A DNA stretch of 59,916 bases from an uncultured bacterium (GCA_903861045.1 CAIOST010000240.1:1-59916); one strand, 5' to 3'; counted from the stretch's first letter, positions 1-59,916 are shown. Made by a program: numbers and translations. Notes: a model not told the origin generated them from the sequence alone.

Positions 1-153
1 ACATGAATGGTCTGCACCGATCCTGCCCGTGTCCAAATCCTCTGCCAACCAACACCTCGCCACTGCTAGCATACACAAAAGCGGCTTCTGCGGTTACCAA
101 AAGCCCTTGCTACAGCCAGCCTGCGTTAGGTGGCGCTTCAGGAAAAGACCATG
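1..153. repeat. 153-bp repeat, copy 1 (inverted relative to copy at 59735-59887); may extend beyond window edge
   Basis: Matches the reverse complement of 59735-59887 at 151/153 nt (differences at positions 55 and 100). Confidence 0.95.
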
Positions 154-314
154 CCGGGCCACCCAGCTTTTCCTTTACAGACTCGCGGAAGCTGCTACCA
201 TCACGATACTACAAAAATGCATCGGGTGATGTGGGTGGCGTGGGATGGCGGGGTGGTTAGGGTATTGGGGGTGTCTGGCAGGCCGCGGCCGGCGGTCGCG
301 CGGAAATCAGCCTT

Positions 315-2429
315 ATGGACGATATACTGGAAATCATGGCCGCGGTGGCATGCTTCGCTTTGCTGGCGAACGTCTGTTACGCCGAGCGCCGGCATACCTA
401 TGCCAGGGATGCCCTGGCCCTCGGGTTGCTGCTGTTCGGGGCCGAGTGCCTCTTGGGGGCCCTCGCCGCGCGCGCCACGCTGCTGCCAGAAGCACTCTTT
501 TGGCTGCGCTGGCGCCTGCTGGTCATGGCCCTCTTACCGGGCTGCTGGCTGCTGTTCAGCGCCACCTACGCCCGCGGCGATGCCGCCGTGCTCGTCCGGC
601 GTGACCGGGCGCTGCTGCTGGCACTCGGCGTGCTGCCAACCGGACTCGTACTCTTCTTCTGGTCCAGCTTGCTCCAGGAGGCACACCCGCCGACTGCGCG
701 GCACCAAGGCTGGCTGACGCTGGGTCCGTCCGGCGTGGCGCTGCACATGCTGTTGATCGTAGGCAGCGTGCTCTGCCTAATGAATCTCGAACGCACCCTG
801 CGAACCTCCATCGGCACCATGCGCTGGCGCATCAAATACATGATCGTCGGGCTGGGCATGGTGCTCATCATGCGCTGCTACAGCTCCTCGCAAGCCCTGC
901 TCTACTCGCTGATCGACCTGCGCCTGACGACGTGGGACGCGTTGGCGCTCTTGCCGGGGTGCGCGCTAATGCATCTGGCGGTGCGCCGTGGCTCCCTGCA
1001 CGCGGTGGATCTCTACCCCTCCCATGACGTGCTGTACCGTTCCCTGATACTCATGCTGGCGGCGGCCTATTTACTGTGCGTGGGGCTCTTTGCGGAAATC
1101 GCCACCTATCTGGGGGTCGCCACGTGGTTCCCCCTGCAGGCCTTCATCCTGCTGGTCAGTCTGCTGGGGGTCGCCACCATTTTGCTATCGAATCGTCTGC
1201 GCCAGCAACTGCGCCAGTTCATCACTCATCACTTTCGCCGGGGGGCCTACGACTATCGCCACATCTGGTCGCTCTTTTCCGAGCAGACGGGCACCGCCAC
1301 GGACCCGCCCGCCTTCTGTCGGGCGGCCTCGCGCTTGATCGCCGACACCTTGGAGACGCTTTCTGTCTCGATCTGGCTGCTGGCAGAGGATGGCCAGCGC
1401 CTGACCCTGGGCGGATCCTCGGCGCTCAGCGAGACGCAAGCCCGACAACAAGTCAGCACCGACCGCTATTTGGACGACACCGCGCGGCGCCAGCTGTGCG
1501 CACAGACCGCGCCTGTACCTGTCCGTACCATGGCTGGCGAACTGGGCGCCGTGGTCCGGCAACTCGGCCAGCCGGAGTTTAAGCAAGGGGGCGAATATTT
1601 CTGCCTGGCGCTGGCAGCCCGCGACGAGCTCTGCGGCCTGCTGGTGCTAGGTGACCGCATCGGCGGGGCGGCGTTCACCAGCGAAGAACTGGAGTTACTC
1701 AAAACCATCGGTCACCATGTGACCGCCCATTTGCAGCGCCTGCGGCTGGCGCGCCATCTCGCGGACGCCAAGAAACTCGAAGCGTTCCAGACCATGTCCG
1801 CCTTTTTCGTGCATGACCTGAAGAATACGGCCGCCACCCTCGCCCTGATGCTCCAGAACCTGCCGCGGCATTTTGACGACCCCGCCTTCCGGCGCGACGC
1901 CTTTCAGGCCATCGCGCATAGCACCGAAAAACTCAACTCCCTAATCACGCGTCTCTCCCAGTTTCGCCAGGACCTGGAGCTGCACCCACATCCCACCGAC
2001 CTGCCGGATCTGGCCCGCCAGGTGGTGGCAGGCTGGCACACCAGCCACCCCGCCACCGTGACCCTCGCCTTGGCTGCGGTCCCCCCGGTCATGGTGGACG
2101 ACGAGCAGTTGCAGAAAGTCATCATCAACCTTCTGGCGAACGCCCGCGAATCTTCCAGTCCGGACGCGCCTATCCAGCTGCGCACGGCGCTACGCGATGG
2201 CTGGGTCTGCCTGGAAGTGCTGGATCACGGCTGCGGGATGTCAGCGGCGTTTATGGCGCAAGCCCTCTTTCAGCCGTTTCAAACAACCAAACCGCAGGGG
2301 ATCGGCATCGGTCTCTTCCAAAGCAAGCTGATTGTGGAGGCGCATGGGGGGCGTTTGCAGGTCCAAAGTCAACCTGGTTCAGGGAGCACCTTCTGCATCT
2401 GCCTGCCAACGCAGGAGGAACACACATGA
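315..2429 (+). CDS. prsK: PEP-CTERM system sensor histidine kinase PrsK
   Basis: Multi-TM N-terminus, GAF-like region, H-box FFVHDLKN, N-box NLLANA, DHGCGM, GIGIGLFQ; ~700 aa, directly upstream of an NtrC-type regulator and exosortase. Confidence 0.9.
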   Translation: MDDILEIMAAVACFALLANVCYAERRHTYARDALALGLLLFGAECLLGALAARATLLPEALFWLRWRLLVMALLPGCWLLFSATYARGDAAVLVRRDRALLLALGVLPTGLVLFFWSSLLQEAHPPTARHQGWLTLGPSGVALHMLLIVGSVLCLMNLERTLRTSIGTMRWRIKYMIVGLGMVLIMRCYSSSQALLYSLIDLRLTTWDALALLPGCALMHLAVRRGSLHAVDLYPSHDVLYRSLILMLAAAYLLCVGLFAEIATYLGVATWFPLQAFILLVSLLGVATILLSNRLRQQLRQFITHHFRRGAYDYRHIWSLFSEQTGTATDPPAFCRAASRLIADTLETLSVSIWLLAEDGQRLTLGGSSALSETQARQQVSTDRYLDDTARRQLCAQTAPVPVRTMAGELGAVVRQLGQPEFKQGGEYFCLALAARDELCGLLVLGDRIGGAAFTSEELELLKTIGHHVTAHLQRLRLARHLADAKKLEAFQTMSAFFVHDLKNTAATLALMLQNLPRHFDDPAFRRDAFQAIAHSTEKLNSLITRLSQFRQDLELHPHPTDLPDLARQVVAGWHTSHPATVTLALAAVPPVMVDDEQLQKVIINLLANARESSSPDAPIQLRTALRDGWVCLEVLDHGCGMSAAFMAQALFQPFQTTKPQGIGIGLFQSKLIVEAHGGRLQVQSQPGSGSTFCICLPTQEEHT

Positions 2430-3787
2430 AACCCAGACTGCTGATTGTCGATGACCAGGAGGAACTGCGCACACAAATGCGCTGGGCGCTGGTGGACGAT
2501 TATGAGGTCGCGCCGGCGGAAGATCGCGCCGGCGCCCGCAGCGCCTGCGCCGAACTCCGCCCACCGGTGGTGCTGCTCGACCTGGGACTGCCCCCGCACC
2601 CGAACGACACGACCGAAGGGTTCCTGACCATGGCCGAAATCCTGGCACAGGCCCCCGACACCAAGGTCATCGTCGTCACCGGCCAGGGCGAGCGCCACCA
2701 CGCCATGCAAGCCATCGGCGCTGGCGCCTATGACTTTCTCTGCAAGCCGGTCCAGACCGACGAAATCCGCATCATCCTCAAGCGCGCCTTCTATGTGGCC
2801 GACCTGGAGCGGCAGGTGCAGGCCGCCAGCCAGCAGGACGTTTTGACGGGGTTTGAAGGGATACTCGGCACAAGCCCCCAGATGCAGGCGATCTTCACTA
2901 CCATCCGCAAAGTGGCAACCACCGATGCCCCGGTCTTGGTGCTCGGCGAGAGCGGCACCGGCAAGGAGATGGTGGCCCAGGCCATCCACCGCCGCAGCGC
3001 GCGGCAAGCCGGTCCCTTTGTGGCCATCAACTGCAGCGCGATTCCTGAGGCCCTGCTGGAGAGCGAGCTGTTCGGCCATGAGAAAGGGGCATACACCGGG
3101 GCCCATCAACAGCGCAAGGGGCGCTTTGAAATGGCAGCCGGCGGCACCCTCTTCCTCGACGAAATTGGCGAACTGCCCACCTCCTTGCAGGTGAAACTGC
3201 TCCGCTTTCTTCAGGAACAGCGCATCGAACGCGTGGGCGGCCGCGAAAGCATCGCGGTGGACACACGCATCATCGCCGCCACCAATATGAACCTCCAGCA
3301 AGCCATGCAGGCGCAACGGTTTCGCGAGGATCTCTTCTATCGTCTGGCAGTGGTTGTCATTCACCTGCCCGCCTTACGGGAGCGTGACGGCGATATCCTC
3401 TTCCTGGCCAAGGCCTTTTTAAAAAAGTTCGCCCCTGCGCACCACCCGCACACGCTCAACGGATTCCAGCAACAAGCCTTGCAAGCCATGACCAGGTACG
3501 ACTGGCCCGGTAATGTGCGGGAGATGGAAAATCGTATCCGGCGCGCCACCATCATGGCGGATGGGCGACTCATCTCGCTCGCCGACCTGGACCTTTCTTC
3601 CGTGTCCGCCGCCACGGGGCTCCAGAGCCTGACACTACGCGAAGCCCGTGATCAGCTGGACAAGGAAATGATCGAACGCGCTCACACCCACCACAAAGGG
3701 AAGATCAGCGCCATGGCCGAGGAACTGGGGATCAGCCGCCCAACCTTGTACGAACTGATGGATAAACTCTCTATTAAGAGGCCATAA
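2426..3787 (+). CDS. prsR: sigma-54-dependent response regulator PrsR
   Basis: REC domain with LDLGLPP motif typical of PrsR, Walker A GESGTGKE, GAYTGA loop, LFLDEIG, WPGNVRE, C-terminal HTH LGISRPTLY; ATGA overlap with prsK. Confidence 0.92.
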   Translation: MKPRLLIVDDQEELRTQMRWALVDDYEVAPAEDRAGARSACAELRPPVVLLDLGLPPHPNDTTEGFLTMAEILAQAPDTKVIVVTGQGERHHAMQAIGAGAYDFLCKPVQTDEIRIILKRAFYVADLERQVQAASQQDVLTGFEGILGTSPQMQAIFTTIRKVATTDAPVLVLGESGTGKEMVAQAIHRRSARQAGPFVAINCSAIPEALLESELFGHEKGAYTGAHQQRKGRFEMAAGGTLFLDEIGELPTSLQVKLLRFLQEQRIERVGGRESIAVDTRIIAATNMNLQQAMQAQRFREDLFYRLAVVVIHLPALRERDGDILFLAKAFLKKFAPAHHPHTLNGFQQQALQAMTRYDWPGNVREMENRIRRATIMADGRLISLADLDLSSVSAATGLQSLTLREARDQLDKEMIERAHTHHKGKISAMAEELGISRPTLYELMDKLSIKRP

Positions 3788-3789
3788 GC

Positions 3790-4680
3790 ATGTCCACAGC
3801 CACACCTAAAGTAACAGCAGCCACCTGGCGCACCTTTGGCCTTGGCGTATGCCTCGTGAGCGCGCTGAGCGCCCTGCCACTGGCGCGGCTGGTCCGCTTC
3901 GCCCTGCAATCAAATTTGCAGTCACATATTCTACTGATCCCCCTGATTAGCGCCTATCTGCTCTACCATGACCGCCACGCCATCTTCCAGCGCCCGGCAT
4001 CCGCTACCGACGGCCGCCGCGTCGCACTGCTAACCGGCCTCGCCGCCCTCATGCTGCTGGCACTGCATGCCGCGCTAACTGCCAGCAACCGCATCAGCAG
4101 CGAAGCGGGCGCGCTCTGCCTGCCAATCATGGCCTATATCACCCTGCTGCTCGGCGCCTTCCTCGCCTGCTTCGGCCGTGCCGCGTTTCACGCCGCCCTA
4201 TTTCCACTCCTCTTCCTGTATGTCATGGTGCCCATCCCCGATGCCGCGACTCATGTCATGGGTGTCGCGCTCCAGCATGGCTCGGCCGCCGCCACACATG
4301 GCTTGTTTCTGCTGACCGGCACGCCGGTCATCCGTGACGGGCTGACGTTCTTTCTGCCAGGCTTATCTCTCCACGTGGCCGAAGAGTGCAGTGGCATCCA
4401 TTCCACCCTCGCGCTGCTGATTACCAGCCTGGTGGCAAGCAAGCTCTACTTGCAGCAACTGCCCAGCCGCGTCGTCCTCCTGCTCGCCGTGATCCCGCTC
4501 TGCCTATTGCGCAACGGCATCCGCGTGGTCACTCTGGCGCTGCTGACCATGCATGTCGATCCGGGCATCATGGACAGTCGCCTGCACCACCGCGGCGGAC
4601 CACTCTTTTTCGCGCTCTCGTTGCTACTCTTCTTTGCGATTTTGCTGGGGTTACGTAAATGGGAAAAACGAAACAGATAG
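3790..4680 (+). CDS. exosortase (EpsH family), probably the VPDSG-CTERM-specific type (XrtC-like)
   Basis: About 8 TM segments; catalytic Cys in VAEECSGIHS, Arg in RNGIRV, His in LHHRGG; no fused EpsI; VPDGG-tailed substrates nearby. Confidence 0.88.
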   Translation: MSTATPKVTAATWRTFGLGVCLVSALSALPLARLVRFALQSNLQSHILLIPLISAYLLYHDRHAIFQRPASATDGRRVALLTGLAALMLLALHAALTASNRISSEAGALCLPIMAYITLLLGAFLACFGRAAFHAALFPLLFLYVMVPIPDAATHVMGVALQHGSAAATHGLFLLTGTPVIRDGLTFFLPGLSLHVAEECSGIHSTLALLITSLVASKLYLQQLPSRVVLLLAVIPLCLLRNGIRVVTLALLTMHVDPGIMDSRLHHRGGPLFFALSLLLFFAILLGLRKWEKRNR

Positions 4681-4688
4681 GAGTTGCC

Positions 4689-7600
4689 ATGTCACGCTTT
4701 CACATGAAGCAAAGGCTTGGTCCGTCACGCCTGGCGCTGGTGCTCGCCGGCGGCTTGGCCGTAGCGGCGGGCTGCTCGCCAGCCATGCGCAACGCACGCC
4801 ACATGGCCCGCGGCGATAACTACTTTCAGGCCGGCAAATACCAGGAGGCCACCATAGAATACCTGCACGTAGTCACGGCGGAGCCGGCCAACCCCGTGGC
4901 CAATCGCCAATTGGGCCTGGCGCTGTATGAATCCGGCAAGGGGCGCGCCGCCGTGCCCTACCTGTTGTGCGCCGAAACCGCCGAACCAACCAACCACGCC
5001 GTCACATTGAAACTGGGGACCATCTATCTGACGGCGGGCGACCGCCCCCAAGCCCACCAACGGGCACAGTCGGTCCTGGAACGGAGCAGCGACAACCTGG
5101 ACGCGCTGATTCTGTGGGCCAACTCGGTCACCACCTCCAACGAACTGAACGAGGCCCTGCAGCGGCTGCACCCGCTGCTCCCGCGCTTCCCTAATGAGCC
5201 CGCCTTTCACATCGCCCTTGCGACCCTGTACGGGCTGCAGGGCGATGCGGCGGCGGCAGAAACCATCTATCGCCAGGCACTCACCACCCACCCGAGCTCC
5301 TGGGAACTCCACCTGGCCCTGGGCGACGCCTATCTTGGTCGCCGCGCGACCAGCCAGGCGGAACAGGAATACCAGTCCGCCGCCGCGCTCGCCCCCATCG
5401 CCTCATTGGCACATATCCGCCTGGCGCGTTTCCGACACGCCACCGGTAAAACCGCCGCCGCCAAAACCATATTAACGAACATGCTCCATCAGGTGCCGCT
5501 ACATGGCCCCGCCCTGTTCTGCCTCGCCGAAATCACCTTCAGCGAAAACCAGTACGCCGAAACCGCCGCCCTGTTGAATAAACTGATGCAGGCCGAACCA
5601 TCCAACCTCGCAGCCTTTCTCCTGCTCCAGCGCGTCCACCTCGCGCAAGGCCAGACCGACGAGGCCATCGCCGGCTATGAACGCCTGATCACCCTGTTAC
5701 CCAAGTCCGCCCCCGGCCACTACTATCTCGGGCTAGCCCATCTCCAGCAGGGCGCAGTACCGCAAGCCGTGCGCGCGCTGGAAACCGCCGTAGCCCTGCG
5801 GCCTGATTATGCTGAACCGCTGCGCACACTGGCAGAATTGCAGCTCCGGACCGGCCAGCCGGAAGCCGCCCTGGAACTCCTGAAAGCGTTCACCAAACGT
5901 TTTCCCGACGATCTGCCCGCCAACCTGTTGCTAGCCGCCGCTTATGCCGCGCGGAAAGACGATACCAAGGCCAGCGAAATTTATCGCGCCATGCTGAAAG
6001 TGGCGCCGGAAAACCCCCAGATCCCCTTTCGGCTGGGCCTGCTCCTGCTGCGCCAAAAGAAGGCAACCGAAGCCGAAGCCCAGTTCGAGGCCGCGCTCCA
6101 ACTCGATCCGGCGTTCATGGAACCGCTGTTACAACTGGCCACCCTCGATGCGGCACGCACCAAGCGCTGGGACACCGCCATCCAGCGGATCCGGGATCAG
6201 ATCGAGAAAACGCCGATCAAGGGGGGACTCTACGCGCTGCTCGGCGAAATCCATGCCCGGGCACGCGACTGGCCCGCGGCCGAACGCTCCTTCCAACAAG
6301 CGATCACCAACCAGCCGGAGGCCATCGCCGCCTACTTGGGCTTAAGCCGCGTCTATGAGGCCACCGGTCAACGCGCGCAAGCCCTCACGAACGTCGACAA
6401 GGCCCTGGCCCTTAAACCCAAGGACCTTACCGCGCGTATGCTCAAAGCAAACTTGCTGCAACTGGGGAGCGACTTCGCCGGTGCCGCCACGCTCTATCAA
6501 CAGATCATAGCCCTAACACCTTCTTTAGCGGCAGCCTGGAATAACCTGGCTTGCCTCTATCACGCGCCACTGAACCGGGGCAACGAAGCGTTTGACCTGG
6601 CCAAACAAGCCAGACTCCTCGCCCCCCGCGACCCCGCGATTGCCGACACGCTGGGGTGGATCGCCTACACGCGCGGGGAAACCAAATGGGCGCTGACCCT
6701 GCTCCAAGAGAGCGCCGAAAAACTGCCCGGCGAACCCCAAGTCCAGTACCACCTGGGAATCTGCCAAAGCGCCTTGGGCGACGAGGAGGCGGCCAGGACC
6801 AGCTTGAACCGCGCGCTGGAACTGAGCACGGAGTTCCCCGGCGCCAGCGAAACACGCTCGATGCTGACCGTCCTAGCCACCAGCACCGACCTGCACGAAC
6901 TCGCCACCACCGCGGCATTGGCGGCCTTCGTGGACCAGCACCCCAGCAATTCCATCGCCCTGGTGCGGGCAGGTACGCGCTACGAAGCGCTGGGGGAAAC
7001 GCTGCGTGCACAGCAGGCCTATGAGCGAGCCCTGCAATGCCGTGCCAGCCTCGTCGCCGCGCAGGTGCGCCTGGCCAAACTCTACGCCGGCCCCCTCCAG
7101 CAACCTGAAAAAGCCCTGACCCTCGCCAAGCAGGCTCGGGCTGCGGCCCCGACCGACCCACAGGCCGCCGATCTGCTGGGGTGGCTCGCCTTCCAGCAGG
7201 GCGACTACCAACGCGCACGCAGCCTGTTGGCCGATAGCGCCGCACAAGGCACCATGGATCCGGAACAACTCTATCATTGGGGCATGCTGCAATACGTAAC
7301 AGGAAAAACCACCCTCGCCACCAATCTGATCGCCCAGTCGCTGGCCACATCCGTCCCCTTCTCCGCCGCCCCCGACGCCCGTCGCTTCCTGGAACAATGC
7401 CGCAACCCCGCCGACGCCCTCCGCCTCATAAAATCCACCGGCGTAACCCCTTCACTCCGCCCCGAGTTGTTGCCCGGGCTGATGGCACTGGCCGACGCGT
7501 ATACGCGTGACGACGAAACGGAAAAAGCACTGGCGCTCTGCGAAAAACTAACGCAACAGTTCCCTGATTTCACCCCGGCGTATCGGGCCCTGGCCCTGGG

Positions 7601-7931
7601 ATGCCTCGGCCAGACGAATGCGGCGGATAGCCGCTATCCCCTGCTGACCAAAGCCCGGGAATTACTCCCGGAAGACCCCTACGTAGGGTTCGCGCTCGGC
7701 GCCGCCGCTGCCCGTCAGGGACAACATGCCTACGCCGCCCGCATCCTGCAGGCCAGTGCCAACCAACTCCCCGACCGCGCCGACCTCCATTACCTGCTCG
7801 GCCAGACGTACTACCAGCTTTCCAAGCCCGCGGCGGCCCGCCAGGCCCTGCAACAGGCCTTGCGCCTGGACCCGAATCCGCAATCGCCCGCCGCCGTCGG
7901 CGCGCGCGCCCTGCTCATCCAAACCATGTAG
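4689..7931 (+). CDS. large TPR-repeat lipoprotein, PrsT-like
   Basis: Start moved to ATG 4689 after GGAG; lipobox-like VAAGC; many TPRs; IADTLGWIAY and YHLG motifs typical of PrsT. Confidence 0.8.
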   Translation: MSRFHMKQRLGPSRLALVLAGGLAVAAGCSPAMRNARHMARGDNYFQAGKYQEATIEYLHVVTAEPANPVANRQLGLALYESGKGRAAVPYLLCAETAEPTNHAVTLKLGTIYLTAGDRPQAHQRAQSVLERSSDNLDALILWANSVTTSNELNEALQRLHPLLPRFPNEPAFHIALATLYGLQGDAAAAETIYRQALTTHPSSWELHLALGDAYLGRRATSQAEQEYQSAAALAPIASLAHIRLARFRHATGKTAAAKTILTNMLHQVPLHGPALFCLAEITFSENQYAETAALLNKLMQAEPSNLAAFLLLQRVHLAQGQTDEAIAGYERLITLLPKSAPGHYYLGLAHLQQGAVPQAVRALETAVALRPDYAEPLRTLAELQLRTGQPEAALELLKAFTKRFPDDLPANLLLAAAYAARKDDTKASEIYRAMLKVAPENPQIPFRLGLLLLRQKKATEAEAQFEAALQLDPAFMEPLLQLATLDAARTKRWDTAIQRIRDQIEKTPIKGGLYALLGEIHARARDWPAAERSFQQAITNQPEAIAAYLGLSRVYEATGQRAQALTNVDKALALKPKDLTARMLKANLLQLGSDFAGAATLYQQIIALTPSLAAAWNNLACLYHAPLNRGNEAFDLAKQARLLAPRDPAIADTLGWIAYTRGETKWALTLLQESAEKLPGEPQVQYHLGICQSALGDEEAARTSLNRALELSTEFPGASETRSMLTVLATSTDLHELATTAALAAFVDQHPSNSIALVRAGTRYEALGETLRAQQAYERALQCRASLVAAQVRLAKLYAGPLQQPEKALTLAKQARAAAPTDPQAADLLGWLAFQQGDYQRARSLLADSAAQGTMDPEQLYHWGMLQYVTGKTTLATNLIAQSLATSVPFSAAPDARRFLEQCRNPADALRLIKSTGVTPSLRPELLPGLMALADAYTRDDETEKALALCEKLTQQFPDFTPAYRALALGCLGQTNAADSRYPLLTKARELLPEDPYVGFALGAAAARQGQHAYAARILQASANQLPDRADLHYLLGQTYYQLSKPAAARQALQQALRLDPNPQSPAAVGARALLIQTM

Positions 7932-7983
7932 CCGTCCTGCCGCACCGCTCACCACCACACCACTACCCGGAGTACTAGCCCCC

Positions 7984-9237
7984 ATGCAACCGCATATGCC
8001 AAAGCAAGCCAGCGCCCCCCACCTGCCCAACCGACGGCCAACCGCCCTCGCAGCCCCCCTGCTCATCCTCGTGTTCCTCCTATACGCGGGCTTGCCCGCC
8101 CTGGCCCAAAGCCCCGGCAGCACGTCGCCTTGGCAATTCTCCAGCAGCCTAGGGAGTTCTTACAACGACAACCGCGACGGCGTCGCCACCAACCGCCAGG
8201 ATAACCTGGAACTCACCACCGGCAGCCGCGGCACCTACCAACTCCGCGACGGCGACCGTACGGAACTTAACCTGACAATAGCCCCTATCGCCCGCTGGCA
8301 AAGCAACCCTGCCGCCTCAACCGACGCCAACGACACGCTGGATGGCACCAAGCTGTTCGGCTCAGCCGCCCTGGACCTGAAGCATCAACTGACGCCTTCG
8401 CTCACCGCCACCGCCGGCGATGCACTGCGCTACAGCGATGACGCCGAAGTCCCGGAACAGGATACCATCCAGCGCAACCGCACCACCTCGTATCTGGTGC
8501 ATACCGCCTACGTGGGCACCGATGCACAAGTAGCACCCGACGTAGTGGTTGCGCTCCAAGGCTCTACCATCGGCATACGCTATAGCGACCAAGCCGCTGC
8601 CCAGGAAAATGACTCCGACACCTACGCCGGCTCGGTCACAACCACCTACCAACTCGACCCGGAGCTCGCGCTCTTCGGGCAAGTGGGTGTCTCCGAGTAT
8701 CAAGGCGCGGCTACCAGTGGCAGCGACGACGTCCTCCTCGCTTCCTATGCCGCTGGCTTTACGTTCATGTTTTCGCGCGACTTGATTACCAAGATCAGTG
8801 GCTCTTACCAGACCGCGCAGTACCAATCCGACCAGCCCTCGTCCAGTATGCCGGGTGCCCAAGCGGATCTCACCTTCCAAGCCACCAAGCCCACACGCTA
8901 CCACCTCACCGCCAACTACGGTTACTCCGACCCGAATGTTGCCGAAACTTCGGTGCAAAAGAAGCTCGCCCTCATCGGCAGCGTGGATCACGATTTGATA
9001 GCCGAGAGACTGACCGTCGGCACCCAGCTTCAGTACACCGACAGTCAGGATGCCAACGATCAGGACCGCCGCGCCGACAACTCCGAACAAATGATTAGAA
9101 TGCGCGGCTATGGCACCTATCACCTCACGCGGCAATGGTCCACCACCCTTGGCTATACCTTCGAAGATTGGACCTCGGTCCAGCGCGACTCCTTCCAGCG
9201 CAACACGCTCGACGCGTCTATGCTCTATACGTGGTGA
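7984..9237 (+). CDS. outer-membrane beta-barrel protein associated with EPS export
   Basis: Signal peptide ending PALA-Q, alternating beta-strand pattern, terminal aromatic (MLYTW); start approximate (7984 or 7996). Confidence 0.75.
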   Translation: MQPHMPKQASAPHLPNRRPTALAAPLLILVFLLYAGLPALAQSPGSTSPWQFSSSLGSSYNDNRDGVATNRQDNLELTTGSRGTYQLRDGDRTELNLTIAPIARWQSNPAASTDANDTLDGTKLFGSAALDLKHQLTPSLTATAGDALRYSDDAEVPEQDTIQRNRTTSYLVHTAYVGTDAQVAPDVVVALQGSTIGIRYSDQAAAQENDSDTYAGSVTTTYQLDPELALFGQVGVSEYQGAATSGSDDVLLASYAAGFTFMFSRDLITKISGSYQTAQYQSDQPSSSMPGAQADLTFQATKPTRYHLTANYGYSDPNVAETSVQKKLALIGSVDHDLIAERLTVGTQLQYTDSQDANDQDRRADNSEQMIRMRGYGTYHLTRQWSTTLGYTFEDWTSVQRDSFQRNTLDASMLYTW

Positions 9238-9444
9238 TCCCTGTTTGAAAACGCAACTTGCACCGCAGCGCGGCTGTTTCAATCGGCAACACCCGCGCGC
9301 CAGAACATGTTGGAACCTGCAACAAGGGCCGTCCATGAACCTGCATCAAACACGTGGCTAAAAATATATTTTCCCCCGGGCTGGGCGGTCTGAAAAACCG
9401 ATGAAGCCAGCAGGTCGCGCCACCGCGTAACTTGGCATGCTCAC

Positions 9445-9484
9445 AAAAAAAAAGCAGGGCCCCGCCGCAGCGGTGCCCTGCTTT
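9445..9484 (-). terminator. intrinsic terminator-like hairpin (U-tract on minus strand; possibly bidirectional)
   Basis: A9-GCAGGGC...GCCCTGC-TTT stem. Confidence 0.55.
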
Positions 9485-9727
9485 GGCATGCTTGTTTTCG
9501 CACGCCTGATAATAGTTAGCCGCATAAAAGCCAGCCAACCGCCTGCTTACCATACCTCCCGCAACTTTTTTGGCCGCGGCGGGGCGGCCACGGTCGCGTA
9601 GCGCGATCCTCGCCTCAGCTTGGCACAGAATGCCGCAAATCGTGCCGCGCTCCCGCGCTCCTGCCGCGTAGCCGCGCCCTGCCCCCGGCCCCCGTCGCCA
9701 GCTGGCGCCCCCTTGGCCAACATAAAT

Positions 9728-9743
9728 TGGCACGCTTCCCGCT
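9728..9743 (+). promoter_or_regulatory. possible sigma-54 promoter
   Basis: TGGCACGCTTCCCGCT has GG-N10-GC with a perfect -24 and weak -12; very close to the ATG at 9756. Confidence 0.35.
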
Positions 9744-9755
9744 CACACCAACCCC

Positions 9756-10859
9756 ATGAAAACAATGTTCACGCAGCATAAAAATCGGCTACACCACCTG
9801 CAATACGTCATCCTGCTTAGTGCGCTCTTCAGCCTTACCCCCTTGCTGAACGCCAGCAACGTCGCCATCGCTTGGGATCCACCCACAAGCAACACAGATG
9901 GCAGCGCGCTGACCGATCTGGCCGGCTATCGGCTTTATCATGGCACAGCCAGCGGGGTCTACACCGAAAACAGCGCCGTTGCCAATGGCAGCACGCTAAC
10001 CCTCTCGAACCTACTATCCGGCGGCACCCACTACTTCGCGGTCACCGCGCTCAACAGCGCCGGGGCGGAAGGGGCGTATTCCGACGAACTCGCCTTGCGG
10101 ATCCCGCCGGGTATTATCCTGAGCACCGCGCTTCTGTCGGTCGAGGAGGGCTCTTCGGTGACCCTTCAAGTCCGCCTGGAGGCGCCCCCCAGCCAAGCCA
10201 CCACGGTTCAAGTGCACCGCGTATCAGGTGGCTGCCCCTATTTGGGCATCACCGGGGGCACGCGGCTGCTGTTTTCCGCCACGAACTGGTCCACGTATCA
10301 GCCGGTCACGCTGCGCGCGCTGCCAGATCCGGTTCGAGCAAAACGTACCGCGCTCTTCGACTTCACCGGCACGGACCTTACATCGGCCCAACTCGCCGCG
10401 TCAGCAAGTAACCCAACCGTAACCCCCATCGAGCTGATTGACAACCAGGATGCGGACGCCAATGGGCTGCCCGATACCTGGGAAATCACTCGCTTCGGCG
10501 GCATCAACCTGGTAGGCGCAGCCGCCCTTGATGATTCGGATCAGGATGGGCTCTCCAATATCCAGGAATACATTGCCGGCACAGATCCGACCGATCCCGC
10601 CAGCCGACTGCTGGTGGAAATCCAAACACGCGCTGGTCAGCCCGAAGTCCGCGTGCAAACGATCGCCGCCACTGGCTACGGCTATCTCGGCAAAACCCGC
10701 AGCTACACCCTGCAACAGTGTCCCGACCTAGTCGCCGGAATATGGTCCCCGGTGGCTGCTGCCACCGACATACCAGCCGATGGCCAGACGGTAACCTATG
10801 CCGACAATCTAATCACCGCTCCCACCAGCTACTACCGCGTCAACGCCCAGCTCCACTAG
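9756..10859 (+). CDS. secreted Fn3-domain protein with Ig/Calx-like domain, Asp-rich Ca-binding repeats and PVC-type C-terminal domain
   Basis: Signal peptide; VAIAWDPP...LAGYRLY...YFAVTALN (Fn3); DADANGLPDTWE and DSDQDGLSNIQEY..GTDP; ends LQQCPDL..W...YYRV. Confidence 0.75.
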   Translation: MKTMFTQHKNRLHHLQYVILLSALFSLTPLLNASNVAIAWDPPTSNTDGSALTDLAGYRLYHGTASGVYTENSAVANGSTLTLSNLLSGGTHYFAVTALNSAGAEGAYSDELALRIPPGIILSTALLSVEEGSSVTLQVRLEAPPSQATTVQVHRVSGGCPYLGITGGTRLLFSATNWSTYQPVTLRALPDPVRAKRTALFDFTGTDLTSAQLAASASNPTVTPIELIDNQDADANGLPDTWEITRFGGINLVGAAALDDSDQDGLSNIQEYIAGTDPTDPASRLLVEIQTRAGQPEVRVQTIAATGYGYLGKTRSYTLQQCPDLVAGIWSPVAAATDIPADGQTVTYADNLITAPTSYYRVNAQLH

Positions 10860-10901
10860 GCGTGGCCAGCTGCAACCGCAACACGCGCAACCTTCCCCAT
10901 C

Positions 10902-10936
10902 ACAAGGGCCGGAGCAATCCGGCCCTTGTTGTTTTT
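10902..10936 (+). terminator. intrinsic terminator
   Basis: ACAAGGGCCGGA-GCAA-TCCGGCCCTTGT followed by TGTTTTT, downstream of the Fn3 gene. Confidence 0.8.
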
Positions 10937-11051
10937 GGTACACTGACAGGCCGCACGTAGTGACGCCGTAAGGCGTTTGCTTCTTTGCGTTGGCGCGTTC
11001 CTGTGCGGCGGACACAGAGGCACGACCTCCAGTGCGCCAGATGCCAGAAAT

Positions 11052-11083
11052 GCACAAGGGCCGTATTACTCCGGCCCTTGTGC
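11052..11083 (-). terminator. terminator-like hairpin after VPDSG-CTERM gene
   Basis: GCACAAGGGCCG...CGGCCCTTGTGC 12-bp stem; near-identical to the hairpin at 10902. Confidence 0.65.
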
Positions 11084-11114
11084 GGACAGATCTAAGAACG
11101 CTGCGCTGACGCAA

Positions 11115-11645
11115 CTACCGCGCCATCTTCCTGCGGAGAGCAGCCAGACTCAGCATGCCGAAGCTCAGCAGCGCCAAGGTCATCCCGCCGTCTGGAACCG
11201 GTCTGCGGTCGAAAGATTGCGGGTCCGTATCTATATATTTCCACGAGGCAGCCGACTGCGGCTCGCCGAATGGTACGCTGATGTAAGCCCATCTACCGAT
11301 CAGCTCTGTACCACTCCAGGCCAAAAAGGCGATCTCGTTACCAGGGGCGACGGTCGGCGCAGTACCCGCAAAAGTATACTGCACCAGGAAGTCGCCGCTG
11401 TAGGAGTACCCGCTGGCCGTCGTGTATCTTGAATTCACAAGCTCGGACGTCCAGCCGGCTAGCGACACCGTTACGGGATCGCTGAAGACGGAACTCCCGG
11501 AAGTGATAAACACCTCGATCCGGTCCATGTTCGGCGTTTCATTGTCAATGAAGCTGTACGTCCAGGTAATAGCCCTCACAGAACCTGCCGAGAAAAGGCA
11601 GACCCCCATCGCCACAACCAGCATATTTCGCATGGATTTGTTCAT
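11115..11645 (-). CDS. VPDSG-CTERM sorting domain protein (exosortase substrate)
   Basis: Start MNKSMRN after AAGGA RBS; signal peptide; C-terminus VPDGGMTLALLSFGMLSLAALRRKMAR (motif, TM helix, basic tail). Confidence 0.88.
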   Translation of the reverse strand: MNKSMRNMLVVAMGVCLFSAGSVRAITWTYSFIDNETPNMDRIEVFITSGSSVFSDPVTVSLAGWTSELVNSRYTTASGYSYSGDFLVQYTFAGTAPTVAPGNEIAFLAWSGTELIGRWAYISVPFGEPQSAASWKYIDTDPQSFDRRPVPDGGMTLALLSFGMLSLAALRRKMAR

Positions 11646-11724
11646 GACACTTCCTTTCGTATTGCAGGCCAACTGCCATTGCCCGTTGCAGCCGGCGTGA
11701 TTGAACCTGCGCATAACCATGTAT

Positions 11725-11740
11725 AGCAATTGTCGTGCCG
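11725..11740 (-). promoter_or_regulatory. sigma-54 promoter
   Basis: Minus strand CGGCACGACAATTGCT = GGCACG-N4-TTGC, 80 bp upstream of the start codon. Confidence 0.8.
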
Positions 11741-11837
11741 GAACTAGACACCGACCAAACATGATTTGCACTACATTGCTGTGCAACATGTTGCGAGCTT
11801 TACCAGCGGCGGTAGCATTCTCCAAAATTCGTCGGAG

Positions 11838-11864
11838 GCTGGCAAACTGTAAAGAAGTCCGACG
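11838..11864 (-). promoter_or_regulatory. candidate PrsR enhancer (PEP-box-like)
   Basis: CGTCGGACTTCTTTACAGTTTGCCAGC; 23/27 identical to 50396-50422; ~100 bp upstream of the sigma-54 site. Confidence 0.7.
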
Positions 11865-12008
11865 TTTTTACTTCCTCGGCGCCAGCATCATCAGCGCAAT
11901 TGTCACAACGGCGCCGGCACAGAAGCATGGTCTATTCTTTTGCCATGATTTTTGACGAATGCGTCCTGTTTGCTCACAGGGGGCGCCTCAAGGGTTAGCA
12001 CCAACAAC

Positions 12009-12035
12009 AATCCTGAAAATCCTGTTAATCGTGTT
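12009..12035. repeat. 3 x 9-bp periodic repeat (AATCCTGNN)
   Basis: aatcctgaa aatcctgtt aatcgtgtt; same unit forms the arms of the palindrome at 27283-27350. Confidence 0.6.
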
Positions 12036-12062
12036 AACGTATTCTGCTACGCACCTACGGCC

Positions 12063-13127
12063 TCACCCCACCAGCGCCGCCGCGATGCGTTCGCCGGCGT
12101 GACCGTCCCACAGCGGCGGAATCGCGCCTCTGGGCCCCTGATTACCCAGCACCTTGCCGATCTCTTGTTCCATGCGCGCCGTGTCCGTGCCTACCAGCAC
12201 ATTGGTGCCAATTTCAATGGTAATAGGCCGTTCCGTGGTGGTGCGCATGGTCAAACACGGTACCCGCAGGTAGGTCGTCTCTTCCTGAATGCCGCCGGAA
12301 TCCGTAACCACCACCGCCGCATGGCTCTGCAACCACAAGAACTCCAGGTAGCCCAGCGGTTCGGTCAAAAAGAGTCCGCGGGCGGCCTCCTGCAAGCCGA
12401 ACTGCGCGATCTTCTGCCGCGTGCGCGGATGCACGGGGAAGATCACCGGCAGCGTCCGACTGGTCCGCGCCAAAGCCCGCACCAGCGCCTCCAACATATA
12501 CGGATCATCCACATTCGACGGCCGATGCAGGGTCACGAGCACAAACTCTGCCGGCAGGTTCGGGACGCTGGGCTCACGCGCCTGGGGCAACAAGCGGATC
12601 AACGTATCAATCATCACATTGCCGACCAGCCAGATCTTCTCCGGAGCCACCCCTTCTCGCAGCAGGTTCACGTCGCCGTCCACGGACGGTGTGAAGAGCA
12701 CGTTACTGATCTGATCCGTCAAGAGGCGGTTGATTTCTTCGGGCATGGCACGGTCAAACGAACGCAACCCGGCCTCGACATGGCCGACCGGGATCCCCAG
12801 CTTCGTGGCCACCACCGAGGCGGCTACCGTCGAATTCACATCGCCATACACCAGCACCATATCCGGTCTTTCAGCCAGCAAAACCGGTTCGAAGCGCGTC
12901 ATCACCTCGGCGGTCTGTTTGGCGTGCGATCCGGAGCCCACTTCCAGGTTGTGATCCGGCAGTGGCAGGCCCAGTTGATCAAAGAACGTGCCGGACATAT
13001 TCGCGTCATAATGCTGGCCGGTATGGACCAACACTTGACGGACCTCCAGACGTGCCCGCAGCGCCCGCAACACCGGTGCCGCCTTCATGAAATTAGGCCG
13101 CGCCCCTACCACATGCAATATGGTCAT
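12063..13127 (-). CDS. wecB: non-hydrolysing UDP-N-acetylglucosamine 2-epimerase (WecB/WbpI family)
   Basis: VGARPNFMK, HTGQHYD, HVEAGLRS, MPEEINR, TDSGGIQEE, TERP. Confidence 0.92.
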   Translation of the reverse strand: MTILHVVGARPNFMKAAPVLRALRARLEVRQVLVHTGQHYDANMSGTFFDQLGLPLPDHNLEVGSGSHAKQTAEVMTRFEPVLLAERPDMVLVYGDVNSTVAASVVATKLGIPVGHVEAGLRSFDRAMPEEINRLLTDQISNVLFTPSVDGDVNLLREGVAPEKIWLVGNVMIDTLIRLLPQAREPSVPNLPAEFVLVTLHRPSNVDDPYMLEALVRALARTSRTLPVIFPVHPRTRQKIAQFGLQEAARGLFLTEPLGYLEFLWLQSHAAVVVTDSGGIQEETTYLRVPCLTMRTTTERPITIEIGTNVLVGTDTARMEQEIGKVLGNQGPRGAIPPLWDGHAGERIAAALVG

Positions 13128-13330
13128 AGGAATCCTTTATGCTAATTACACCCCTGCCCCGAAAAAGAACCGCACATACAGATACGCCACACCTTCGCAC
13201 AGCACTTCCCGCACGCCTTCGCTATAGCGCCACCAATGGACGGGATCGTATTCGCGTTCGTCCATGGCCAGCACCCCAACGCGGACCGTGTTTCCCATGG
13301 CCTTCTGAAATCACATAACGAGCGTCTCCC

Positions 13331-15178
13331 TCACTCGAGACGCCTCAGGTTAGAAATGGGCATCGGGCTTTTGGCTGCTATGAACTCGAGAGCCCCGATG
13401 TCGGGAGCCGCATCGTTCAGGCGCGAGGTCAAGTCGTAATCTACAATGACGGGACTGACGAACACGCCAGCGTTGATGCACGGCGAACCGGCGGCCAAAT
13501 GCGCCTCCGCCAACGTAGTGGGATTGGAATACACCAACAAGGGCAAACCAAAGGATGAATTCTCTTCGTTAGGAAATCCGTCGCGCAGCATGGCCGCCTG
13601 CATGGCCGCAAGCGTCTTATAGTTCGAACCGCGATAGACGAACGACTGTCCGGAGTCCGTGGTTTTGAAGTACCGGTTGTTACTCAACCTGACACCGGCA
13701 TACGTCGTCTCATTTGAGTCGGCACCGACCAGAAGCATGTCGCCAGAGTTCGAAATCAGAAGGTTATTTCGTACCTCAAGCTGCGTGTTACTTCCGAAAA
13801 AGTGGAAACCATTGGCGCCGGGATAGCTGCCGTTCGCGATGGTATTATGAATAAAACGATTGCCATGGCACGCGGGGTTGACGCTGCCCGGACCGCCGTT
13901 CTTGCCGTCAGACTGCAATGCCGGGCCGTATACGTTCAACACCACATTGTTGTACACAACGTTGTCGTTGGCGCCGTCGCGCAACTGGACGGCAATCCCG
14001 CCGCCCACGTTATACCCCTTGATATCGTGAATGAAGTTGTGGCGGATCACGTTGCCTTTCGTGCCACTTCGAAAATAGACAGCATTCTGCGCGGGCCCAG
14101 ATAGTTCGTTATATTCGACGCAACCATGGACGGCGCCATAAGCGACCCCGCTAGCCCAAGCGCCCACCACGCCAACAAGGTCCCCACCACGCGCGTAGCA
14201 GCCATAGATACGATTGCTAACTACTTGCAAGCTCTGACACGTTCCCGCGCTGCCGGATTCGAAGTAGATCAGCGACCCGTATCCGTTACCGTCGGGGTCG
14301 TAGCAATCGCGCACAGTGCTCGCTCGCAGCACAAAGTTGCTTGATCGCATGACGTAAATGGCACCAGCCGCTCCGGAGGCGTCGTGAATGAACACTCGAT
14401 CCAGGACGACGAAGTCGCTCTCATAAACGTAGCAAATGGGATGCACGGCGTTACGCAGTCCGCTCTGTTTCATTTCGACATCGCGGATCGTGACATAGTC
14501 CTTCCGATAGATATAAACACACTTGGATCGCGCGGAACCCTCAACTCGCAATCCGGCGAGTGCGGGCGACTTCGGCGAGTAGATATACACCGTGGAGAAC
14601 CCAAGGCCATCCGCGTCGCCCCACGCCCACCGGTCAGCGGCGAGATTTCCCGCGATGTAGGGCGTCCACTGACCGGCGTACTCACCGATGAACTGATACC
14701 GCTCGTTCAGCCAAACCCCGCCTGGCTCCGGAATCTGGGGGTTCAACCCGGCGCTGGTGGTAAGATACCACTGGTTGCCAGCAGAAGATGCGTTCCAGCG
14801 GAACGGCTCGGCCGAGTAGTCGGCCGCGCCGTTGATGACGGGGGGTGCCCCCTCTCCATAAGATTGAATCGTCAAGGGGCGATTCGACGTCCCCCCTGCG
14901 CCAATCTGAAGTTCTTCGCGCCACTCGCATCCCCGGCGAAGATTGACGAAAACCACATCACCGGTTGCGATCATCTGTCCGATGGCTGTCCAGTTGATGT
15001 TAGAGAAGGCTCGGTAGGGGGCAGATAGCGTTCCATTGCCACTGCTTGACACCGACGCATCCACATACAATTGCTGTTCCTCTCCACGAGAGTATTCGGC
15101 ATGACCAACTGTCAAGGTTAGTACCATGAACCCCAGAGTTTGTGTTAGCCGAATACGCATGCATGTACAATTGTTCAT
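13331..15178 (-). CDS. secreted right-handed beta-helix protein with choice-of-anchor-Q-like C-terminus
   Basis: Signal peptide, YVDAS..GNGT..PY N-terminal motif, beta-helix repeats, LAAGSPCINAG...PDIGALE; ends SPMPISNLRRLE; start approximate. Confidence 0.75.
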   Translation of the reverse strand: MNNCTCMRIRLTQTLGFMVLTLTVGHAEYSRGEEQQLYVDASVSSSGNGTLSAPYRAFSNINWTAIGQMIATGDVVFVNLRRGCEWREELQIGAGGTSNRPLTIQSYGEGAPPVINGAADYSAEPFRWNASSAGNQWYLTTSAGLNPQIPEPGGVWLNERYQFIGEYAGQWTPYIAGNLAADRWAWGDADGLGFSTVYIYSPKSPALAGLRVEGSARSKCVYIYRKDYVTIRDVEMKQSGLRNAVHPICYVYESDFVVLDRVFIHDASGAAGAIYVMRSSNFVLRASTVRDCYDPDGNGYGSLIYFESGSAGTCQSLQVVSNRIYGCYARGGDLVGVVGAWASGVAYGAVHGCVEYNELSGPAQNAVYFRSGTKGNVIRHNFIHDIKGYNVGGGIAVQLRDGANDNVVYNNVVLNVYGPALQSDGKNGGPGSVNPACHGNRFIHNTIANGSYPGANGFHFFGSNTQLEVRNNLLISNSGDMLLVGADSNETTYAGVRLSNNRYFKTTDSGQSFVYRGSNYKTLAAMQAAMLRDGFPNEENSSFGLPLLVYSNPTTLAEAHLAAGSPCINAGVFVSPVIVDYDLTSRLNDAAPDIGALEFIAAKSPMPISNLRRLE

Positions 15179-15272
15179 GGATTTGCCCTCTTTTCGTGAC
15201 CGTACCGCGAAGATCCAAGAAAGAATGGCTCCAAAATGATAAAGGCCAACCACCCCGACACCTTCCGTGCCA

Positions 15273-16340
15273 CTAATTACGACACGCGCGCCACTTCATC
15301 CAACGCTGACCTATTGCTTGTGCGAGGTCGCCAACGCGCATCATCACAAGACTTAGCCGATTGCTACAAGCCTCATATTCGCCCACGTGTTCCATGGCCA
15401 AACCAGACATGCCAGCCTTGAATTTATCAACCGACTGCGTGACATCACCTCCGCGTCCGCCCAGATCGAGCCAACGGCACCCATGCTTTTGCATCCATTC
15501 CACCGTTTTCCATTTTGCCAGATAGGAGCTATTTACTCGCCGTCCTTCGCCGCCGGTGGCGGCCAACAAGCACAGGCCCGTATCGCCCAGCGCGGAAAAC
15601 ACCGCGGCGGACACGGGCAAGCCCGCAAACCGGCACACGACGAGTTGCATCTTCTGGTCGTCCGGCAAAAGCGCCTGCATACGGCGCAGTTCTTCCGGCT
15701 TCACGAACGCCGCGAAGTGTTTGCGGCCACGTAGTTCCTGATACAAATTGTCCAGGCTGCTGAACAACTCGTCGCCAGTGCCCTCCGCCACGTTAATTTG
15801 CGCATCTTCGGCCTGCCGCAAATGCTTGCGCCAATGCTTGTCAAGCTTCTTGCTTAACTCGTCGAGTGGCGGGGCAAGATCGAGGACGAACGTTGCATAT
15901 GGGCTACGGTTAGCGCGACGCACAAAATGCTCGTCTGCGAAAACTTTCTGCACCGGCACATCTCCCTCCCCATGAAAAACCCGTGGCAGGAGGCGCAGGA
16001 GGAACCCTCGGCGTTGAACGTATTCCTCCCGCAGTGCCCGCAGCACCTCGGCCAGGTTATGCGCTTCGGGGCATTCCTTCCGCCGCCGCCACAGCGGACC
16101 CCACCGCACATAAGCGATGCCACCGGGCAGGTACGGACAACGAAGCAACCGAATTTGCGCGGCACCAACAGGTTCAGAAGCATCCCACACGACCAGGTGA
16201 CTGAGTGCGGCTGAAGTCCAACGCGTCGCGCCATATGCCCAGGTCTGGTATAAGGAGGCGTCGTCGAACGCGCGCACGACTCCAGCCCAGGAATCCGGAG
16301 TCATCGAATCCACCGTTGTCCGATATGATCGCGCTGTCAT
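15273..16340 (-). CDS. FemAB/FemX-like GNAT aminoacyl- or acyltransferase
   Basis: YQTWAYG, YVRWGPLW, LDL...LDKHWRKHLRQA, WLDLGG, KFKAG. Confidence 0.8.
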   Translation of the reverse strand: MTARSYRTTVDSMTPDSWAGVVRAFDDASLYQTWAYGATRWTSAALSHLVVWDASEPVGAAQIRLLRCPYLPGGIAYVRWGPLWRRRKECPEAHNLAEVLRALREEYVQRRGFLLRLLPRVFHGEGDVPVQKVFADEHFVRRANRSPYATFVLDLAPPLDELSKKLDKHWRKHLRQAEDAQINVAEGTGDELFSSLDNLYQELRGRKHFAAFVKPEELRRMQALLPDDQKMQLVVCRFAGLPVSAAVFSALGDTGLCLLAATGGEGRRVNSSYLAKWKTVEWMQKHGCRWLDLGGRGGDVTQSVDKFKAGMSGLAMEHVGEYEACSNRLSLVMMRVGDLAQAIGQRWMKWRACRN

Positions 16341-17212
16341 GTCTTGTTACAGGGCTCCGTTGGGCACGGCGCAACGCACGTCCGAGTGATTCCGGCACAG
16401 ACCACACGGTGCAGTGCCCGTTTGATGGCAATCGCCGTCGGCAGCCATTGATACGCGCCGGCCAGTTTGAGTTGAAACTCAATGGCCCAGTCGGTCGGCT
16501 CCACATTGATACGTCCGACCGCAAAGGCCTGCAAGGGGTCGTAAACGACGTGAGGCAGGGTCGTAAAGAGTCGGCCATAACCCGCCGCACGCACAGCGCT
16601 GAGATGTTCAGGGGCGAAGGCGCCATACGGAAAGCTGAACATTTCTGAGCCGCCTTCCGCAATTGTCGCCAACCGCCGACGCGAATCTTCGAGTTCCCGA
16701 CGCACACCGGCGTCATCCAACGCGCAGAAGTTCGTATGGGTGACGCCATGGGAGCCCAGCGTGATCGCCGGGCCTGCCAACCGGCGCAGTTCGTCGATGC
16801 ACAAGACGCGATCGGCGTGCAGAGGATGGTGCGGATCATCGATCCAATCCGGCGTCCTTCCAGCGAAGTCCGTGGGCACGAACACGGTCGCGTGAATTCC
16901 CCGCTGTGCGAGTTCAGGGAATGCATTGCGCGCCGCGCTGGCGAGCGCATCGTCGAAAGTCACTGAAACATATTGCTTGCCGGCCTCCAGAGGCTGCCGC
17001 CAAGCAGCGGGAATTACTTCGGCTCGCTTTTGCAGTTCATTCATCTGCCGAACGAACCCGGCACGCGCCTCATCAGGGACGGCATGGTAGTAGAGAACGA
17101 TCCAGATTCCCGGCGTGGCGTGTCCAGACAGGACGCTGTGCAGCCGCCGCAGCAATGTCCAGCACAGCCAAAAAACTGCGGCGATCACCAGCTTGAGCAA
17201 ACGGGAAGTCAT
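16337..17212 (-). CDS. polysaccharide deacetylase (CE4/NodB)
   Basis: LYYHAV, VTFDDA, GSHGVTH, FSFPYG. Confidence 0.85.
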   Translation of the reverse strand: MTSRLLKLVIAAVFWLCWTLLRRLHSVLSGHATPGIWIVLYYHAVPDEARAGFVRQMNELQKRAEVIPAAWRQPLEAGKQYVSVTFDDALASAARNAFPELAQRGIHATVFVPTDFAGRTPDWIDDPHHPLHADRVLCIDELRRLAGPAITLGSHGVTHTNFCALDDAGVRRELEDSRRRLATIAEGGSEMFSFPYGAFAPEHLSAVRAAGYGRLFTTLPHVVYDPLQAFAVGRINVEPTDWAIEFQLKLAGAYQWLPTAIAIKRALHRVVCAGITRTCVAPCPTEPCNKT

Positions 17213-17227
17213 GTCGGTCTCAATCCG

Positions 17228-18205
17228 TCACTTCCTGACGGCCAGCACCTCATAAGCCGGAGCCACATTCAACGCCAACTGCGGAAAGCGACGGAAGCAC
17301 CAGCTAACGAAGGGATGTGGCCGGAAATCGAAAACCGACTTCGGTGCTACGCGCACCGGCACCAACCCCAAGTTGAAGAGCAGGCATTCAACCTCGGCCG
17401 GGCTGAACGCATTCTCGTGGTACTGGCCGGAATCAGGGTCCACCGGCGCACGCCGCCGTAAAAAACGCAGCGCGAACGGGTCGACCCCGTGAGAGGATCG
17501 GTAATCAATCAGGCGGTGAAGTTCATCGAAGGTTAGCCCGTACGATGCATCCACGAGGGCAGCCACTTTGGCGGCGGATAGCGCCGGATAATGCTCACGG
17601 ATAAAACCGGTGCGCTGTCCAGCATAGATAATCTCGCCCGCCTGGCGTTCCCCCGGCCACACGCGTTGCCGCAGTCGCCCGCGCACGAGGGGGCTATGGT
17701 TGTTGTTGTTGTCCTCCACGAACACGGTGCCATACGGCTTGAGCAGTCGGATCATGTGGCCGAGCATCTGCGGCGCCTCGCGTAGATGGCTGATCACGTT
17801 AGCAAGAATGATCGTATCCACGGATTCGTGGGCTAGGACGTCCATGCTCGGCAGGTAGCGCAGTTGCGGTGCACGGAATACCTCCGTCGCGAGGAACGAT
17901 GCCACGGCTCGGCGCGATTCGCTGGCCTCCACGCCAGTCACGGCGGCCGCGCCGCACCCAGCCAGGACGCCAGCCAGAAAACCGCAGCCGCTGCCGAAAT
18001 CTAGCACGTGCCGATCCACAACACAAAGTAGGTCGGCCACGTACCGAGACCGCCGGATCTTACACGCCAGCGCAACGGGTTGATCAAAAAGACGCACTAG
18101 GTGGTCTGAACCGGTCTGCGACGACAGGCGGCGCAGTTCACGCCCCACAGTCGAATCGGCGCGCAGAAAGGCATCCCGTAGCCGTAGTTCCAGATCAGCA
18201 TCCAT
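17228..18205 (-). CDS. class I SAM-dependent methyltransferase
   Basis: VLDFGSGCG, NVISHL, LLKPYG; start moved to MDADLEL after GGAG. Confidence 0.8.
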   Translation of the reverse strand: MDADLELRLRDAFLRADSTVGRELRRLSSQTGSDHLVRLFDQPVALACKIRRSRYVADLLCVVDRHVLDFGSGCGFLAGVLAGCGAAAVTGVEASESRRAVASFLATEVFRAPQLRYLPSMDVLAHESVDTIILANVISHLREAPQMLGHMIRLLKPYGTVFVEDNNNNHSPLVRGRLRQRVWPGERQAGEIIYAGQRTGFIREHYPALSAAKVAALVDASYGLTFDELHRLIDYRSSHGVDPFALRFLRRRAPVDPDSGQYHENAFSPAEVECLLFNLGLVPVRVAPKSVFDFRPHPFVSWCFRRFPQLALNVAPAYEVLAVRK

Positions 18206-18228
18206 GGCATAGCTCCCATTATCTCTCA

Positions 18229-19104
18229 CTACAAGCGACTCCTGACGCGCGCCCGCAACCTCTGCATCTGTTCCTTTCGAAACCAAGCCATCACCTCCGG
18301 CGGCACGGGACGCGGCTCGCGAGTCAGGCCAGCATATACGTATCCGGCCAAGGCGGCCACCCGGCCTACCAACGGATGGCCGTCGCTTACGTGCAAACAG
18401 CGTACAAACGCATACAGAGGATGCGTGCCAAACGAGTAGCTTCGCACTCCGTTGTTGAACCATTGGCGCACACCGGCCATTCCCGAGCGTGGCGGCGATT
18501 TGCCATGATATGCCTTCAAGTCCGGATAGGCGCACACCGTCCACCCATGCATGCGAGCCAACACACCGGCCACGACGTCCTGGCCACCGCGCGGCATGGG
18601 GAGGTAACCGCCAATAGCATCAAAGCACGCTTTGCGGAAGAATTGTACGCCGCCAGCCACGTGATGACCCTCGCTCCCCTGCCGTGGATCCAGAATCGTG
18701 CCGTCATGGTAAACATCGAGCACGTTGCCACCAGCAATACCTATGCGCGGGTTCTGTTCCATACGCGACACTAGTTCGGCATAGTAGGATGAGTTCATGC
18801 GGATGTCGGCATCCAGGATGCCCACGAAATCGACGTTTGCGCTACCCACGATCGCGTATCCCTCGCGCGTGGCTTCCACTTGCGACGCGAAGTTCCGCCG
18901 GCGCTCCGCGTCCCGTCGGCACAGTCGGATAAACGGAACCCGCGCTGCATAACTCCGTACGACATCATCGGTGTTGTCCGTTGAGCCATCGCTGACGATG
19001 ACCCATTGCTTAGGTTGCAATTTCTGGATCAACACCGCATCCAGCGTGTCAGCAATAAGGCGCCCCTCATTGCGGGCCGCTGTAATAAGCACGTATGCGC
19101 TCAT
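18229..19104 (-). CDS. glycosyltransferase family 2
   Basis: ITAARNE, VSDGSTDNT, ILDADI, FDAIGGY. Confidence 0.9.
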   Translation of the reverse strand: MSAYVLITAARNEGRLIADTLDAVLIQKLQPKQWVIVSDGSTDNTDDVVRSYAARVPFIRLCRRDAERRRNFASQVEATREGYAIVGSANVDFVGILDADIRMNSSYYAELVSRMEQNPRIGIAGGNVLDVYHDGTILDPRQGSEGHHVAGGVQFFRKACFDAIGGYLPMPRGGQDVVAGVLARMHGWTVCAYPDLKAYHGKSPPRSGMAGVRQWFNNGVRSYSFGTHPLYAFVRCLHVSDGHPLVGRVAALAGYVYAGLTREPRPVPPEVMAWFRKEQMQRLRARVRSRL

Positions 19105-20378
19105 GTTGAAATCTTGGCCGGTGCCATATCCAAATCGGTGTGGGGCACGGAGGCCGACTCACCAGGTAGCGTTGCGACGTAAAACAGGAACAGCAAGGCG
19201 GCCGGATTGATTCGTCCGCCGAGGGGGATTTCGGTTAATGTGACGATAAGGATCGCGGTCATGACCGCGGCGGCCCGGTCTGCCCGCGCACCGTGCCGTG
19301 CGTGCAATTCCGGGTACCGCCGCACCCAACCGCTGCCCGACCACGCCACAGCGGTAAAGCCGATCAGGCCGAGTACGCCGGCGGAGAAGAGATGCTCGAT
19401 CCACGCGCTGTGGCAGTGGGAGGCGAAGAACGCCGGCGAGCTGTCCTGCCAGTTCAGATAGTAGCGGGTCATACCGTGACCACATCCCACTGCCATCATC
19501 TTAAAACTGCCCGACACCATTTGCATCGCCGCGCTCCACACCTCGGTGCGGCCCGTCAGGCTCCGCAGGTGCTCAACTTCCAGACCACGGTTAAACCACA
19601 GTAACACGTCGTTTCCCATACAACTGGCCGCCAGCTCGCAAGCCACACCAAGCGCGACGACCAACCAGAAGGCGCGGGCGGTCGTCCGGGCGCGCCGCAT
19701 GGCGTAGAGGATCAGTGCGGAACCCAGCAGGGCCAACATAACGATGCGAGTGCGAGTCGCCAGCACAACCCCTAACAGCAGCGCGCGCACCATGAACAGA
19801 CCAGCGCCGCGCTCAAACCCGCGCACAACGGGCAGTAGCCAAAAGGCTAGCACAGCGTACAATCCCAACAATGCCGGACTCGTGACATCGCGCCCAAGCC
19901 GCCGCAGCTCCACGTCATGGGCGTCCCCTTGGGCTAGCAAGGAGATAGCCGAATCCTTGACCACGATGATAAGCATGATGATGACCCACATACGCTCCAT
20001 GCTCTCGAGTTGGCGTTTGTCCGAACTTAGCGCTGTCAGACGTACAGTCAACGCGATACCACCAGCCGTAAGCAACCAGTAGGCCAGCGCCGTCTTCTGC
20101 GCCGGGCAGAACACTGCAGAAATAAGCAGCGTTACGATGTAGAAGCGCAACACAGCTTGTGGGCCATCCCGCGAAACTGTCAGCAACATGCGCGCGCCGA
20201 TTAGCAAGCCAACAGCAAAAACCGCGACGCGCACGAATACCAACCAATCCCCACCGGTGGCATCCACCAAGCGATTACGCAGACACGTGCCAGTGAGCAC
20301 GAGCATCGCCCCCCACACGCACAAGGCCAAACGATTGACTCGGCCAATACCAGTAACGCTATTCTCAGTTTCGGTCAT
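19101..20378 (-). CDS. Wzy polymerase / O-antigen ligase family membrane protein
   Basis: Many TMs, TRTR, LTGRTEVW, G.GHG, HCHSAWIEHL..G. Confidence 0.75.
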   Translation of the reverse strand: MTETENSVTGIGRVNRLALCVWGAMLVLTGTCLRNRLVDATGGDWLVFVRVAVFAVGLLIGARMLLTVSRDGPQAVLRFYIVTLLISAVFCPAQKTALAYWLLTAGGIALTVRLTALSSDKRQLESMERMWVIIMLIIVVKDSAISLLAQGDAHDVELRRLGRDVTSPALLGLYAVLAFWLLPVVRGFERGAGLFMVRALLLGVVLATRTRIVMLALLGSALILYAMRRARTTARAFWLVVALGVACELAASCMGNDVLLWFNRGLEVEHLRSLTGRTEVWSAAMQMVSGSFKMMAVGCGHGMTRYYLNWQDSSPAFFASHCHSAWIEHLFSAGVLGLIGFTAVAWSGSGWVRRYPELHARHGARADRAAAVMTAILIVTLTEIPLGGRINPAALLFLFYVATLPGESASVPHTDLDMAPAKIST

Positions 20379-21882
20379 CGCTTCTATCGCCAGCTATCCG
20401 GCGCATCGCTCGCCAGACCACTTCCTTCTCGGCCGGTGCCAGAAAGCGGCTGCGATACAAATAAGCCAGCGCGCCAGCCCCCATCAGGCCGACGGACAGA
20501 ACGAGCATCCAGGCTGGCTGCCGCTCCAACGCAAGGGCCAGCGCAAGCGTCCCGCCGCCGAAGGCCACGCAGATCATGATCCGTTTCCATTCTAGTGGGA
20601 AAGGATAGCTCCGCCGGCCTTCGTGCACGACCCACAGCGCACGCACACCGCTAACCAGGTTGCGTGTCAGAACCGCCCCCGTCACGCCCAGAAAGGGAAT
20701 AACGGCAATATTTAGGCCTATGCAGATCACCATAAAGGTTGTCACAAACCCAGCCAGAGCCCGCGTGCGTTGGGCTGCGGTGAGCAGCGCCTCGCCCACG
20801 TAGAAAACTCCCGTGAACGCCACCGCCGGTAGCAACAGCATCATGATCCGAAAGGCATCGGCGTAGTTCGACGGCGCGATTAGCGGCAGCATGAACTTCC
20901 CGGCCACCACCAAGCCCAGCGCTGCCGCCATAAAAACAAGTAGCAGATAGGTCAGAATCCGGCCGACGGCCCGCTGGCCCTCTGCTTCGTGGATGTGCCC
21001 AAAGACGAAAGGCTCATACGCTATCTGGAAAGGCGACACTACCAGAATGTAGATCACCATCGCGAGCTTATTGCCTAAGGAATAGAGTGCAACGTCCTCC
21101 ATGGAACCCACGTAGCCAAGGATGTACAGTGTCGAAACTTCTGTGATCAAAGAGCCGGACATAGACAGAATCAACGGAAAGCCGAACCAGACTAACTGCT
21201 GAGTCGCTTCGCGCGATATCCGCAAACCTGTGCCAGGCAACAAAAGTCCTGCTAACACCGTCGCTACCAGCCCGTTCGCTGCCAGATTACTGATCAGGAC
21301 ACCCTTGACACCGGCGCTCAGCATAATCACCGCCGCCGCCGTGATGACGATCTGTAGTAAGACACAGGCCAACGTCGCAGCAATGTACTTCAATCCCTGA
21401 TTTGTGGCCCGATAGTGCGAGATTAAGACGAAGAAGATGGATCCGCTCAGCGCCGCAGCGCACGCCAGAAAAACATACACCGCTGCATCGGCGATGTGCA
21501 GCATGGCGGCAAACAACGGGCCCAACGCCAAAACGGCCAAGCCGGTTACCAGTGCACCGGAAACCAAATTTACCAGAACAGCCGACGCCAGCAGCGTCCC
21601 GGACTGTCCGCGATCCGCATAATCCCCGGCAAACCGCAGAATGGCAGTGCGCAGACCGAGATGCATGACGACGAAGATAATCTCCATCGTCGCCTGCATC
21701 GTGGAAAGCAGTCCAAATTCGCAGACACTCAGGTAATGCGTGTAGAGAGGTATCAGCAGGAATGCGCTAGCCCGAACTAAGATAACGCCCACACCGAAAA
21801 TCAGCACGCTTTTTCCGAACGACTTGACGTGGTTGCGTGCCGTACGGAAATCTGGCACTGTGGTACATGCTGGGTTGATCAT
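20365..21882 (-). CDS. wzx: Wzx-type oligosaccharide flippase
   Basis: FLLIPLYTHYLS..EFG, FGFPLI, VALYSLG; 12-14 TMs; start could be slightly downstream. Confidence 0.8.
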   Translation of the reverse strand: MINPACTTVPDFRTARNHVKSFGKSVLIFGVGVILVRASAFLLIPLYTHYLSVCEFGLLSTMQATMEIIFVVMHLGLRTAILRFAGDYADRGQSGTLLASAVLVNLVSGALVTGLAVLALGPLFAAMLHIADAAVYVFLACAAALSGSIFFVLISHYRATNQGLKYIAATLACVLLQIVITAAAVIMLSAGVKGVLISNLAANGLVATVLAGLLLPGTGLRISREATQQLVWFGFPLILSMSGSLITEVSTLYILGYVGSMEDVALYSLGNKLAMVIYILVVSPFQIAYEPFVFGHIHEAEGQRAVGRILTYLLLVFMAAALGLVVAGKFMLPLIAPSNYADAFRIMMLLLPAVAFTGVFYVGEALLTAAQRTRALAGFVTTFMVICIGLNIAVIPFLGVTGAVLTRNLVSGVRALWVVHEGRRSYPFPLEWKRIMICVAFGGGTLALALALERQPAWMLVLSVGLMGAGALAYLYRSRFLAPAEKEVVWRAMRRIAGDRSDDRN

Positions 21883-22010
21883 GGGGGGCGCGGAACCGGG
21901 ACAGCATAGCCGAACAAACTGCTGTTGAGCGCGTCGTATGGGTCATAACCAGACCAGTCCTGCTGGCGACAATAGTCCAGCAGCGCTTGCGTGATCTGGG
22001 TAACGTTCAT
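21879..22010 (-). pseudogene. 43-aa remnant: N-terminus of a GYDPYD-motif protein seen in EPS loci
   Basis: MNVTQITQALLDYCRQQDWSGYDPYDALNSSLFGYAVPVPRPP*; absent from ORF track; stop overlaps wzx start (ATGA). Confidence 0.6.
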
Positions 22011-22029
22011 GGTTAAGGCTTGGCGACAC

Positions 22030-23172
22030 TCAATGCGTAAGGGCCACAATCTGTTCGGTCAAGCGGTTCAGGGTCGTCAGGGTCGTCAGGGGGACGCCCT
22101 CCGCCAGCTTCCGACACTCGACCTTGATTTTCGTGGCCACATCGCCCAGGCTTTGTAGCAAGACCAGCCGTCCGGTCTCCGCCAAATGCCGGTCCACAGC
22201 GCCCATTTTGCCCCGGAAGATGCTGTAGACCGGCACCCCCAGGGCAGCGGCTTCGCGATTCATGGTGCCGCCACCGCTGACCACCAGGTCGGCATGCCAG
22301 AGCAGATTCAGACCCTCAATGGCGCTCTTGGGAATCACAGTTTTATGGTGTGTAAAGAAATGCGGCCACTTGGCCTGGAGGTCGTCGCTCTGCCGGTTGT
22401 TGCGGGGCAACAACACGATGCGCACGCCGGGGGCCGCATGCAGCTTCTGCATCACGGCGTCCAGCAGCAACTCACTCTCCGGGTTGTGATAATGGGCTTC
22501 CGTGGCGGGCGGCCGCACGACCGCTAGCAGGGCCGCGCCGCGCACCCCCAATTCATCGAGGATCGCCGAATCAGGCCGAAAATCATGCACGTACACGTCT
22601 TCCTTGATCCCCGGATACTTGAGAATGCGACGTTTGTCGCCCTCGACGGCCGCGTCGGGAATCACATCCGGCAAGATGCGCCAGGTGGGATGCATCAGCG
22701 GCGGGAATCGGGCGTATTCGTAGTCCGCGATCAGCACCGAGGGAATTCCCAGGATGTTGGACAGTATGAACTGCGCACGTGAGCCGTGCGAGACGGCTAG
22801 CATCGGCCGACGCGTGCGAATCGCACCATAGAGCTGAAAGGCCCGGTAGAAGAGCCCGAGCACTTTCATGAGGCGATTGCGGCCGTGATGCCGGCCAACT
22901 TGGGTGCAGGCCACCCCCAAGCGCCTGGCCAGATCGCAGACCTGAAAGGCATCGCGCGCCGTCACAATCACCTCGAAGCCGCGCGCACGCAGTTCGCGGA
23001 TGATCGGCCGGAAAAAAGGCACATGCGGCGTGTTGTCGAGGTCGATCCAGATGGTCTTGCGCGGCGCCCGTGCCGGCGCAGATGGCCCGGCCAGACTGGC
23101 TTTCGAACATCTTTGTCCGCCGCCAGGGACTACACGAGTTCTGGCACTTTTGTTAGCGTTTTGAGAAATCAT
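22030..23172 (-). CDS. DUF354 family GT-B-like protein
   Basis: IWIDLDNTPHVPFF, YPGIKE, RPPATEAHY, SGGGTMNREAAALG. Confidence 0.82.
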   Translation of the reverse strand: MISQNANKSARTRVVPGGGQRCSKASLAGPSAPARAPRKTIWIDLDNTPHVPFFRPIIRELRARGFEVIVTARDAFQVCDLARRLGVACTQVGRHHGRNRLMKVLGLFYRAFQLYGAIRTRRPMLAVSHGSRAQFILSNILGIPSVLIADYEYARFPPLMHPTWRILPDVIPDAAVEGDKRRILKYPGIKEDVYVHDFRPDSAILDELGVRGAALLAVVRPPATEAHYHNPESELLLDAVMQKLHAAPGVRIVLLPRNNRQSDDLQAKWPHFFTHHKTVIPKSAIEGLNLLWHADLVVSGGGTMNREAAALGVPVYSIFRGKMGAVDRHLAETGRLVLLQSLGDVATKIKVECRKLAEGVPLTTLTTLNRLTEQIVALTH

Positions 23173-23200
23173 AGTCCCACCAGGCAGGTCCTTACGCCCT

Positions 23201-25288
23201 TCAAGGTATCGTGACAGATCGCAAATGCGTGGGCGGATTGGGGGGGCGCGTCGCATAGAGATAGGTCGCGCCGATGGCCGGCTTAACGCCCGACCAAGGG
23301 AACCACACGCCTGCCCCATCGGCCCAGGTTTTGGCCGCCGTTACACGAAGCTGCGTGGCAGAGTTCACGGAGGCTACGATCGCGGTCCCGCCCTCAGCCA
23401 GGGCAATCACATCGCCAGGCAGAAACACCCGGCGGGCGTCCAGCCCGGATACGACGGGCACCAGATTCAGGATGGTAGCGGCATTGCCTGCCCCGGCAGC
23501 CCGGAAGGGGAAGGCACCGGCATTGATGCACGGCGAGGTGGGCTGGAGCTGCAGATTACTTAGCAACCAACTATCCTGCACGGAAACCAGCAGTGGATTC
23601 GTAGCCAGACAACTGATACCGAGCCAGCCATTGGCGCCCGTGGTGATATCAGATGCCGTATAGGCCGTTGTCTTTTGCTGAATCACCACCCCGCTGCGAC
23701 TGGAGGAAAACAGGGAGTTGATATAGTGGACCTGATAGGCCAGGCCGGCGTAATCACTCTCAATCAGGACGCTATTGCCGGTATCCGCATGACTGAGGCA
23801 GTTAATGAGATACTGGTGGTAGTTACCAGCAGGAATGGCACCGGTCACGGACGATAACTGCCCATTCCATAAGAAACCGTACCCATAATCGGCCCCCTTC
23901 CCGCTGGTACAATTTATCCAGAAATTGGTGCCCCGCGTCCCCTGGTAGACATGAAAATTGCCATCCCCCCGCGCAGCAATGGTTGTTTTCCAGCCGATGC
24001 AGCCGATGAAGTACACATCATGTGCCCCTGAATTGAGATCCAGATTATCCTTGTAGTTATTGTAACTGAGGCAATTCCGGACGGTAATGCCATACATATC
24101 ATCGCGGCTTTTGTAATCGCCATCCCGCGACAAATCCACCCCCTGCTCCCCGTTATCATGCGTATCGCAGTTTAGGACCCAGATATCTCGACCACCGCCC
24201 ACGTGAATGCCATCCGCGCCCGTAGGCGCATCACTGGCCACACAATTGCGGATATAACTATTCTCGGCATATCCCATATATATATTGGCAGCCGTGTCGT
24301 CTTGCAGATGGGTGACATGCGCAAATAGAGAATCCAGGACCACGCCCCCGATGTAGGTCGGGGTGCCCTTATCCAGCGATTGCACCATCACATTGGCACG
24401 TGCGGAATTGTAGATTTCCATGTTTTTAAGCTGGCTACCGTTGAAGCCGGCGTCTTTCACGGTAATGCCGTTAAAACTTGAATTTTGCACCAGAATGCCA
24501 TTCGTGATCGCACCATCGAAGACGATACAGTCCACCGACTCGATGGCAATCATCCCGTAATAGGAGGGCACCACCACGTTGGTAGCATCGATGACAACCT
24601 GCCCGGTTCCCCAAGAGAGGTCGCGCTGAATCGTAATGGGTTGCGGCACGGTTCCATTGGCATAGAACGCGGATGATATCCAGATCCGACCCAGGGCCGG
24701 CGCCCCCAAACGGGTGCCGCTCTTGAGTTTAAAGATCGTCCCGGCTTTCACTTTGGCGGTATTGAGCTGCACCGCCCCTGTGCCATAGCTCGTGGACTGC
24801 CAATCGGAATTCGCCACATTACGCGTGCCCGGCAGCGTCTTCCAGGCCGTTGCCTGGGTGGTCCCTGCCGCGGCATCGTTGCCATAATCAAAATCAATAT
24901 AGTAGGTGACCGCACTCGTACCGGGCGGCAAAGATTCTTGCCATGCCAGTTCGACGGAATTGGAGCTTTCATACAAAGCGGTATTATAGGCACGCACCGC
25001 AAAGTAATAGGTCTTACCAGCCGTCAGACTGGTTACGCTGCTAGTGGCCGTGTTACCGACATTCGTGATCGAGGTATAGACGCCGCTATTCGTACCCCAA
25101 ACAATTTTGTAACCGGCCAAGTCGGTTAGGGCCGTGCCGTCTGTGTTATTGGTCGGCGGGTCCCAGGCCAGCCGAACCTCAGCGGCTTGCGACAGCCCGC
25201 CTCCAACACCCGCCAGCATGGCCAGGCTAAGCCAAGCGGCCCTGCGTACGCCGAGCAACCCCTGCGCAGTAAACAACGTAGTATTCAT
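23201..25288 (-). CDS. secreted Fn3 + right-handed beta-helix protein
   Basis: GGAGG RBS, signal peptide, Fn3 (VRLAWDPP...YYFAVRAYN), YYIDFDYGND..GT..AWKT, beta-helix, LQPTSPCINAG; ends PPNPPTHLRSVTIP. Confidence 0.8.
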   Translation of the reverse strand: MNTTLFTAQGLLGVRRAAWLSLAMLAGVGGGLSQAAEVRLAWDPPTNNTDGTALTDLAGYKIVWGTNSGVYTSITNVGNTATSSVTSLTAGKTYYFAVRAYNTALYESSNSVELAWQESLPPGTSAVTYYIDFDYGNDAAAGTTQATAWKTLPGTRNVANSDWQSTSYGTGAVQLNTAKVKAGTIFKLKSGTRLGAPALGRIWISSAFYANGTVPQPITIQRDLSWGTGQVVIDATNVVVPSYYGMIAIESVDCIVFDGAITNGILVQNSSFNGITVKDAGFNGSQLKNMEIYNSARANVMVQSLDKGTPTYIGGVVLDSLFAHVTHLQDDTAANIYMGYAENSYIRNCVASDAPTGADGIHVGGGRDIWVLNCDTHDNGEQGVDLSRDGDYKSRDDMYGITVRNCLSYNNYKDNLDLNSGAHDVYFIGCIGWKTTIAARGDGNFHVYQGTRGTNFWINCTSGKGADYGYGFLWNGQLSSVTGAIPAGNYHQYLINCLSHADTGNSVLIESDYAGLAYQVHYINSLFSSSRSGVVIQQKTTAYTASDITTGANGWLGISCLATNPLLVSVQDSWLLSNLQLQPTSPCINAGAFPFRAAGAGNAATILNLVPVVSGLDARRVFLPGDVIALAEGGTAIVASVNSATQLRVTAAKTWADGAGVWFPWSGVKPAIGATYLYATRPPNPPTHLRSVTIP

Positions 25289-25373
25289 AAACACCTCCTC
25301 TTGCTTTCGTTTTAACGTAGCGAACCGGCCTGTCCAACACCGACCCCATGCCCCCACCCACGATCGCTATGCC

Positions 25374-27005
25374 CTATCCGGCACGCACGGCGTCCTTCAA
25401 CCGTTTGATATGGCCGCGCCCCATGCCTTTGACCTCGCAGCCCAATTCAAGGTATTGGCTGATCATCGCGTCGGTCAGGATCCCGTGGCAATCAATCACC
25501 GCCAGCGGGCCGCCGGCCCAGCGTACAATCTCGGCCGGGGCGAGCTGCAGATATTCCTGGTGTCGCACCGCGAAGATGACCGCCTCCACCCCTTGCAGCG
25601 CGTGCGCCAGATCCTTCTCCACGCGGATATGGGTCAGTTCCTTCTGGTTGCGGAAGAAGAGGGCCCGCGAATGGCCCGGTTCGGGATACTCGTCTTGATT
25701 TTCGAGCTCGTGCCAGTGATCCACATACGGATCATGTACGTGGATTTCTGCGCCCATTTCGGTCAGTTTGCGCGCGACCATTTCCGAGCCGCTATAGCGG
25801 GTGTCGCCGACATCCTCCCGGTAGCTGGCCCCACACAGGAGAATCTTCGCGCCGGCGATATATTTACTCATGTTTCGCAGCGCGTCGCGGGTAAGTTCCG
25901 CGGCATGCAGCGCCCGCGTGTCGTTGATATCAATGGCTAGGGGGGTGATTTTGAAGATCTGGTCTTCAAAACCGAGGATGTGCTTGTAGGCCCAGCAGCC
26001 GAGCCCCCCGTCCTTCGGCAGGCAGTATCCGCCAATGCCCGGCCCGGGGAAGATCATGTTGCTATGCGTGGGGCGCATTTTGATGGCATTTATGACCTTA
26101 ATCAGGTCCACCCCGTTGCGTTCGGCAAAGAGGCTCCACTCATCCATGTACGCAAGGATCGTGGCGCGATAGGAGTTTTCCACAATCTTGGTGGTTTCCG
26201 ACTCGATCGGGCGATCCATGACCGTCAGCGGGAACTCCTCGGTATTCAGCACCTCCTTTAGAAATTTGACCACGCGTTCCCGCGCGGCCGGCGTGCAACC
26301 GGCACAGACGCGCCAGAAATCCCGGATCGAGGAGACGTAATGACGTCCCGGCATGACGCGTTCGAAGCTGTGCGCGAGGAGCGGCACCGATGCGAGGCCG
26401 CGCTTGGCAAAGGTCTTCTTAAGGATCGGCATGGCCACGAACTCCGTGGTGCCGGGGGCCACGGTGGTTTCGATCAAGACCAGGCATTCCGGCGTCATGC
26501 GCTCGCCGATCGTGCGCAGCGTGGCCTCCAGCGCTGCCATTTCTGCCTCACCTTCACTCACATTGCCCAGTTCATGCTTGGTGTAGTCACACTGCACGTC
26601 CACGACTACACAATCAGCCAGTTTCAGGCAGTCACTGTTATACGTGGCGATCAGCGTCTGCTTATCTCGCACGCAGCGTGCGATCATGGCATCCACCTCG
26701 GGGTCCTCGGCCTTCACCGGCGACTCCCCCCGGCTTAACAGCGGAATTTTCCAGTAACTGCGTGGACTGGGGCGTTGGCACCCGATCACGAACTTGCCTG
26801 GCTGCCCGGTCTGCTTGTCCACAGTGTCGGCGATAATCGCTGCCATAACAGCGCCGACAAAGCCGACGCCCATGACCACGACAATCTCCTTGCCTTCCCT
26901 GCGCGCCTGCGCCACGGCCTGCTCAACGCGTTGCAACTCCGCGCCATACGCCTCCTTGGCCGGAATCGCAAACTTCTCCCCCATCGGTCCGACTGAGTAA
27001 TCCAT
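25374..27005 (-). CDS. nucleotide-sugar dehydrogenase (UDP-glucose/GDP-mannose dehydrogenase family)
   Basis: GVGFVG, ETTVAPGTT, ERVMPG, KIVENSYR, GPGIGGYCLPKD, DTRYS; start moved to MDYSVGP. Confidence 0.88.
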   Translation of the reverse strand: MDYSVGPMGEKFAIPAKEAYGAELQRVEQAVAQARREGKEIVVVMGVGFVGAVMAAIIADTVDKQTGQPGKFVIGCQRPSPRSYWKIPLLSRGESPVKAEDPEVDAMIARCVRDKQTLIATYNSDCLKLADCVVVDVQCDYTKHELGNVSEGEAEMAALEATLRTIGERMTPECLVLIETTVAPGTTEFVAMPILKKTFAKRGLASVPLLAHSFERVMPGRHYVSSIRDFWRVCAGCTPAARERVVKFLKEVLNTEEFPLTVMDRPIESETTKIVENSYRATILAYMDEWSLFAERNGVDLIKVINAIKMRPTHSNMIFPGPGIGGYCLPKDGGLGCWAYKHILGFEDQIFKITPLAIDINDTRALHAAELTRDALRNMSKYIAGAKILLCGASYREDVGDTRYSGSEMVARKLTEMGAEIHVHDPYVDHWHELENQDEYPEPGHSRALFFRNQKELTHIRVEKDLAHALQGVEAVIFAVRHQEYLQLAPAEIVRWAGGPLAVIDCHGILTDAMISQYLELGCEVKGMGRGHIKRLKDAVRAG

Positions 27006-27163
27006 CCTACCCCCCTTGTTGTTATTGGTTACCATGGACTGAGAAAGCGACGTCGTCTGCCATTTTGGAAAATTAGCGGCCCGCGCCTGGCACATGGCAC
27101 GGTTCGCATACGGGATGTACCGCCTCGCGCACGGGACAAGCCCGCCGATGTGGACGGCGGCGT

Positions 27164-27462
27164 GAAAGTGTAGTGAAAGTGGCCTTTTGAAAAGGCGCCA
27201 TGATGCGCTCGTATAATGCGGCGAATGGGACGGATGGCGCAAAATACACGCATTACTAGGAGCGGTGAAGCCTTCTTTTTGGGACAGAATTAACAGGATT
27301 TTGCAGGATGGTGGCGTGAGCCATCCTGTTTAAATCTTGTTAATCCTGTCTGAAATTGGCTGCGTTATGCGCGATAGGGGGGTGATAGGAGATACAAGCT
27401 TTTGGCAGGGCCACCGCGTAGAAGATCCTACCATTTCAAACCGCCACTTTCACTACACTTTC
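27164..27462. repeat. 299-bp segment bounded by 32-bp inverted repeats (candidate inverton or MITE)
   Basis: 27164-27195 GAAAGTGTAGTGAAAGTGGCcttttgaaaagg versus reverse complement of 27431-27462; outer 20 bp perfect, 29/32 overall. Confidence 0.85.
27283..27350. repeat. imperfect palindrome built from 9-bp periodic units (REP-like)
   Basis: gacagaattaacaggattttgcaggatgg ... ccatcctgtttaaatcttgttaatcctgtc. Confidence 0.8.
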
Positions 27463-27550
27463 GCTTTGGCGTCCACTGCCGATTACTTCTTCCCAAAGCA
27501 AACCCCAACCTAAACCCACCCACGGTGGCAGGGCCTGTAAGCCCTTCCCT

Positions 27551-29335
27551 TCAAGGTGCCGTAAGAGAACGCAAATGAGTCGGCGCATGGGGGGGAGGGG
27601 CCCGCGTAACCGTGGAATAGGTCGCGCCGATGGCAGGCTTAGTACCAGACCACGGGAACCATACGCCACCACCATCGGCCCATGTTTTAGCGGCCGATAA
27701 ACTAATCTGCGTGGCAGAGTTCACGGAAGCCACGATCGCGGTCCCAGCCTCGGCCATGGCAATCACATCGCCAGGCAGAAAGACCCGGCGGGCATCAAGC
27801 CCGGACACGACGGGCACCAGATTCATAATGGTAGCGGCATTCCCCGCCCCGGCCGCCCGAAAGGGGAACGCACCGCCATTGAGGCAGGGGGAAGTGGGCT
27901 GTAGCTGAAGATTACTAAGCAACCAACTATCCTGCACGGAGACAAACAGAGGATCCGTAGAAAGACAACTGACGCCGAGCCAGCCATTGGCGCCAGATTT
28001 GATATCGGCCGCGGTATAAGCCGTAGTTTTCTGCTGGATCACCACACCACTGCGACTAGATGAAAACAGGGAGTTGATATAGTGGACCTGATACGCTAGG
28101 CCGGCGTAATCACTCTCAATGAGCACGCTATTGCCTGTATCCGCATGGCTGATGCAGTTAATGAGATACTGGTGGTAGTTTCCCGGGGGAATGGCACCGG
28201 TTACGGACGACAACTGACCATTCCACAAGAAACCGTACCCGTAATCGGCACCCTTCGCGCTGGTACAATTTATCCAGAAATTGGTGCCCCGCGTCCCTTG
28301 GTAGATGTGGAAATTGCCATCACCCCGCGCGGTAATGGTCGTTTTCCAGGCGATGCAGCCGATGAAGTACACATCATGCACCCCGGAATTGAGATCCAGA
28401 TTATCCTTGTAGTTGTTGTAGCCGATGCAATTCCGGACGGTTATGCCATACATATCATCCCGCGCTTTGTAATCACCATCCCGCGACAAATCGATACCCT
28501 GCTCCCCGTTATCATGCGTGATGCAGTTTACGATCCAGATATTCCGGCCGCCGCCGACATGAATGCCATCTGCACCGGTAGGCGCATCCGTGGCCAGGCA
28601 ATTGCGGATATAACTGTTTTCCGCATATCCCAGATAAATATTGCCAGACGTATCATCTTGCGTACGCGTGACATGCGCAAATAGGGTATCCAGCACCACG
28701 CCCCCGATGTAGGTTGGGGTGCCCTTATCCAGCGACTGCACCATTACATTGGCGCGTGATGAATTATAGATTTCCAGATTTTTAAGCTGGCTACCGTTAA
28801 AGCCTGCGTCTTTCAAGGTAATCCCGTTGAAACTCGAGTTTTTCACCAGAACACCATTCGTAACCGCACCATCGAAGACGATGCAGTCAATCGATTCGAT
28901 CGCAATCATGCCGTAATACGAAGGGATCACCACGTTGGCAGCATCCAGAACAACCTGTCCCGTGCCCCAAGACAGATCGCGTTGAATCGTGATGGGGTGC
29001 GCCGCGGTACCGTTGGCATAGAATGCGGATGATATCCAGAGCCGCCCCAAGGAAGGGGCCCCCATACGGGTCCCGCTCTTGATTTTGAAGGTCGTGCCGG
29101 CCGTCACTTTGACGGTATTCCGCACGACAACCGATGCGCCATAGCTGGAAGACTGCCAATCGGAATTCGCCACATTGCGCGTGCCCGGCAGCGTCTTCCA
29201 CGCCGTCTCCTTGGTGGTTCCAGCCGCCGCATCGTTGCCGTTGTCAAAATCCACATAATAGGTGGCAGCCATGACCGCCTGCCCTATCATGCCCAACCCT
29301 ACCATATGTATGGCCATCCATCGTGCTGTTTTCAT
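27551..29335 (-). CDS. secreted right-handed beta-helix protein (close paralog of 23201-25288, without Fn3)
   Basis: GGAGG RBS, signal peptide, long identical stretches shared with the paralog; ends PPPHAPTHLRSLTAP. Confidence 0.8.
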   Translation of the reverse strand: MKTARWMAIHMVGLGMIGQAVMAATYYVDFDNGNDAAAGTTKETAWKTLPGTRNVANSDWQSSSYGASVVVRNTVKVTAGTTFKIKSGTRMGAPSLGRLWISSAFYANGTAAHPITIQRDLSWGTGQVVLDAANVVIPSYYGMIAIESIDCIVFDGAVTNGVLVKNSSFNGITLKDAGFNGSQLKNLEIYNSSRANVMVQSLDKGTPTYIGGVVLDTLFAHVTRTQDDTSGNIYLGYAENSYIRNCLATDAPTGADGIHVGGGRNIWIVNCITHDNGEQGIDLSRDGDYKARDDMYGITVRNCIGYNNYKDNLDLNSGVHDVYFIGCIAWKTTITARGDGNFHIYQGTRGTNFWINCTSAKGADYGYGFLWNGQLSSVTGAIPPGNYHQYLINCISHADTGNSVLIESDYAGLAYQVHYINSLFSSSRSGVVIQQKTTAYTAADIKSGANGWLGVSCLSTDPLFVSVQDSWLLSNLQLQPTSPCLNGGAFPFRAAGAGNAATIMNLVPVVSGLDARRVFLPGDVIAMAEAGTAIVASVNSATQISLSAAKTWADGGGVWFPWSGTKPAIGATYSTVTRAPPPHAPTHLRSLTAP

Positions 29336-29357
29336 CGTTGCCTCCCTTACCTTGCGG

Positions 29358-31010
29358 TTATCTACAAAACATACCCTGAACGAACTGCCTGACCCTTGCC
29401 TGAAACAAGCCGATACGGCCCACACGATACGGCCATAGCGCCAACAGAAAGCGGACTTCGGCCGGAAAAACGAGCATACCCACCGAAAAATACGATACCG
29501 TTACCAGCGGCGTGAGCACCAGCACCCTGACTAAAGGCGAAAGATGTGCCAGAAACGATTGCCGGATGAGCCAAAACAGCATCGTCACACCAGCGGCGAC
29601 CGCCACCTGTCGCACGAACTTGCCAGCCAACTCGGCCACCGGTAGCGGCACATACTTGTGATTTAGCACCACCAGAAAGACCAAGATCGTGATGAGGTTG
29701 GAGCACGAATAGGCCAGCGCCAAACCCAGAAATGACAGGGCACCTAGCAGCGGCACAGACAGCGCAATCTGAAGCAAGGCCCCGCCCACGCCAATCAGAA
29801 CACAGGTCACGCTATCCTTGTAGGCATAAAAGATCGGCGTGACCACACTACCCACCAGACCCGCATACAATACGCCCGCATAGCACAACATCGCCAGCCA
29901 GGTCTGGCGGACCGCCACCTCGTCGAAGCTACCCCTCTGAAATAAAAGAGTCAAGGCATCCGCCCCAGCCAACACGAAGAGCGCCAAAACCAGCAGCGCA
30001 AGCGATGACAGCATGGCATAGGCGGAAGAAAAAGTGGCGACCAGTCCGGCGTAGTTCCGACTGTTGACAAGATCCGCATAGTAAGCCAGGGAAACCACCG
30101 GCAAACCGGCGGCCAGCAACCCCGTCGTGGTCATCACGAGTTTCGCGGCATAGCCGAGATACGAAATACCACCTGCCGGCAGATCCGATGCCAAATAGCG
30201 TTGAATAAGGCTGTCCGCACGATAAAAGACCGCGCCGATCAATAATGGCAGCATCAGTTTTAAGACACGGCCTGTCATGGCATCGTGCAGGTCGATGCGC
30301 ATTCGCAGGCGGGTGTGACGAAGAATATGCGGCACCAACAGCAGCAGGTTGGCCGCACTGCCGGCAAGCGTCGACCAGGCCACCACCGTAATCCCATAGC
30401 CACCCGCCAGAGCCCACACCGCCAGGCAAATCACAGCACTATTCAACAAGGCCGCCAAGGCCGGCACCAGGAACATTTTTTCTGCATATAGGATGGTGCC
30501 CAGGAGCGCGGCGGTCCCCGCGATGGGGATACTCCAAGACTGGATCCTTAAGAGCTGCCAGGCCTTCGCGTGCGCCTCCGCGGAGAGTCCGGGCGCCATC
30601 CAGCCCACCAACTGCGAGGACCAAAGCGAAAGCAACGCCGCCACCCCCAGCAGGCCTAGCATGGACAGGTAGAGCAGATTACCGGCAATGATCCACGCCT
30701 TATGCCCCTCTCCTTGCGATCGTGACTCCATAAAGACGGGCATAAAGGCATACGTCACCGCGCCCGAGAAGACCGACAGAACCAGGAGCGGCAGCGTGGA
30801 CGCCACGAGAAAACAATCCATATCTCGGCCAGCGCCAAACAGCAGGGCCAGCAGCGCCTGTGTCAGGAACCCAAATACGGCCCCGACCGCACTGATGAGC
30901 GCGATGGCCCCCGCCGAACGCCCAATCTGCGTCGAACAAACCCCTTTGACACCGCCAGCCGAATGGGACTGGGCTGGAGTAGCGACTTGGCTGTGCCTAT
31001 TACCCTGCAT
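29358..31010 (-). CDS. MurJ/MviN-like (MOP superfamily) flippase
   Basis: FGAGRDMDCF..A..LP, AFMPVF, LASDLPAGGISYLGYA.KL, LFQRGSFD, GLALAYS. Confidence 0.8.
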   Translation of the reverse strand: MQGNRHSQVATPAQSHSAGGVKGVCSTQIGRSAGAIALISAVGAVFGFLTQALLALLFGAGRDMDCFLVASTLPLLVLSVFSGAVTYAFMPVFMESRSQGEGHKAWIIAGNLLYLSMLGLLGVAALLSLWSSQLVGWMAPGLSAEAHAKAWQLLRIQSWSIPIAGTAALLGTILYAEKMFLVPALAALLNSAVICLAVWALAGGYGITVVAWSTLAGSAANLLLLVPHILRHTRLRMRIDLHDAMTGRVLKLMLPLLIGAVFYRADSLIQRYLASDLPAGGISYLGYAAKLVMTTTGLLAAGLPVVSLAYYADLVNSRNYAGLVATFSSAYAMLSSLALLVLALFVLAGADALTLLFQRGSFDEVAVRQTWLAMLCYAGVLYAGLVGSVVTPIFYAYKDSVTCVLIGVGGALLQIALSVPLLGALSFLGLALAYSCSNLITILVFLVVLNHKYVPLPVAELAGKFVRQVAVAAGVTMLFWLIRQSFLAHLSPLVRVLVLTPLVTVSYFSVGMLVFPAEVRFLLALWPYRVGRIGLFQARVRQFVQGMFCR

Positions 31011-32316
31011 GGGCGGCCCCCCGCAGAAAGGTCACGATCGCCAACAAAATGAAGAACAAAGAGCGCAAGGACGTAATCGACCAGCCTGTATCAGAGAAAT
31101 TCTGCAGCACCATGGCGACCAGCGCCGCACCCAGGCCGACCCCCAAGCTGGTGAATTTTGGAGAAGTGGGCTGCAACCGGAAAAGGCAGCAGTAGGCCGG
31201 TCGCACCATGAGCACGGTGATCGCAATGATCCCAAGCAGTCCCATTTCAGCAAATACCAGCAAGAACAAATTATGTACGCGATAGATGAAGTTCCACTCA
31301 TAATCGGCTGGCATATATTCATACATGGCAAAGCGGTAGTTATTGATTCCGACACCTGTCAGATAGTTATTACTGATGATTTCCCAGGCGTGTTTTGCCA
31401 GCCAATAGCGATCCTCCGTGGCGCCCCCGTCATCGCCAAAAACACGCATCCTGACCAGCGGGCAGGCCAGGGCCAAGCCGCCCACCACCAGCAGCAACAT
31501 GACCTTTTGCGACAGGCGGCAGGCGTGCCGGATCTGCGGATGAAAGGACAAGATAAAGAACCCGGCCAGAAAAGCCAGCCACCCGGAACGCGACAACGAA
31601 CACAGTAGCCCCACACCGCCCACGGCCAACCCCACCCGATACCATCGCCGCATCCCCCCCTCGACAAAAGTTACGAAACTTACCAGCACCAGCATGACTG
31701 GCACCAGATATCCGGCATAGCTGTTGGGCTGTCCCAAGGTACCCTCACTACGCATCAAAGTGCCAAAAAACGTCCGCCACCCGCCGGCTCCACCGGTACG
31801 CAAGATCGTGTAATAGTCCTGACACAAGAACTGAATGATTCCTAACCCCCCTTGCAAGATCAAAGAGAGCCACAACAGGCGCATCAGGGCATCGAGCGCC
31901 GTCTCATCGCGCAGAAAACGCAGCGTCGTATAGCCATACAACACGCAATCCTTGACGATCTCGATGGTGGCCGCAACCGCGTAATTCCGGTGCGAAGCAA
32001 ACACCACCGACACGCACGCCGCCACCACAAAACATTGAAACGCCCGGAAGCCAAACAACTCGCTAAAACGCACCCCCCCGGCGCGAGCCCTGTCGCTCAA
32101 AAGAAACAACGCCATAAAGACATCGCTAAGCCGCAGCAGCACCCCAGGCGTCCAGCCGCGGAACTGTTCCACGCTGACAAAATGCAAGACACTGAAGTCG
32201 TAAGAGATCGGCAGGGCCACCACCCCCCAGGCAAAAAACCAATGATTTACTGACATCCGCCGGCAGAGCAGGAAGGTCAAGATCACCAGGGTCAGGATAG
32301 CAACATGATTCATCAT
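31000..32316 (-). CDS. O-antigen ligase / Wzy family membrane protein
   Basis: R.EGTLGQPNSYA, SLSRSGW, GVGINNY, VHNLFLLVFAEMGLLG. Confidence 0.85.
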   Translation of the reverse strand: MMNHVAILTLVILTFLLCRRMSVNHWFFAWGVVALPISYDFSVLHFVSVEQFRGWTPGVLLRLSDVFMALFLLSDRARAGGVRFSELFGFRAFQCFVVAACVSVVFASHRNYAVAATIEIVKDCVLYGYTTLRFLRDETALDALMRLLWLSLILQGGLGIIQFLCQDYYTILRTGGAGGWRTFFGTLMRSEGTLGQPNSYAGYLVPVMLVLVSFVTFVEGGMRRWYRVGLAVGGVGLLCSLSRSGWLAFLAGFFILSFHPQIRHACRLSQKVMLLLVVGGLALACPLVRMRVFGDDGGATEDRYWLAKHAWEIISNNYLTGVGINNYRFAMYEYMPADYEWNFIYRVHNLFLLVFAEMGLLGIIAITVLMVRPAYCCLFRLQPTSPKFTSLGVGLGAALVAMVLQNFSDTGWSITSLRSLFFILLAIVTFLRGAAHAG

Positions 32317-33347
32317 GATGGCAGGTATTCACGGATCAGCTTCACCCAGGCTTGCGAATTGATGGCTATGTCGAATTTTTGTGCAGCCGTTCGCCGCCCC
32401 TCCTCACCGAACCGTTGCCGCAGTCCCGCATCCTCAATCAGCCGACTTAGCTTGTCATACCATTCCCGAGAATCACCGGCCAAGAAACCGTTTTCCCCAT
32501 CCCGGATGACTTCCGCATTAAATCCCAGCCGCGCGCTGACGGTCGGCTGCCCGGCCGCCAAATACTGGATGAGCTTAAAGCTGCACTTGCCCAGCGAAAA
32601 CGGGCTTTCCGGCAGCGGCACAATCCCGACGTCAAAATCAGCCAGCGCCGCAATCTCATTTTCCTGAGTCAGCGGGATTTGCCGATAAGGCAAGTCCAGC
32701 CGCGGCACGACGCCGTTTGTCATGAACACGAATTCCACCGCCTCGCCGTAGCGCCGCGCGATCTGCTGCAAGGCATCTTTAACCAGGGCAAGATGCGGCA
32801 CGGTAAAAGGGGAACCATGCCAACCCACGATCACGGGACGTCGCGGACCATGCTGTTTCGGCCGGTAATCAGACAGCTTTACACTCATCGGGAACACACA
32901 GACACGCGCACCATGTTTCCTTGCGAATTGCGCCAAATAGTCATTGGCCACGATCGTGAGATCAGAACGACGGATCATCTCACCCACCTGAACCTCGCTG
33001 GATTTTCGCGAGAGCGAAAAGCAGTACACCGCTCGCTTGCCGGACTCGGGCGCGGCAAAAATGGCGTCATCAAAATCGTAAACGATCTTACAGCCGCAGC
33101 GCTGTAAGTAAGCCCAGAGCGTCGGCCAGAGAATGTCCTTTTGCACAAAGATGACCCGGCTTTTCCGTCCCCACGTGAGGACCCGGAAGATAAAAGGCAC
33201 CCACTGATACGCATGGCGAATAAAGCGGGCCGGCGGGTGAACAACCTGATACGAAACACCCGCTAGGTCCAGATACGGCAGATAGTCCATGACCCTGACC
33301 TTGCGGCTATAGCCAAAAGCCCGCGGCACAAAGAGAATGTCATGCAT
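32313..33347 (-). CDS. glycosyltransferase family 4
   Basis: YDFDDAIF, VGWHGS, DVGIVPL, GKCSFKLIQYLAAG, GENGFL. Confidence 0.88.
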   Translation of the reverse strand: MHDILFVPRAFGYSRKVRVMDYLPYLDLAGVSYQVVHPPARFIRHAYQWVPFIFRVLTWGRKSRVIFVQKDILWPTLWAYLQRCGCKIVYDFDDAIFAAPESGKRAVYCFSLSRKSSEVQVGEMIRRSDLTIVANDYLAQFARKHGARVCVFPMSVKLSDYRPKQHGPRRPVIVGWHGSPFTVPHLALVKDALQQIARRYGEAVEFVFMTNGVVPRLDLPYRQIPLTQENEIAALADFDVGIVPLPESPFSLGKCSFKLIQYLAAGQPTVSARLGFNAEVIRDGENGFLAGDSREWYDKLSRLIEDAGLRQRFGEEGRRTAAQKFDIAINSQAWVKLIREYLPS

Positions 33348-33353
33348 AGTGCT

Positions 33354-34640
33354 TTACTCGCCGGTGCGGCCAAATTGGCGCCTGGAACCTGAGGGCTTGA
33401 CACCGCAAGCCCGGTCGAAGAGCGCCAGCAAAGGCGCAATCGTTTGCTGGCTGTCGAAATAGTGCTCGACCCTGTGACGAGCGGCCCGGCCCATAGTATC
33501 GCGCAGATCGGCGTTCTCCATCAGGCAACGCGTCCGGTCGGCCACCAAGGCAGCATTGCGCTGCGGCACAATGAAGCCTGTCACGCCATCCATAACCGCC
33601 TCCGGGATGGCGCCCGCCGTGGTACCAATCACCGGCAGCCCGGTCGCCATGGCCTCCACGATGACATTGGGAATCCCGTCATAGCGGCCATCATCGGTCG
33701 CGAGACTTGGCAGCACAAAAAGGGAAGCCTCATGATAATAATCCAGCAACCGCTCCTGAGGTACGGCGCCAACCAGCGCGACACGTTGTTCCAAGCCGCA
33801 TTGGCGCACCAGCGCTTCCAGTCGTCCGCGCTGATCCCCCTCGCCCACCACGGTGCACCGGAATGCCAGGCCGGCTTGCTGGAGCAAATGACAAGCTTCC
33901 AGCAGATAATGAAACCCCTTCATTTCGTCGAGTCGTCCCACCGCCAGCAGGCGGCAGGCCTCGCGCCGCCCCGCCGGCGGGGGCTGGAAACGCCGCACAT
34001 CAATCCCGTGATAGACGATATGCACCTTTTCCGCGTGACAGGGCGCCCCCTGCTTGACGAGTTCGCGACTGGCCAGCGCGGAACAGCAGGCCACAAACCG
34101 CGTCTCGGCCAGTTTTTGAGGAAGCAGGATGCGATCACTCCAGATATCATGGGCATGCGCGGAAAAGCTGTACGGGATGCCAGTCAGCAGGCTTACCACC
34201 CGCGCCACGGAAGCTGGTTGCGACGCATAGTGCGCATGCAGGTGCGTCACGTGGTCGGCTTCTACGCGACGCGCCAAGACCACCCCTTCCACGAAATGCA
34301 ACAGGCTGCGATAGCGGTGCTTGCTTGTGTGATGGCGGGGGAGGATCATCTTGAACAAGCTGCGAAAATATCGCACCGGCGCAACGCACAGATAATAAAT
34401 ATGCGCTTCCAACAAGCGTGTAACCGGCACGGGCAGCAAATAGAAGGTGCGATCACGCAAATGCAATGACTCTGCGGATAGCACGCCGTCTTCCGGGTGC
34501 CGGAGCGAATAGAGCACCAGCTCGTACCCCCTACGATCCATTTCCAAAATCTCCCGATAGATAAAGGTCGCCGAGAGCTTCGGAATGACACTACTCACGT
34601 AGGCCAGCCGGGACCGCTTGTTGGCAGGGGGTAGGTTCAT
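33354..34640 (-). CDS. glycosyltransferase family 4 (WcaL-like)
   Basis: LSATFIYREI, HLHAHYA, SFSAHAHDI, VGRLDEMKG, DGIPNVIVEAMATG. Confidence 0.88.
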   Translation of the reverse strand: MNLPPANKRSRLAYVSSVIPKLSATFIYREILEMDRRGYELVLYSLRHPEDGVLSAESLHLRDRTFYLLPVPVTRLLEAHIYYLCVAPVRYFRSLFKMILPRHHTSKHRYRSLLHFVEGVVLARRVEADHVTHLHAHYASQPASVARVVSLLTGIPYSFSAHAHDIWSDRILLPQKLAETRFVACCSALASRELVKQGAPCHAEKVHIVYHGIDVRRFQPPPAGRREACRLLAVGRLDEMKGFHYLLEACHLLQQAGLAFRCTVVGEGDQRGRLEALVRQCGLEQRVALVGAVPQERLLDYYHEASLFVLPSLATDDGRYDGIPNVIVEAMATGLPVIGTTAGAIPEAVMDGVTGFIVPQRNAALVADRTRCLMENADLRDTMGRAARHRVEHYFDSQQTIAPLLALFDRACGVKPSGSRRQFGRTGE

Positions 34641-34643
34641 ACG

Positions 34644-35747
34644 TCACCGGTCGAAGGTTTGTTCACAGAGAATCTGCGTGGCGCGCAACACAGCGCCTTG
34701 CGGAGATGCAGGCTCGTCGAATTGATCTAGAAATTGGCGCAGGGCCGCGCTTTTAGCCATCCACAGCTTCTGTCGTTCTTCATAAACCTGCGACACCGCT
34801 GCCGCATAAACCGCCCGCTGGGAGACCACCTGCGAGACCGCCTGCGCAATGCCCTCCGGCGTGTTCTTGGCATACGCGGCGGCCCCCTTGTACGTTGCGC
34901 GGAGCACTTGCCAATCTGATAGTACCATCGGTTTACGCAGAGCCAACGCCTCGTAGGCGGCATTCTGCATCGTGTGATCGCGTGTCGTCAGGGCCATCAC
35001 GGCGTCGGCTCGCTGTAAAACGGCAAGATACTCTGATTTCTCCAGGAAACCGGTGAACTGCACATTCGCGGCAACTTTTACCCCGCGGAGCCGCGTATCT
35101 TTTAGATGGTTCCCGGTTATGAGAAACTGCACGGATGGGGTTATGGCGGCGGCCGCAAGAATCTCGCCAATCGGTTCATCGAGCGCAAAAGAACAGGCCA
35201 CCACCACGGTAAAGCAACCTGCCCTGCCGTGGTCGGCCAAGGTCGGAACCGGGGGCATGAGGTCACCCAGAATAAAGGGTCTGGCGCCCCATTGCCGGTA
35301 CACGGCGGCATGCACGGAATTCGTCACCATGACCATACAGGCACGCTTGGCCACAAACCGGTGTAACCCGGCCACGAAACGCCATTTCCTGTCGAAGACG
35401 CCGGAATGGCAGTCCATAATGAAACTCGCGCCCGTCGCCGCCGTATACAGCCACACCGTGAGCGGCGCGAAGATCGGTGGACTGGTGACAAAGACAACCG
35501 CCGGGCGGTGCCGCCAGAGCAGCAACCAGGTGGAAAGCATCTGCACCACATAGCGGACAGGCGCGGTTATGACGGAGTAGTTACGGCCGAAATGAATGTA
35601 ATGGGACGAGGCCCCAATCGCCGCGGCAATGACATCGTTACGAGTGTCATGCGGAAACCATTTGATAAATAGGCGATGCGCGCGACGCCCGGCCAAAACC
35701 GTGCGCGCAGCGCCAGTACGTACGAGCGGCTTGGCTATCTTTTGCAT
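34644..35747 (-). CDS. glycosyltransferase (GT-B, family 4-like)
   Basis: VTSPPIF, DCHSG, SFALDEP, FTGFL, AYEALAL.KP. Confidence 0.78.
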   Translation of the reverse strand: MQKIAKPLVRTGAARTVLAGRRAHRLFIKWFPHDTRNDVIAAAIGASSHYIHFGRNYSVITAPVRYVVQMLSTWLLLWRHRPAVVFVTSPPIFAPLTVWLYTAATGASFIMDCHSGVFDRKWRFVAGLHRFVAKRACMVMVTNSVHAAVYRQWGARPFILGDLMPPVPTLADHGRAGCFTVVVACSFALDEPIGEILAAAAITPSVQFLITGNHLKDTRLRGVKVAANVQFTGFLEKSEYLAVLQRADAVMALTTRDHTMQNAAYEALALRKPMVLSDWQVLRATYKGAAAYAKNTPEGIAQAVSQVVSQRAVYAAAVSQVYEERQKLWMAKSAALRQFLDQFDEPASPQGAVLRATQILCEQTFDR

Positions 35748-35855
35748 AGATCCTTCTCGATGAATTAGCCCGCCCCCGCTGGGCTGTCTATCCGTTCACA
35801 AAAGTGCAGCTTCCAGGTTCGGTTATCCCGGCGACGCCACGCCGTCACCGGGTGG

Positions 35856-36719
35856 TTACGGGTGCAGGTGTGGACGGCGGCACTGTTTTAACACTCCCTG
35901 CGCCCGGCCCAGCCAGTCGTAATCACCCGCTAGCTTGGCCGTGAACAGTTCATGGTCGTCGCAGGCGTTCACCGGTAGGCGTTTCAGTCGGAAGGGCTGA
36001 ACCCCAGGATGGTTGCGGCCTACTTCGGTCGTCACTTGGCACCCATAAGCGGCTTCGCCGAGCAAAATGCTCAGCTCGTTGACAAACAAAGGGTCGCCGC
36101 TGGGAAAGGCATACGGATAAGAAAAGGAGAACACCTCGTTGCCTAGCTCCTGTTCGATCATGCTTTTCGAGGTCAGCAGTTCCGCACGTATTTGAGACCG
36201 GTCGAGGTCATGCAATTGGGGGTGGTTGACGGTGTGGGAGCCGAACTCGATGCCGCCCTTGTGTAACTCGCGGATATCGCACCATGTCAGGCACTCCTTT
36301 TGCTTAAAGAGGCGGGGCTGGTTTCCGACGAAGGCGGTTGCCAGGAATACGGTCGCGCCGAAGCCGTGCTGAGATAGGATGGGGAAGGCCGCTGTCATGA
36401 AATCACCAAAACCGTCATCAAAAGTGAGCACCACCTGCCTGGCTCCGGGGGTGCCGGCGCGCGTGTGGTTGGCAAGCCCCTCGCGGAGGGTCACGCCCCG
36501 GATGTTATTTTCCCGCAACCACTGCATATGCTGGGCAAAGACAGCCGGGTGGGTACGGACCCGGTAGTAGGGCGGCACATGGTCCTCGTTACCGTCCGAA
36601 ACGCTATGATACATAAGTATGGTCAATGCGTGGTTTCCCGGTCGCGACAGGAAGATCCGTCGCACCGACCTGACCAACCCCACGGTTATGGCACGATCAT
36701 AGCGCACAGGACCATTCAT
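35856..36719 (-). CDS. polysaccharide deacetylase (CE4)
   Basis: ILMYHSV, LTFDDG, GSHTVNH, FSYPY. Confidence 0.88.
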   Translation of the reverse strand: MNGPVRYDRAITVGLVRSVRRIFLSRPGNHALTILMYHSVSDGNEDHVPPYYRVRTHPAVFAQHMQWLRENNIRGVTLREGLANHTRAGTPGARQVVLTFDDGFGDFMTAAFPILSQHGFGATVFLATAFVGNQPRLFKQKECLTWCDIRELHKGGIEFGSHTVNHPQLHDLDRSQIRAELLTSKSMIEQELGNEVFSFSYPYAFPSGDPLFVNELSILLGEAAYGCQVTTEVGRNHPGVQPFRLKRLPVNACDDHELFTAKLAGDYDWLGRAQGVLKQCRRPHLHP

Positions 36720-38212
36720 CTTGTTGTTCGAGGCGTACTAGTGGCCATACGCCCCCAATACCAAACCGTGAGCGGGACCACGTCAACTTCCAGTCGCTTG
36801 GCGGCCAGGTAGTCGCAAAATTGCTGAAAAACTGAGGGTGGCCAATAGTAGGATTCCTCGATGTTGTCGACGCCGTGCAGCACAAAAATTCCCACGCCTT
36901 CGTTGGCAATGGTTTCATCGACCCAACTTGCCGCGGTGTGGAAGGAAACCGCGCGGGATATCCCATAGCAGGGAACTTGATCCAGTGGCTGGGTATCATG
37001 ACCTATGACACCTCTGGCTGCTGTGGTCCTTGCCAACAACACCCCTCTATTTCTCACGGCTGCCAGCGCGGCTGGTGTGGCGTGATACCCCCCTTGAGGG
37101 TAGGCTAGGAAGTACGGCATCTGGTTGCGGGAAAAACCATTGGCGAGCAAAGCGTCCACGCAACCCTGAAGAGCAGTTTCCGCGCTGATCTGAGTCTGGA
37201 GATCCAACTGATTATGATCCATGGTATGATTACTGATATCCCATCCATTGGTATAAAGCGTCCGCAACTCTGCAAGCGTCATAAAGGTAGATGTGCCGAT
37301 CTTATTGGCGCTGACAAACGCCGTACCGGCATAACCGTGGGCCTGCATGATCGGAAACGCGTTTGCTATCACGGAGCGATTACCATCGTCAAAGGTCAGC
37401 ACGATCATGGGTCTGGCGCGCCCCCCCCTGGCGCAAATCAAGGCATCATACCAAACCGTGCCGAACTGATTGGTCTCCCACTCAGCTCTAATCCCGACGT
37501 ATTGCATGCGGTTGGTGAGGGAACCCCCGCCGTATTCGGCAAAACGTTGCCTGTTGAGTAAAATGCAACTCCATTGATTGGTGGGCGGGTACCATAGCGT
37601 GGCCGCCACGTAGCCCGTTGCGGGGGTGCTGTAACCAAAGGAGACGTCGATCCTCTTCACGGGATCACCATCTGAGCGCAGCCAAAGACCGACCGACCGT
37701 ATGGTCGCAAAGTCACAATCAATGGCGCGCTGTATCCTGGCAACATTGGTGGAATTGAGGACGCGCAGGGCATACGCACCCGTCACATGCGTACTGTCAT
37801 CACGGCTCAAGGCGCCACCTGTAATGCTCCACGTGCTGGTCGTCTCGAAATCATCAAGCGTTGTGACGGACTGAGTTGCCAACACATAGTGCGGATACAG
37901 CCATGCGCTAGCCTTGTAAAATCGTGACGGTACCAAGCCCATCACCGCATCGATTGCCGGCGTAACACGATTACCGGCCTGTATGTCGGTTATCCATTGC
38001 CAGTTTACCAGATTGGAGGATGCGTCGATTTGGTGTACCACGCCCGACGCGCCCGTTATTGAAAGTTCACAATACTCCTTTGCCCCCTGCATACTCAGTT
38101 TTGCGCTGAGACGAGCCACGGCGCTGTTCGTACCGGACTCCTGGGCATGCAGCAGTCCGAGACCAAACGTCCCCCCTAAGAGCAAAACCATGCCTAACTC
38201 GACCGGTTTCAT
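36716..38212 (-). CDS. secreted multidomain polysaccharide deacetylase
   Basis: Signal peptide, PVC-type small domain (ASSNLVNW...RFYK), CBM-like beta domain, LTFDDG, SNHTMDH, AYPQG. Confidence 0.8.
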   Translation of the reverse strand: MKPVELGMVLLLGGTFGLGLLHAQESGTNSAVARLSAKLSMQGAKEYCELSITGASGVVHQIDASSNLVNWQWITDIQAGNRVTPAIDAVMGLVPSRFYKASAWLYPHYVLATQSVTTLDDFETTSTWSITGGALSRDDSTHVTGAYALRVLNSTNVARIQRAIDCDFATIRSVGLWLRSDGDPVKRIDVSFGYSTPATGYVAATLWYPPTNQWSCILLNRQRFAEYGGGSLTNRMQYVGIRAEWETNQFGTVWYDALICARGGRARPMIVLTFDDGNRSVIANAFPIMQAHGYAGTAFVSANKIGTSTFMTLAELRTLYTNGWDISNHTMDHNQLDLQTQISAETALQGCVDALLANGFSRNQMPYFLAYPQGGYHATPAALAAVRNRGVLLARTTAARGVIGHDTQPLDQVPCYGISRAVSFHTAASWVDETIANEGVGIFVLHGVDNIEESYYWPPSVFQQFCDYLAAKRLEVDVVPLTVWYWGRMATSTPRTTR

Positions 38213-38232
38213 GAGATATGTCCCGTCCCAAG

Positions 38233-39726
38233 CTATTTCGTTCTACGCGGCGTATTGGTCTCCATACGCCCCCAATACCAAACCGTGAGTGGCACCACGT
38301 CAACTTCCTGTCTTTTGGCGTCCAGGTAGTCACAGAATTGTTGAAAGACGGCGGTCGGCCAATAGTAGGATTCTTCGAGGTTGTCGACACCGTGCAGTTG
38401 AAATATTCCCAGTCCTTCGTTGGCAATGGTTTCGTCAACCCAGCTTTTCGCCGTGGCGAAGGAAACCGCATTAGATATGGCATAGCAAGGGACTTGATCC
38501 AGCGGCTGGGTGTCATGGCCTATGACGCCGCCCCGGGCGACCGTTCTGGCCAACAAAACCCCTCTCTTTCTAACGGCGGCAAGTGCCGAAGGGGTGGTGT
38601 GGTACCCCCCCTGGGGGAACGCCAGGAACCAGGGCATCAGGTTGCGTGAGAATCCCTGCTCCAGAAGGGTGTCCACGCAACCTTGAATGGCGTTCTCCGC
38701 GCTGGCCTGTGTTTCGAGATCCAACTGACTATGGTCACGGGTATGATTACTGATATCCCAGCCATTGGTATACAGAGTCCGGAGTTCTGCCAGCGTCATG
38801 TAGGTTGAAGTTCCGATCTTATCGGTGATCACAAATGCCGTGCCTGCAAAACCATGGGCCTTCATAATCGGAAACGCGTTGGATATCACGGAACGATTGC
38901 CGTCGTCAAAGGCCAGTACGATCATGGGTCTTGAGCGTCCCCCCCTGGAGAACACCAAGTCATCATACCAAACCGTACCAGCTTGATTCGTTTCCCATTC
39001 GGCGCGGATACCCACGTATTGCATGCGATTGGTGAGAGAACCCCCGCCGTATTCCGAAAATCGCTGCCGGTTGAGGGAGATGTAGTTCCATTGATTGGTG
39101 GGCGGATACCATAGCGTGGCCGCCACGTAACCGGCGACGGGCGTGCTGTAACCAAAAGAAATGTCGAGCCGCTTCATGGGATCACCCTCGGAGCGTACCC
39201 AAAGACCGACGGACCGTACGGTCGCAAAGTCACAATCAATTATTTTCAGTATCTTGGCAACATTGGTGGAATTCAGGACGCGCAGGGCATACGCCCCCGT
39301 CACATGCGTACTGTCATCCAGGCTCAAGGTGCCGCCTGTAATACTCAACAGGTTGGTGGTCTCGAAATCCGCCAGCCTGGTGACCTCCTGCGTAGCCAAC
39401 TCATATTGAGGATATAGCCACGCGGTAGGCTTATAAAAGCGCGACGCGGCCTTGCCCATTAGTTGATCGATTTCTGGCGTTAAATTGTTTCCGGCCTGGA
39501 TGTCGGCCACCCAGCTCCAGTCGACCAGATTTGAGGATGCTTCGATCTGATGTACCACGCCCGATGCGCCCGTTACCGACAGCACGAAATGATCCGTTTC
39601 GGCATGTAGGCCCAGCTTCGCGCCCAAACGAGCCAAGGCGGTATTCGTGACCATTTCCTGACCGTGCAAGACGAAAGCTTGCGTGGCAACCAGAAACAAG
39701 GCAATGCATAGTTTGTGCGGTCTCAT
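38233..39726 (-). CDS. secreted multidomain polysaccharide deacetylase (tandem paralog)
   Basis: Same architecture as 36716-38212; LAFDDG, SNHTRDH; start moved to MRPHKL. Confidence 0.8.
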   Translation of the reverse strand: MRPHKLCIALFLVATQAFVLHGQEMVTNTALARLGAKLGLHAETDHFVLSVTGASGVVHQIEASSNLVDWSWVADIQAGNNLTPEIDQLMGKAASRFYKPTAWLYPQYELATQEVTRLADFETTNLLSITGGTLSLDDSTHVTGAYALRVLNSTNVAKILKIIDCDFATVRSVGLWVRSEGDPMKRLDISFGYSTPVAGYVAATLWYPPTNQWNYISLNRQRFSEYGGGSLTNRMQYVGIRAEWETNQAGTVWYDDLVFSRGGRSRPMIVLAFDDGNRSVISNAFPIMKAHGFAGTAFVITDKIGTSTYMTLAELRTLYTNGWDISNHTRDHSQLDLETQASAENAIQGCVDTLLEQGFSRNLMPWFLAFPQGGYHTTPSALAAVRKRGVLLARTVARGGVIGHDTQPLDQVPCYAISNAVSFATAKSWVDETIANEGLGIFQLHGVDNLEESYYWPTAVFQQFCDYLDAKRQEVDVVPLTVWYWGRMETNTPRRTK

Positions 39727-39829
39727 AAGCCCCCCCCTTTGATATGGCATTGCGCCACTTTTTCGTGACTCTGTCTGGAACTCATTGATACAACATCTAT
39801 CTCGCCATGGCCTCGCCACACGAAAGCCG

Positions 39830-39845
39830 TGCTTCCAACATGCCA
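39830..39845 (-). promoter_or_regulatory. possible internal sigma-54 promoter
   Basis: Minus strand TGGCATGTTGGAAGCA = GG-N10-GC in the intergenic gap ~100 bp upstream of the deacetylase pair. Confidence 0.4.
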
Positions 39846-39869
39846 GCCCGTAAGCCGCCCAACCAACTG

Positions 39870-42017
39870 CTACCGTTCGACCAGGCGCGTCACCAAATCC
39901 AAATATTCCTGCCGCTTGCTCACCCAGTTATGGCAGGTCACGTAGTGGAGGCCGCGTTCAATCAGAGTTTCGCGGAACGGCACGTCCGTGACAGCGCGCA
40001 ACATGCCTGCGGCCAGCTCGTCAACATCCCCGGAGGTAAAAAAGTGGACCTCACCCCCCTTGAAGTAATACTGATCAATCGACGTACGGGAGGCCAACAC
40101 AGGTACCCCCTGCGACATGAACTCCATAATTTTGGTGCTATAGGCTTCATTCCCGAAGCCATCCGCCCGTTTCGGCACGATCCCCAGATCCGCATCCGCC
40201 ATAACCTGTGGCACTTGTTGAAATGGAACCGCGGGGTACATGAAAATGCGTGACTCCATCTGTAAGGATTGAATCAGACGCTGTAACGGCTCCTTCTCAT
40301 CGCCTTCGCCATAAATGTGAAACTCAGCCTGGGGTGCGCGCGCTGCGATCTGTGCGAAAGCCTGCACGGCAATATCTACGCCCTGATGCCATTGCAACCC
40401 ACCCGGATAAACAACAATAAAGCGCTTGTCCTGCCGGGTACGGGTATGTCGATAGAAGATATCTAGATCTACGTTATTTAACACCACACTACTCTTTTCC
40501 GGTGATACGGAGCGTTTTTTTAAAGTCTCCCACCAGAGGTGATTGGCGATGATGACGTGGTCGGCAAAGCGGGCCGAGAGCCGCTCCAGCCAGCGCAAGC
40601 AACCATACGCGTACGCACCGTGTCGGCCACGAAACTTACTCAGATAAAACTCCGGCACGAGATCGTGAATATCCAGGATCACCCGCGCACCCTGCCGTTT
40701 CTGTCGCCAGGCCGCAAAAACGGCAAAATCAGGAACCGAATGCACATGGATCAAGTCAAAGGGGCGTTGCGCGTGCTTCTGAGCCAGCACCCGCGCGGCA
40801 TGGCACAAGAAGCGTAACATGCGATAGAGGTAGGAAAATGCCCCTTTTTCATTACGCGTCCGGGTTTGTAGTCGGCTCACCGTTACACCGCTCAAGACAC
40901 CTCCCGGGGGTTGTCCCGGGCGACTGAGCGAAATGGCTTCCACCTGATGCCCTTCCTTGACCAGCGTTTCGGCGTAGCGTCGGATGCGATTATCATAATC
41001 GTAAAACGAATACGCCAGCATGCAGATACGGCGGGGAATGCCATGGCGCACACGCTCGGGATGCTCGTGACAGAACGCGGCCACCTCACGCGGCAGCGCA
41101 TGCCAGTATTGTCCGGTATACCGGGCACGAACATCGGCCAGGAAAATTTCATATAGCCGCAGGGGGTACTCGTCGACGGCCTGTCGGGGTCCTGCTTGCA
41201 TATAGTCGGGGTGCGTATTGAGCAGGGCCATACCCCCTTGGGCTACGATCCAGTCCAGCTTGGTCTGCCACACCCCGGTAGTGGTTTCGCCGAGCAGCAC
41301 GAAGAGATTATGATCCTGTGGCAACGTGTACGGCAGTTCCACCATTGGAGCAGGCTCACGAGGCGGCAGACCTTCGCCGGGCACACCTTCTGGTACCGGC
41401 GGCGTCCCGGAGCGGTCATTCAGAAAAAACGGGAAGATCGTACCCATGCCATCCGGCTGCAGTTCAAACGGGTCGGTATCGAAGGCTGAGGCGTCATATT
41501 CCAGCTTGAGACCGTCGCGAATCCAGGCCAGGTTGCTGATCATATACGGCGCACGAAAGCCCACCGCGCCCCATTCCTGAAGGTAGCGATTGATCGTCTG
41601 CGCTTGACGCGTGAATTCAGCTTTAGACTGGAAGAGGGAAAGGTCATGGCGCAGACCATGGATGCCGACTTCAAAGCCGCGCGCCATCATCTCCGCACGC
41701 AAATCGGCAGGGACGTGATACCGTTCCGGCACGAAATTAAATACAGAGCGGCAACCATACTGCTCTTCCACGTCCATGATCGCTCGGCAACGATCCAAGC
41801 CGCGCTGCGTTTCCACATCGTGCGTCAGTATCAAGGCGAACTTCTTGCCCTCCGGCCACCCGCGCCAGCCCGGCGGCGGACGCCCGGCGGTCGGCAGAAT
41901 AGGCCAAACATCTGCGACCTGACGCCGTTTGCGACGCGCGACAATCTGCCGCAAGCGAATCTGCCAGGAACGCGGCATGACATTCTTGAGGTAATAATAG
42001 CATGAGATATTGCGCAT
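39870..42017 (-). CDS. fusion of polysaccharide deacetylase-like domain and GT4 glycosyltransferase
   Basis: N-half WPEGKKFALILTHDVE, HGLRH, GFRAP, ELPYTLPQD; C-half HVHSVPDF, LDIHDLVPE, STKIMEFMSQG. Confidence 0.82.
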   Translation of the reverse strand: MRNISCYYYLKNVMPRSWQIRLRQIVARRKRRQVADVWPILPTAGRPPPGWRGWPEGKKFALILTHDVETQRGLDRCRAIMDVEEQYGCRSVFNFVPERYHVPADLRAEMMARGFEVGIHGLRHDLSLFQSKAEFTRQAQTINRYLQEWGAVGFRAPYMISNLAWIRDGLKLEYDASAFDTDPFELQPDGMGTIFPFFLNDRSGTPPVPEGVPGEGLPPREPAPMVELPYTLPQDHNLFVLLGETTTGVWQTKLDWIVAQGGMALLNTHPDYMQAGPRQAVDEYPLRLYEIFLADVRARYTGQYWHALPREVAAFCHEHPERVRHGIPRRICMLAYSFYDYDNRIRRYAETLVKEGHQVEAISLSRPGQPPGGVLSGVTVSRLQTRTRNEKGAFSYLYRMLRFLCHAARVLAQKHAQRPFDLIHVHSVPDFAVFAAWRQKRQGARVILDIHDLVPEFYLSKFRGRHGAYAYGCLRWLERLSARFADHVIIANHLWWETLKKRSVSPEKSSVVLNNVDLDIFYRHTRTRQDKRFIVVYPGGLQWHQGVDIAVQAFAQIAARAPQAEFHIYGEGDEKEPLQRLIQSLQMESRIFMYPAVPFQQVPQVMADADLGIVPKRADGFGNEAYSTKIMEFMSQGVPVLASRTSIDQYYFKGGEVHFFTSGDVDELAAGMLRAVTDVPFRETLIERGLHYVTCHNWVSKRQEYLDLVTRLVER

Positions 42018-42049
42018 GGGCGTTAACTCCGATGGGACAGCTTAGGCGT

Positions 42050-44386
42050 TCAGAGTTGTTGGCAGAGCCAATTCGGCACGTATTTGCGGCGCTTGTTCAG
42101 GATACAACCGAAAACCGTGGCATCCGATTGGATTAACCACTTGTGTACAATCCCGGCCACGTTACGCGTGATCGTTTCGGCCGGCACCACCACCAGCAGG
42201 CCGGCATGCAGCCAAGCCACGCGCAGGGTCAAGCCGGTCTCGGTCACGGGCGGCAGATCCACGATCACAAAAGGCGCCGGTCCCTCACGCAACTGGTTAA
42301 TGATCGCCGCGAAAGCCTGATTGCGCCCCGCGTAGTCCGGCAACCAACCCGCCAAAGGACGCCGCAGCGCCAACGCACGCTGCGGGGGGCTGGCGGGTGC
42401 CTGGGATGATTGCGGTGCCGTGGCCGTCTCGGACAGCAATTTTGGTTCTTGTGAAGCAGCCGCGGTTTCTTCCTCTTTTCTAGCAGCGGTGGCCAGGGCG
42501 AAGACATCCAACAGCTCAAACTGCCCCTGCGCGTCCACGGCATAGCAGACCGGCATCACGGCCTCCGTGCTGGCATCGACCAGCGCGATCTTCACACCGG
42601 CCTCACGCGCCAACGCCGCGGCCAGTTCGTTTGCGATCGTGCTACAACCGGCGCCATGGGCGCAACTCGTGATTCCCAACACATAGGGGTTCGGCGCGCC
42701 CGCAAAGGTGATCTGCCGCAGGAAATGATCTCGCACCGAATCGAACAACTCGCGCACCGCATCGTCTGAGACAGGCAGGGAGTGCGCCTTGGGCAGGCGC
42801 GCATGCGCGACCGACTTGGCAGGGGGTGCGGCAGGGTTGACCACCGTCCCTCCACTCGTTGCCACGGCCGTGCCGACGTTGCCGCCGCGCGACCGGCCGT
42901 GCAGGCCCATGATGACCGGCAGGGTCATGACAAATGGCTTTTGAAAAAGGCTGCCCAGTTCCGCCGCCCGTCGGATGGTTGTGTCAAAAACAAACTCCTG
43001 CGCCAGCGCCGGCACCAAGCCCAGGGCAAGGCCGAGCAGGAGCGCCAGGATCATCTTCTTGGGGAGGTTCGGCCGCGTCGGCGCGGCCGGCAACGTAGCG
43101 GGCTGGACAATATTGATATTCGTGATTTTGCCCGCGTTCAGCGCTTCGTCCACGCGGGCATGCTCCAAGCTCTGGCAAAAATAGCGGTAGTTGGCCTCCT
43201 GCAGATCTTTGTTGCGCTGCAACTGTACAATACGAGCCTCTACGGCATCCACCTTACTGGCATCGGCCTGCACGCGTTGCAAGATCTCCTTCTGGTTCAA
43301 AATGCGGGCCTGCAAAGCTGCCATATTGGCCCGCTCTTCGCGCACTTCCGGCGACGTGTTGGTAGCCGCCGCCGCGACACTCGGGGAGGATAACGGGGGC
43401 ACGCTGGCCGCGGCCAATTCCTCTTCCTGCAGGAGGCGCTGGAGTTCGACGATCTGTTTACGCACATTCGTTACCGGGATGCTGTCCGCCATATAGGCGA
43501 GCAACAGTTCCGACTCGCGCTTCTGTAAGCCGGCCAGGCTGATCCGCAACTCCAAAATCCGCGCCCGCTCGCTGGTCGCGGCGCCAACCGTGGCAAGCGG
43601 CGGCGTAGGGGTTGTAACGGTAACCGTTTGGAGTACCCCGGCGCGCGCTTTGGACGCGGCCAAGGCCGTTTCCAACTCGTCCAAACCACGGGTCACCTCT
43701 TTGATCCGCTCCGAGACATTCTTCTTTGTATCCTCGATCGAGACAATCCCTTCATCATGCTTGACTTTACGCAGGTCTTCTTCGGTCTCCATCAGCCGGG
43801 CGCGCAGCTCCTCCGTCTGTTTCTGCAAGAACTCATACGCCCCGCTGGCGCGGTGCAATTCGACATGCTTTTGGAGATATAATTCGGTCAGACGCCTCAG
43901 GAACTCCTGGGCTACGGCAGGGCTGGCGTGGGCGTAGCGAATCTTGATGATATTGCTATTCTTGGGCGCGTCGATCTGGATGTTGGACATGACACGCTCC
44001 GCGATCAAGACACGATTGATATTGTTTGAGGCATCCCCCACGAATTGATTATCCCCCATCACATCAATGACTTTCTCTACTAAACCACGGCTGGCAAGAA
44101 TAGCAATCTCGGAATTGATCACGTTCTCACCGCCGCGTCCCGGCGCCGTAATGCGCTCCCCGGTAGCCATCTGTTCGAGGATGGATGAGTCGGAAACATA
44201 GCGGACCATGAGCGTCGCTTCCGACTCATAGCCCGCGGGATTGACAACATACACCCCGACGGTGGCAAGAAGGCCCACCAACAGGCCACCCAAGACCATC
44301 GCCTTATGCCGAAAGAAGAGGTAGTAGATGTCCCCGATTGCCATGGTGCTGGGAGGTACCAAAGTGGGTTTGACGGATTCACTCAT
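42050..44386 (-). CDS. wzc: polysaccharide co-polymerase (Wzc/GumC-like) with degenerate kinase domain
   Basis: Two TMs flanking coiled coil, NSEIAIL.S, NINIVQPATLP..P..P; C-terminal P-loop GAGCST, VIVDLPP; start moved to MSESVKP. Confidence 0.8.
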   Translation of the reverse strand: MSESVKPTLVPPSTMAIGDIYYLFFRHKAMVLGGLLVGLLATVGVYVVNPAGYESEATLMVRYVSDSSILEQMATGERITAPGRGGENVINSEIAILASRGLVEKVIDVMGDNQFVGDASNNINRVLIAERVMSNIQIDAPKNSNIIKIRYAHASPAVAQEFLRRLTELYLQKHVELHRASGAYEFLQKQTEELRARLMETEEDLRKVKHDEGIVSIEDTKKNVSERIKEVTRGLDELETALAASKARAGVLQTVTVTTPTPPLATVGAATSERARILELRISLAGLQKRESELLLAYMADSIPVTNVRKQIVELQRLLQEEELAAASVPPLSSPSVAAAATNTSPEVREERANMAALQARILNQKEILQRVQADASKVDAVEARIVQLQRNKDLQEANYRYFCQSLEHARVDEALNAGKITNINIVQPATLPAAPTRPNLPKKMILALLLGLALGLVPALAQEFVFDTTIRRAAELGSLFQKPFVMTLPVIMGLHGRSRGGNVGTAVATSGGTVVNPAAPPAKSVAHARLPKAHSLPVSDDAVRELFDSVRDHFLRQITFAGAPNPYVLGITSCAHGAGCSTIANELAAALAREAGVKIALVDASTEAVMPVCYAVDAQGQFELLDVFALATAARKEEETAAASQEPKLLSETATAPQSSQAPASPPQRALALRRPLAGWLPDYAGRNQAFAAIINQLREGPAPFVIVDLPPVTETGLTLRVAWLHAGLLVVVPAETITRNVAGIVHKWLIQSDATVFGCILNKRRKYVPNWLCQQL

Positions 44387-44506
44387 AGGCCTGTTGGACA
44401 CCTTTCGTTGTTTAACGCGGAACGGAAAGATCCTCATACCAAAGAAGCGTCGAACTTGGGCGGACAGTCATCATAATGACCGGAGTCTCATCTCCTTGCG
44501 CGTAAC

Positions 44507-45541
44507 CTAACCGACATGACGATATAGGATCGCGCCAGCGAGGCGGGCCAACGGCAGCGGGAGCAGGTGAAAGAGCGCGTACCCGGCCTCGGGATCGGGG
44601 GTGGTGCGGGTGGCAAACTGCTGTGCCTGCAGATCATAGCGCAGATAACGAACCTCGGTCTCGGCCCCACCCCAGCCCCGCTTAAACCGCCGCAGGCCCT
44701 CCTGCCGCCACGACGTGCGCCCCATAGCCAATTGCATATATCCCAGTCCCGCGAAGTGGCGGATGGCCTCCCACATCAACAGGGTGGGAGCGCGGCGTGC
44801 CTGCTGGCGCTTATCGGAAGCGCCATATTTAAATAAGACCTGTTTGCCATGGCAGCCAAAAACAGCCGCGGCAATGACGTGCCCCTCGTAATGCGCCAGC
44901 GCAACCACCCCCATGCCGCGCGCGAGCATCAGTCGATGTAGATTGGCAAAGAACCGAAAGGGTGGCGGCGGCAAACCATGTCCTCGGCGGGTCTGGCCCA
45001 GCAAGCGGTAGAACTCACGGACGGCCGCCGGCGTGGTCAGAAAGTTGACCGTAACGCCCGCCCTGACTGCCTTGCGGATGGCCGTGCGGACACTACTTGC
45101 CAGACCGACAAACAGCGCCGCTTCGCCGTGCGCGAGATCAAGATCATGCCGCCAATAGCGGGCGAAACACGGAGTTTCCGGGGGAAAACCTGCGCCAGAA
45201 CGCAGCTCGCAATAGCGCCAGCCCCTTCGGTGCCCCATGGCACCGAGCTCGGCCAGCAAAGGCTTCGCCAGGGCCGGCGTCAGTCCACTTGGCGCGCAAT
45301 AGTCGGAAAAGGGCAGCGCCACCCCGCGGCACCCCGTAAGCCGACTGCGCACCCCCATGAGCGGGAGCATCAGCGGCTCGGTGTTGGGATCCTGCGTGGT
45401 CACGTAACAAGGTTCAAAGCCGTACGTGTCGTGCAGCACGCTGGCCCATTCCCGCGTATGAAAGAACGCATCAGCACCCGGCGGAACAAAGCGGGCATTC
45501 CAATCGGCGATCGCCAAAGGATTAACCGAAAGAAAGTTCAT
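44507..45541 (-). CDS. FemAB-related GNAT family protein
   Basis: FFHTREW..VL..TYG, LPFSDY, RTAIRKA, HGLPP.PFRFF, MGRT...GLRRFKRGWG. Confidence 0.82.
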   Translation of the reverse strand: MNFLSVNPLAIADWNARFVPPGADAFFHTREWASVLHDTYGFEPCYVTTQDPNTEPLMLPLMGVRSRLTGCRGVALPFSDYCAPSGLTPALAKPLLAELGAMGHRRGWRYCELRSGAGFPPETPCFARYWRHDLDLAHGEAALFVGLASSVRTAIRKAVRAGVTVNFLTTPAAVREFYRLLGQTRRGHGLPPPPFRFFANLHRLMLARGMGVVALAHYEGHVIAAAVFGCHGKQVLFKYGASDKRQQARRAPTLLMWEAIRHFAGLGYMQLAMGRTSWRQEGLRRFKRGWGGAETEVRYLRYDLQAQQFATRTTPDPEAGYALFHLLPLPLARLAGAILYRHVG

Positions 45542-45591
45542 GGCAAGGGCACAACGAGCAGGCCGCCGGCCGCACCGGCATAGAACGGCGC

Positions 45592-46695
45592 CTAGGAGCG
45601 CGCGGCGTGAATTTCGTCACAGACGTAACGGATCTGCGCCGGTGTCAATTCCGGGAACATGGGGAGCGAGACGTACTCGCGGGCGCACTGTTCGGCCACC
45701 GGGAACGAGCCGGCGGGGATATGGAGCGCGGCATAGGCCTCCTGCCTATGCAACGGCACCGGATAGTGGATGCCACAGGCGATCTCCCTGGCGCCCAACT
45801 GGCGGATGAGTTCATCGCGCGACGACGTGCGAATGGCGTAAATGTGGTAGACATGCTTGGCGTAAGGCGCTTCCCGCGGCAGGCTGATGCCGGGGATTCC
45901 GGTGAGCAGCTCATGGTAGAGCCGGGCGTGCGCGCGGCGGGCTTCGTTGGCCGCATCCAGATGCGGCAGTTTTACGCTGAGGATGGCCCCTTGGATACCA
46001 TCCATGCGGGCATTCCACCCGATCATGGTATGCACGTATTTCTGGGGTTGCCCGTGCTCGCGCAGGATTCTGATCTTGGCGGCGAGAGCTTCGTCGTGCG
46101 TGACCACGGCCCCGGCCTCACCATAGGCACCCAGGTTTTTGCCAGGGTAGAAGCTGAAGCAACCTGCCACGCCCAGCGTTCCCGCCATCTGTCCCTTATA
46201 CTGCGCGCCATGGGCCTGACAGGCGTCTTCGATCACCGGGATACCATGGGGCCGCGCTAGCGCCAGGATGGCATCCATGTCCGCCATCTGCCCAAACAAG
46301 TGTACCGGGATGATGGCCCGGGTGCGCGGCGTGATGGCCTGCTGCAATTTAGCCGGATCCATATTGTACGTTTGCGGGTCCACATCCACAAAGACCGGCG
46401 TGGCGCCGCACAGACTAACCGCCTCGGCCGTCGCGATGAAGGTGTTGGGCACGGTGATGACTTCATCGCCACGACCGATCCCGAGCGCCACCAGGACCAA
46501 CCAGAGCGCATCCGTACCATTCCCCACCCCCACGGCCTGCGGGGCGCCGCAATAGGCAGCAAACTCGGCCTCAAACTTAGCCACAAATGGCCCGCCGGCA
46601 AAAGCGGTCGATTCCAGCACCGCTTCCAAGGCAGTATGAATCGGCTCACGCAGGGTAAGATACTGGGCTTTCAGGTCAAGAAAGGGCACTTTCAT
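45592..46695 (-). CDS. DegT/DnrJ/EryC1/StrS aminotransferase (WbpE-like)
   Basis: MKVPFLDLKAQY, GNGTDAL, PVHLFGQ, EDACQAHGA, SFYPGKNLGAYGEAG. Confidence 0.92.
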   Translation of the reverse strand: MKVPFLDLKAQYLTLREPIHTALEAVLESTAFAGGPFVAKFEAEFAAYCGAPQAVGVGNGTDALWLVLVALGIGRGDEVITVPNTFIATAEAVSLCGATPVFVDVDPQTYNMDPAKLQQAITPRTRAIIPVHLFGQMADMDAILALARPHGIPVIEDACQAHGAQYKGQMAGTLGVAGCFSFYPGKNLGAYGEAGAVVTHDEALAAKIRILREHGQPQKYVHTMIGWNARMDGIQGAILSVKLPHLDAANEARRAHARLYHELLTGIPGISLPREAPYAKHVYHIYAIRTSSRDELIRQLGAREIACGIHYPVPLHRQEAYAALHIPAGSFPVAEQCAREYVSLPMFPELTPAQIRYVCDEIHAARS

Positions 46696-46742
46696 TGGCG
46701 TCTCCTGTTGGGGTGAGTTAACTATTCTACTCTGTGCACGAA

Positions 46743-47249
46743 TCACGAAGGGCTCAGCGCGCGGCTGGCGAGCGACGATGGCAAGGGGCGGGCCGGATTG
46801 CCCGCCACCACGGCCTGCGCGGGCACATCCCGGGTGACCACACTGCCGGCGCCAACCATGGCATTTTCGCCCACCGTCACGCCGCAAAGGAGCGTGGCGC
46901 CAGAGCCAATGGAGGCCCCCCGCTGCACCCGCGTCGGCATACACGTCCAGTCCTGCTCCGTCGCCAAAGCCCCGGCGCCATTGGTGGCGTGAGGATAGCG
47001 ATCATTAATAAAAGTTACGTTGTGCCCAATAAACACATCATCCTCAATGGTCACACCTTCGCAGATGAAGGAATGGCTAGAGATCTTGCACCTTCGCCCG
47101 ATGGCCACCCCTTTCTGCACCTCTACAAAGGCACCGATCTTGGTGTCATCATCAATGGTGCAGCCATACAGATTGGTAAAGGCATGAATCTTGACGCGGG
47201 CCCCCAGTTTGACATCCGGGGCAATCAGACGTAGTTCTGAATGGTTCAT
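46743..47249 (-). CDS. hexapeptide-repeat N-acetyltransferase (WbpD-like)
   Basis: KISSHSFICEGVTIEDDVFIGH.V.FIND, GASIGSGAT, VGAGSVVTRDVP, GNPAR. Confidence 0.9.
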   Translation of the reverse strand: MNHSELRLIAPDVKLGARVKIHAFTNLYGCTIDDDTKIGAFVEVQKGVAIGRRCKISSHSFICEGVTIEDDVFIGHNVTFINDRYPHATNGAGALATEQDWTCMPTRVQRGASIGSGATLLCGVTVGENAMVGAGSVVTRDVPAQAVVAGNPARPLPSSLASRALSPS

Positions 47250-47257
47250 AAAGATCC

Positions 47258-48280
47258 TTATTCCACGATCACCACGCGGGCCCCATGCTGACGCAACGAC
47301 TCCGACGCAGCTTCGAGGATCTTGACCACACCGCCCCCCTGCTCCGCCGAGGAGATCGGCGTGGTCTGGTTCTCAATGCAATCCACGAAATGTCGGCACT
47401 CAAGCTTCAAAGGCTCTTCCTGTTTGACATAGGGCACATGGATATCCCCGTAGTAATAAGAGTAATGGAACGCCGTAAACGCATCATGACTGGGCGGTCG
47501 CTCCACCCGGTGATCATAGATGCGAATTTTGTGCATGGTCTCCAAATCATCGTAAACAATCATTTTCTTGGTGCCCACAATCGTCATTTCCCGCGTTTTG
47601 CGCGGATCCAACCAACTGCTTTGGATGGTGGCGAAGCGGCCGCTCGCAAACGACAGCGTGGTATTGCAGATATCCTCGATGCCGGGCGTCACATTGCTAT
47701 TCCCTTGGCAGTTGACGGCCGTAGGCAGCTCATCCATCAGAAACTGGATGATCGCAATATCATGCGGCGCCAAATCCCAGACCACATTGATATCCCGCTG
47801 AAAAAGGCCGAGATTCAGCCGCCGCGAACTGATGTAGAGAATCTCGCCGATCTCCCCGGCGTCTATGATCTCCTTGATTTTTCTGACATTCGGGGAGTAA
47901 AGGAAGGTATGCCCCACCATGAGCGTCAGCTTTTGTGCCTGGGCGATGGCGGATAATTCCGCGCAGTGCGCGGAGGTGGCTGCCATGGGTTTTTCGAGCA
48001 GGACGTGCTTGCCCGCCAGCAGGCACTGTTTGGCGAGTTTATAATGCTGGTTGACGGGGGTTGCGATTACCACCGCATCCATGTGCGCGGTCGTCAACAT
48101 TTCATCCAACGACGTGTAGGTGTTCAGATCCGGGTAGAGCGTCTTCATATAGAGCAGGCGCGGCTTGCTGGTATCGCATATATCCGCCAGGTGACACTCC
48201 GGAAAAGCCGGGAAGTTTCGTACCAGGTTGGGTCCCCAATACCCGCACCCCACCACGCCAACCTTTAACGTCTTTTTCAT
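47258..48280 (-). CDS. Gfo/Idh/MocA oxidoreductase (WbpB-like)
   Basis: GCGYWGPNLVRN, HVLLEKP, MVGHTF, WDLAPHD. Confidence 0.9.
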   Translation of the reverse strand: MKKTLKVGVVGCGYWGPNLVRNFPAFPECHLADICDTSKPRLLYMKTLYPDLNTYTSLDEMLTTAHMDAVVIATPVNQHYKLAKQCLLAGKHVLLEKPMAATSAHCAELSAIAQAQKLTLMVGHTFLYSPNVRKIKEIIDAGEIGEILYISSRRLNLGLFQRDINVVWDLAPHDIAIIQFLMDELPTAVNCQGNSNVTPGIEDICNTTLSFASGRFATIQSSWLDPRKTREMTIVGTKKMIVYDDLETMHKIRIYDHRVERPPSHDAFTAFHYSYYYGDIHVPYVKQEEPLKLECRHFVDCIENQTTPISSAEQGGGVVKILEAASESLRQHGARVVIVE

Positions 48281-49455
48281 GATTCTTCCTTTGCGGTAAA
48301 GCTCTCGCGCACCTGCCCCACCAGTACAGGTACCGTTCTCAGCAAGATCCACAGGTCTTGGGTGAAGGAGAGGTGCAGCGTATACGCATTGTCGAGTCGC
48401 ATCATCTCTTGAAAAGTCGTCTCATTCTTGCCGGATACCTGCCACAGCCCCGTCAAGCCGGGGTAGACGTGGAACCGGCGTTTGTGCCAGGCGTGAAACT
48501 GTTCATATTCGTAGGAGACACAGGGGCGGGGGCCGATGAGACTCATGTCGCCACGCAGCACATTAAATAACTGTGGCAGTTCATCCAGACCGGAGGCTCG
48601 TAACAGTTTGCCACCGGGAATCAAACGCGGGTCTCGCTGGTCGAGTTTATGCAGACGCTGGTTGGTCTGCATCAACGCGGCCAGATGCTGCTGGTGGGCA
48701 TGGCTGGCGGCGTTCACATGCATGGAGCGGAACTTGTAGAGCAGAAAACGCCGCCCCCGGAAGCCCACACGTTCCTGCCGAAATAATAAAGGACCGGGCG
48801 AGACGCTCTTAATCAGGATGGCAATCCCCGCCATCAGGAGGCTGAGGAGCAGGAGGGCCGACAACGCGAGGAGGATGTCCGTAAGCCGTTTCCAGCGCGG
48901 TGGCGGAGCCACGCACAGGTCATCGAGCGGCAGCAGGTTCACGGGACCCAGCGGCCATCGCGTCTGGCAAACCGTGCCATCGACGGCCGCGGTGCCTGCG
49001 CTCACGGAGGAAGAAGGCCTGCGCCACGCCAGCGGCCGAGGCGGCTCTTTCTCTGGGCGTTCCAAAGGAAACGTGTAGATATCATACGCCAGCGCCTGCG
49101 CGCGGGCCGCCAGTTTATCACCGACCTTGCGCGCCACCACGGCCGCACTGTCAGCCGGCGTGCAAGGGAGCATCACGCCTATCGTGCTGTCATCCAACCA
49201 CCCCACGACATCCACGAGACGCAAGCACTCGGCGCACACCTGACCCAGGTGCTCAGCCGCCGTTAGTCGGGTACCATCATACGGCAGGCGAAAGGCGATC
49301 ACGCTCAACCGGTGCGCATGACGCTCCGCCATGCCGCGTTCATGCGTCAGGAACGCCTTGAAGATCACCTCGGCATGGATCTTAGCCACGTCGGCGGTGC
49401 TCCCCGCTTGGGCGGGCCGTACGAGCAGTTGTACATTCTTTCGCATGACTAGCAT
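48277..49455 (-). CDS. priming sugar transferase with N-terminal degenerate GGDEF-like domain
   Basis: C-half KRLTDI, FRQERVG, KFRSM, DELPQLFNVLRGDMSLIGPRP, PGLTGLWQV; N-half LRLVDVVGWLDDSTIGVMLP. Confidence 0.88.
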   Translation of the reverse strand: MLVMRKNVQLLVRPAQAGSTADVAKIHAEVIFKAFLTHERGMAERHAHRLSVIAFRLPYDGTRLTAAEHLGQVCAECLRLVDVVGWLDDSTIGVMLPCTPADSAAVVARKVGDKLAARAQALAYDIYTFPLERPEKEPPRPLAWRRPSSSVSAGTAAVDGTVCQTRWPLGPVNLLPLDDLCVAPPPRWKRLTDILLALSALLLLSLLMAGIAILIKSVSPGPLLFRQERVGFRGRRFLLYKFRSMHVNAASHAHQQHLAALMQTNQRLHKLDQRDPRLIPGGKLLRASGLDELPQLFNVLRGDMSLIGPRPCVSYEYEQFHAWHKRRFHVYPGLTGLWQVSGKNETTFQEMMRLDNAYTLHLSFTQDLWILLRTVPVLVGQVRESFTAKEES

Positions 49456-49458
49456 GGC

Positions 49459-50064
49459 TTACCAGGAACCTGGCACAAAAACCGTATCGAATGGCCGAAG
49501 AAAGAAGGGCGCGCTCTCGCCCCGGGTCAGAATCGCATCCAGATCCAGCAAATGACTCTGTACCAGGTTTCCCTCACGCCGGAGTACGCGCACCTGGCTG
49601 CGACGCGCGCCGGCGCGCGGATCAAAGCCACCGCACTCACTGATGGCCTCCAGTACGGTCATGGGGCGTAGAAAATCCACCTTGCCCGGGCGAATGACCG
49701 CCCCCGTCACATACACCGCGGCGGAGCTGCGGGCAATCACGGTGATGGCCTTGACCTGAATCTGTTTCTCATAGAGTGCGATGAGATCCTGCTGCACCTG
49801 CATGGGTTCTTTACCGGCCACATGGATCTCGCCAAAAAGCTTGACCGCGATCTTGCCGTCTGGGCGCACTTTCTGCACGGTATTCAACTCCGGGGTAGCG
49901 AAGACGGCAATCTCGATATCGTCCCCCGGCATCAAAACCGTCGCCGTCGACAAGGGCGCGGGCGCGACGACGGGTTGCGCAGGCTTAGTCTGGCAACCGG
50001 GTGCGGTCAAGAGCGCGAGCCCCCCAACGACCGCCACAAAATAACGCAGCACACACCGAACCAT
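49459..50064 (-). CDS. wza: short polysaccharide export (Wza/OPX) lipoprotein
   Basis: Lipobox-like APGC, PES motif L.PGD.I.I.VF..PELN...VRPDGKI, VYVTGAV.RPG, SLBB; 201 aa. Confidence 0.85.
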   Translation of the reverse strand: MVRCVLRYFVAVVGGLALLTAPGCQTKPAQPVVAPAPLSTATVLMPGDDIEIAVFATPELNTVQKVRPDGKIAVKLFGEIHVAGKEPMQVQQDLIALYEKQIQVKAITVIARSSAAVYVTGAVIRPGKVDFLRPMTVLEAISECGGFDPRAGARRSQVRVLRREGNLVQSHLLDLDAILTRGESAPFFLRPFDTVFVPGSW

Positions 50065-50395
50065 AATAAACCCCCGTTTTTTGCGAAATTTCCGCAACCA
50101 CGCCGCATCCGGGCAGACTCCGTCCACGTCAATTATGCAGGTTGCTTCCCACACCGCCCGACAAAGCGCAGAATCCGCCTGCCAGGAACACCCCAAAACA
50201 CCCAGTTCTAAGAAACCCCAAATCCAACTTTATTCTGTTTGTCACGATACCTGCGCCTGCCCACTGATGCAAGCGGAATTTTTGCATGGTTCCAATTTTA
50301 TTCGTTATGCCCCCCCCATCAGGTGCGCGGACTCGCAGGGCGTGGGCCTCGCCGTCCCTGGGATGGCATGCCGAACGACTCGCCAAGCTGTTTTT

Positions 50396-50422
50396 CGTCG
50401 GGATTCTTTACGTTTTGCCAGC
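50396..50422 (+). promoter_or_regulatory. candidate PrsR enhancer (PEP-box-like)
   Basis: CGTCGGGATTCTTTACGTTTTGCCAGC; 23/27 identical to the box at 11838-11864. Confidence 0.7.
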
Positions 50423-50532
50423 GATCTCGCCGTAGCGCGAGGGTAGACCAAACATGCCAGCAGGCAGCATCTCCTTCCCGTCAAACACATTACGTGCACG
50501 CTGGCTGACAGAGCGTGGCCATCGCTACACAC

Positions 50533-50548
50533 TGGCACAACCGATGCT
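50533..50548 (+). promoter_or_regulatory. sigma-54 promoter
   Basis: TGGCACAACCGATGCT = GG-N10-GC, ~60 bp upstream of the VPDSG-CTERM gene. Confidence 0.75.
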
Positions 50549-50609
50549 CTGTAAATAGGCGGGGAAAACAGTAATGGTGTAACGAACAGGTCATCAAGGA
50601 GCCAAGACC

Positions 50610-51194
50610 ATGAAAAAGAGAAGTGTAGCGCTAGCGGGCTTAGCACTTGCCATGGTAATGCAGGCGCAAGCGGTGTTTATTCCCACGTGCATATCACCGG
50701 CCACCCATAATGAACCGGGCAAGAAAAAAGAGGTTGCTACGAGTGGGGCGGCTGCAATTATGCAGGCGTTGGCAATAACCACCACGGACGTGGGTGATCA
50801 ACTCTACCATTCGGCTGGCGGGGATGGCTTGTTCAGCCTGCAACTGGCTGTGCCACAAAGAATGAGCAGATTGCAAACCGCGCAACTCACATACACAGGC
50901 GCGGATCCGCTGCCCACCCTGACTTACATTTTGGTGAAAGCCGGGAAGGTCTGGACGATTTGGGATGCGTCAGACTGGGATGGTTCTGAAATCCAAATCG
51001 ACAATCAGGACCTGTTGTCATGCAACAAGAACGGCCAACGCCACCGAAACGGCCTCAGACTCCCGCGCATCTCGCAGTTGACCGTGTTTGGCTTCCCCAA
51101 CGCAGCGCGCGTCCCGGATGGCGGACTGACGGCCGCGCTGCTGGGCATGGCCCTGCTGGGTGTCGGCAGCCTAAAGAAAGTTCTGTGCCGGTAA
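50610..51194 (+). CDS. VPDSG-CTERM sorting domain protein (exosortase substrate)
   Basis: AAGGAG RBS, signal peptide ending AQA, C-terminus VPDGGLTAALLGMALLGVGSLKKVLCR. Confidence 0.88.
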   Translation: MKKRSVALAGLALAMVMQAQAVFIPTCISPATHNEPGKKKEVATSGAAAIMQALAITTTDVGDQLYHSAGGDGLFSLQLAVPQRMSRLQTAQLTYTGADPLPTLTYILVKAGKVWTIWDASDWDGSEIQIDNQDLLSCNKNGQRHRNGLRLPRISQLTVFGFPNAARVPDGGLTAALLGMALLGVGSLKKVLCR

Positions 51195-51215
51195 GGCGCT
51201 GCTGATCGCCATGAT

Positions 51216-51252
51216 AAACAGACGCTCCCACATGGGAGCGTCTGTTTCTTTC
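51216..51252. terminator. bidirectional intrinsic terminator
   Basis: AAACAGACGCTCCCA-CA-TGGGAGCGTCTGTTT-CTTT between convergent genes. Confidence 0.8.
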
Positions 51253-51264
51253 TGCGAACCGTGC

Positions 51265-52308
51265 CTACGACCAGTCCAGCACCACGCCCGTAAACGCCTC
51301 GGGGGCGGTCAACAGGCCTTCGTAGGCGTCTTTGACCCGGTCAGGCGCGAGACGGTGGGAGAGCAGCGGTTCAATGATCAAACGGCCCTCGGCGATCCAA
51401 TCGAAGATGATCCGCTGTTTCTCCCAGAGCGACAGGAGCGGCGGGGTCTTCCCCCCCCAAATAGAATGCACCGGATAGGCGGGCAGGCACCATTCCAGCG
51501 CGCCGCGGACGGCGATATTCCGGCAATGAATCTCGTTGAACGCCGCCGTGATATTGCCTTCCAGCGGCGAGCGGGGTGAGCCCAGCAGGATCAACTGACC
51601 GAGATCGGCTGTCAAGGACAGCGCCTGGAGCACCACCGGGGTGATACCACTGGCGTCGATGCAGATATCGGCCTGTTCCACGCCGGTCAGGCGCTTGAGC
51701 TCCGCCTTGATTCCGGCCGTCTCCCCGCCGGCGAGCGTACGCGTCAGGCCGCAACGCAGGGCCAACTGACGGCGCGCGGCCAACGGATCAATGCCCACCA
51801 CCTTGGCACCGAGCGTCCGGAACGCCTGGGCCGCCAGGTTCCCGACCATCCCGAGACCGAACACGAGCACCACGGGCTGATACTGGGAGCGGTCGGCCAT
51901 GACCATCGCGGCCGTCGCGACACCGGCCAGGCGCGAAGCCGCCGCCACCCCCGGCTCCATGCCCTCAGGCACCGCCACGACCAACGACTCCGGGCCGCAC
52001 TTGAAATGCGAGACATGCGCGCCCAAGCTGAAGACGCGCTGCCCGCGTACCACCCGTGTCACCGACGCGCCCACCGCTTCGACCACCCCCACATTGGCGT
52101 AGCCGGCGCGCCATGGATAGGCGCACCACGAACCCTTTTGGAGGGCCGACTCTTCTTTCGCCGTGTAGATCGCCAGTTCCGTCCCCGCGCTGATAAAGGA
52201 GCGCTCCGTTCTGACCAGAAACTCATCGGCACCAAGCGTTTCGTCCAGTGCAGCCGTTTGCAACTCCACCAGCCGCTTACCCACCATCACCACTTGCTTG
52301 ATCTGCAT
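51265..52308 (-). CDS. MDR-superfamily zinc-binding alcohol dehydrogenase-like protein
   Basis: SFISAGTE, YP..AGY..VG.V..VG, GLGMVG, IDASG. Confidence 0.82.
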   Translation of the reverse strand: MQIKQVVMVGKRLVELQTAALDETLGADEFLVRTERSFISAGTELAIYTAKEESALQKGSWCAYPWRAGYANVGVVEAVGASVTRVVRGQRVFSLGAHVSHFKCGPESLVVAVPEGMEPGVAAASRLAGVATAAMVMADRSQYQPVVLVFGLGMVGNLAAQAFRTLGAKVVGIDPLAARRQLALRCGLTRTLAGGETAGIKAELKRLTGVEQADICIDASGITPVVLQALSLTADLGQLILLGSPRSPLEGNITAAFNEIHCRNIAVRGALEWCLPAYPVHSIWGGKTPPLLSLWEKQRIIFDWIAEGRLIIEPLLSHRLAPDRVKDAYEGLLTAPEAFTGVVLDWS

Positions 52309-52479
52309 ACCCGCACATCTCCCCGTTACGGCGCCCAGCCATGCACGGTTGGGCGATTGTTTTAGGCCTCGCTAAGCAGAGAGATAGCAAATGGAATCGC
52401 GAAAGTCAAAGACTTGTAATGGGGCGTGTTTTGCCGCTTTGCCCGGGACGGCCAATCCGTTACACTACAGGCACTTCAT

Positions 52480-53994
52480 ATGAATGACTCCATTGAAACC
52501 GACCCGCTCGACACCGCAGATCTGGAACTCGACGCCGACATCTCGGCCGCACCGACCGGCAAGCGCCGCGTGGTGGCCATTGTCGGCCGCCCCAACGTGG
52601 GGAAGTCCGCCGTCTTCAACCGCATCGCCGGCAAACGCATCGCCATCGTGCATGACGAGGCGGGGGTCACCCGGGACCGCCTCATCGCCGAAGCAAACTG
52701 GGAAGGCGCGCGCTTCGAATTGGTGGACACCGGCGGCGTCAACCTGCTCGATGGGGCCCGCGCCCGTGATGCCATTACGGCCGGCATGCGCGCCCAAGTG
52801 GAAGCCGCGCTGGCCGACGCTGCGGTCGCCATTCTGGTCGTGGATGTGATCGCCGGCCGCACGCCGGTAGACGAAGCGGTGGCCGCCATGGTGCGGCGTA
52901 GTGGCGTCCCCTGCGTCGTAGCGGTCAACAAGTGCGACGAACCGCGCCACGAAGAGAATCTGGAAGACTTTGGTCCGCTGAACATGCCGCTCTTCCCCGT
53001 GGCCGCCCTGCACGACCGTGGTTTCGGCGACCTGATGGAACAGGTCATCCCCCACCTCCCTGCGGTAGCTAACGAAACCATGGCGCACCCACTCAAGGTG
53101 GCCATTGTGGGGCGCCCCAACGCCGGCAAGTCATCCTTCATCAACCGCCTACTGAAGAGCGAGCGCGTGATTGTCTCCGACGTGCCTGGCACCACCCGCG
53201 ATAGCATTGCCGTGCCGTTCCGCATCGGCCGTGGCGACCAGGCCCGGCAATATGTGCTGATTGACACGGCCGGCATGCGGCATGTACACAAGATTGACAA
53301 CGCCGTGGAGCGCTTCAGCCTCTTCCGCGCCGAACGCAGCGTGGCCGAAGCCGACGTAGTGGTGCTGGTGATGGACGCCGAGATCGGCCCCACCGTACAG
53401 GACAAGCACATCGCGGCGCTGATCCAGGAGCAAGAAAAAGGGTGCGTACTGGTGGTTAACAAGTGGGATCTGGCCCAGGAGAAGGATATCACCCAGACCA
53501 AAGCCGAACTCGCCCTGCGCGCCATGCTCCCCTTCCTCAAACATTGCCCCGTGGTCTTCCTCTCCGCCAAGAGCGGCTACAACATGCGCAAAAGCATTGA
53601 GGTGATTGACCATGTTGCGGCGCAGACGCGCACCCAACTACCCACCGGACTGCTCAACCGCGCCCTGACCGATGCCACGGAGCGTGTGGCCGCACCCATG
53701 ATTGGCGGCAAACGGTTCAAACTCTACTACGGCACCCAGATCGGCGTGTCGCCGATCTCCATCCGGCTCTTCGTTAATGACCCCAAGCGCATCACCAAGC
53801 CGTACGAAGATTACCTCCTGCGCTCCCTGCGCGAGCGCTTCGGCCTGGAAGGCGCCCCCATCCGTCTGCGCTTTCAGGAGCGCATCCGCCCCGAGCAACC
53901 CGGCCTGAGCGTCCCTGGCCACAGCCGCACCCCTGCCAAACAACTGCCACCACGGTATGCCCGTGTCGGCAAGAACAAGAAGCGCACCTCGTAA
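52480..53994 (+). CDS. der: ribosome biogenesis GTPase Der (EngA)
   Basis: Two G domains: GRPNVGKS/GVTRD/DTGG/NKCD and GRPNAGKSS/GTTRD/DTAG/NKWD; KH-like C-terminus. Confidence 0.95.
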   Translation: MNDSIETDPLDTADLELDADISAAPTGKRRVVAIVGRPNVGKSAVFNRIAGKRIAIVHDEAGVTRDRLIAEANWEGARFELVDTGGVNLLDGARARDAITAGMRAQVEAALADAAVAILVVDVIAGRTPVDEAVAAMVRRSGVPCVVAVNKCDEPRHEENLEDFGPLNMPLFPVAALHDRGFGDLMEQVIPHLPAVANETMAHPLKVAIVGRPNAGKSSFINRLLKSERVIVSDVPGTTRDSIAVPFRIGRGDQARQYVLIDTAGMRHVHKIDNAVERFSLFRAERSVAEADVVVLVMDAEIGPTVQDKHIAALIQEQEKGCVLVVNKWDLAQEKDITQTKAELALRAMLPFLKHCPVVFLSAKSGYNMRKSIEVIDHVAAQTRTQLPTGLLNRALTDATERVAAPMIGGKRFKLYYGTQIGVSPISIRLFVNDPKRITKPYEDYLLRSLRERFGLEGAPIRLRFQERIRPEQPGLSVPGHSRTPAKQLPPRYARVGKNKKRTS

Positions 53995-54029
53995 GCGGGA
54001 ACGCGTACACGCCCGCACAGGGGAAGACC

Positions 54030-55298
54030 ATGGTCAAACCCGGACGCAATTACTGGTTGTTGCTCACCAGTCAATTTCTCAGCGCGTTTGGCGACAATCT
54101 ACTGATCATGGTCATTCTCAGCGCCCTGACTGCGGCTCGGGCCACGGGCCAGATCACGGAACAGGCGGTCAACAACGCCAACGCCCTCTACAGCGCGCTC
54201 TTCTTCCTCCCGTTCGTGCTGCTGGCACCGCTGGCCGGTTTTCTAAACGACCGCTACCCCAAGACCACCTGGCTAACCGGCGGCAATCTGATCAAGCTGC
54301 TCGGCACGAGCCTCGGCATCACCGGCTTGCTGCTGCACCAAGATCTGCACGGTCTCAGCTACCTCATCGTGGGGATCGGCGCCTGCTGTTACTCGCCCGC
54401 CAAATATGGCATCCTGCCCGAAATTGTCCCCGCGGATCGACTGGTCAAGGCCAACGGCACCGTCGAAATGCTGACCCTCTTGGCGATCCTCGGCGGGTTG
54501 CTGGCCGGCGGCATCCTGATGGACCACCAACCCCAAACCGTCGGCTACCTCCTCGTCGCCGCCACCTACGGCCTTTCCCTGCTATGCAACGCGCTGATGA
54601 CGCGCACGCATTGCAACCCAGCGGCCGGCCTCCGATCCAGTTTCGGCGAGTTTGGCGGCAACCTGCGTCTCCTGCTGCGGCATGTACGCTTGGGGCGCAT
54701 TTTACTCGGCTGCGGCCTCTTCTGGTTCCTGGGCGCATCGCTACGAAACAATCTACAAAGCTGGGGGATGGAAGTCCTGCAACAGCTCAACGGGGTGGCG
54801 CCCACCAACGAGCAGCTCGCGCTGCTCAAGGTCTGGTTGGCCCTCGGCATCATTCTGGGGAGTGTGGCAGCCGGCCAATGCCACCGCACCGGCGACCTGC
54901 GCGGCACCCGCCCCTACGGCTGGCTGATGGCACTCTTCACCTTAGGCCTGGGCATGCTCGGCGCCACGGGGGGCCGCTGGACCATCCACAGCCTGCTGAT
55001 CCTCACGGGGATCGCGGCCGGTCTCTTCCTAGTCCCCCTGAATGCCTCGCTCCAGCATGAAAGCGATCAGACCCGCCTCGGCAAGACCATTGCCTCGCAG
55101 AACTTCGTGGACTACCTCGGCATGCTGCTCGGGGCAGGCTTCGTCTGGCTCTGTGCGCAGGCTAACCTGACTACGGACGCCGTCTTCATCGCACTGGCCG
55201 CCGCGATTGCCATCCTGGTTGTCTTTCTAAAAACGCCGCCCGAACGTGCGGCCACTGAACCTGTCGATACCGCACCCGCCCTGCCGGACCGGACATAG
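54030..55298 (+). CDS. MFS transporter, LplT (lysophospholipid transporter)-like
   Basis: SQFLSAFGDN, YSPAKYGILPE, LVKANG..E, VPLNASLQ. Confidence 0.82.
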   Translation: MVKPGRNYWLLLTSQFLSAFGDNLLIMVILSALTAARATGQITEQAVNNANALYSALFFLPFVLLAPLAGFLNDRYPKTTWLTGGNLIKLLGTSLGITGLLLHQDLHGLSYLIVGIGACCYSPAKYGILPEIVPADRLVKANGTVEMLTLLAILGGLLAGGILMDHQPQTVGYLLVAATYGLSLLCNALMTRTHCNPAAGLRSSFGEFGGNLRLLLRHVRLGRILLGCGLFWFLGASLRNNLQSWGMEVLQQLNGVAPTNEQLALLKVWLALGIILGSVAAGQCHRTGDLRGTRPYGWLMALFTLGLGMLGATGGRWTIHSLLILTGIAAGLFLVPLNASLQHESDQTRLGKTIASQNFVDYLGMLLGAGFVWLCAQANLTTDAVFIALAAAIAILVVFLKTPPERAATEPVDTAPALPDRT

Positions 55299-55312
55299 CA
55301 AAGGACAACACC

Positions 55313-56461
55313 ATGGGTTTGCCCGCGGTTTCAAACGACCCGATCCGACATCATCCGTTCTTTGCCCTGCTGCCACCGGAAGTGGTCCCAGCACTGGCGG
55401 AAACCGCCACGCGCGCGCACTACCCCGCCGACAGCGCCATCTTCCACGAGGGCGACCCCTCCGACAGTCTCTACCTAGTCCAGGAAGGCAGTGTCCGTAT
55501 CCTCAAGACCATGCTGGCCACCGATCCACCCTATATGCTGACGCGCGTGGAAGCCGGTGGTTTCTTTGGCGAATACGGGGTGCTCGACGGAAGCGTGCGC
55601 AGCGCCTCCGCCGTAGCGGCCGTGGATTCTACCCTGGCACGGATCCCACGCGCACCGTTCTTACACGCTATCCAGTCTATGTCCGGAGCCGGTGTGATGC
55701 AATTGCTGCATCATATCCTCAACGGCATCAGGGCGAGCAATGCACACTATGTGCAGGAACTGGTTCAGCGCACCCGCATGTCCGCCGTCGGTGCGTCACT
55801 CAACACCATCCTCCACGACTTCCGCAACCCCCTGGCCGTGGTCAACATCGCGGCGGGCATGCTGCGCCGACAGAGTAGCGATGCGAACGTGCACGACTCA
55901 GGTACCATCATCGAGGAACAAGTCAAGCGCATGAACGACATGGCCGAAGACATCCTCGACTTTGGCCGCGGCATCGTGCGCATGGAATGTGTGCCCACGA
56001 ATGTCCGCACCATCCAGGAACGTTTCCAACGCCTCAACCAAAACTATCTGGCGCGGAGCCGCATCACCTTGGAAGTCATCCCCTTGGATGCGTGGATCCT
56101 GGCTGACACCCAGAAAATACTGCGCGTGCTGCAAAACCTGGCCAACAACGCGGCCGAAATGCTCCCAGCCGGCACCGGACGTATCGTCATGCAGGCAACA
56201 ACGGACCAAGCATGGGTGGTGCTCTCGGTGCAAGACAATGGCCCCGGCATTCCGGCAGCCGTGCGCACACGTCTCTTCGAGCCGTTCGCCACGGCCGGCA
56301 AAACCAGCGGCATCGGCCTGGGCCTAGCCATCGTCAAATCCATCACCACGGCGCACAAAGGAACTATCCGCGTGGACACCGCCCCCGGCACGGGCACCAC
56401 CTTCCACCTGCGTTTCCCACGCAGCCTGCCCAACGGCAAGCCGTGGACGCAGGGCTCCTGA
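55313..56461 (+). CDS. soluble cNMP-binding-domain sensor histidine kinase
   Basis: FHEGD.SDSLY.V.EG.V, FFGEYG...RSAS; ILHDFRNPL, NLANNA, DNGPG, GIGLGL. Confidence 0.85.
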   Translation: MGLPAVSNDPIRHHPFFALLPPEVVPALAETATRAHYPADSAIFHEGDPSDSLYLVQEGSVRILKTMLATDPPYMLTRVEAGGFFGEYGVLDGSVRSASAVAAVDSTLARIPRAPFLHAIQSMSGAGVMQLLHHILNGIRASNAHYVQELVQRTRMSAVGASLNTILHDFRNPLAVVNIAAGMLRRQSSDANVHDSGTIIEEQVKRMNDMAEDILDFGRGIVRMECVPTNVRTIQERFQRLNQNYLARSRITLEVIPLDAWILADTQKILRVLQNLANNAAEMLPAGTGRIVMQATTDQAWVVLSVQDNGPGIPAAVRTRLFEPFATAGKTSGIGLGLAIVKSITTAHKGTIRVDTAPGTGTTFHLRFPRSLPNGKPWTQGS

Positions 56462-56491
56462 GGCCGGGGCACAGGATGCGCGCTGTGCCGC

Positions 56492-57382
56492 CTACACCAG
56501 CGGCCGCACCACGCGGTCGACATCGGCTTCGGTCTCGCAGCGCGGCACGTCGCGGAAGAGCTTCCAGGTCTCGGTGTGCGAAGCGGAACCACCCTTCTTC
56601 AGGGTGGTCAGCGCCCCCAGGCTTTCAATTTCAAGCATCTGCTCGCAGGCAAACGTCTCGTAGTTGCAGCCACCATCCGGATAGACCTGGTCGTCCTGGC
56701 GCTCAAAGTACTTCACGAACAGGAAGTTTTCGCGCTGATAAGCGACCCACTTCTCGCGGTGCGCCAACCCCAGCTTGTTCGGCCCGCGTGTCGGGTCCTG
56801 GCGGAAGAAGAGGTAGCGACTGCCTAGGGTCCAGCGCGGATCACTAAAATCCGTGTACCCCCAGATCCCCCAGCTCTGATTGGCGAGCAGTCGCTCCGTA
56901 TGCGCAATCTTGGCCGGCAGCGGGATGATGGACTGCCCATTCAGCCCCATGACGCTCAGCGCCCAGGGGGCGCATTCCACCGGTTTGGCGCCCTTATTAG
57001 TGAGCGTATGGCGCACCGTGACAACATTGCGATCGTCATCCAGCAGAATCTCCATCTGCTTGGCGATGCGCGTCAGCGGCCCGGCCTTCTGCCGCACGCG
57101 CACGCCGCCGGCAATCGCCTCCACGGCCTCGTAAGGGCCATTATCGAGCTCGTAGCTCCACGGCTTCGCTTCCGGGGCCACCCACAACCGGTGACCGCCA
57201 CGCAACTGCCACGCCGCCTCACCGCGCTGCCCCTGCTCCCCCGGGATCTCGGCGAACATATTGGCTTCGCCCATATAGCCAAAGCGGATGATGCGCGGCC
57301 CCACGTCACACGTGATGATGACTTCCACTTCCTTGTTGGCCAACCGCACGCAGTTCCATCCATTAAAAACAACATTTTCCAT
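56492..57382 (-). CDS. conserved hypothetical protein (DUF4380 / galactose-mutarotase-like)
   Basis: DVGPRII.F, GGHRLW.APE, YPDGGC..E.F, LEIESLG. Confidence 0.6.
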   Translation of the reverse strand: MENVVFNGWNCVRLANKEVEVIITCDVGPRIIRFGYMGEANMFAEIPGEQGQRGEAAWQLRGGHRLWVAPEAKPWSYELDNGPYEAVEAIAGGVRVRQKAGPLTRIAKQMEILLDDDRNVVTVRHTLTNKGAKPVECAPWALSVMGLNGQSIIPLPAKIAHTERLLANQSWGIWGYTDFSDPRWTLGSRYLFFRQDPTRGPNKLGLAHREKWVAYQRENFLFVKYFERQDDQVYPDGGCNYETFACEQMLEIESLGALTTLKKGGSASHTETWKLFRDVPRCETEADVDRVVRPLV

Positions 57383-57453
57383 GGCTTATTCCTTGTTTTC
57401 ACGCCCGGGCCAACCGGTCGTAATCATTGACACGTTATGCCAGGCACACCCGG

Positions 57454-58419
57454 CTATTTCCAAACGACCCGCGTTCCGGTCGCGCCATCCAAGGCCCGTT
57501 CCAGGTTTTCGGGATTCGTGATCAACACACAGCGACCACCCGACTTCAGGTAGAGCATCGCGGCGGCCATCTTCGGGCCCATGCTGCCGGGCGGGAAATG
57601 CCCCTCTTGCATGTAGCGCTCCGCCTCCGCGTAGGTAACCTCATCCAGGACGCGCTGTTCCGGCTTGCCATAATGCAGGCAGACCTTCTCGATACCCGTA
57701 AGAATCACAAACAGATCGGCCTTTACATCCGCGGCCAATAGCGCGCTGGAAAGATCTTTGTCGATGACGGCTTCCACGCCCACGTACTGGCCGTCGGTGT
57801 CCATGGTGATTGGCACGCCGCCGCCGCCCAAGGCCAGCACCACGTTACCGGAATACGTCAAGGACCGGATCATCCGGCTCTGCAGGATACGCTTCGGCAT
57901 CGGGCTGGGCACAATGCGCCGGTAGCCGCGGCCGGAATCCTCGATCACCTGCCAGTCGGGAAAACGCGCGCGCAACGCGGCCAACGCCGCGGGCGGGTAA
58001 AACGGTCCCACCGGCTTGGTTGGATGCTGAAACGCCGGATCCGCACGATCCACCAGCACCTGGGTAATCAAGGTGACGACGCTCTTGCGCACATCATGCC
58101 GGCGCAGTTCGTTCAGCAGTTCCTGCTGCAACAAATAGCCTAGCGAGCCTTCGGTCTGCGCCACCAGTACATCCAGGGGAAAGGTCGGCACCAGCTCTTG
58201 TGCCAGTTCATTCTGCATCAGCAGATTACCGACCTGCGGTCCATTCCCGTGTGTCACGACAAGCTCGTACCCGCGCTGCAACAGCGCGATCAGGCGGTAG
58301 CACATCTCGCGGGCATTGGCCTGCTGCTCCTGAATCGTCCCGGCTTCGCCGGACTTCAGGATCACGTTCCCGCCAAACGCCACCACCGCCACGGACCCGT
58401 CACGAACCTTGCTGGGCAT
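57454..58419 (-). CDS. arcC: carbamate kinase
   Basis: VAFGGN, THGNGPQVG, PTKPVGPFY, EDSGRGYRRIVPSP, GGGGVP, EAVIDKD, GSMGPK. Confidence 0.93.
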   Translation of the reverse strand: MPSKVRDGSVAVVAFGGNVILKSGEAGTIQEQQANAREMCYRLIALLQRGYELVVTHGNGPQVGNLLMQNELAQELVPTFPLDVLVAQTEGSLGYLLQQELLNELRRHDVRKSVVTLITQVLVDRADPAFQHPTKPVGPFYPPAALAALRARFPDWQVIEDSGRGYRRIVPSPMPKRILQSRMIRSLTYSGNVVLALGGGGVPITMDTDGQYVGVEAVIDKDLSSALLAADVKADLFVILTGIEKVCLHYGKPEQRVLDEVTYAEAERYMQEGHFPPGSMGPKMAAAMLYLKSGGRCVLITNPENLERALDGATGTRVVWK

Positions 58420-58424
58420 GCCAA

Positions 58425-59633
58425 TTACCTGCTGTAAGCGGGCGGACGCGGATTGAGCCACTCAATCAACGGTTTACGGATCGTCATGGCAAATACCATG
58501 TTGCCATACGGATTATAGTGACCAAATACCTGCGCTCCGGCGCGTTCCACATAGAGCTTCTCGCAGAACTTCTCCACGCCGGGCTTGTACAGCTTCGCAT
58601 CCTCGCAGATAGTCGGCAGCGTATCAATGTACGCGAACTTCTCCTTGTTCAGGAAGTCCACGAACTCCGCATCGAAGCGCGTCCCCTTCTTGACATAGGT
58701 CTGCACGGTCGGCACGTCGTAGCTCAGCATCAGCATGAGGTTGCGCTTGTTAGCTTTGCACCATGTGCGCATCTGCTTGACGACCCACATCGTGGAACGG
58801 ATGCCATAGGCGATGTGCAGCTTGATGGCGTCCTTCTGCCGGGTCTTCGCGCTGCGCAGGTTGACCTTGATGCCGAAGGCCTCGGCTAACTGCTCGCACT
58901 GCTCCACGGGCGCTTCGCCGCCTTCGCGCAGGCAATAGAGCTGCGCCACGGCGTCATCCTTGAAGGCGTTATAAAAGTTATCCTTGCCGACGAGGGCATT
59001 CAGATCGGCGACCTTCTTGCACATGCCGGGACGCTCCACCCACTCCCCCTTGTCCACGTCGAAGCGCAGATGCATCCAGGGGAAGCCATGCACCGGGTAG
59101 CCATCCTTCTTGCCACGCGGCAGCTCCCGGCACTTCCACGCCACCCGCACCCAGCGCGCGGCGTCAATATTACGCATGTAGTCATCATCCCAGACGTTGA
59201 GGATGATATTCTCGGCGGAAAAATCCTTGGTTGCTTCCATGCGCATCGCGCGGCGATACGCCTGGTACACCCCATACCCGCCCACGCCGAAGTTGCGGAT
59301 CGGCTCGCGGAAGTTGGCCGCCAGGATCTCCTGCCAGGTCTCGCCATCGCTGACCTGGGCGCACTGCGTGTAACTGTCGCCGTAGGTGTTAATGCGGCAC
59401 GGCTTATCAGCGTAGTTGATCATCCGGCGGTTCTTACCGCGGGGATGGTAAGAGCCCTCGGTAATGGCGCGATCCATACCGTCCTGCATGCAGTGATTGC
59501 TATGCAGATAGCCCAGCTCGGAGTCAAATTCAAGAATGGCTGGATTTTTCGGGTCCAGATACCGGTTGATTTCCACCTGATGGTACGCAGCGGTATGCAG
59601 CAACTGCTTGAGGTCCTTGAGCTCAGACGACAT
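58425..59633 (-). CDS. hypothetical protein, SGNH-hydrolase-like
   Basis: TYGDSYT, NFGVGGYG, late GHYNPYGN; GGAG RBS. Confidence 0.6.
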   Translation of the reverse strand: MSSELKDLKQLLHTAAYHQVEINRYLDPKNPAILEFDSELGYLHSNHCMQDGMDRAITEGSYHPRGKNRRMINYADKPCRINTYGDSYTQCAQVSDGETWQEILAANFREPIRNFGVGGYGVYQAYRRAMRMEATKDFSAENIILNVWDDDYMRNIDAARWVRVAWKCRELPRGKKDGYPVHGFPWMHLRFDVDKGEWVERPGMCKKVADLNALVGKDNFYNAFKDDAVAQLYCLREGGEAPVEQCEQLAEAFGIKVNLRSAKTRQKDAIKLHIAYGIRSTMWVVKQMRTWCKANKRNLMLMLSYDVPTVQTYVKKGTRFDAEFVDFLNKEKFAYIDTLPTICEDAKLYKPGVEKFCEKLYVERAGAQVFGHYNPYGNMVFAMTIRKPLIEWLNPRPPAYSR

Positions 59634-59734
59634 GAAACATCTCCTAATCGCTTACCCTATGACGTAAAAAACAAGAGCTCAGATTAAAAGTCATTCGCCG
59701 GCCAAGATCAAGTTCAATCGTAGTGTCCACCCCC

Positions 59735-59887
59735 CATGGTCTTTTCCTGAAGCGCCACCTAACGCAGGCTGGCTGTAGCAAGGGCTTGTGGTAACCGCAG
59801 AAGCCGCTTTTGTGTATGCTAGCAGTGGCGAGCTGTTGGTTGGCAGAGGATTTGGACACGGGCAGGATCGGTGCAGACCATTCATGT
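59735..59887. repeat. 153-bp repeat, copy 2 (inverted)
   Basis: Reverse complement of 1-153 with 2 mismatches. Confidence 0.95.
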
Positions 59888-59891
59888 TGGC

Positions 59892-59916
59892 CACAAAAGG
59901 CACATAAATCACAAAA
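59892..59916. repeat. 9-bp periodic repeat at window end
   Basis: cacaaaagg cacataaat cacaaaa (truncated by window edge). Confidence 0.45.

Follow-up and report, generated by a model that had tools for sequence, protein, structure and literature searches.

The genes studied here lie within an EPS locus of the exosortase type, 46 kb long, in a Kiritimatiellia/Lentisphaerales-like bacterium, whose genome is 4.7-Mb and 89.6% complete; the window is the whole stretch of DNA analysed, 59,916 nucleotides long. The locus includes the exosortase EpsH (3790..4677, plus strand; Pfam Exosortase_EpsH, E 1e-41, and EPS-locus context), with a 7TM histidine kinase and a sigma-54 regulator encoded upstream of it (315-3784), as well as a VPDSG-CTERM protein (11115..11825, minus strand; Pfam PF18205, 28.2 bits). 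The VPDSG-CTERM tail is a classical exosortase-type sorting signal, and the presence of this protein indicates that the locus also uses that signal, though not on the beta-helix enzymes described below. A BBP2_2 barrel is encoded at 7726-9237 in the same window. Among the window ORFs scanned, no Pfam family of a chaperone/usher system or of a processing protease was present.

Two secreted proteins of the window carry an Fn3 domain that lacks strand A, here called a socket. P0001 (9756..10859, plus strand; Pfam fn3 and TSP3_bac) has a signal peptide (9756-9854, plus strand) ending in ..LLNA, directly followed by the Trp strand, and its Fn3 domain, socket 1 (residues 34-117; 9855..10106, plus strand; profile start 12), begins at strand B after the cleavage site. 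Beyond the A-less Fn3, P0001 has a Calx-like region in the middle, then a bacterial TSP3 repeat, and a beta domain at the C-terminus; an ortholog was found in a genome of the same genus (L067). P0002 (23201..25288, minus strand; true start M24) has a signal peptide ending in ..SQA, again with the Trp strand directly after it, and continues with the A-less Fn3, a beta-helix enzyme, a small C-terminal domain and finally the terminal tail treated below; its socket 2 (residues 59-145; 24923..25183, minus strand) covers strands B to G according to profile and PDB alignments. The Pfam fn3 profile (PF00041) has 84 positions, of which positions 1-11 correspond to strand A. The match in P0001 spans profile positions 12-81 with 20.6 bits, under the curated cut-off of 25 (21.7 bits in the six-frame scan), and that in P0002 spans positions 14-72 with 25.0 bits against the same cut-off of 25 (27.5 bits in the six-frame scan). 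When the whole genome was scanned in six frames with PF00041, 14 matches were obtained, 11 of them starting at profile position 1-3 and only three at 12-14, namely P0001, P0002 and a third protein on contig C361. The first-pass annotation had described two secreted proteins whose Fn3 begins at the Trp strand right after the signal peptide, set against canonical Fn3 domains that open with strand A; both statements agree with these profile starts and with the 11 complete Fn3 domains of the host.

Both sockets belong to the Fn3 family by their PF00041 matches, the strand-B Trp and the strand-C/F aromatic motifs, and neither has the complete seven-strand sandwich including strand A. In phmmer searches against the PDB, socket residues 2-3 align to strand B of the titin, contactin and neogenin Fn3 domains. 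The ortholog domain of the L001 locus aligns with solved Fn3 domains over 79-82 residues (VIA Z 10-11, rmsd 1.7-2.3 A), and the structural alignment with the NMR entries 2doc, 1x5k and 2ede begins at chain residues 31, 34 and 24, respectively. The AF2 socket model contains only strands B, C, C', E, F and G, so that the strand A of its own that would have spoken against the earlier proposal is absent, and strands B-G fold confidently without a partner (pLDDT 88-98). The sockets are, therefore, beta-sandwich subunits minus an edge strand, as in donor-strand systems. The A-less trait is common across this Fn3 subfamily (13638 representatives at E<=1e-3); internal Fn3 copies after TSP3 repeats (P0098) and, in many Gammaproteobacteria, C-terminal copies directly after another Ig-like domain also lack strand A. 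Because the lack is general in the subfamily, often with no plug nearby, the missing strand alone is no proof that a donor is needed.

Three secreted beta-helix proteins of the window end in a short Pro-rich tail, here called a plug. P0003 (13331..15178, minus strand; Pfam Beta_helix, 62.7 bits) is a secreted right-handed beta-helix enzyme with a plug and no socket. Its probable start is M26 or M32 of the ORF 13331-15253, and not 15253 itself, and its last 12 residues (13334..13369, minus strand; translation and pattern scan) have the form P-x-P-x-x-N-L-R-R-L-E. The plug tail of P0002 consists of its last 15 residues (23204..23248, minus strand; translation and alignment A3). P0004 (27551..29335, minus strand), also plug-only, has a signal peptide and no Fn3, is a paralog of the beta-helix part of P0002 with 81% identity, and has its tail in the last 15 residues (27554..27598, minus strand; translation and alignment A3). 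The assignment of two plug-only proteins and one with both socket and plug, as well as the orphan terminal motif quoted earlier, is borne out by the translations, with a stop codon directly after each of the three tails. The parallel beta-helix fold is indicated by PF13229 matches (in P0004 with 23.5 bits, under the curated cut-off of 25.9) and by a pLDDT >90 for the P0002 beta-helix. Foldseek relates this beta-helix to Pel9A (E 4e-9), GH136, PL6 and AlgG/AlgE at a sequence identity of 8-15%, and judging from these modelled structures the three proteins are probably polysaccharide-active enzymes.

Scanning past the tails in all six frames revealed no concealed rest of an Fn3 domain. Of the 5785 ORFs of at least 200 aa, 16 fit one tail pattern and 7 another, with P0002, P0003 and P0004 in both sets as the only convincing members; together with the socket scan, this means that all strong tails and two of the three sockets of the 4.7-Mb genome fall within 20 kb. 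The form P-x-x-P-x-[NH]-L-R-x also opens the 11 complete Fn3 domains of the host genome, so that the tails are free strands that match the missing one by likeness of sequence alone. In AF2 monomer models of P0002 and the L001 protein the tails are disordered (pLDDT <40, and <50 over P0002 residues 642-660), with the adjoining domains confident. The tails have no transmembrane segment, hydrophobic helix or basic cluster such as a PEP-CTERM-type signal would have, and no dockerin match was found by Pfam in the 12-15-residue tails of the window. The earlier description of an assembly without exosortase tails applies to these proteins themselves and not to the locus, which has both the exosortase (3790-4677) and the VPDSG-CTERM protein (11115-11825).

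The tail is conserved beyond the window. Of 18 enzyme homologues found, 14 were fetched (39-93% identity), and in 10 of the 14 a variable linker leads to a tail of the form P-x-x-[LMF]-x-[IV].. at the very C-terminus; the 13 sequences of alignment A3 all end in this way, with an invariant Pro and x-x-[LMF]-x-[IVL] after it. In one homologue, P0010, an additional complete Fn3 and a LamG domain separate the enzyme from the tail, which is still terminal. Some tails match strand A poorly, including the Geomonas form P-S-A-P-V-L-L and those of P0184 and P0188. Homologues of both enzyme families from Omnitrophota (P0016 and P0025) have a dockerin (PF00404) at the position of the tail; P0025 is the sole P0003 homologue found (53% identity). 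In P0003 a choice-of-anchor Q domain (NF041518; residues 577-624, 27.4 bits against a cut-off of 25) stands just before the tail, with no match to this model in P0002 or P0004; the term "choice-of-anchor" is explained in bioRxiv 10.1101/2023.03.06.531300. The tail is, thus, no chance feature, and since a dockerin takes its place in P0016 and P0025 and a choice-of-anchor domain precedes it in P0003, its position is, by sequence comparison, that of an anchor.

Here it is proposed, with somewhat better than even confidence, that the C-terminal tails are donor-strand docking tags, a working equivalent of dockerin-cohesin. The tails would be free copies of Fn3 strand A, and after Sec export a tail would be laid beside strand B of the A-less Fn3 of another protein as its missing edge strand, so that a complete Fn3 would be rebuilt from two chains by donor-strand complementation. 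P0003 and P0004 would be plug-only cargo, putative polysaccharide-active enzymes, and P0002 and the Fn3-HYR-PKD protein on contig C361, with socket and plug, would be dockable while each presents a new socket. P0001, with a socket only, would form the base and be retained in the matrix through its further domains, TSP3 among them, and the outcome would be EPS-modifying enzymes tethered or chained non-covalently. P0001 had been called an anchor; its translation shows the socket without a plug tail, and also without a lipobox or a lipid or membrane anchor, which reduces the term to a socket without plug, and no attachment to the cell was found in the 89.6% complete host genome. The anatomy of the parts, their conservation, the gene linkage and the exchange of the tail for a dockerin are direct observations; from them we infer the binding of tail to socket, the order of assembly and its site, each of which is probably as described. 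No published description of split-Fn3 docking was found.

In this scheme the tail would occupy the strand-A slot of the socket; for the pairing of the two chains as such, complex prediction gave weak support. The complex prediction called for by the first-pass annotation gave, for the P0002 socket paired with the 105 C-terminal residues of P0004, ipSAE values of 0.36, 0.32 and 0.36, compared with 0.00 for the best of three controls; the runs share at least 76% of their contacts, and the partner pLDDT is at least 61. The score is nevertheless weak. Of 80 solved complexes, 58 attained the ipSAE mark, as did 2 of 110 mismatched pairs; at values <=0.60 it was attained by only 7 of the 80 solved complexes together with both mismatches that passed. 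These counts are only rough because our own alignments were used. By the tool's own statement, most passes at 0.36 are false unless the pairing was already likely on other grounds.

Gene linkage was observed in several lineages reached via the enzyme and not via the socket; P0002 is itself a fusion of socket and tailed enzyme. In Geomonas oryzae, G. edaphica and two metagenome contigs, a gene for a signal peptide and an A-less Fn3 lies immediately upstream of the tailed enzyme; in the same genus as the host (L001), a socket-plus-plug protein is encoded two genes from the enzyme; and in L037 the enzyme is accompanied by a protein of 121 aa in which an A-less Fn3 stands between signal peptide and tail. 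Searches seeded by the socket found convincing tailed secreted proteins near it in 5 of 79 loci (L102, L103, L113, L118 and L124), in three of which the socket sits on a lipoprotein, and no convincing tailed ORF in the fetched flanks of the other 74. Tailed enzymes with no socket on the contig were also found (L029, L039 with four in tandem, L050 and L059; contigs of 2.3-7.4 kb). The tails recur on unrelated enzymes (P0003; L103, L118, L124 and L039), and similar tails occur in distant diderm phyla. In the 61 genomes of the order, both the enzyme family and the socket turned up in the same two only (G000 and G003), which belong to one genus and count as one event. The co-occurrence expected earlier shows in this distribution but not in the strict tail pattern, which matches 10 of 2598 ORFs at socket loci against 34 of 14170 in the host's own genome and is, thus, not enriched; the enzyme-seeded loci (9 of 1105 ORFs; Fisher p 0.13) are an unclean control, as there are real tails among them.

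The small single-Fn3 proteins show a further split. From 77 hits, 36 proteins of <165 aa were sorted by reading, three being dropped as truncated or unclear, in a set that includes several near-duplicate pairs. Among those with a plain signal peptide, 15 of 16 have a Pro-rich strand tail a few residues past strand G, whereas 15 of 17 lipoproteins have no plug-like tail: 14 stop right after strand G, and P0224 has a different extension. The exceptions are two tailed lipoproteins (P0178 and P0247) and a tailless exported protein (P0182), and P0215 is ambiguous. The claim that the tails are donor A-strands is partly supported: conservation, dockerin replacement, linkage and fusion, this split, the phyletic match and the weak pass in complex prediction speak in favour; the generality of A-less Fn3 and the 74 of 79 socket loci with no tailed neighbour speak against it.

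An alternative, unlikely but the strongest of those considered, is that the tail is a sorting or anchoring signal read by a partner other than Fn3 (an outer-membrane or EPS-export component, e.g. the BBP2_2 barrel at 7726-9237, or the polysaccharide), its likeness to strand A being incidental. This would agree with the location of the tail at the extreme C-terminus, after the choice-of-anchor domain and where homologues have a dockerin, and with the missing tailed neighbours at most socket loci; the split between tailed exported proteins and tailless lipoproteins is equally predicted by any model of alternative anchors. Furthermore, at least 15 other secreted proteins of the host have a different short terminal strand tag, P-x-G-T-V-h-x-h-R, so short strand tags may be a general sorting device in this genome. 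However, it does not account for the match of the tag to strand A of Fn3, the fold that lacks this strand in the fused or neighbouring sockets, or for the presence of socket and tailed enzyme in the same two of 61 genomes. The tails also lack the transmembrane segment or basic cluster of known sorting signals, and their occurrence in distant diderm phyla makes one lineage-specific machine unlikely.

It is less probable still that the tails are inert remnants of a lost following Fn3 or a Pro-rich end cap, that the A-less domains are self-sufficient six-strand variants, and that the linkage reflects only a clustering of surface proteins in EPS loci. In P0010 a full Fn3 directly follows the enzyme, so a domain of this kind could plausibly have been lost; A-less Fn3 domains abound and fold confidently on their own, and the enrichment of the tail pattern is not significant. 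However, a remnant would not be expected to remain both conserved and confined to the extreme end where identity across phyla is 39-48%, to occur again at the terminus of P0010 behind additional domains, to recur on unrelated enzymes or to track the split between signal peptide and lipoprotein. In the Fn3 fold, the end of strand G and the start of strand A lie at opposite poles. Completion of the protein's own Fn3 in cis, by circular permutation with an inserted cargo domain and with the tail of plug-only enzymes as a leftover, would suit the chains that have both socket and tail (P0002, the C361/L001 protein, P0145 and small single-Fn3 proteins) but is improbable, since the AF2 monomers of P0002 and the L001 protein leave the tail undocked, the tail of single-domain proteins begins a few residues past strand G (alignment A6), a gap which, given those poles, would disfavour self-insertion, P0003, P0004 and 10 homologues have the tail without any Fn3, and lipoprotein sockets lack both strand A and tail.

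Docking by donor strand may extend across phyla as a split-Fn3 system, to which we assign a little less than an even chance. A-less Fn3 sockets, lipid-anchored or matrix-bound, would receive a strand-A tag of 10-15 residues on unrelated enzymes, and dual proteins would chain, mimicking tandem Fn3 arrays, as a minimal cohesin-dockerin analogue of diderms (Kiritimatiellia, Geomonas, Nitrospirota and Bdellovibrionales). If the tails do dock into the sockets, this would explain how polysaccharide-modifying enzymes are retained at the surface or matrix in bacteria without sortases, dockerins or exosortase tags, and Fn3, among the commonest extracellular folds, would join the few domains assembled by donor strands. 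It would also give an annotation rule for thousands of "hypothetical" small Fn3 proteins, with a lipoprotein socket as anchor and a socket plus tail as chain unit, and a very small natural peptide/domain pair (85-residue domain) for protein tethering. Among the bacteria with linked genes, Geomonas oryzae is in culture and harmless.

The proposed docking resembles several known systems. As in chaperone-usher pili (Pap/Fim, Caf1), an Ig-like domain minus an edge strand would be supplied with it by another subunit, with socket-only, plug-only and dual subunits; in those pili the chains are non-covalent and very stable. However, their missing strand is the C-terminal G and the donor an N-terminal extension, whereas here strand A is missing and the donor is C-terminal; they need a periplasmic chaperone and an usher, neither of which was seen in this locus, and their cargo is pilins, compared with an Fn3 fold and enzyme cargo here. 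The type V pili of Bacteroidota (FimA/Mfa1) likewise have a C-terminal donor strand and lipoprotein forms at the base, and their domains are pilin folds, not Fn3. Their subunits are lipoprotein precursors from which a protease cuts off the subunit's own N-terminal strand, opening the groove, which here would open at signal-peptide cleavage. PEP-CTERM/VPDSG-CTERM signals are also C-terminal tags on secreted EPS-locus proteins, and the exosortase and one such protein occur here; however, they comprise a motif, a transmembrane helix, a basic cluster and exosortase cleavage, and the tails have no hydrophobic helix. Cohesin-dockerin shares a small C-terminal module on varied secreted polysaccharide enzymes and a beta-sandwich receptor on a scaffold or anchor, and homologues of both enzyme families have a type I dockerin at exactly the tail position; a dockerin, however, is a folded calcium-binding module of ~60 residues on a complete cohesin surface, compared with a 10-15-residue strand that would join the receptor fold. 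Pam pili of CPR bacteria and archaeal cannulae are newly described chaperone-free donor-strand fibres outside the classical pili. Such filaments are built from dedicated pilins whose Ig-like C-terminal domains are truncated, and they are not known to involve split Fn3 or enzyme cargo. For Pam pili, an Fn3-containing, RbmA-like protein has been proposed as the terminating anchor (PMC13278184).

Two secreted proteins, P0001 (9756-10859, forward strand) and P0002 (23201-25288, reverse strand), carry an Fn3 domain without strand A (hereafter, socket) right after the signal peptide, as the first-pass annotation had claimed and as translation and the Pfam fn3 offsets bear out. The sockets cover residues 34-117 of P0001 and 59-145 of P0002. 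The signal peptides end in LLNA (P0001) and SQA (P0002), the Trp-bearing strand starts 1-3 residues further on, and the Pfam fn3 match starts at profile positions 12 and 14 of 84, respectively. A six-frame scan found 14 Fn3 matches genome-wide, 11 of them starting at profile position 1-3; the only starts at position 12-14 are those of P0001, P0002 and a protein of 342 residues encoded on contig C361. The complete Fn3 domains of the genome open with a [PA]-x-[PA]-P-T-[GNK]-[LVMF]-x-A-T strand, which is absent from the three sockets, and query residues 2-3 fall on strand B when aligned to solved Fn3 domains. For the C361 protein's ortholog in the same genus, AF2 gives strands B, C, C', E, F and G with pLDDT of 88-98; the model superposes on solved Fn3 domains with Z of 10-11 and an rmsd of 1.7-2.3 Å across 79-82 residues, a superposition that begins at chain residues 24-34 in three NMR entries.

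The C-terminal tails of P0002, P0003 (13331-15178, reverse) and P0004 (27551-29335, reverse) read in translation as previously quoted; they comprise the final 15 residues in P0002 and P0004 and the final 12 in P0003. The beta-helix bodies ahead of them fold confidently in AF2 and resemble pectate lyase Pel9A (Foldseek E 4e-9), GH136 lacto-N-biosidases, PL6 lyases, AlgG/AlgE epimerases and phage depolymerases; because of these folds they are predicted to be polysaccharide-active enzymes, which suits an EPS locus. Among the 14 examined of 18 P0004 homologues found, ten are tailed, one is cut off by its record, one has a dockerin end and two are tail-less. In their alignment (A3), a variable linker is followed by an invariant Pro, x-x-[LMF]-x-[IVL], 1-4 residues and the stop. 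In the homologue P0010, the enzyme is followed by a complete Fn3 and a LamG domain, yet the tail is again at the C-terminus. P0003 belongs to a distinct beta-helix family, whose sole homologue (Omnitrophota, 53% identity) has a dockerin at its end, and its tail is preceded by a choice-of-anchor Q domain (27.4 bits, cut-off 25), choice-of-anchor being a name given to surface-protein domains bearing one of several alternative C-terminal anchors (bioRxiv 10.1101/2023.03.06.531300). Since homologues end in dockerin and the P0003 tail follows such a domain, the tail occupies the position where homologues bear a known docking module. The tails are disordered in AF2 (pLDDT below 40) and covered by no Pfam or NCBIfam model; their likeness to strand A was judged by inspection and Pfam profile offsets.

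Genes continuing past the tails were also considered; however, a six-frame PF00041 scan with stops read through detected no leftover Fn3 sequence behind any tail, and neither the gap after P0002 nor that after P0003 has room for a hidden Fn3. More tails were found on enzyme-seeded contigs. These include the 7.4-kb metagenome contig L039 (1100-5676), with a tandem row of four complete secreted beta-helix enzymes. Each has a signal peptide of its own and ends ..GAYEY..-T-T-P-P-x-A-P-T-G-L-x-V-[RN]-stop; the fifth enzyme in the row runs on.

Here it is proposed, as somewhat better than an even chance, that the tail is a docking tag which would complete the socket of another protein by donating the missing strand, in trans, and would thereby tether or chain EPS-modifying enzymes. 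Donor-strand complementation as a principle and dockerin-cohesin as a logic are both known already; a full-text literature search found no description of a split Fn3 or strand-A docking tag, so that the use of a split Fn3 for docking is without an account in the papers found. Complex prediction of the P0002 socket (18-row alignment) with the C-terminal 105 residues of P0004 (12-row alignment) gave ipSAE of 0.36, 0.32 and 0.36, against 0.00 in all three controls, as scores with no contact read-out; the runs share at least 76% of contacts, with a partner pLDDT of at least 61. The pass mark was reached by 58/80 solved complexes and 2/110 mismatched pairs, and at ipSAE of 0.60 or under by seven of the 80 solved complexes and by both passing mismatches. 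The pairing drawn in the first-pass annotation thus scores above its controls, which supports it weakly; a tail lying in the strand-A slot is the proposed geometry. The anchor role given there to P0001 is not supported: the protein has neither a membrane nor a lipid anchor, and its own genome (89.6% complete) yielded no socket on a lipoprotein.

At E<=1e-3, the Fn3 subfamily of the socket has 13638 representatives, and giant tandem arrays are numerous among them. Strand A is also missing from internal Fn3 copies after TSP3 repeats (P0098) and, in many Gammaproteobacteria, from C-terminal copies directly behind another domain. The A-less state is therefore a general trait of the subfamily, which counts against the docking reading. 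Tailed enzymes are also found on socket-less contigs, every one of them below 7.5 kb. That another receptor reads the tail is considered unlikely, and that the tails are inert remnants somewhat less likely still.

In the arrays P0100, P0103, P0089, P0147 and P0175, strand A is missing from the first Fn3 repeat behind the signal peptide, and later repeats have a Pro-rich strand ahead of strand B. Geomonas oryzae has a cluster of three more proteins (contig C11, 546704-550771) with Fn3 from strand B directly behind a signal peptide or a membrane segment; in one of them, GspE-N-like repeats form a cytoplasmic N-terminal region ahead of the membrane segment. A regex for signal-peptide-adjacent sockets matched one locus only, the pattern being clearly too strict.

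A small socket-plus-plug protein used as query gave 77 matches, of which the 36 below 165 residues were read and 23 aligned (A6); three of the 36 were excluded, being truncated or unclear, and several pairs are near-duplicates. A plain signal peptide is present in 16 of the 36, and all of these except P0182 have a Pro-rich strand-like tail beginning a few residues past strand G. Lipoproteins with a Gly/Ser linker make up another 17, of which 15 lack a strand-like tail (P0178 is tailed, P0215 ambiguous). A few tails match strand A poorly. In Fn3 tandem arrays, strand A of the next domain follows strand G directly. Because the tail follows strand G as in such an array, Fn3 topology suggests that it cannot reach the A slot of its own domain; completion of the own Fn3 in cis is thus the most improbable reading, as AF2 also leaves the tail undocked in mature P0002 (where the Fn3 part is uninformative, with pLDDT about 40, because its alignment had one row there) and in the socket-HYR-PKD-plug protein of the same-genus locus L001.

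For docking in trans, tailed secreted proteins near sockets were surveyed in 79 socket-seeded loci. Five have convincing ones, with a lipoprotein socket in L102, L103 and L118; the flanks examined in the other 74 gave no convincing tailed neighbour. Near sockets, enrichment of the strict tail pattern is not significant (10/2598 ORFs, against 34/14170 in the own genome and 9/1105 in enzyme-seeded loci), and the loose pattern is uninformative in the GC-rich own genome (219/14170 ORFs). L103 (3076-4167 and 10329-13096) and L118 (9848-10240 and 14576-16556) encode lipoproteins in which an A-less Fn3 that stops immediately behind strand G is the sole or final domain, and within 4-9 kb of each are two secreted proteins ending P-S-P-P-x-N-L-x-[IV]-x-stop; by these features, both are candidate anchor-plus-cargo sets in Nitrospirota-type MAGs.

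In the own genome, all strong tails and two of the three sockets lie inside the window. The third, the C361 protein, has a tail-like stretch, P-G-K-P-D-K-V-R-V-V, which is the true C-terminus in its same-genus ortholog, encoded two genes away from the P0004 ortholog. P0002 is 82% identical to the C361 protein in its Fn3 and 81% identical to P0004 in its enzyme part, and thus looks like a C361-type N-terminal part (signal peptide and Fn3) joined to a P0004 copy, a join that retains the N-terminal socket and the C-terminal plug. The gene order in L001 (701-5317) is enzyme, UDP-sugar dehydrogenase and Fn3-HYR-PKD protein; at 23201-29425 of the window, the third gene keeps signal peptide and Fn3 and has its body swapped for an enzyme copy, which looks like a recent domain swap retaining both termini.

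Among lineages reached via the enzyme, Geomonas oryzae, G. edaphica and two metagenome contigs have a secreted strand-B-start protein immediately upstream of a tailed enzyme, the socket gene of the cultured G. oryzae strain S43 being at L003 9647-10960. In L037 an enzyme homologue is followed, two genes on, by a 121-residue protein in which a signal peptide leads into an A-less Fn3 and then the tail. Of 61 genomes compared within the order, the own genome and G003, of one genus, are the only ones in which the enzyme family was found, and likewise for the socket, so that their phyletic match is a single event; neither was seen in three other genomes of this genus (77-89% complete). Absences by the socket HMM are soft because it missed the divergent L037 socket.

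The genome, of 4.7 Mb and with the window as its contig C240, has as its nearest relative among the compared loci one labelled uncultured Lentisphaerales bacterium. Its exosortase-type EPS locus is a single block (3.8-50.2 kb), with a 7TM histidine kinase, sigma-54 regulator and exosortase EpsH (315-4677), a BBP2_2 barrel (7726-9237), Wzy-type polymerases, flippases, glycosyltransferases, deacetylases, a UDP-sugar dehydrogenase, a GNVR chain-length protein, a priming sugar transferase and a Poly_export protein. The GC content is 0.54-0.61 in the locus (8000-50000) versus 0.62-0.65 in the flanks (1-8000, 50000-59916), which, with the enzyme family in only two of the 61 genomes, is compatible with horizontal acquisition of the locus.

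A second C-terminal motif, P-x-G-T-V-h-x-h-[R/K/W]-stop, sharper than the first and covered by no Pfam or NCBIfam model, ends at least 15 of the 9505 ORFs that reach 150 aa, in the own genome outside the window. From its pattern, it may be a further strand-type tag for sorting or docking. It sits behind unrelated domains (Gly_rich_2, G8, PKD and choice-of-anchor Q), with examples at C97:12263-14557, C102:6147-8729, C170:420-9680, C237:310-2433, C243:415-2550 and C255:7297-9495.
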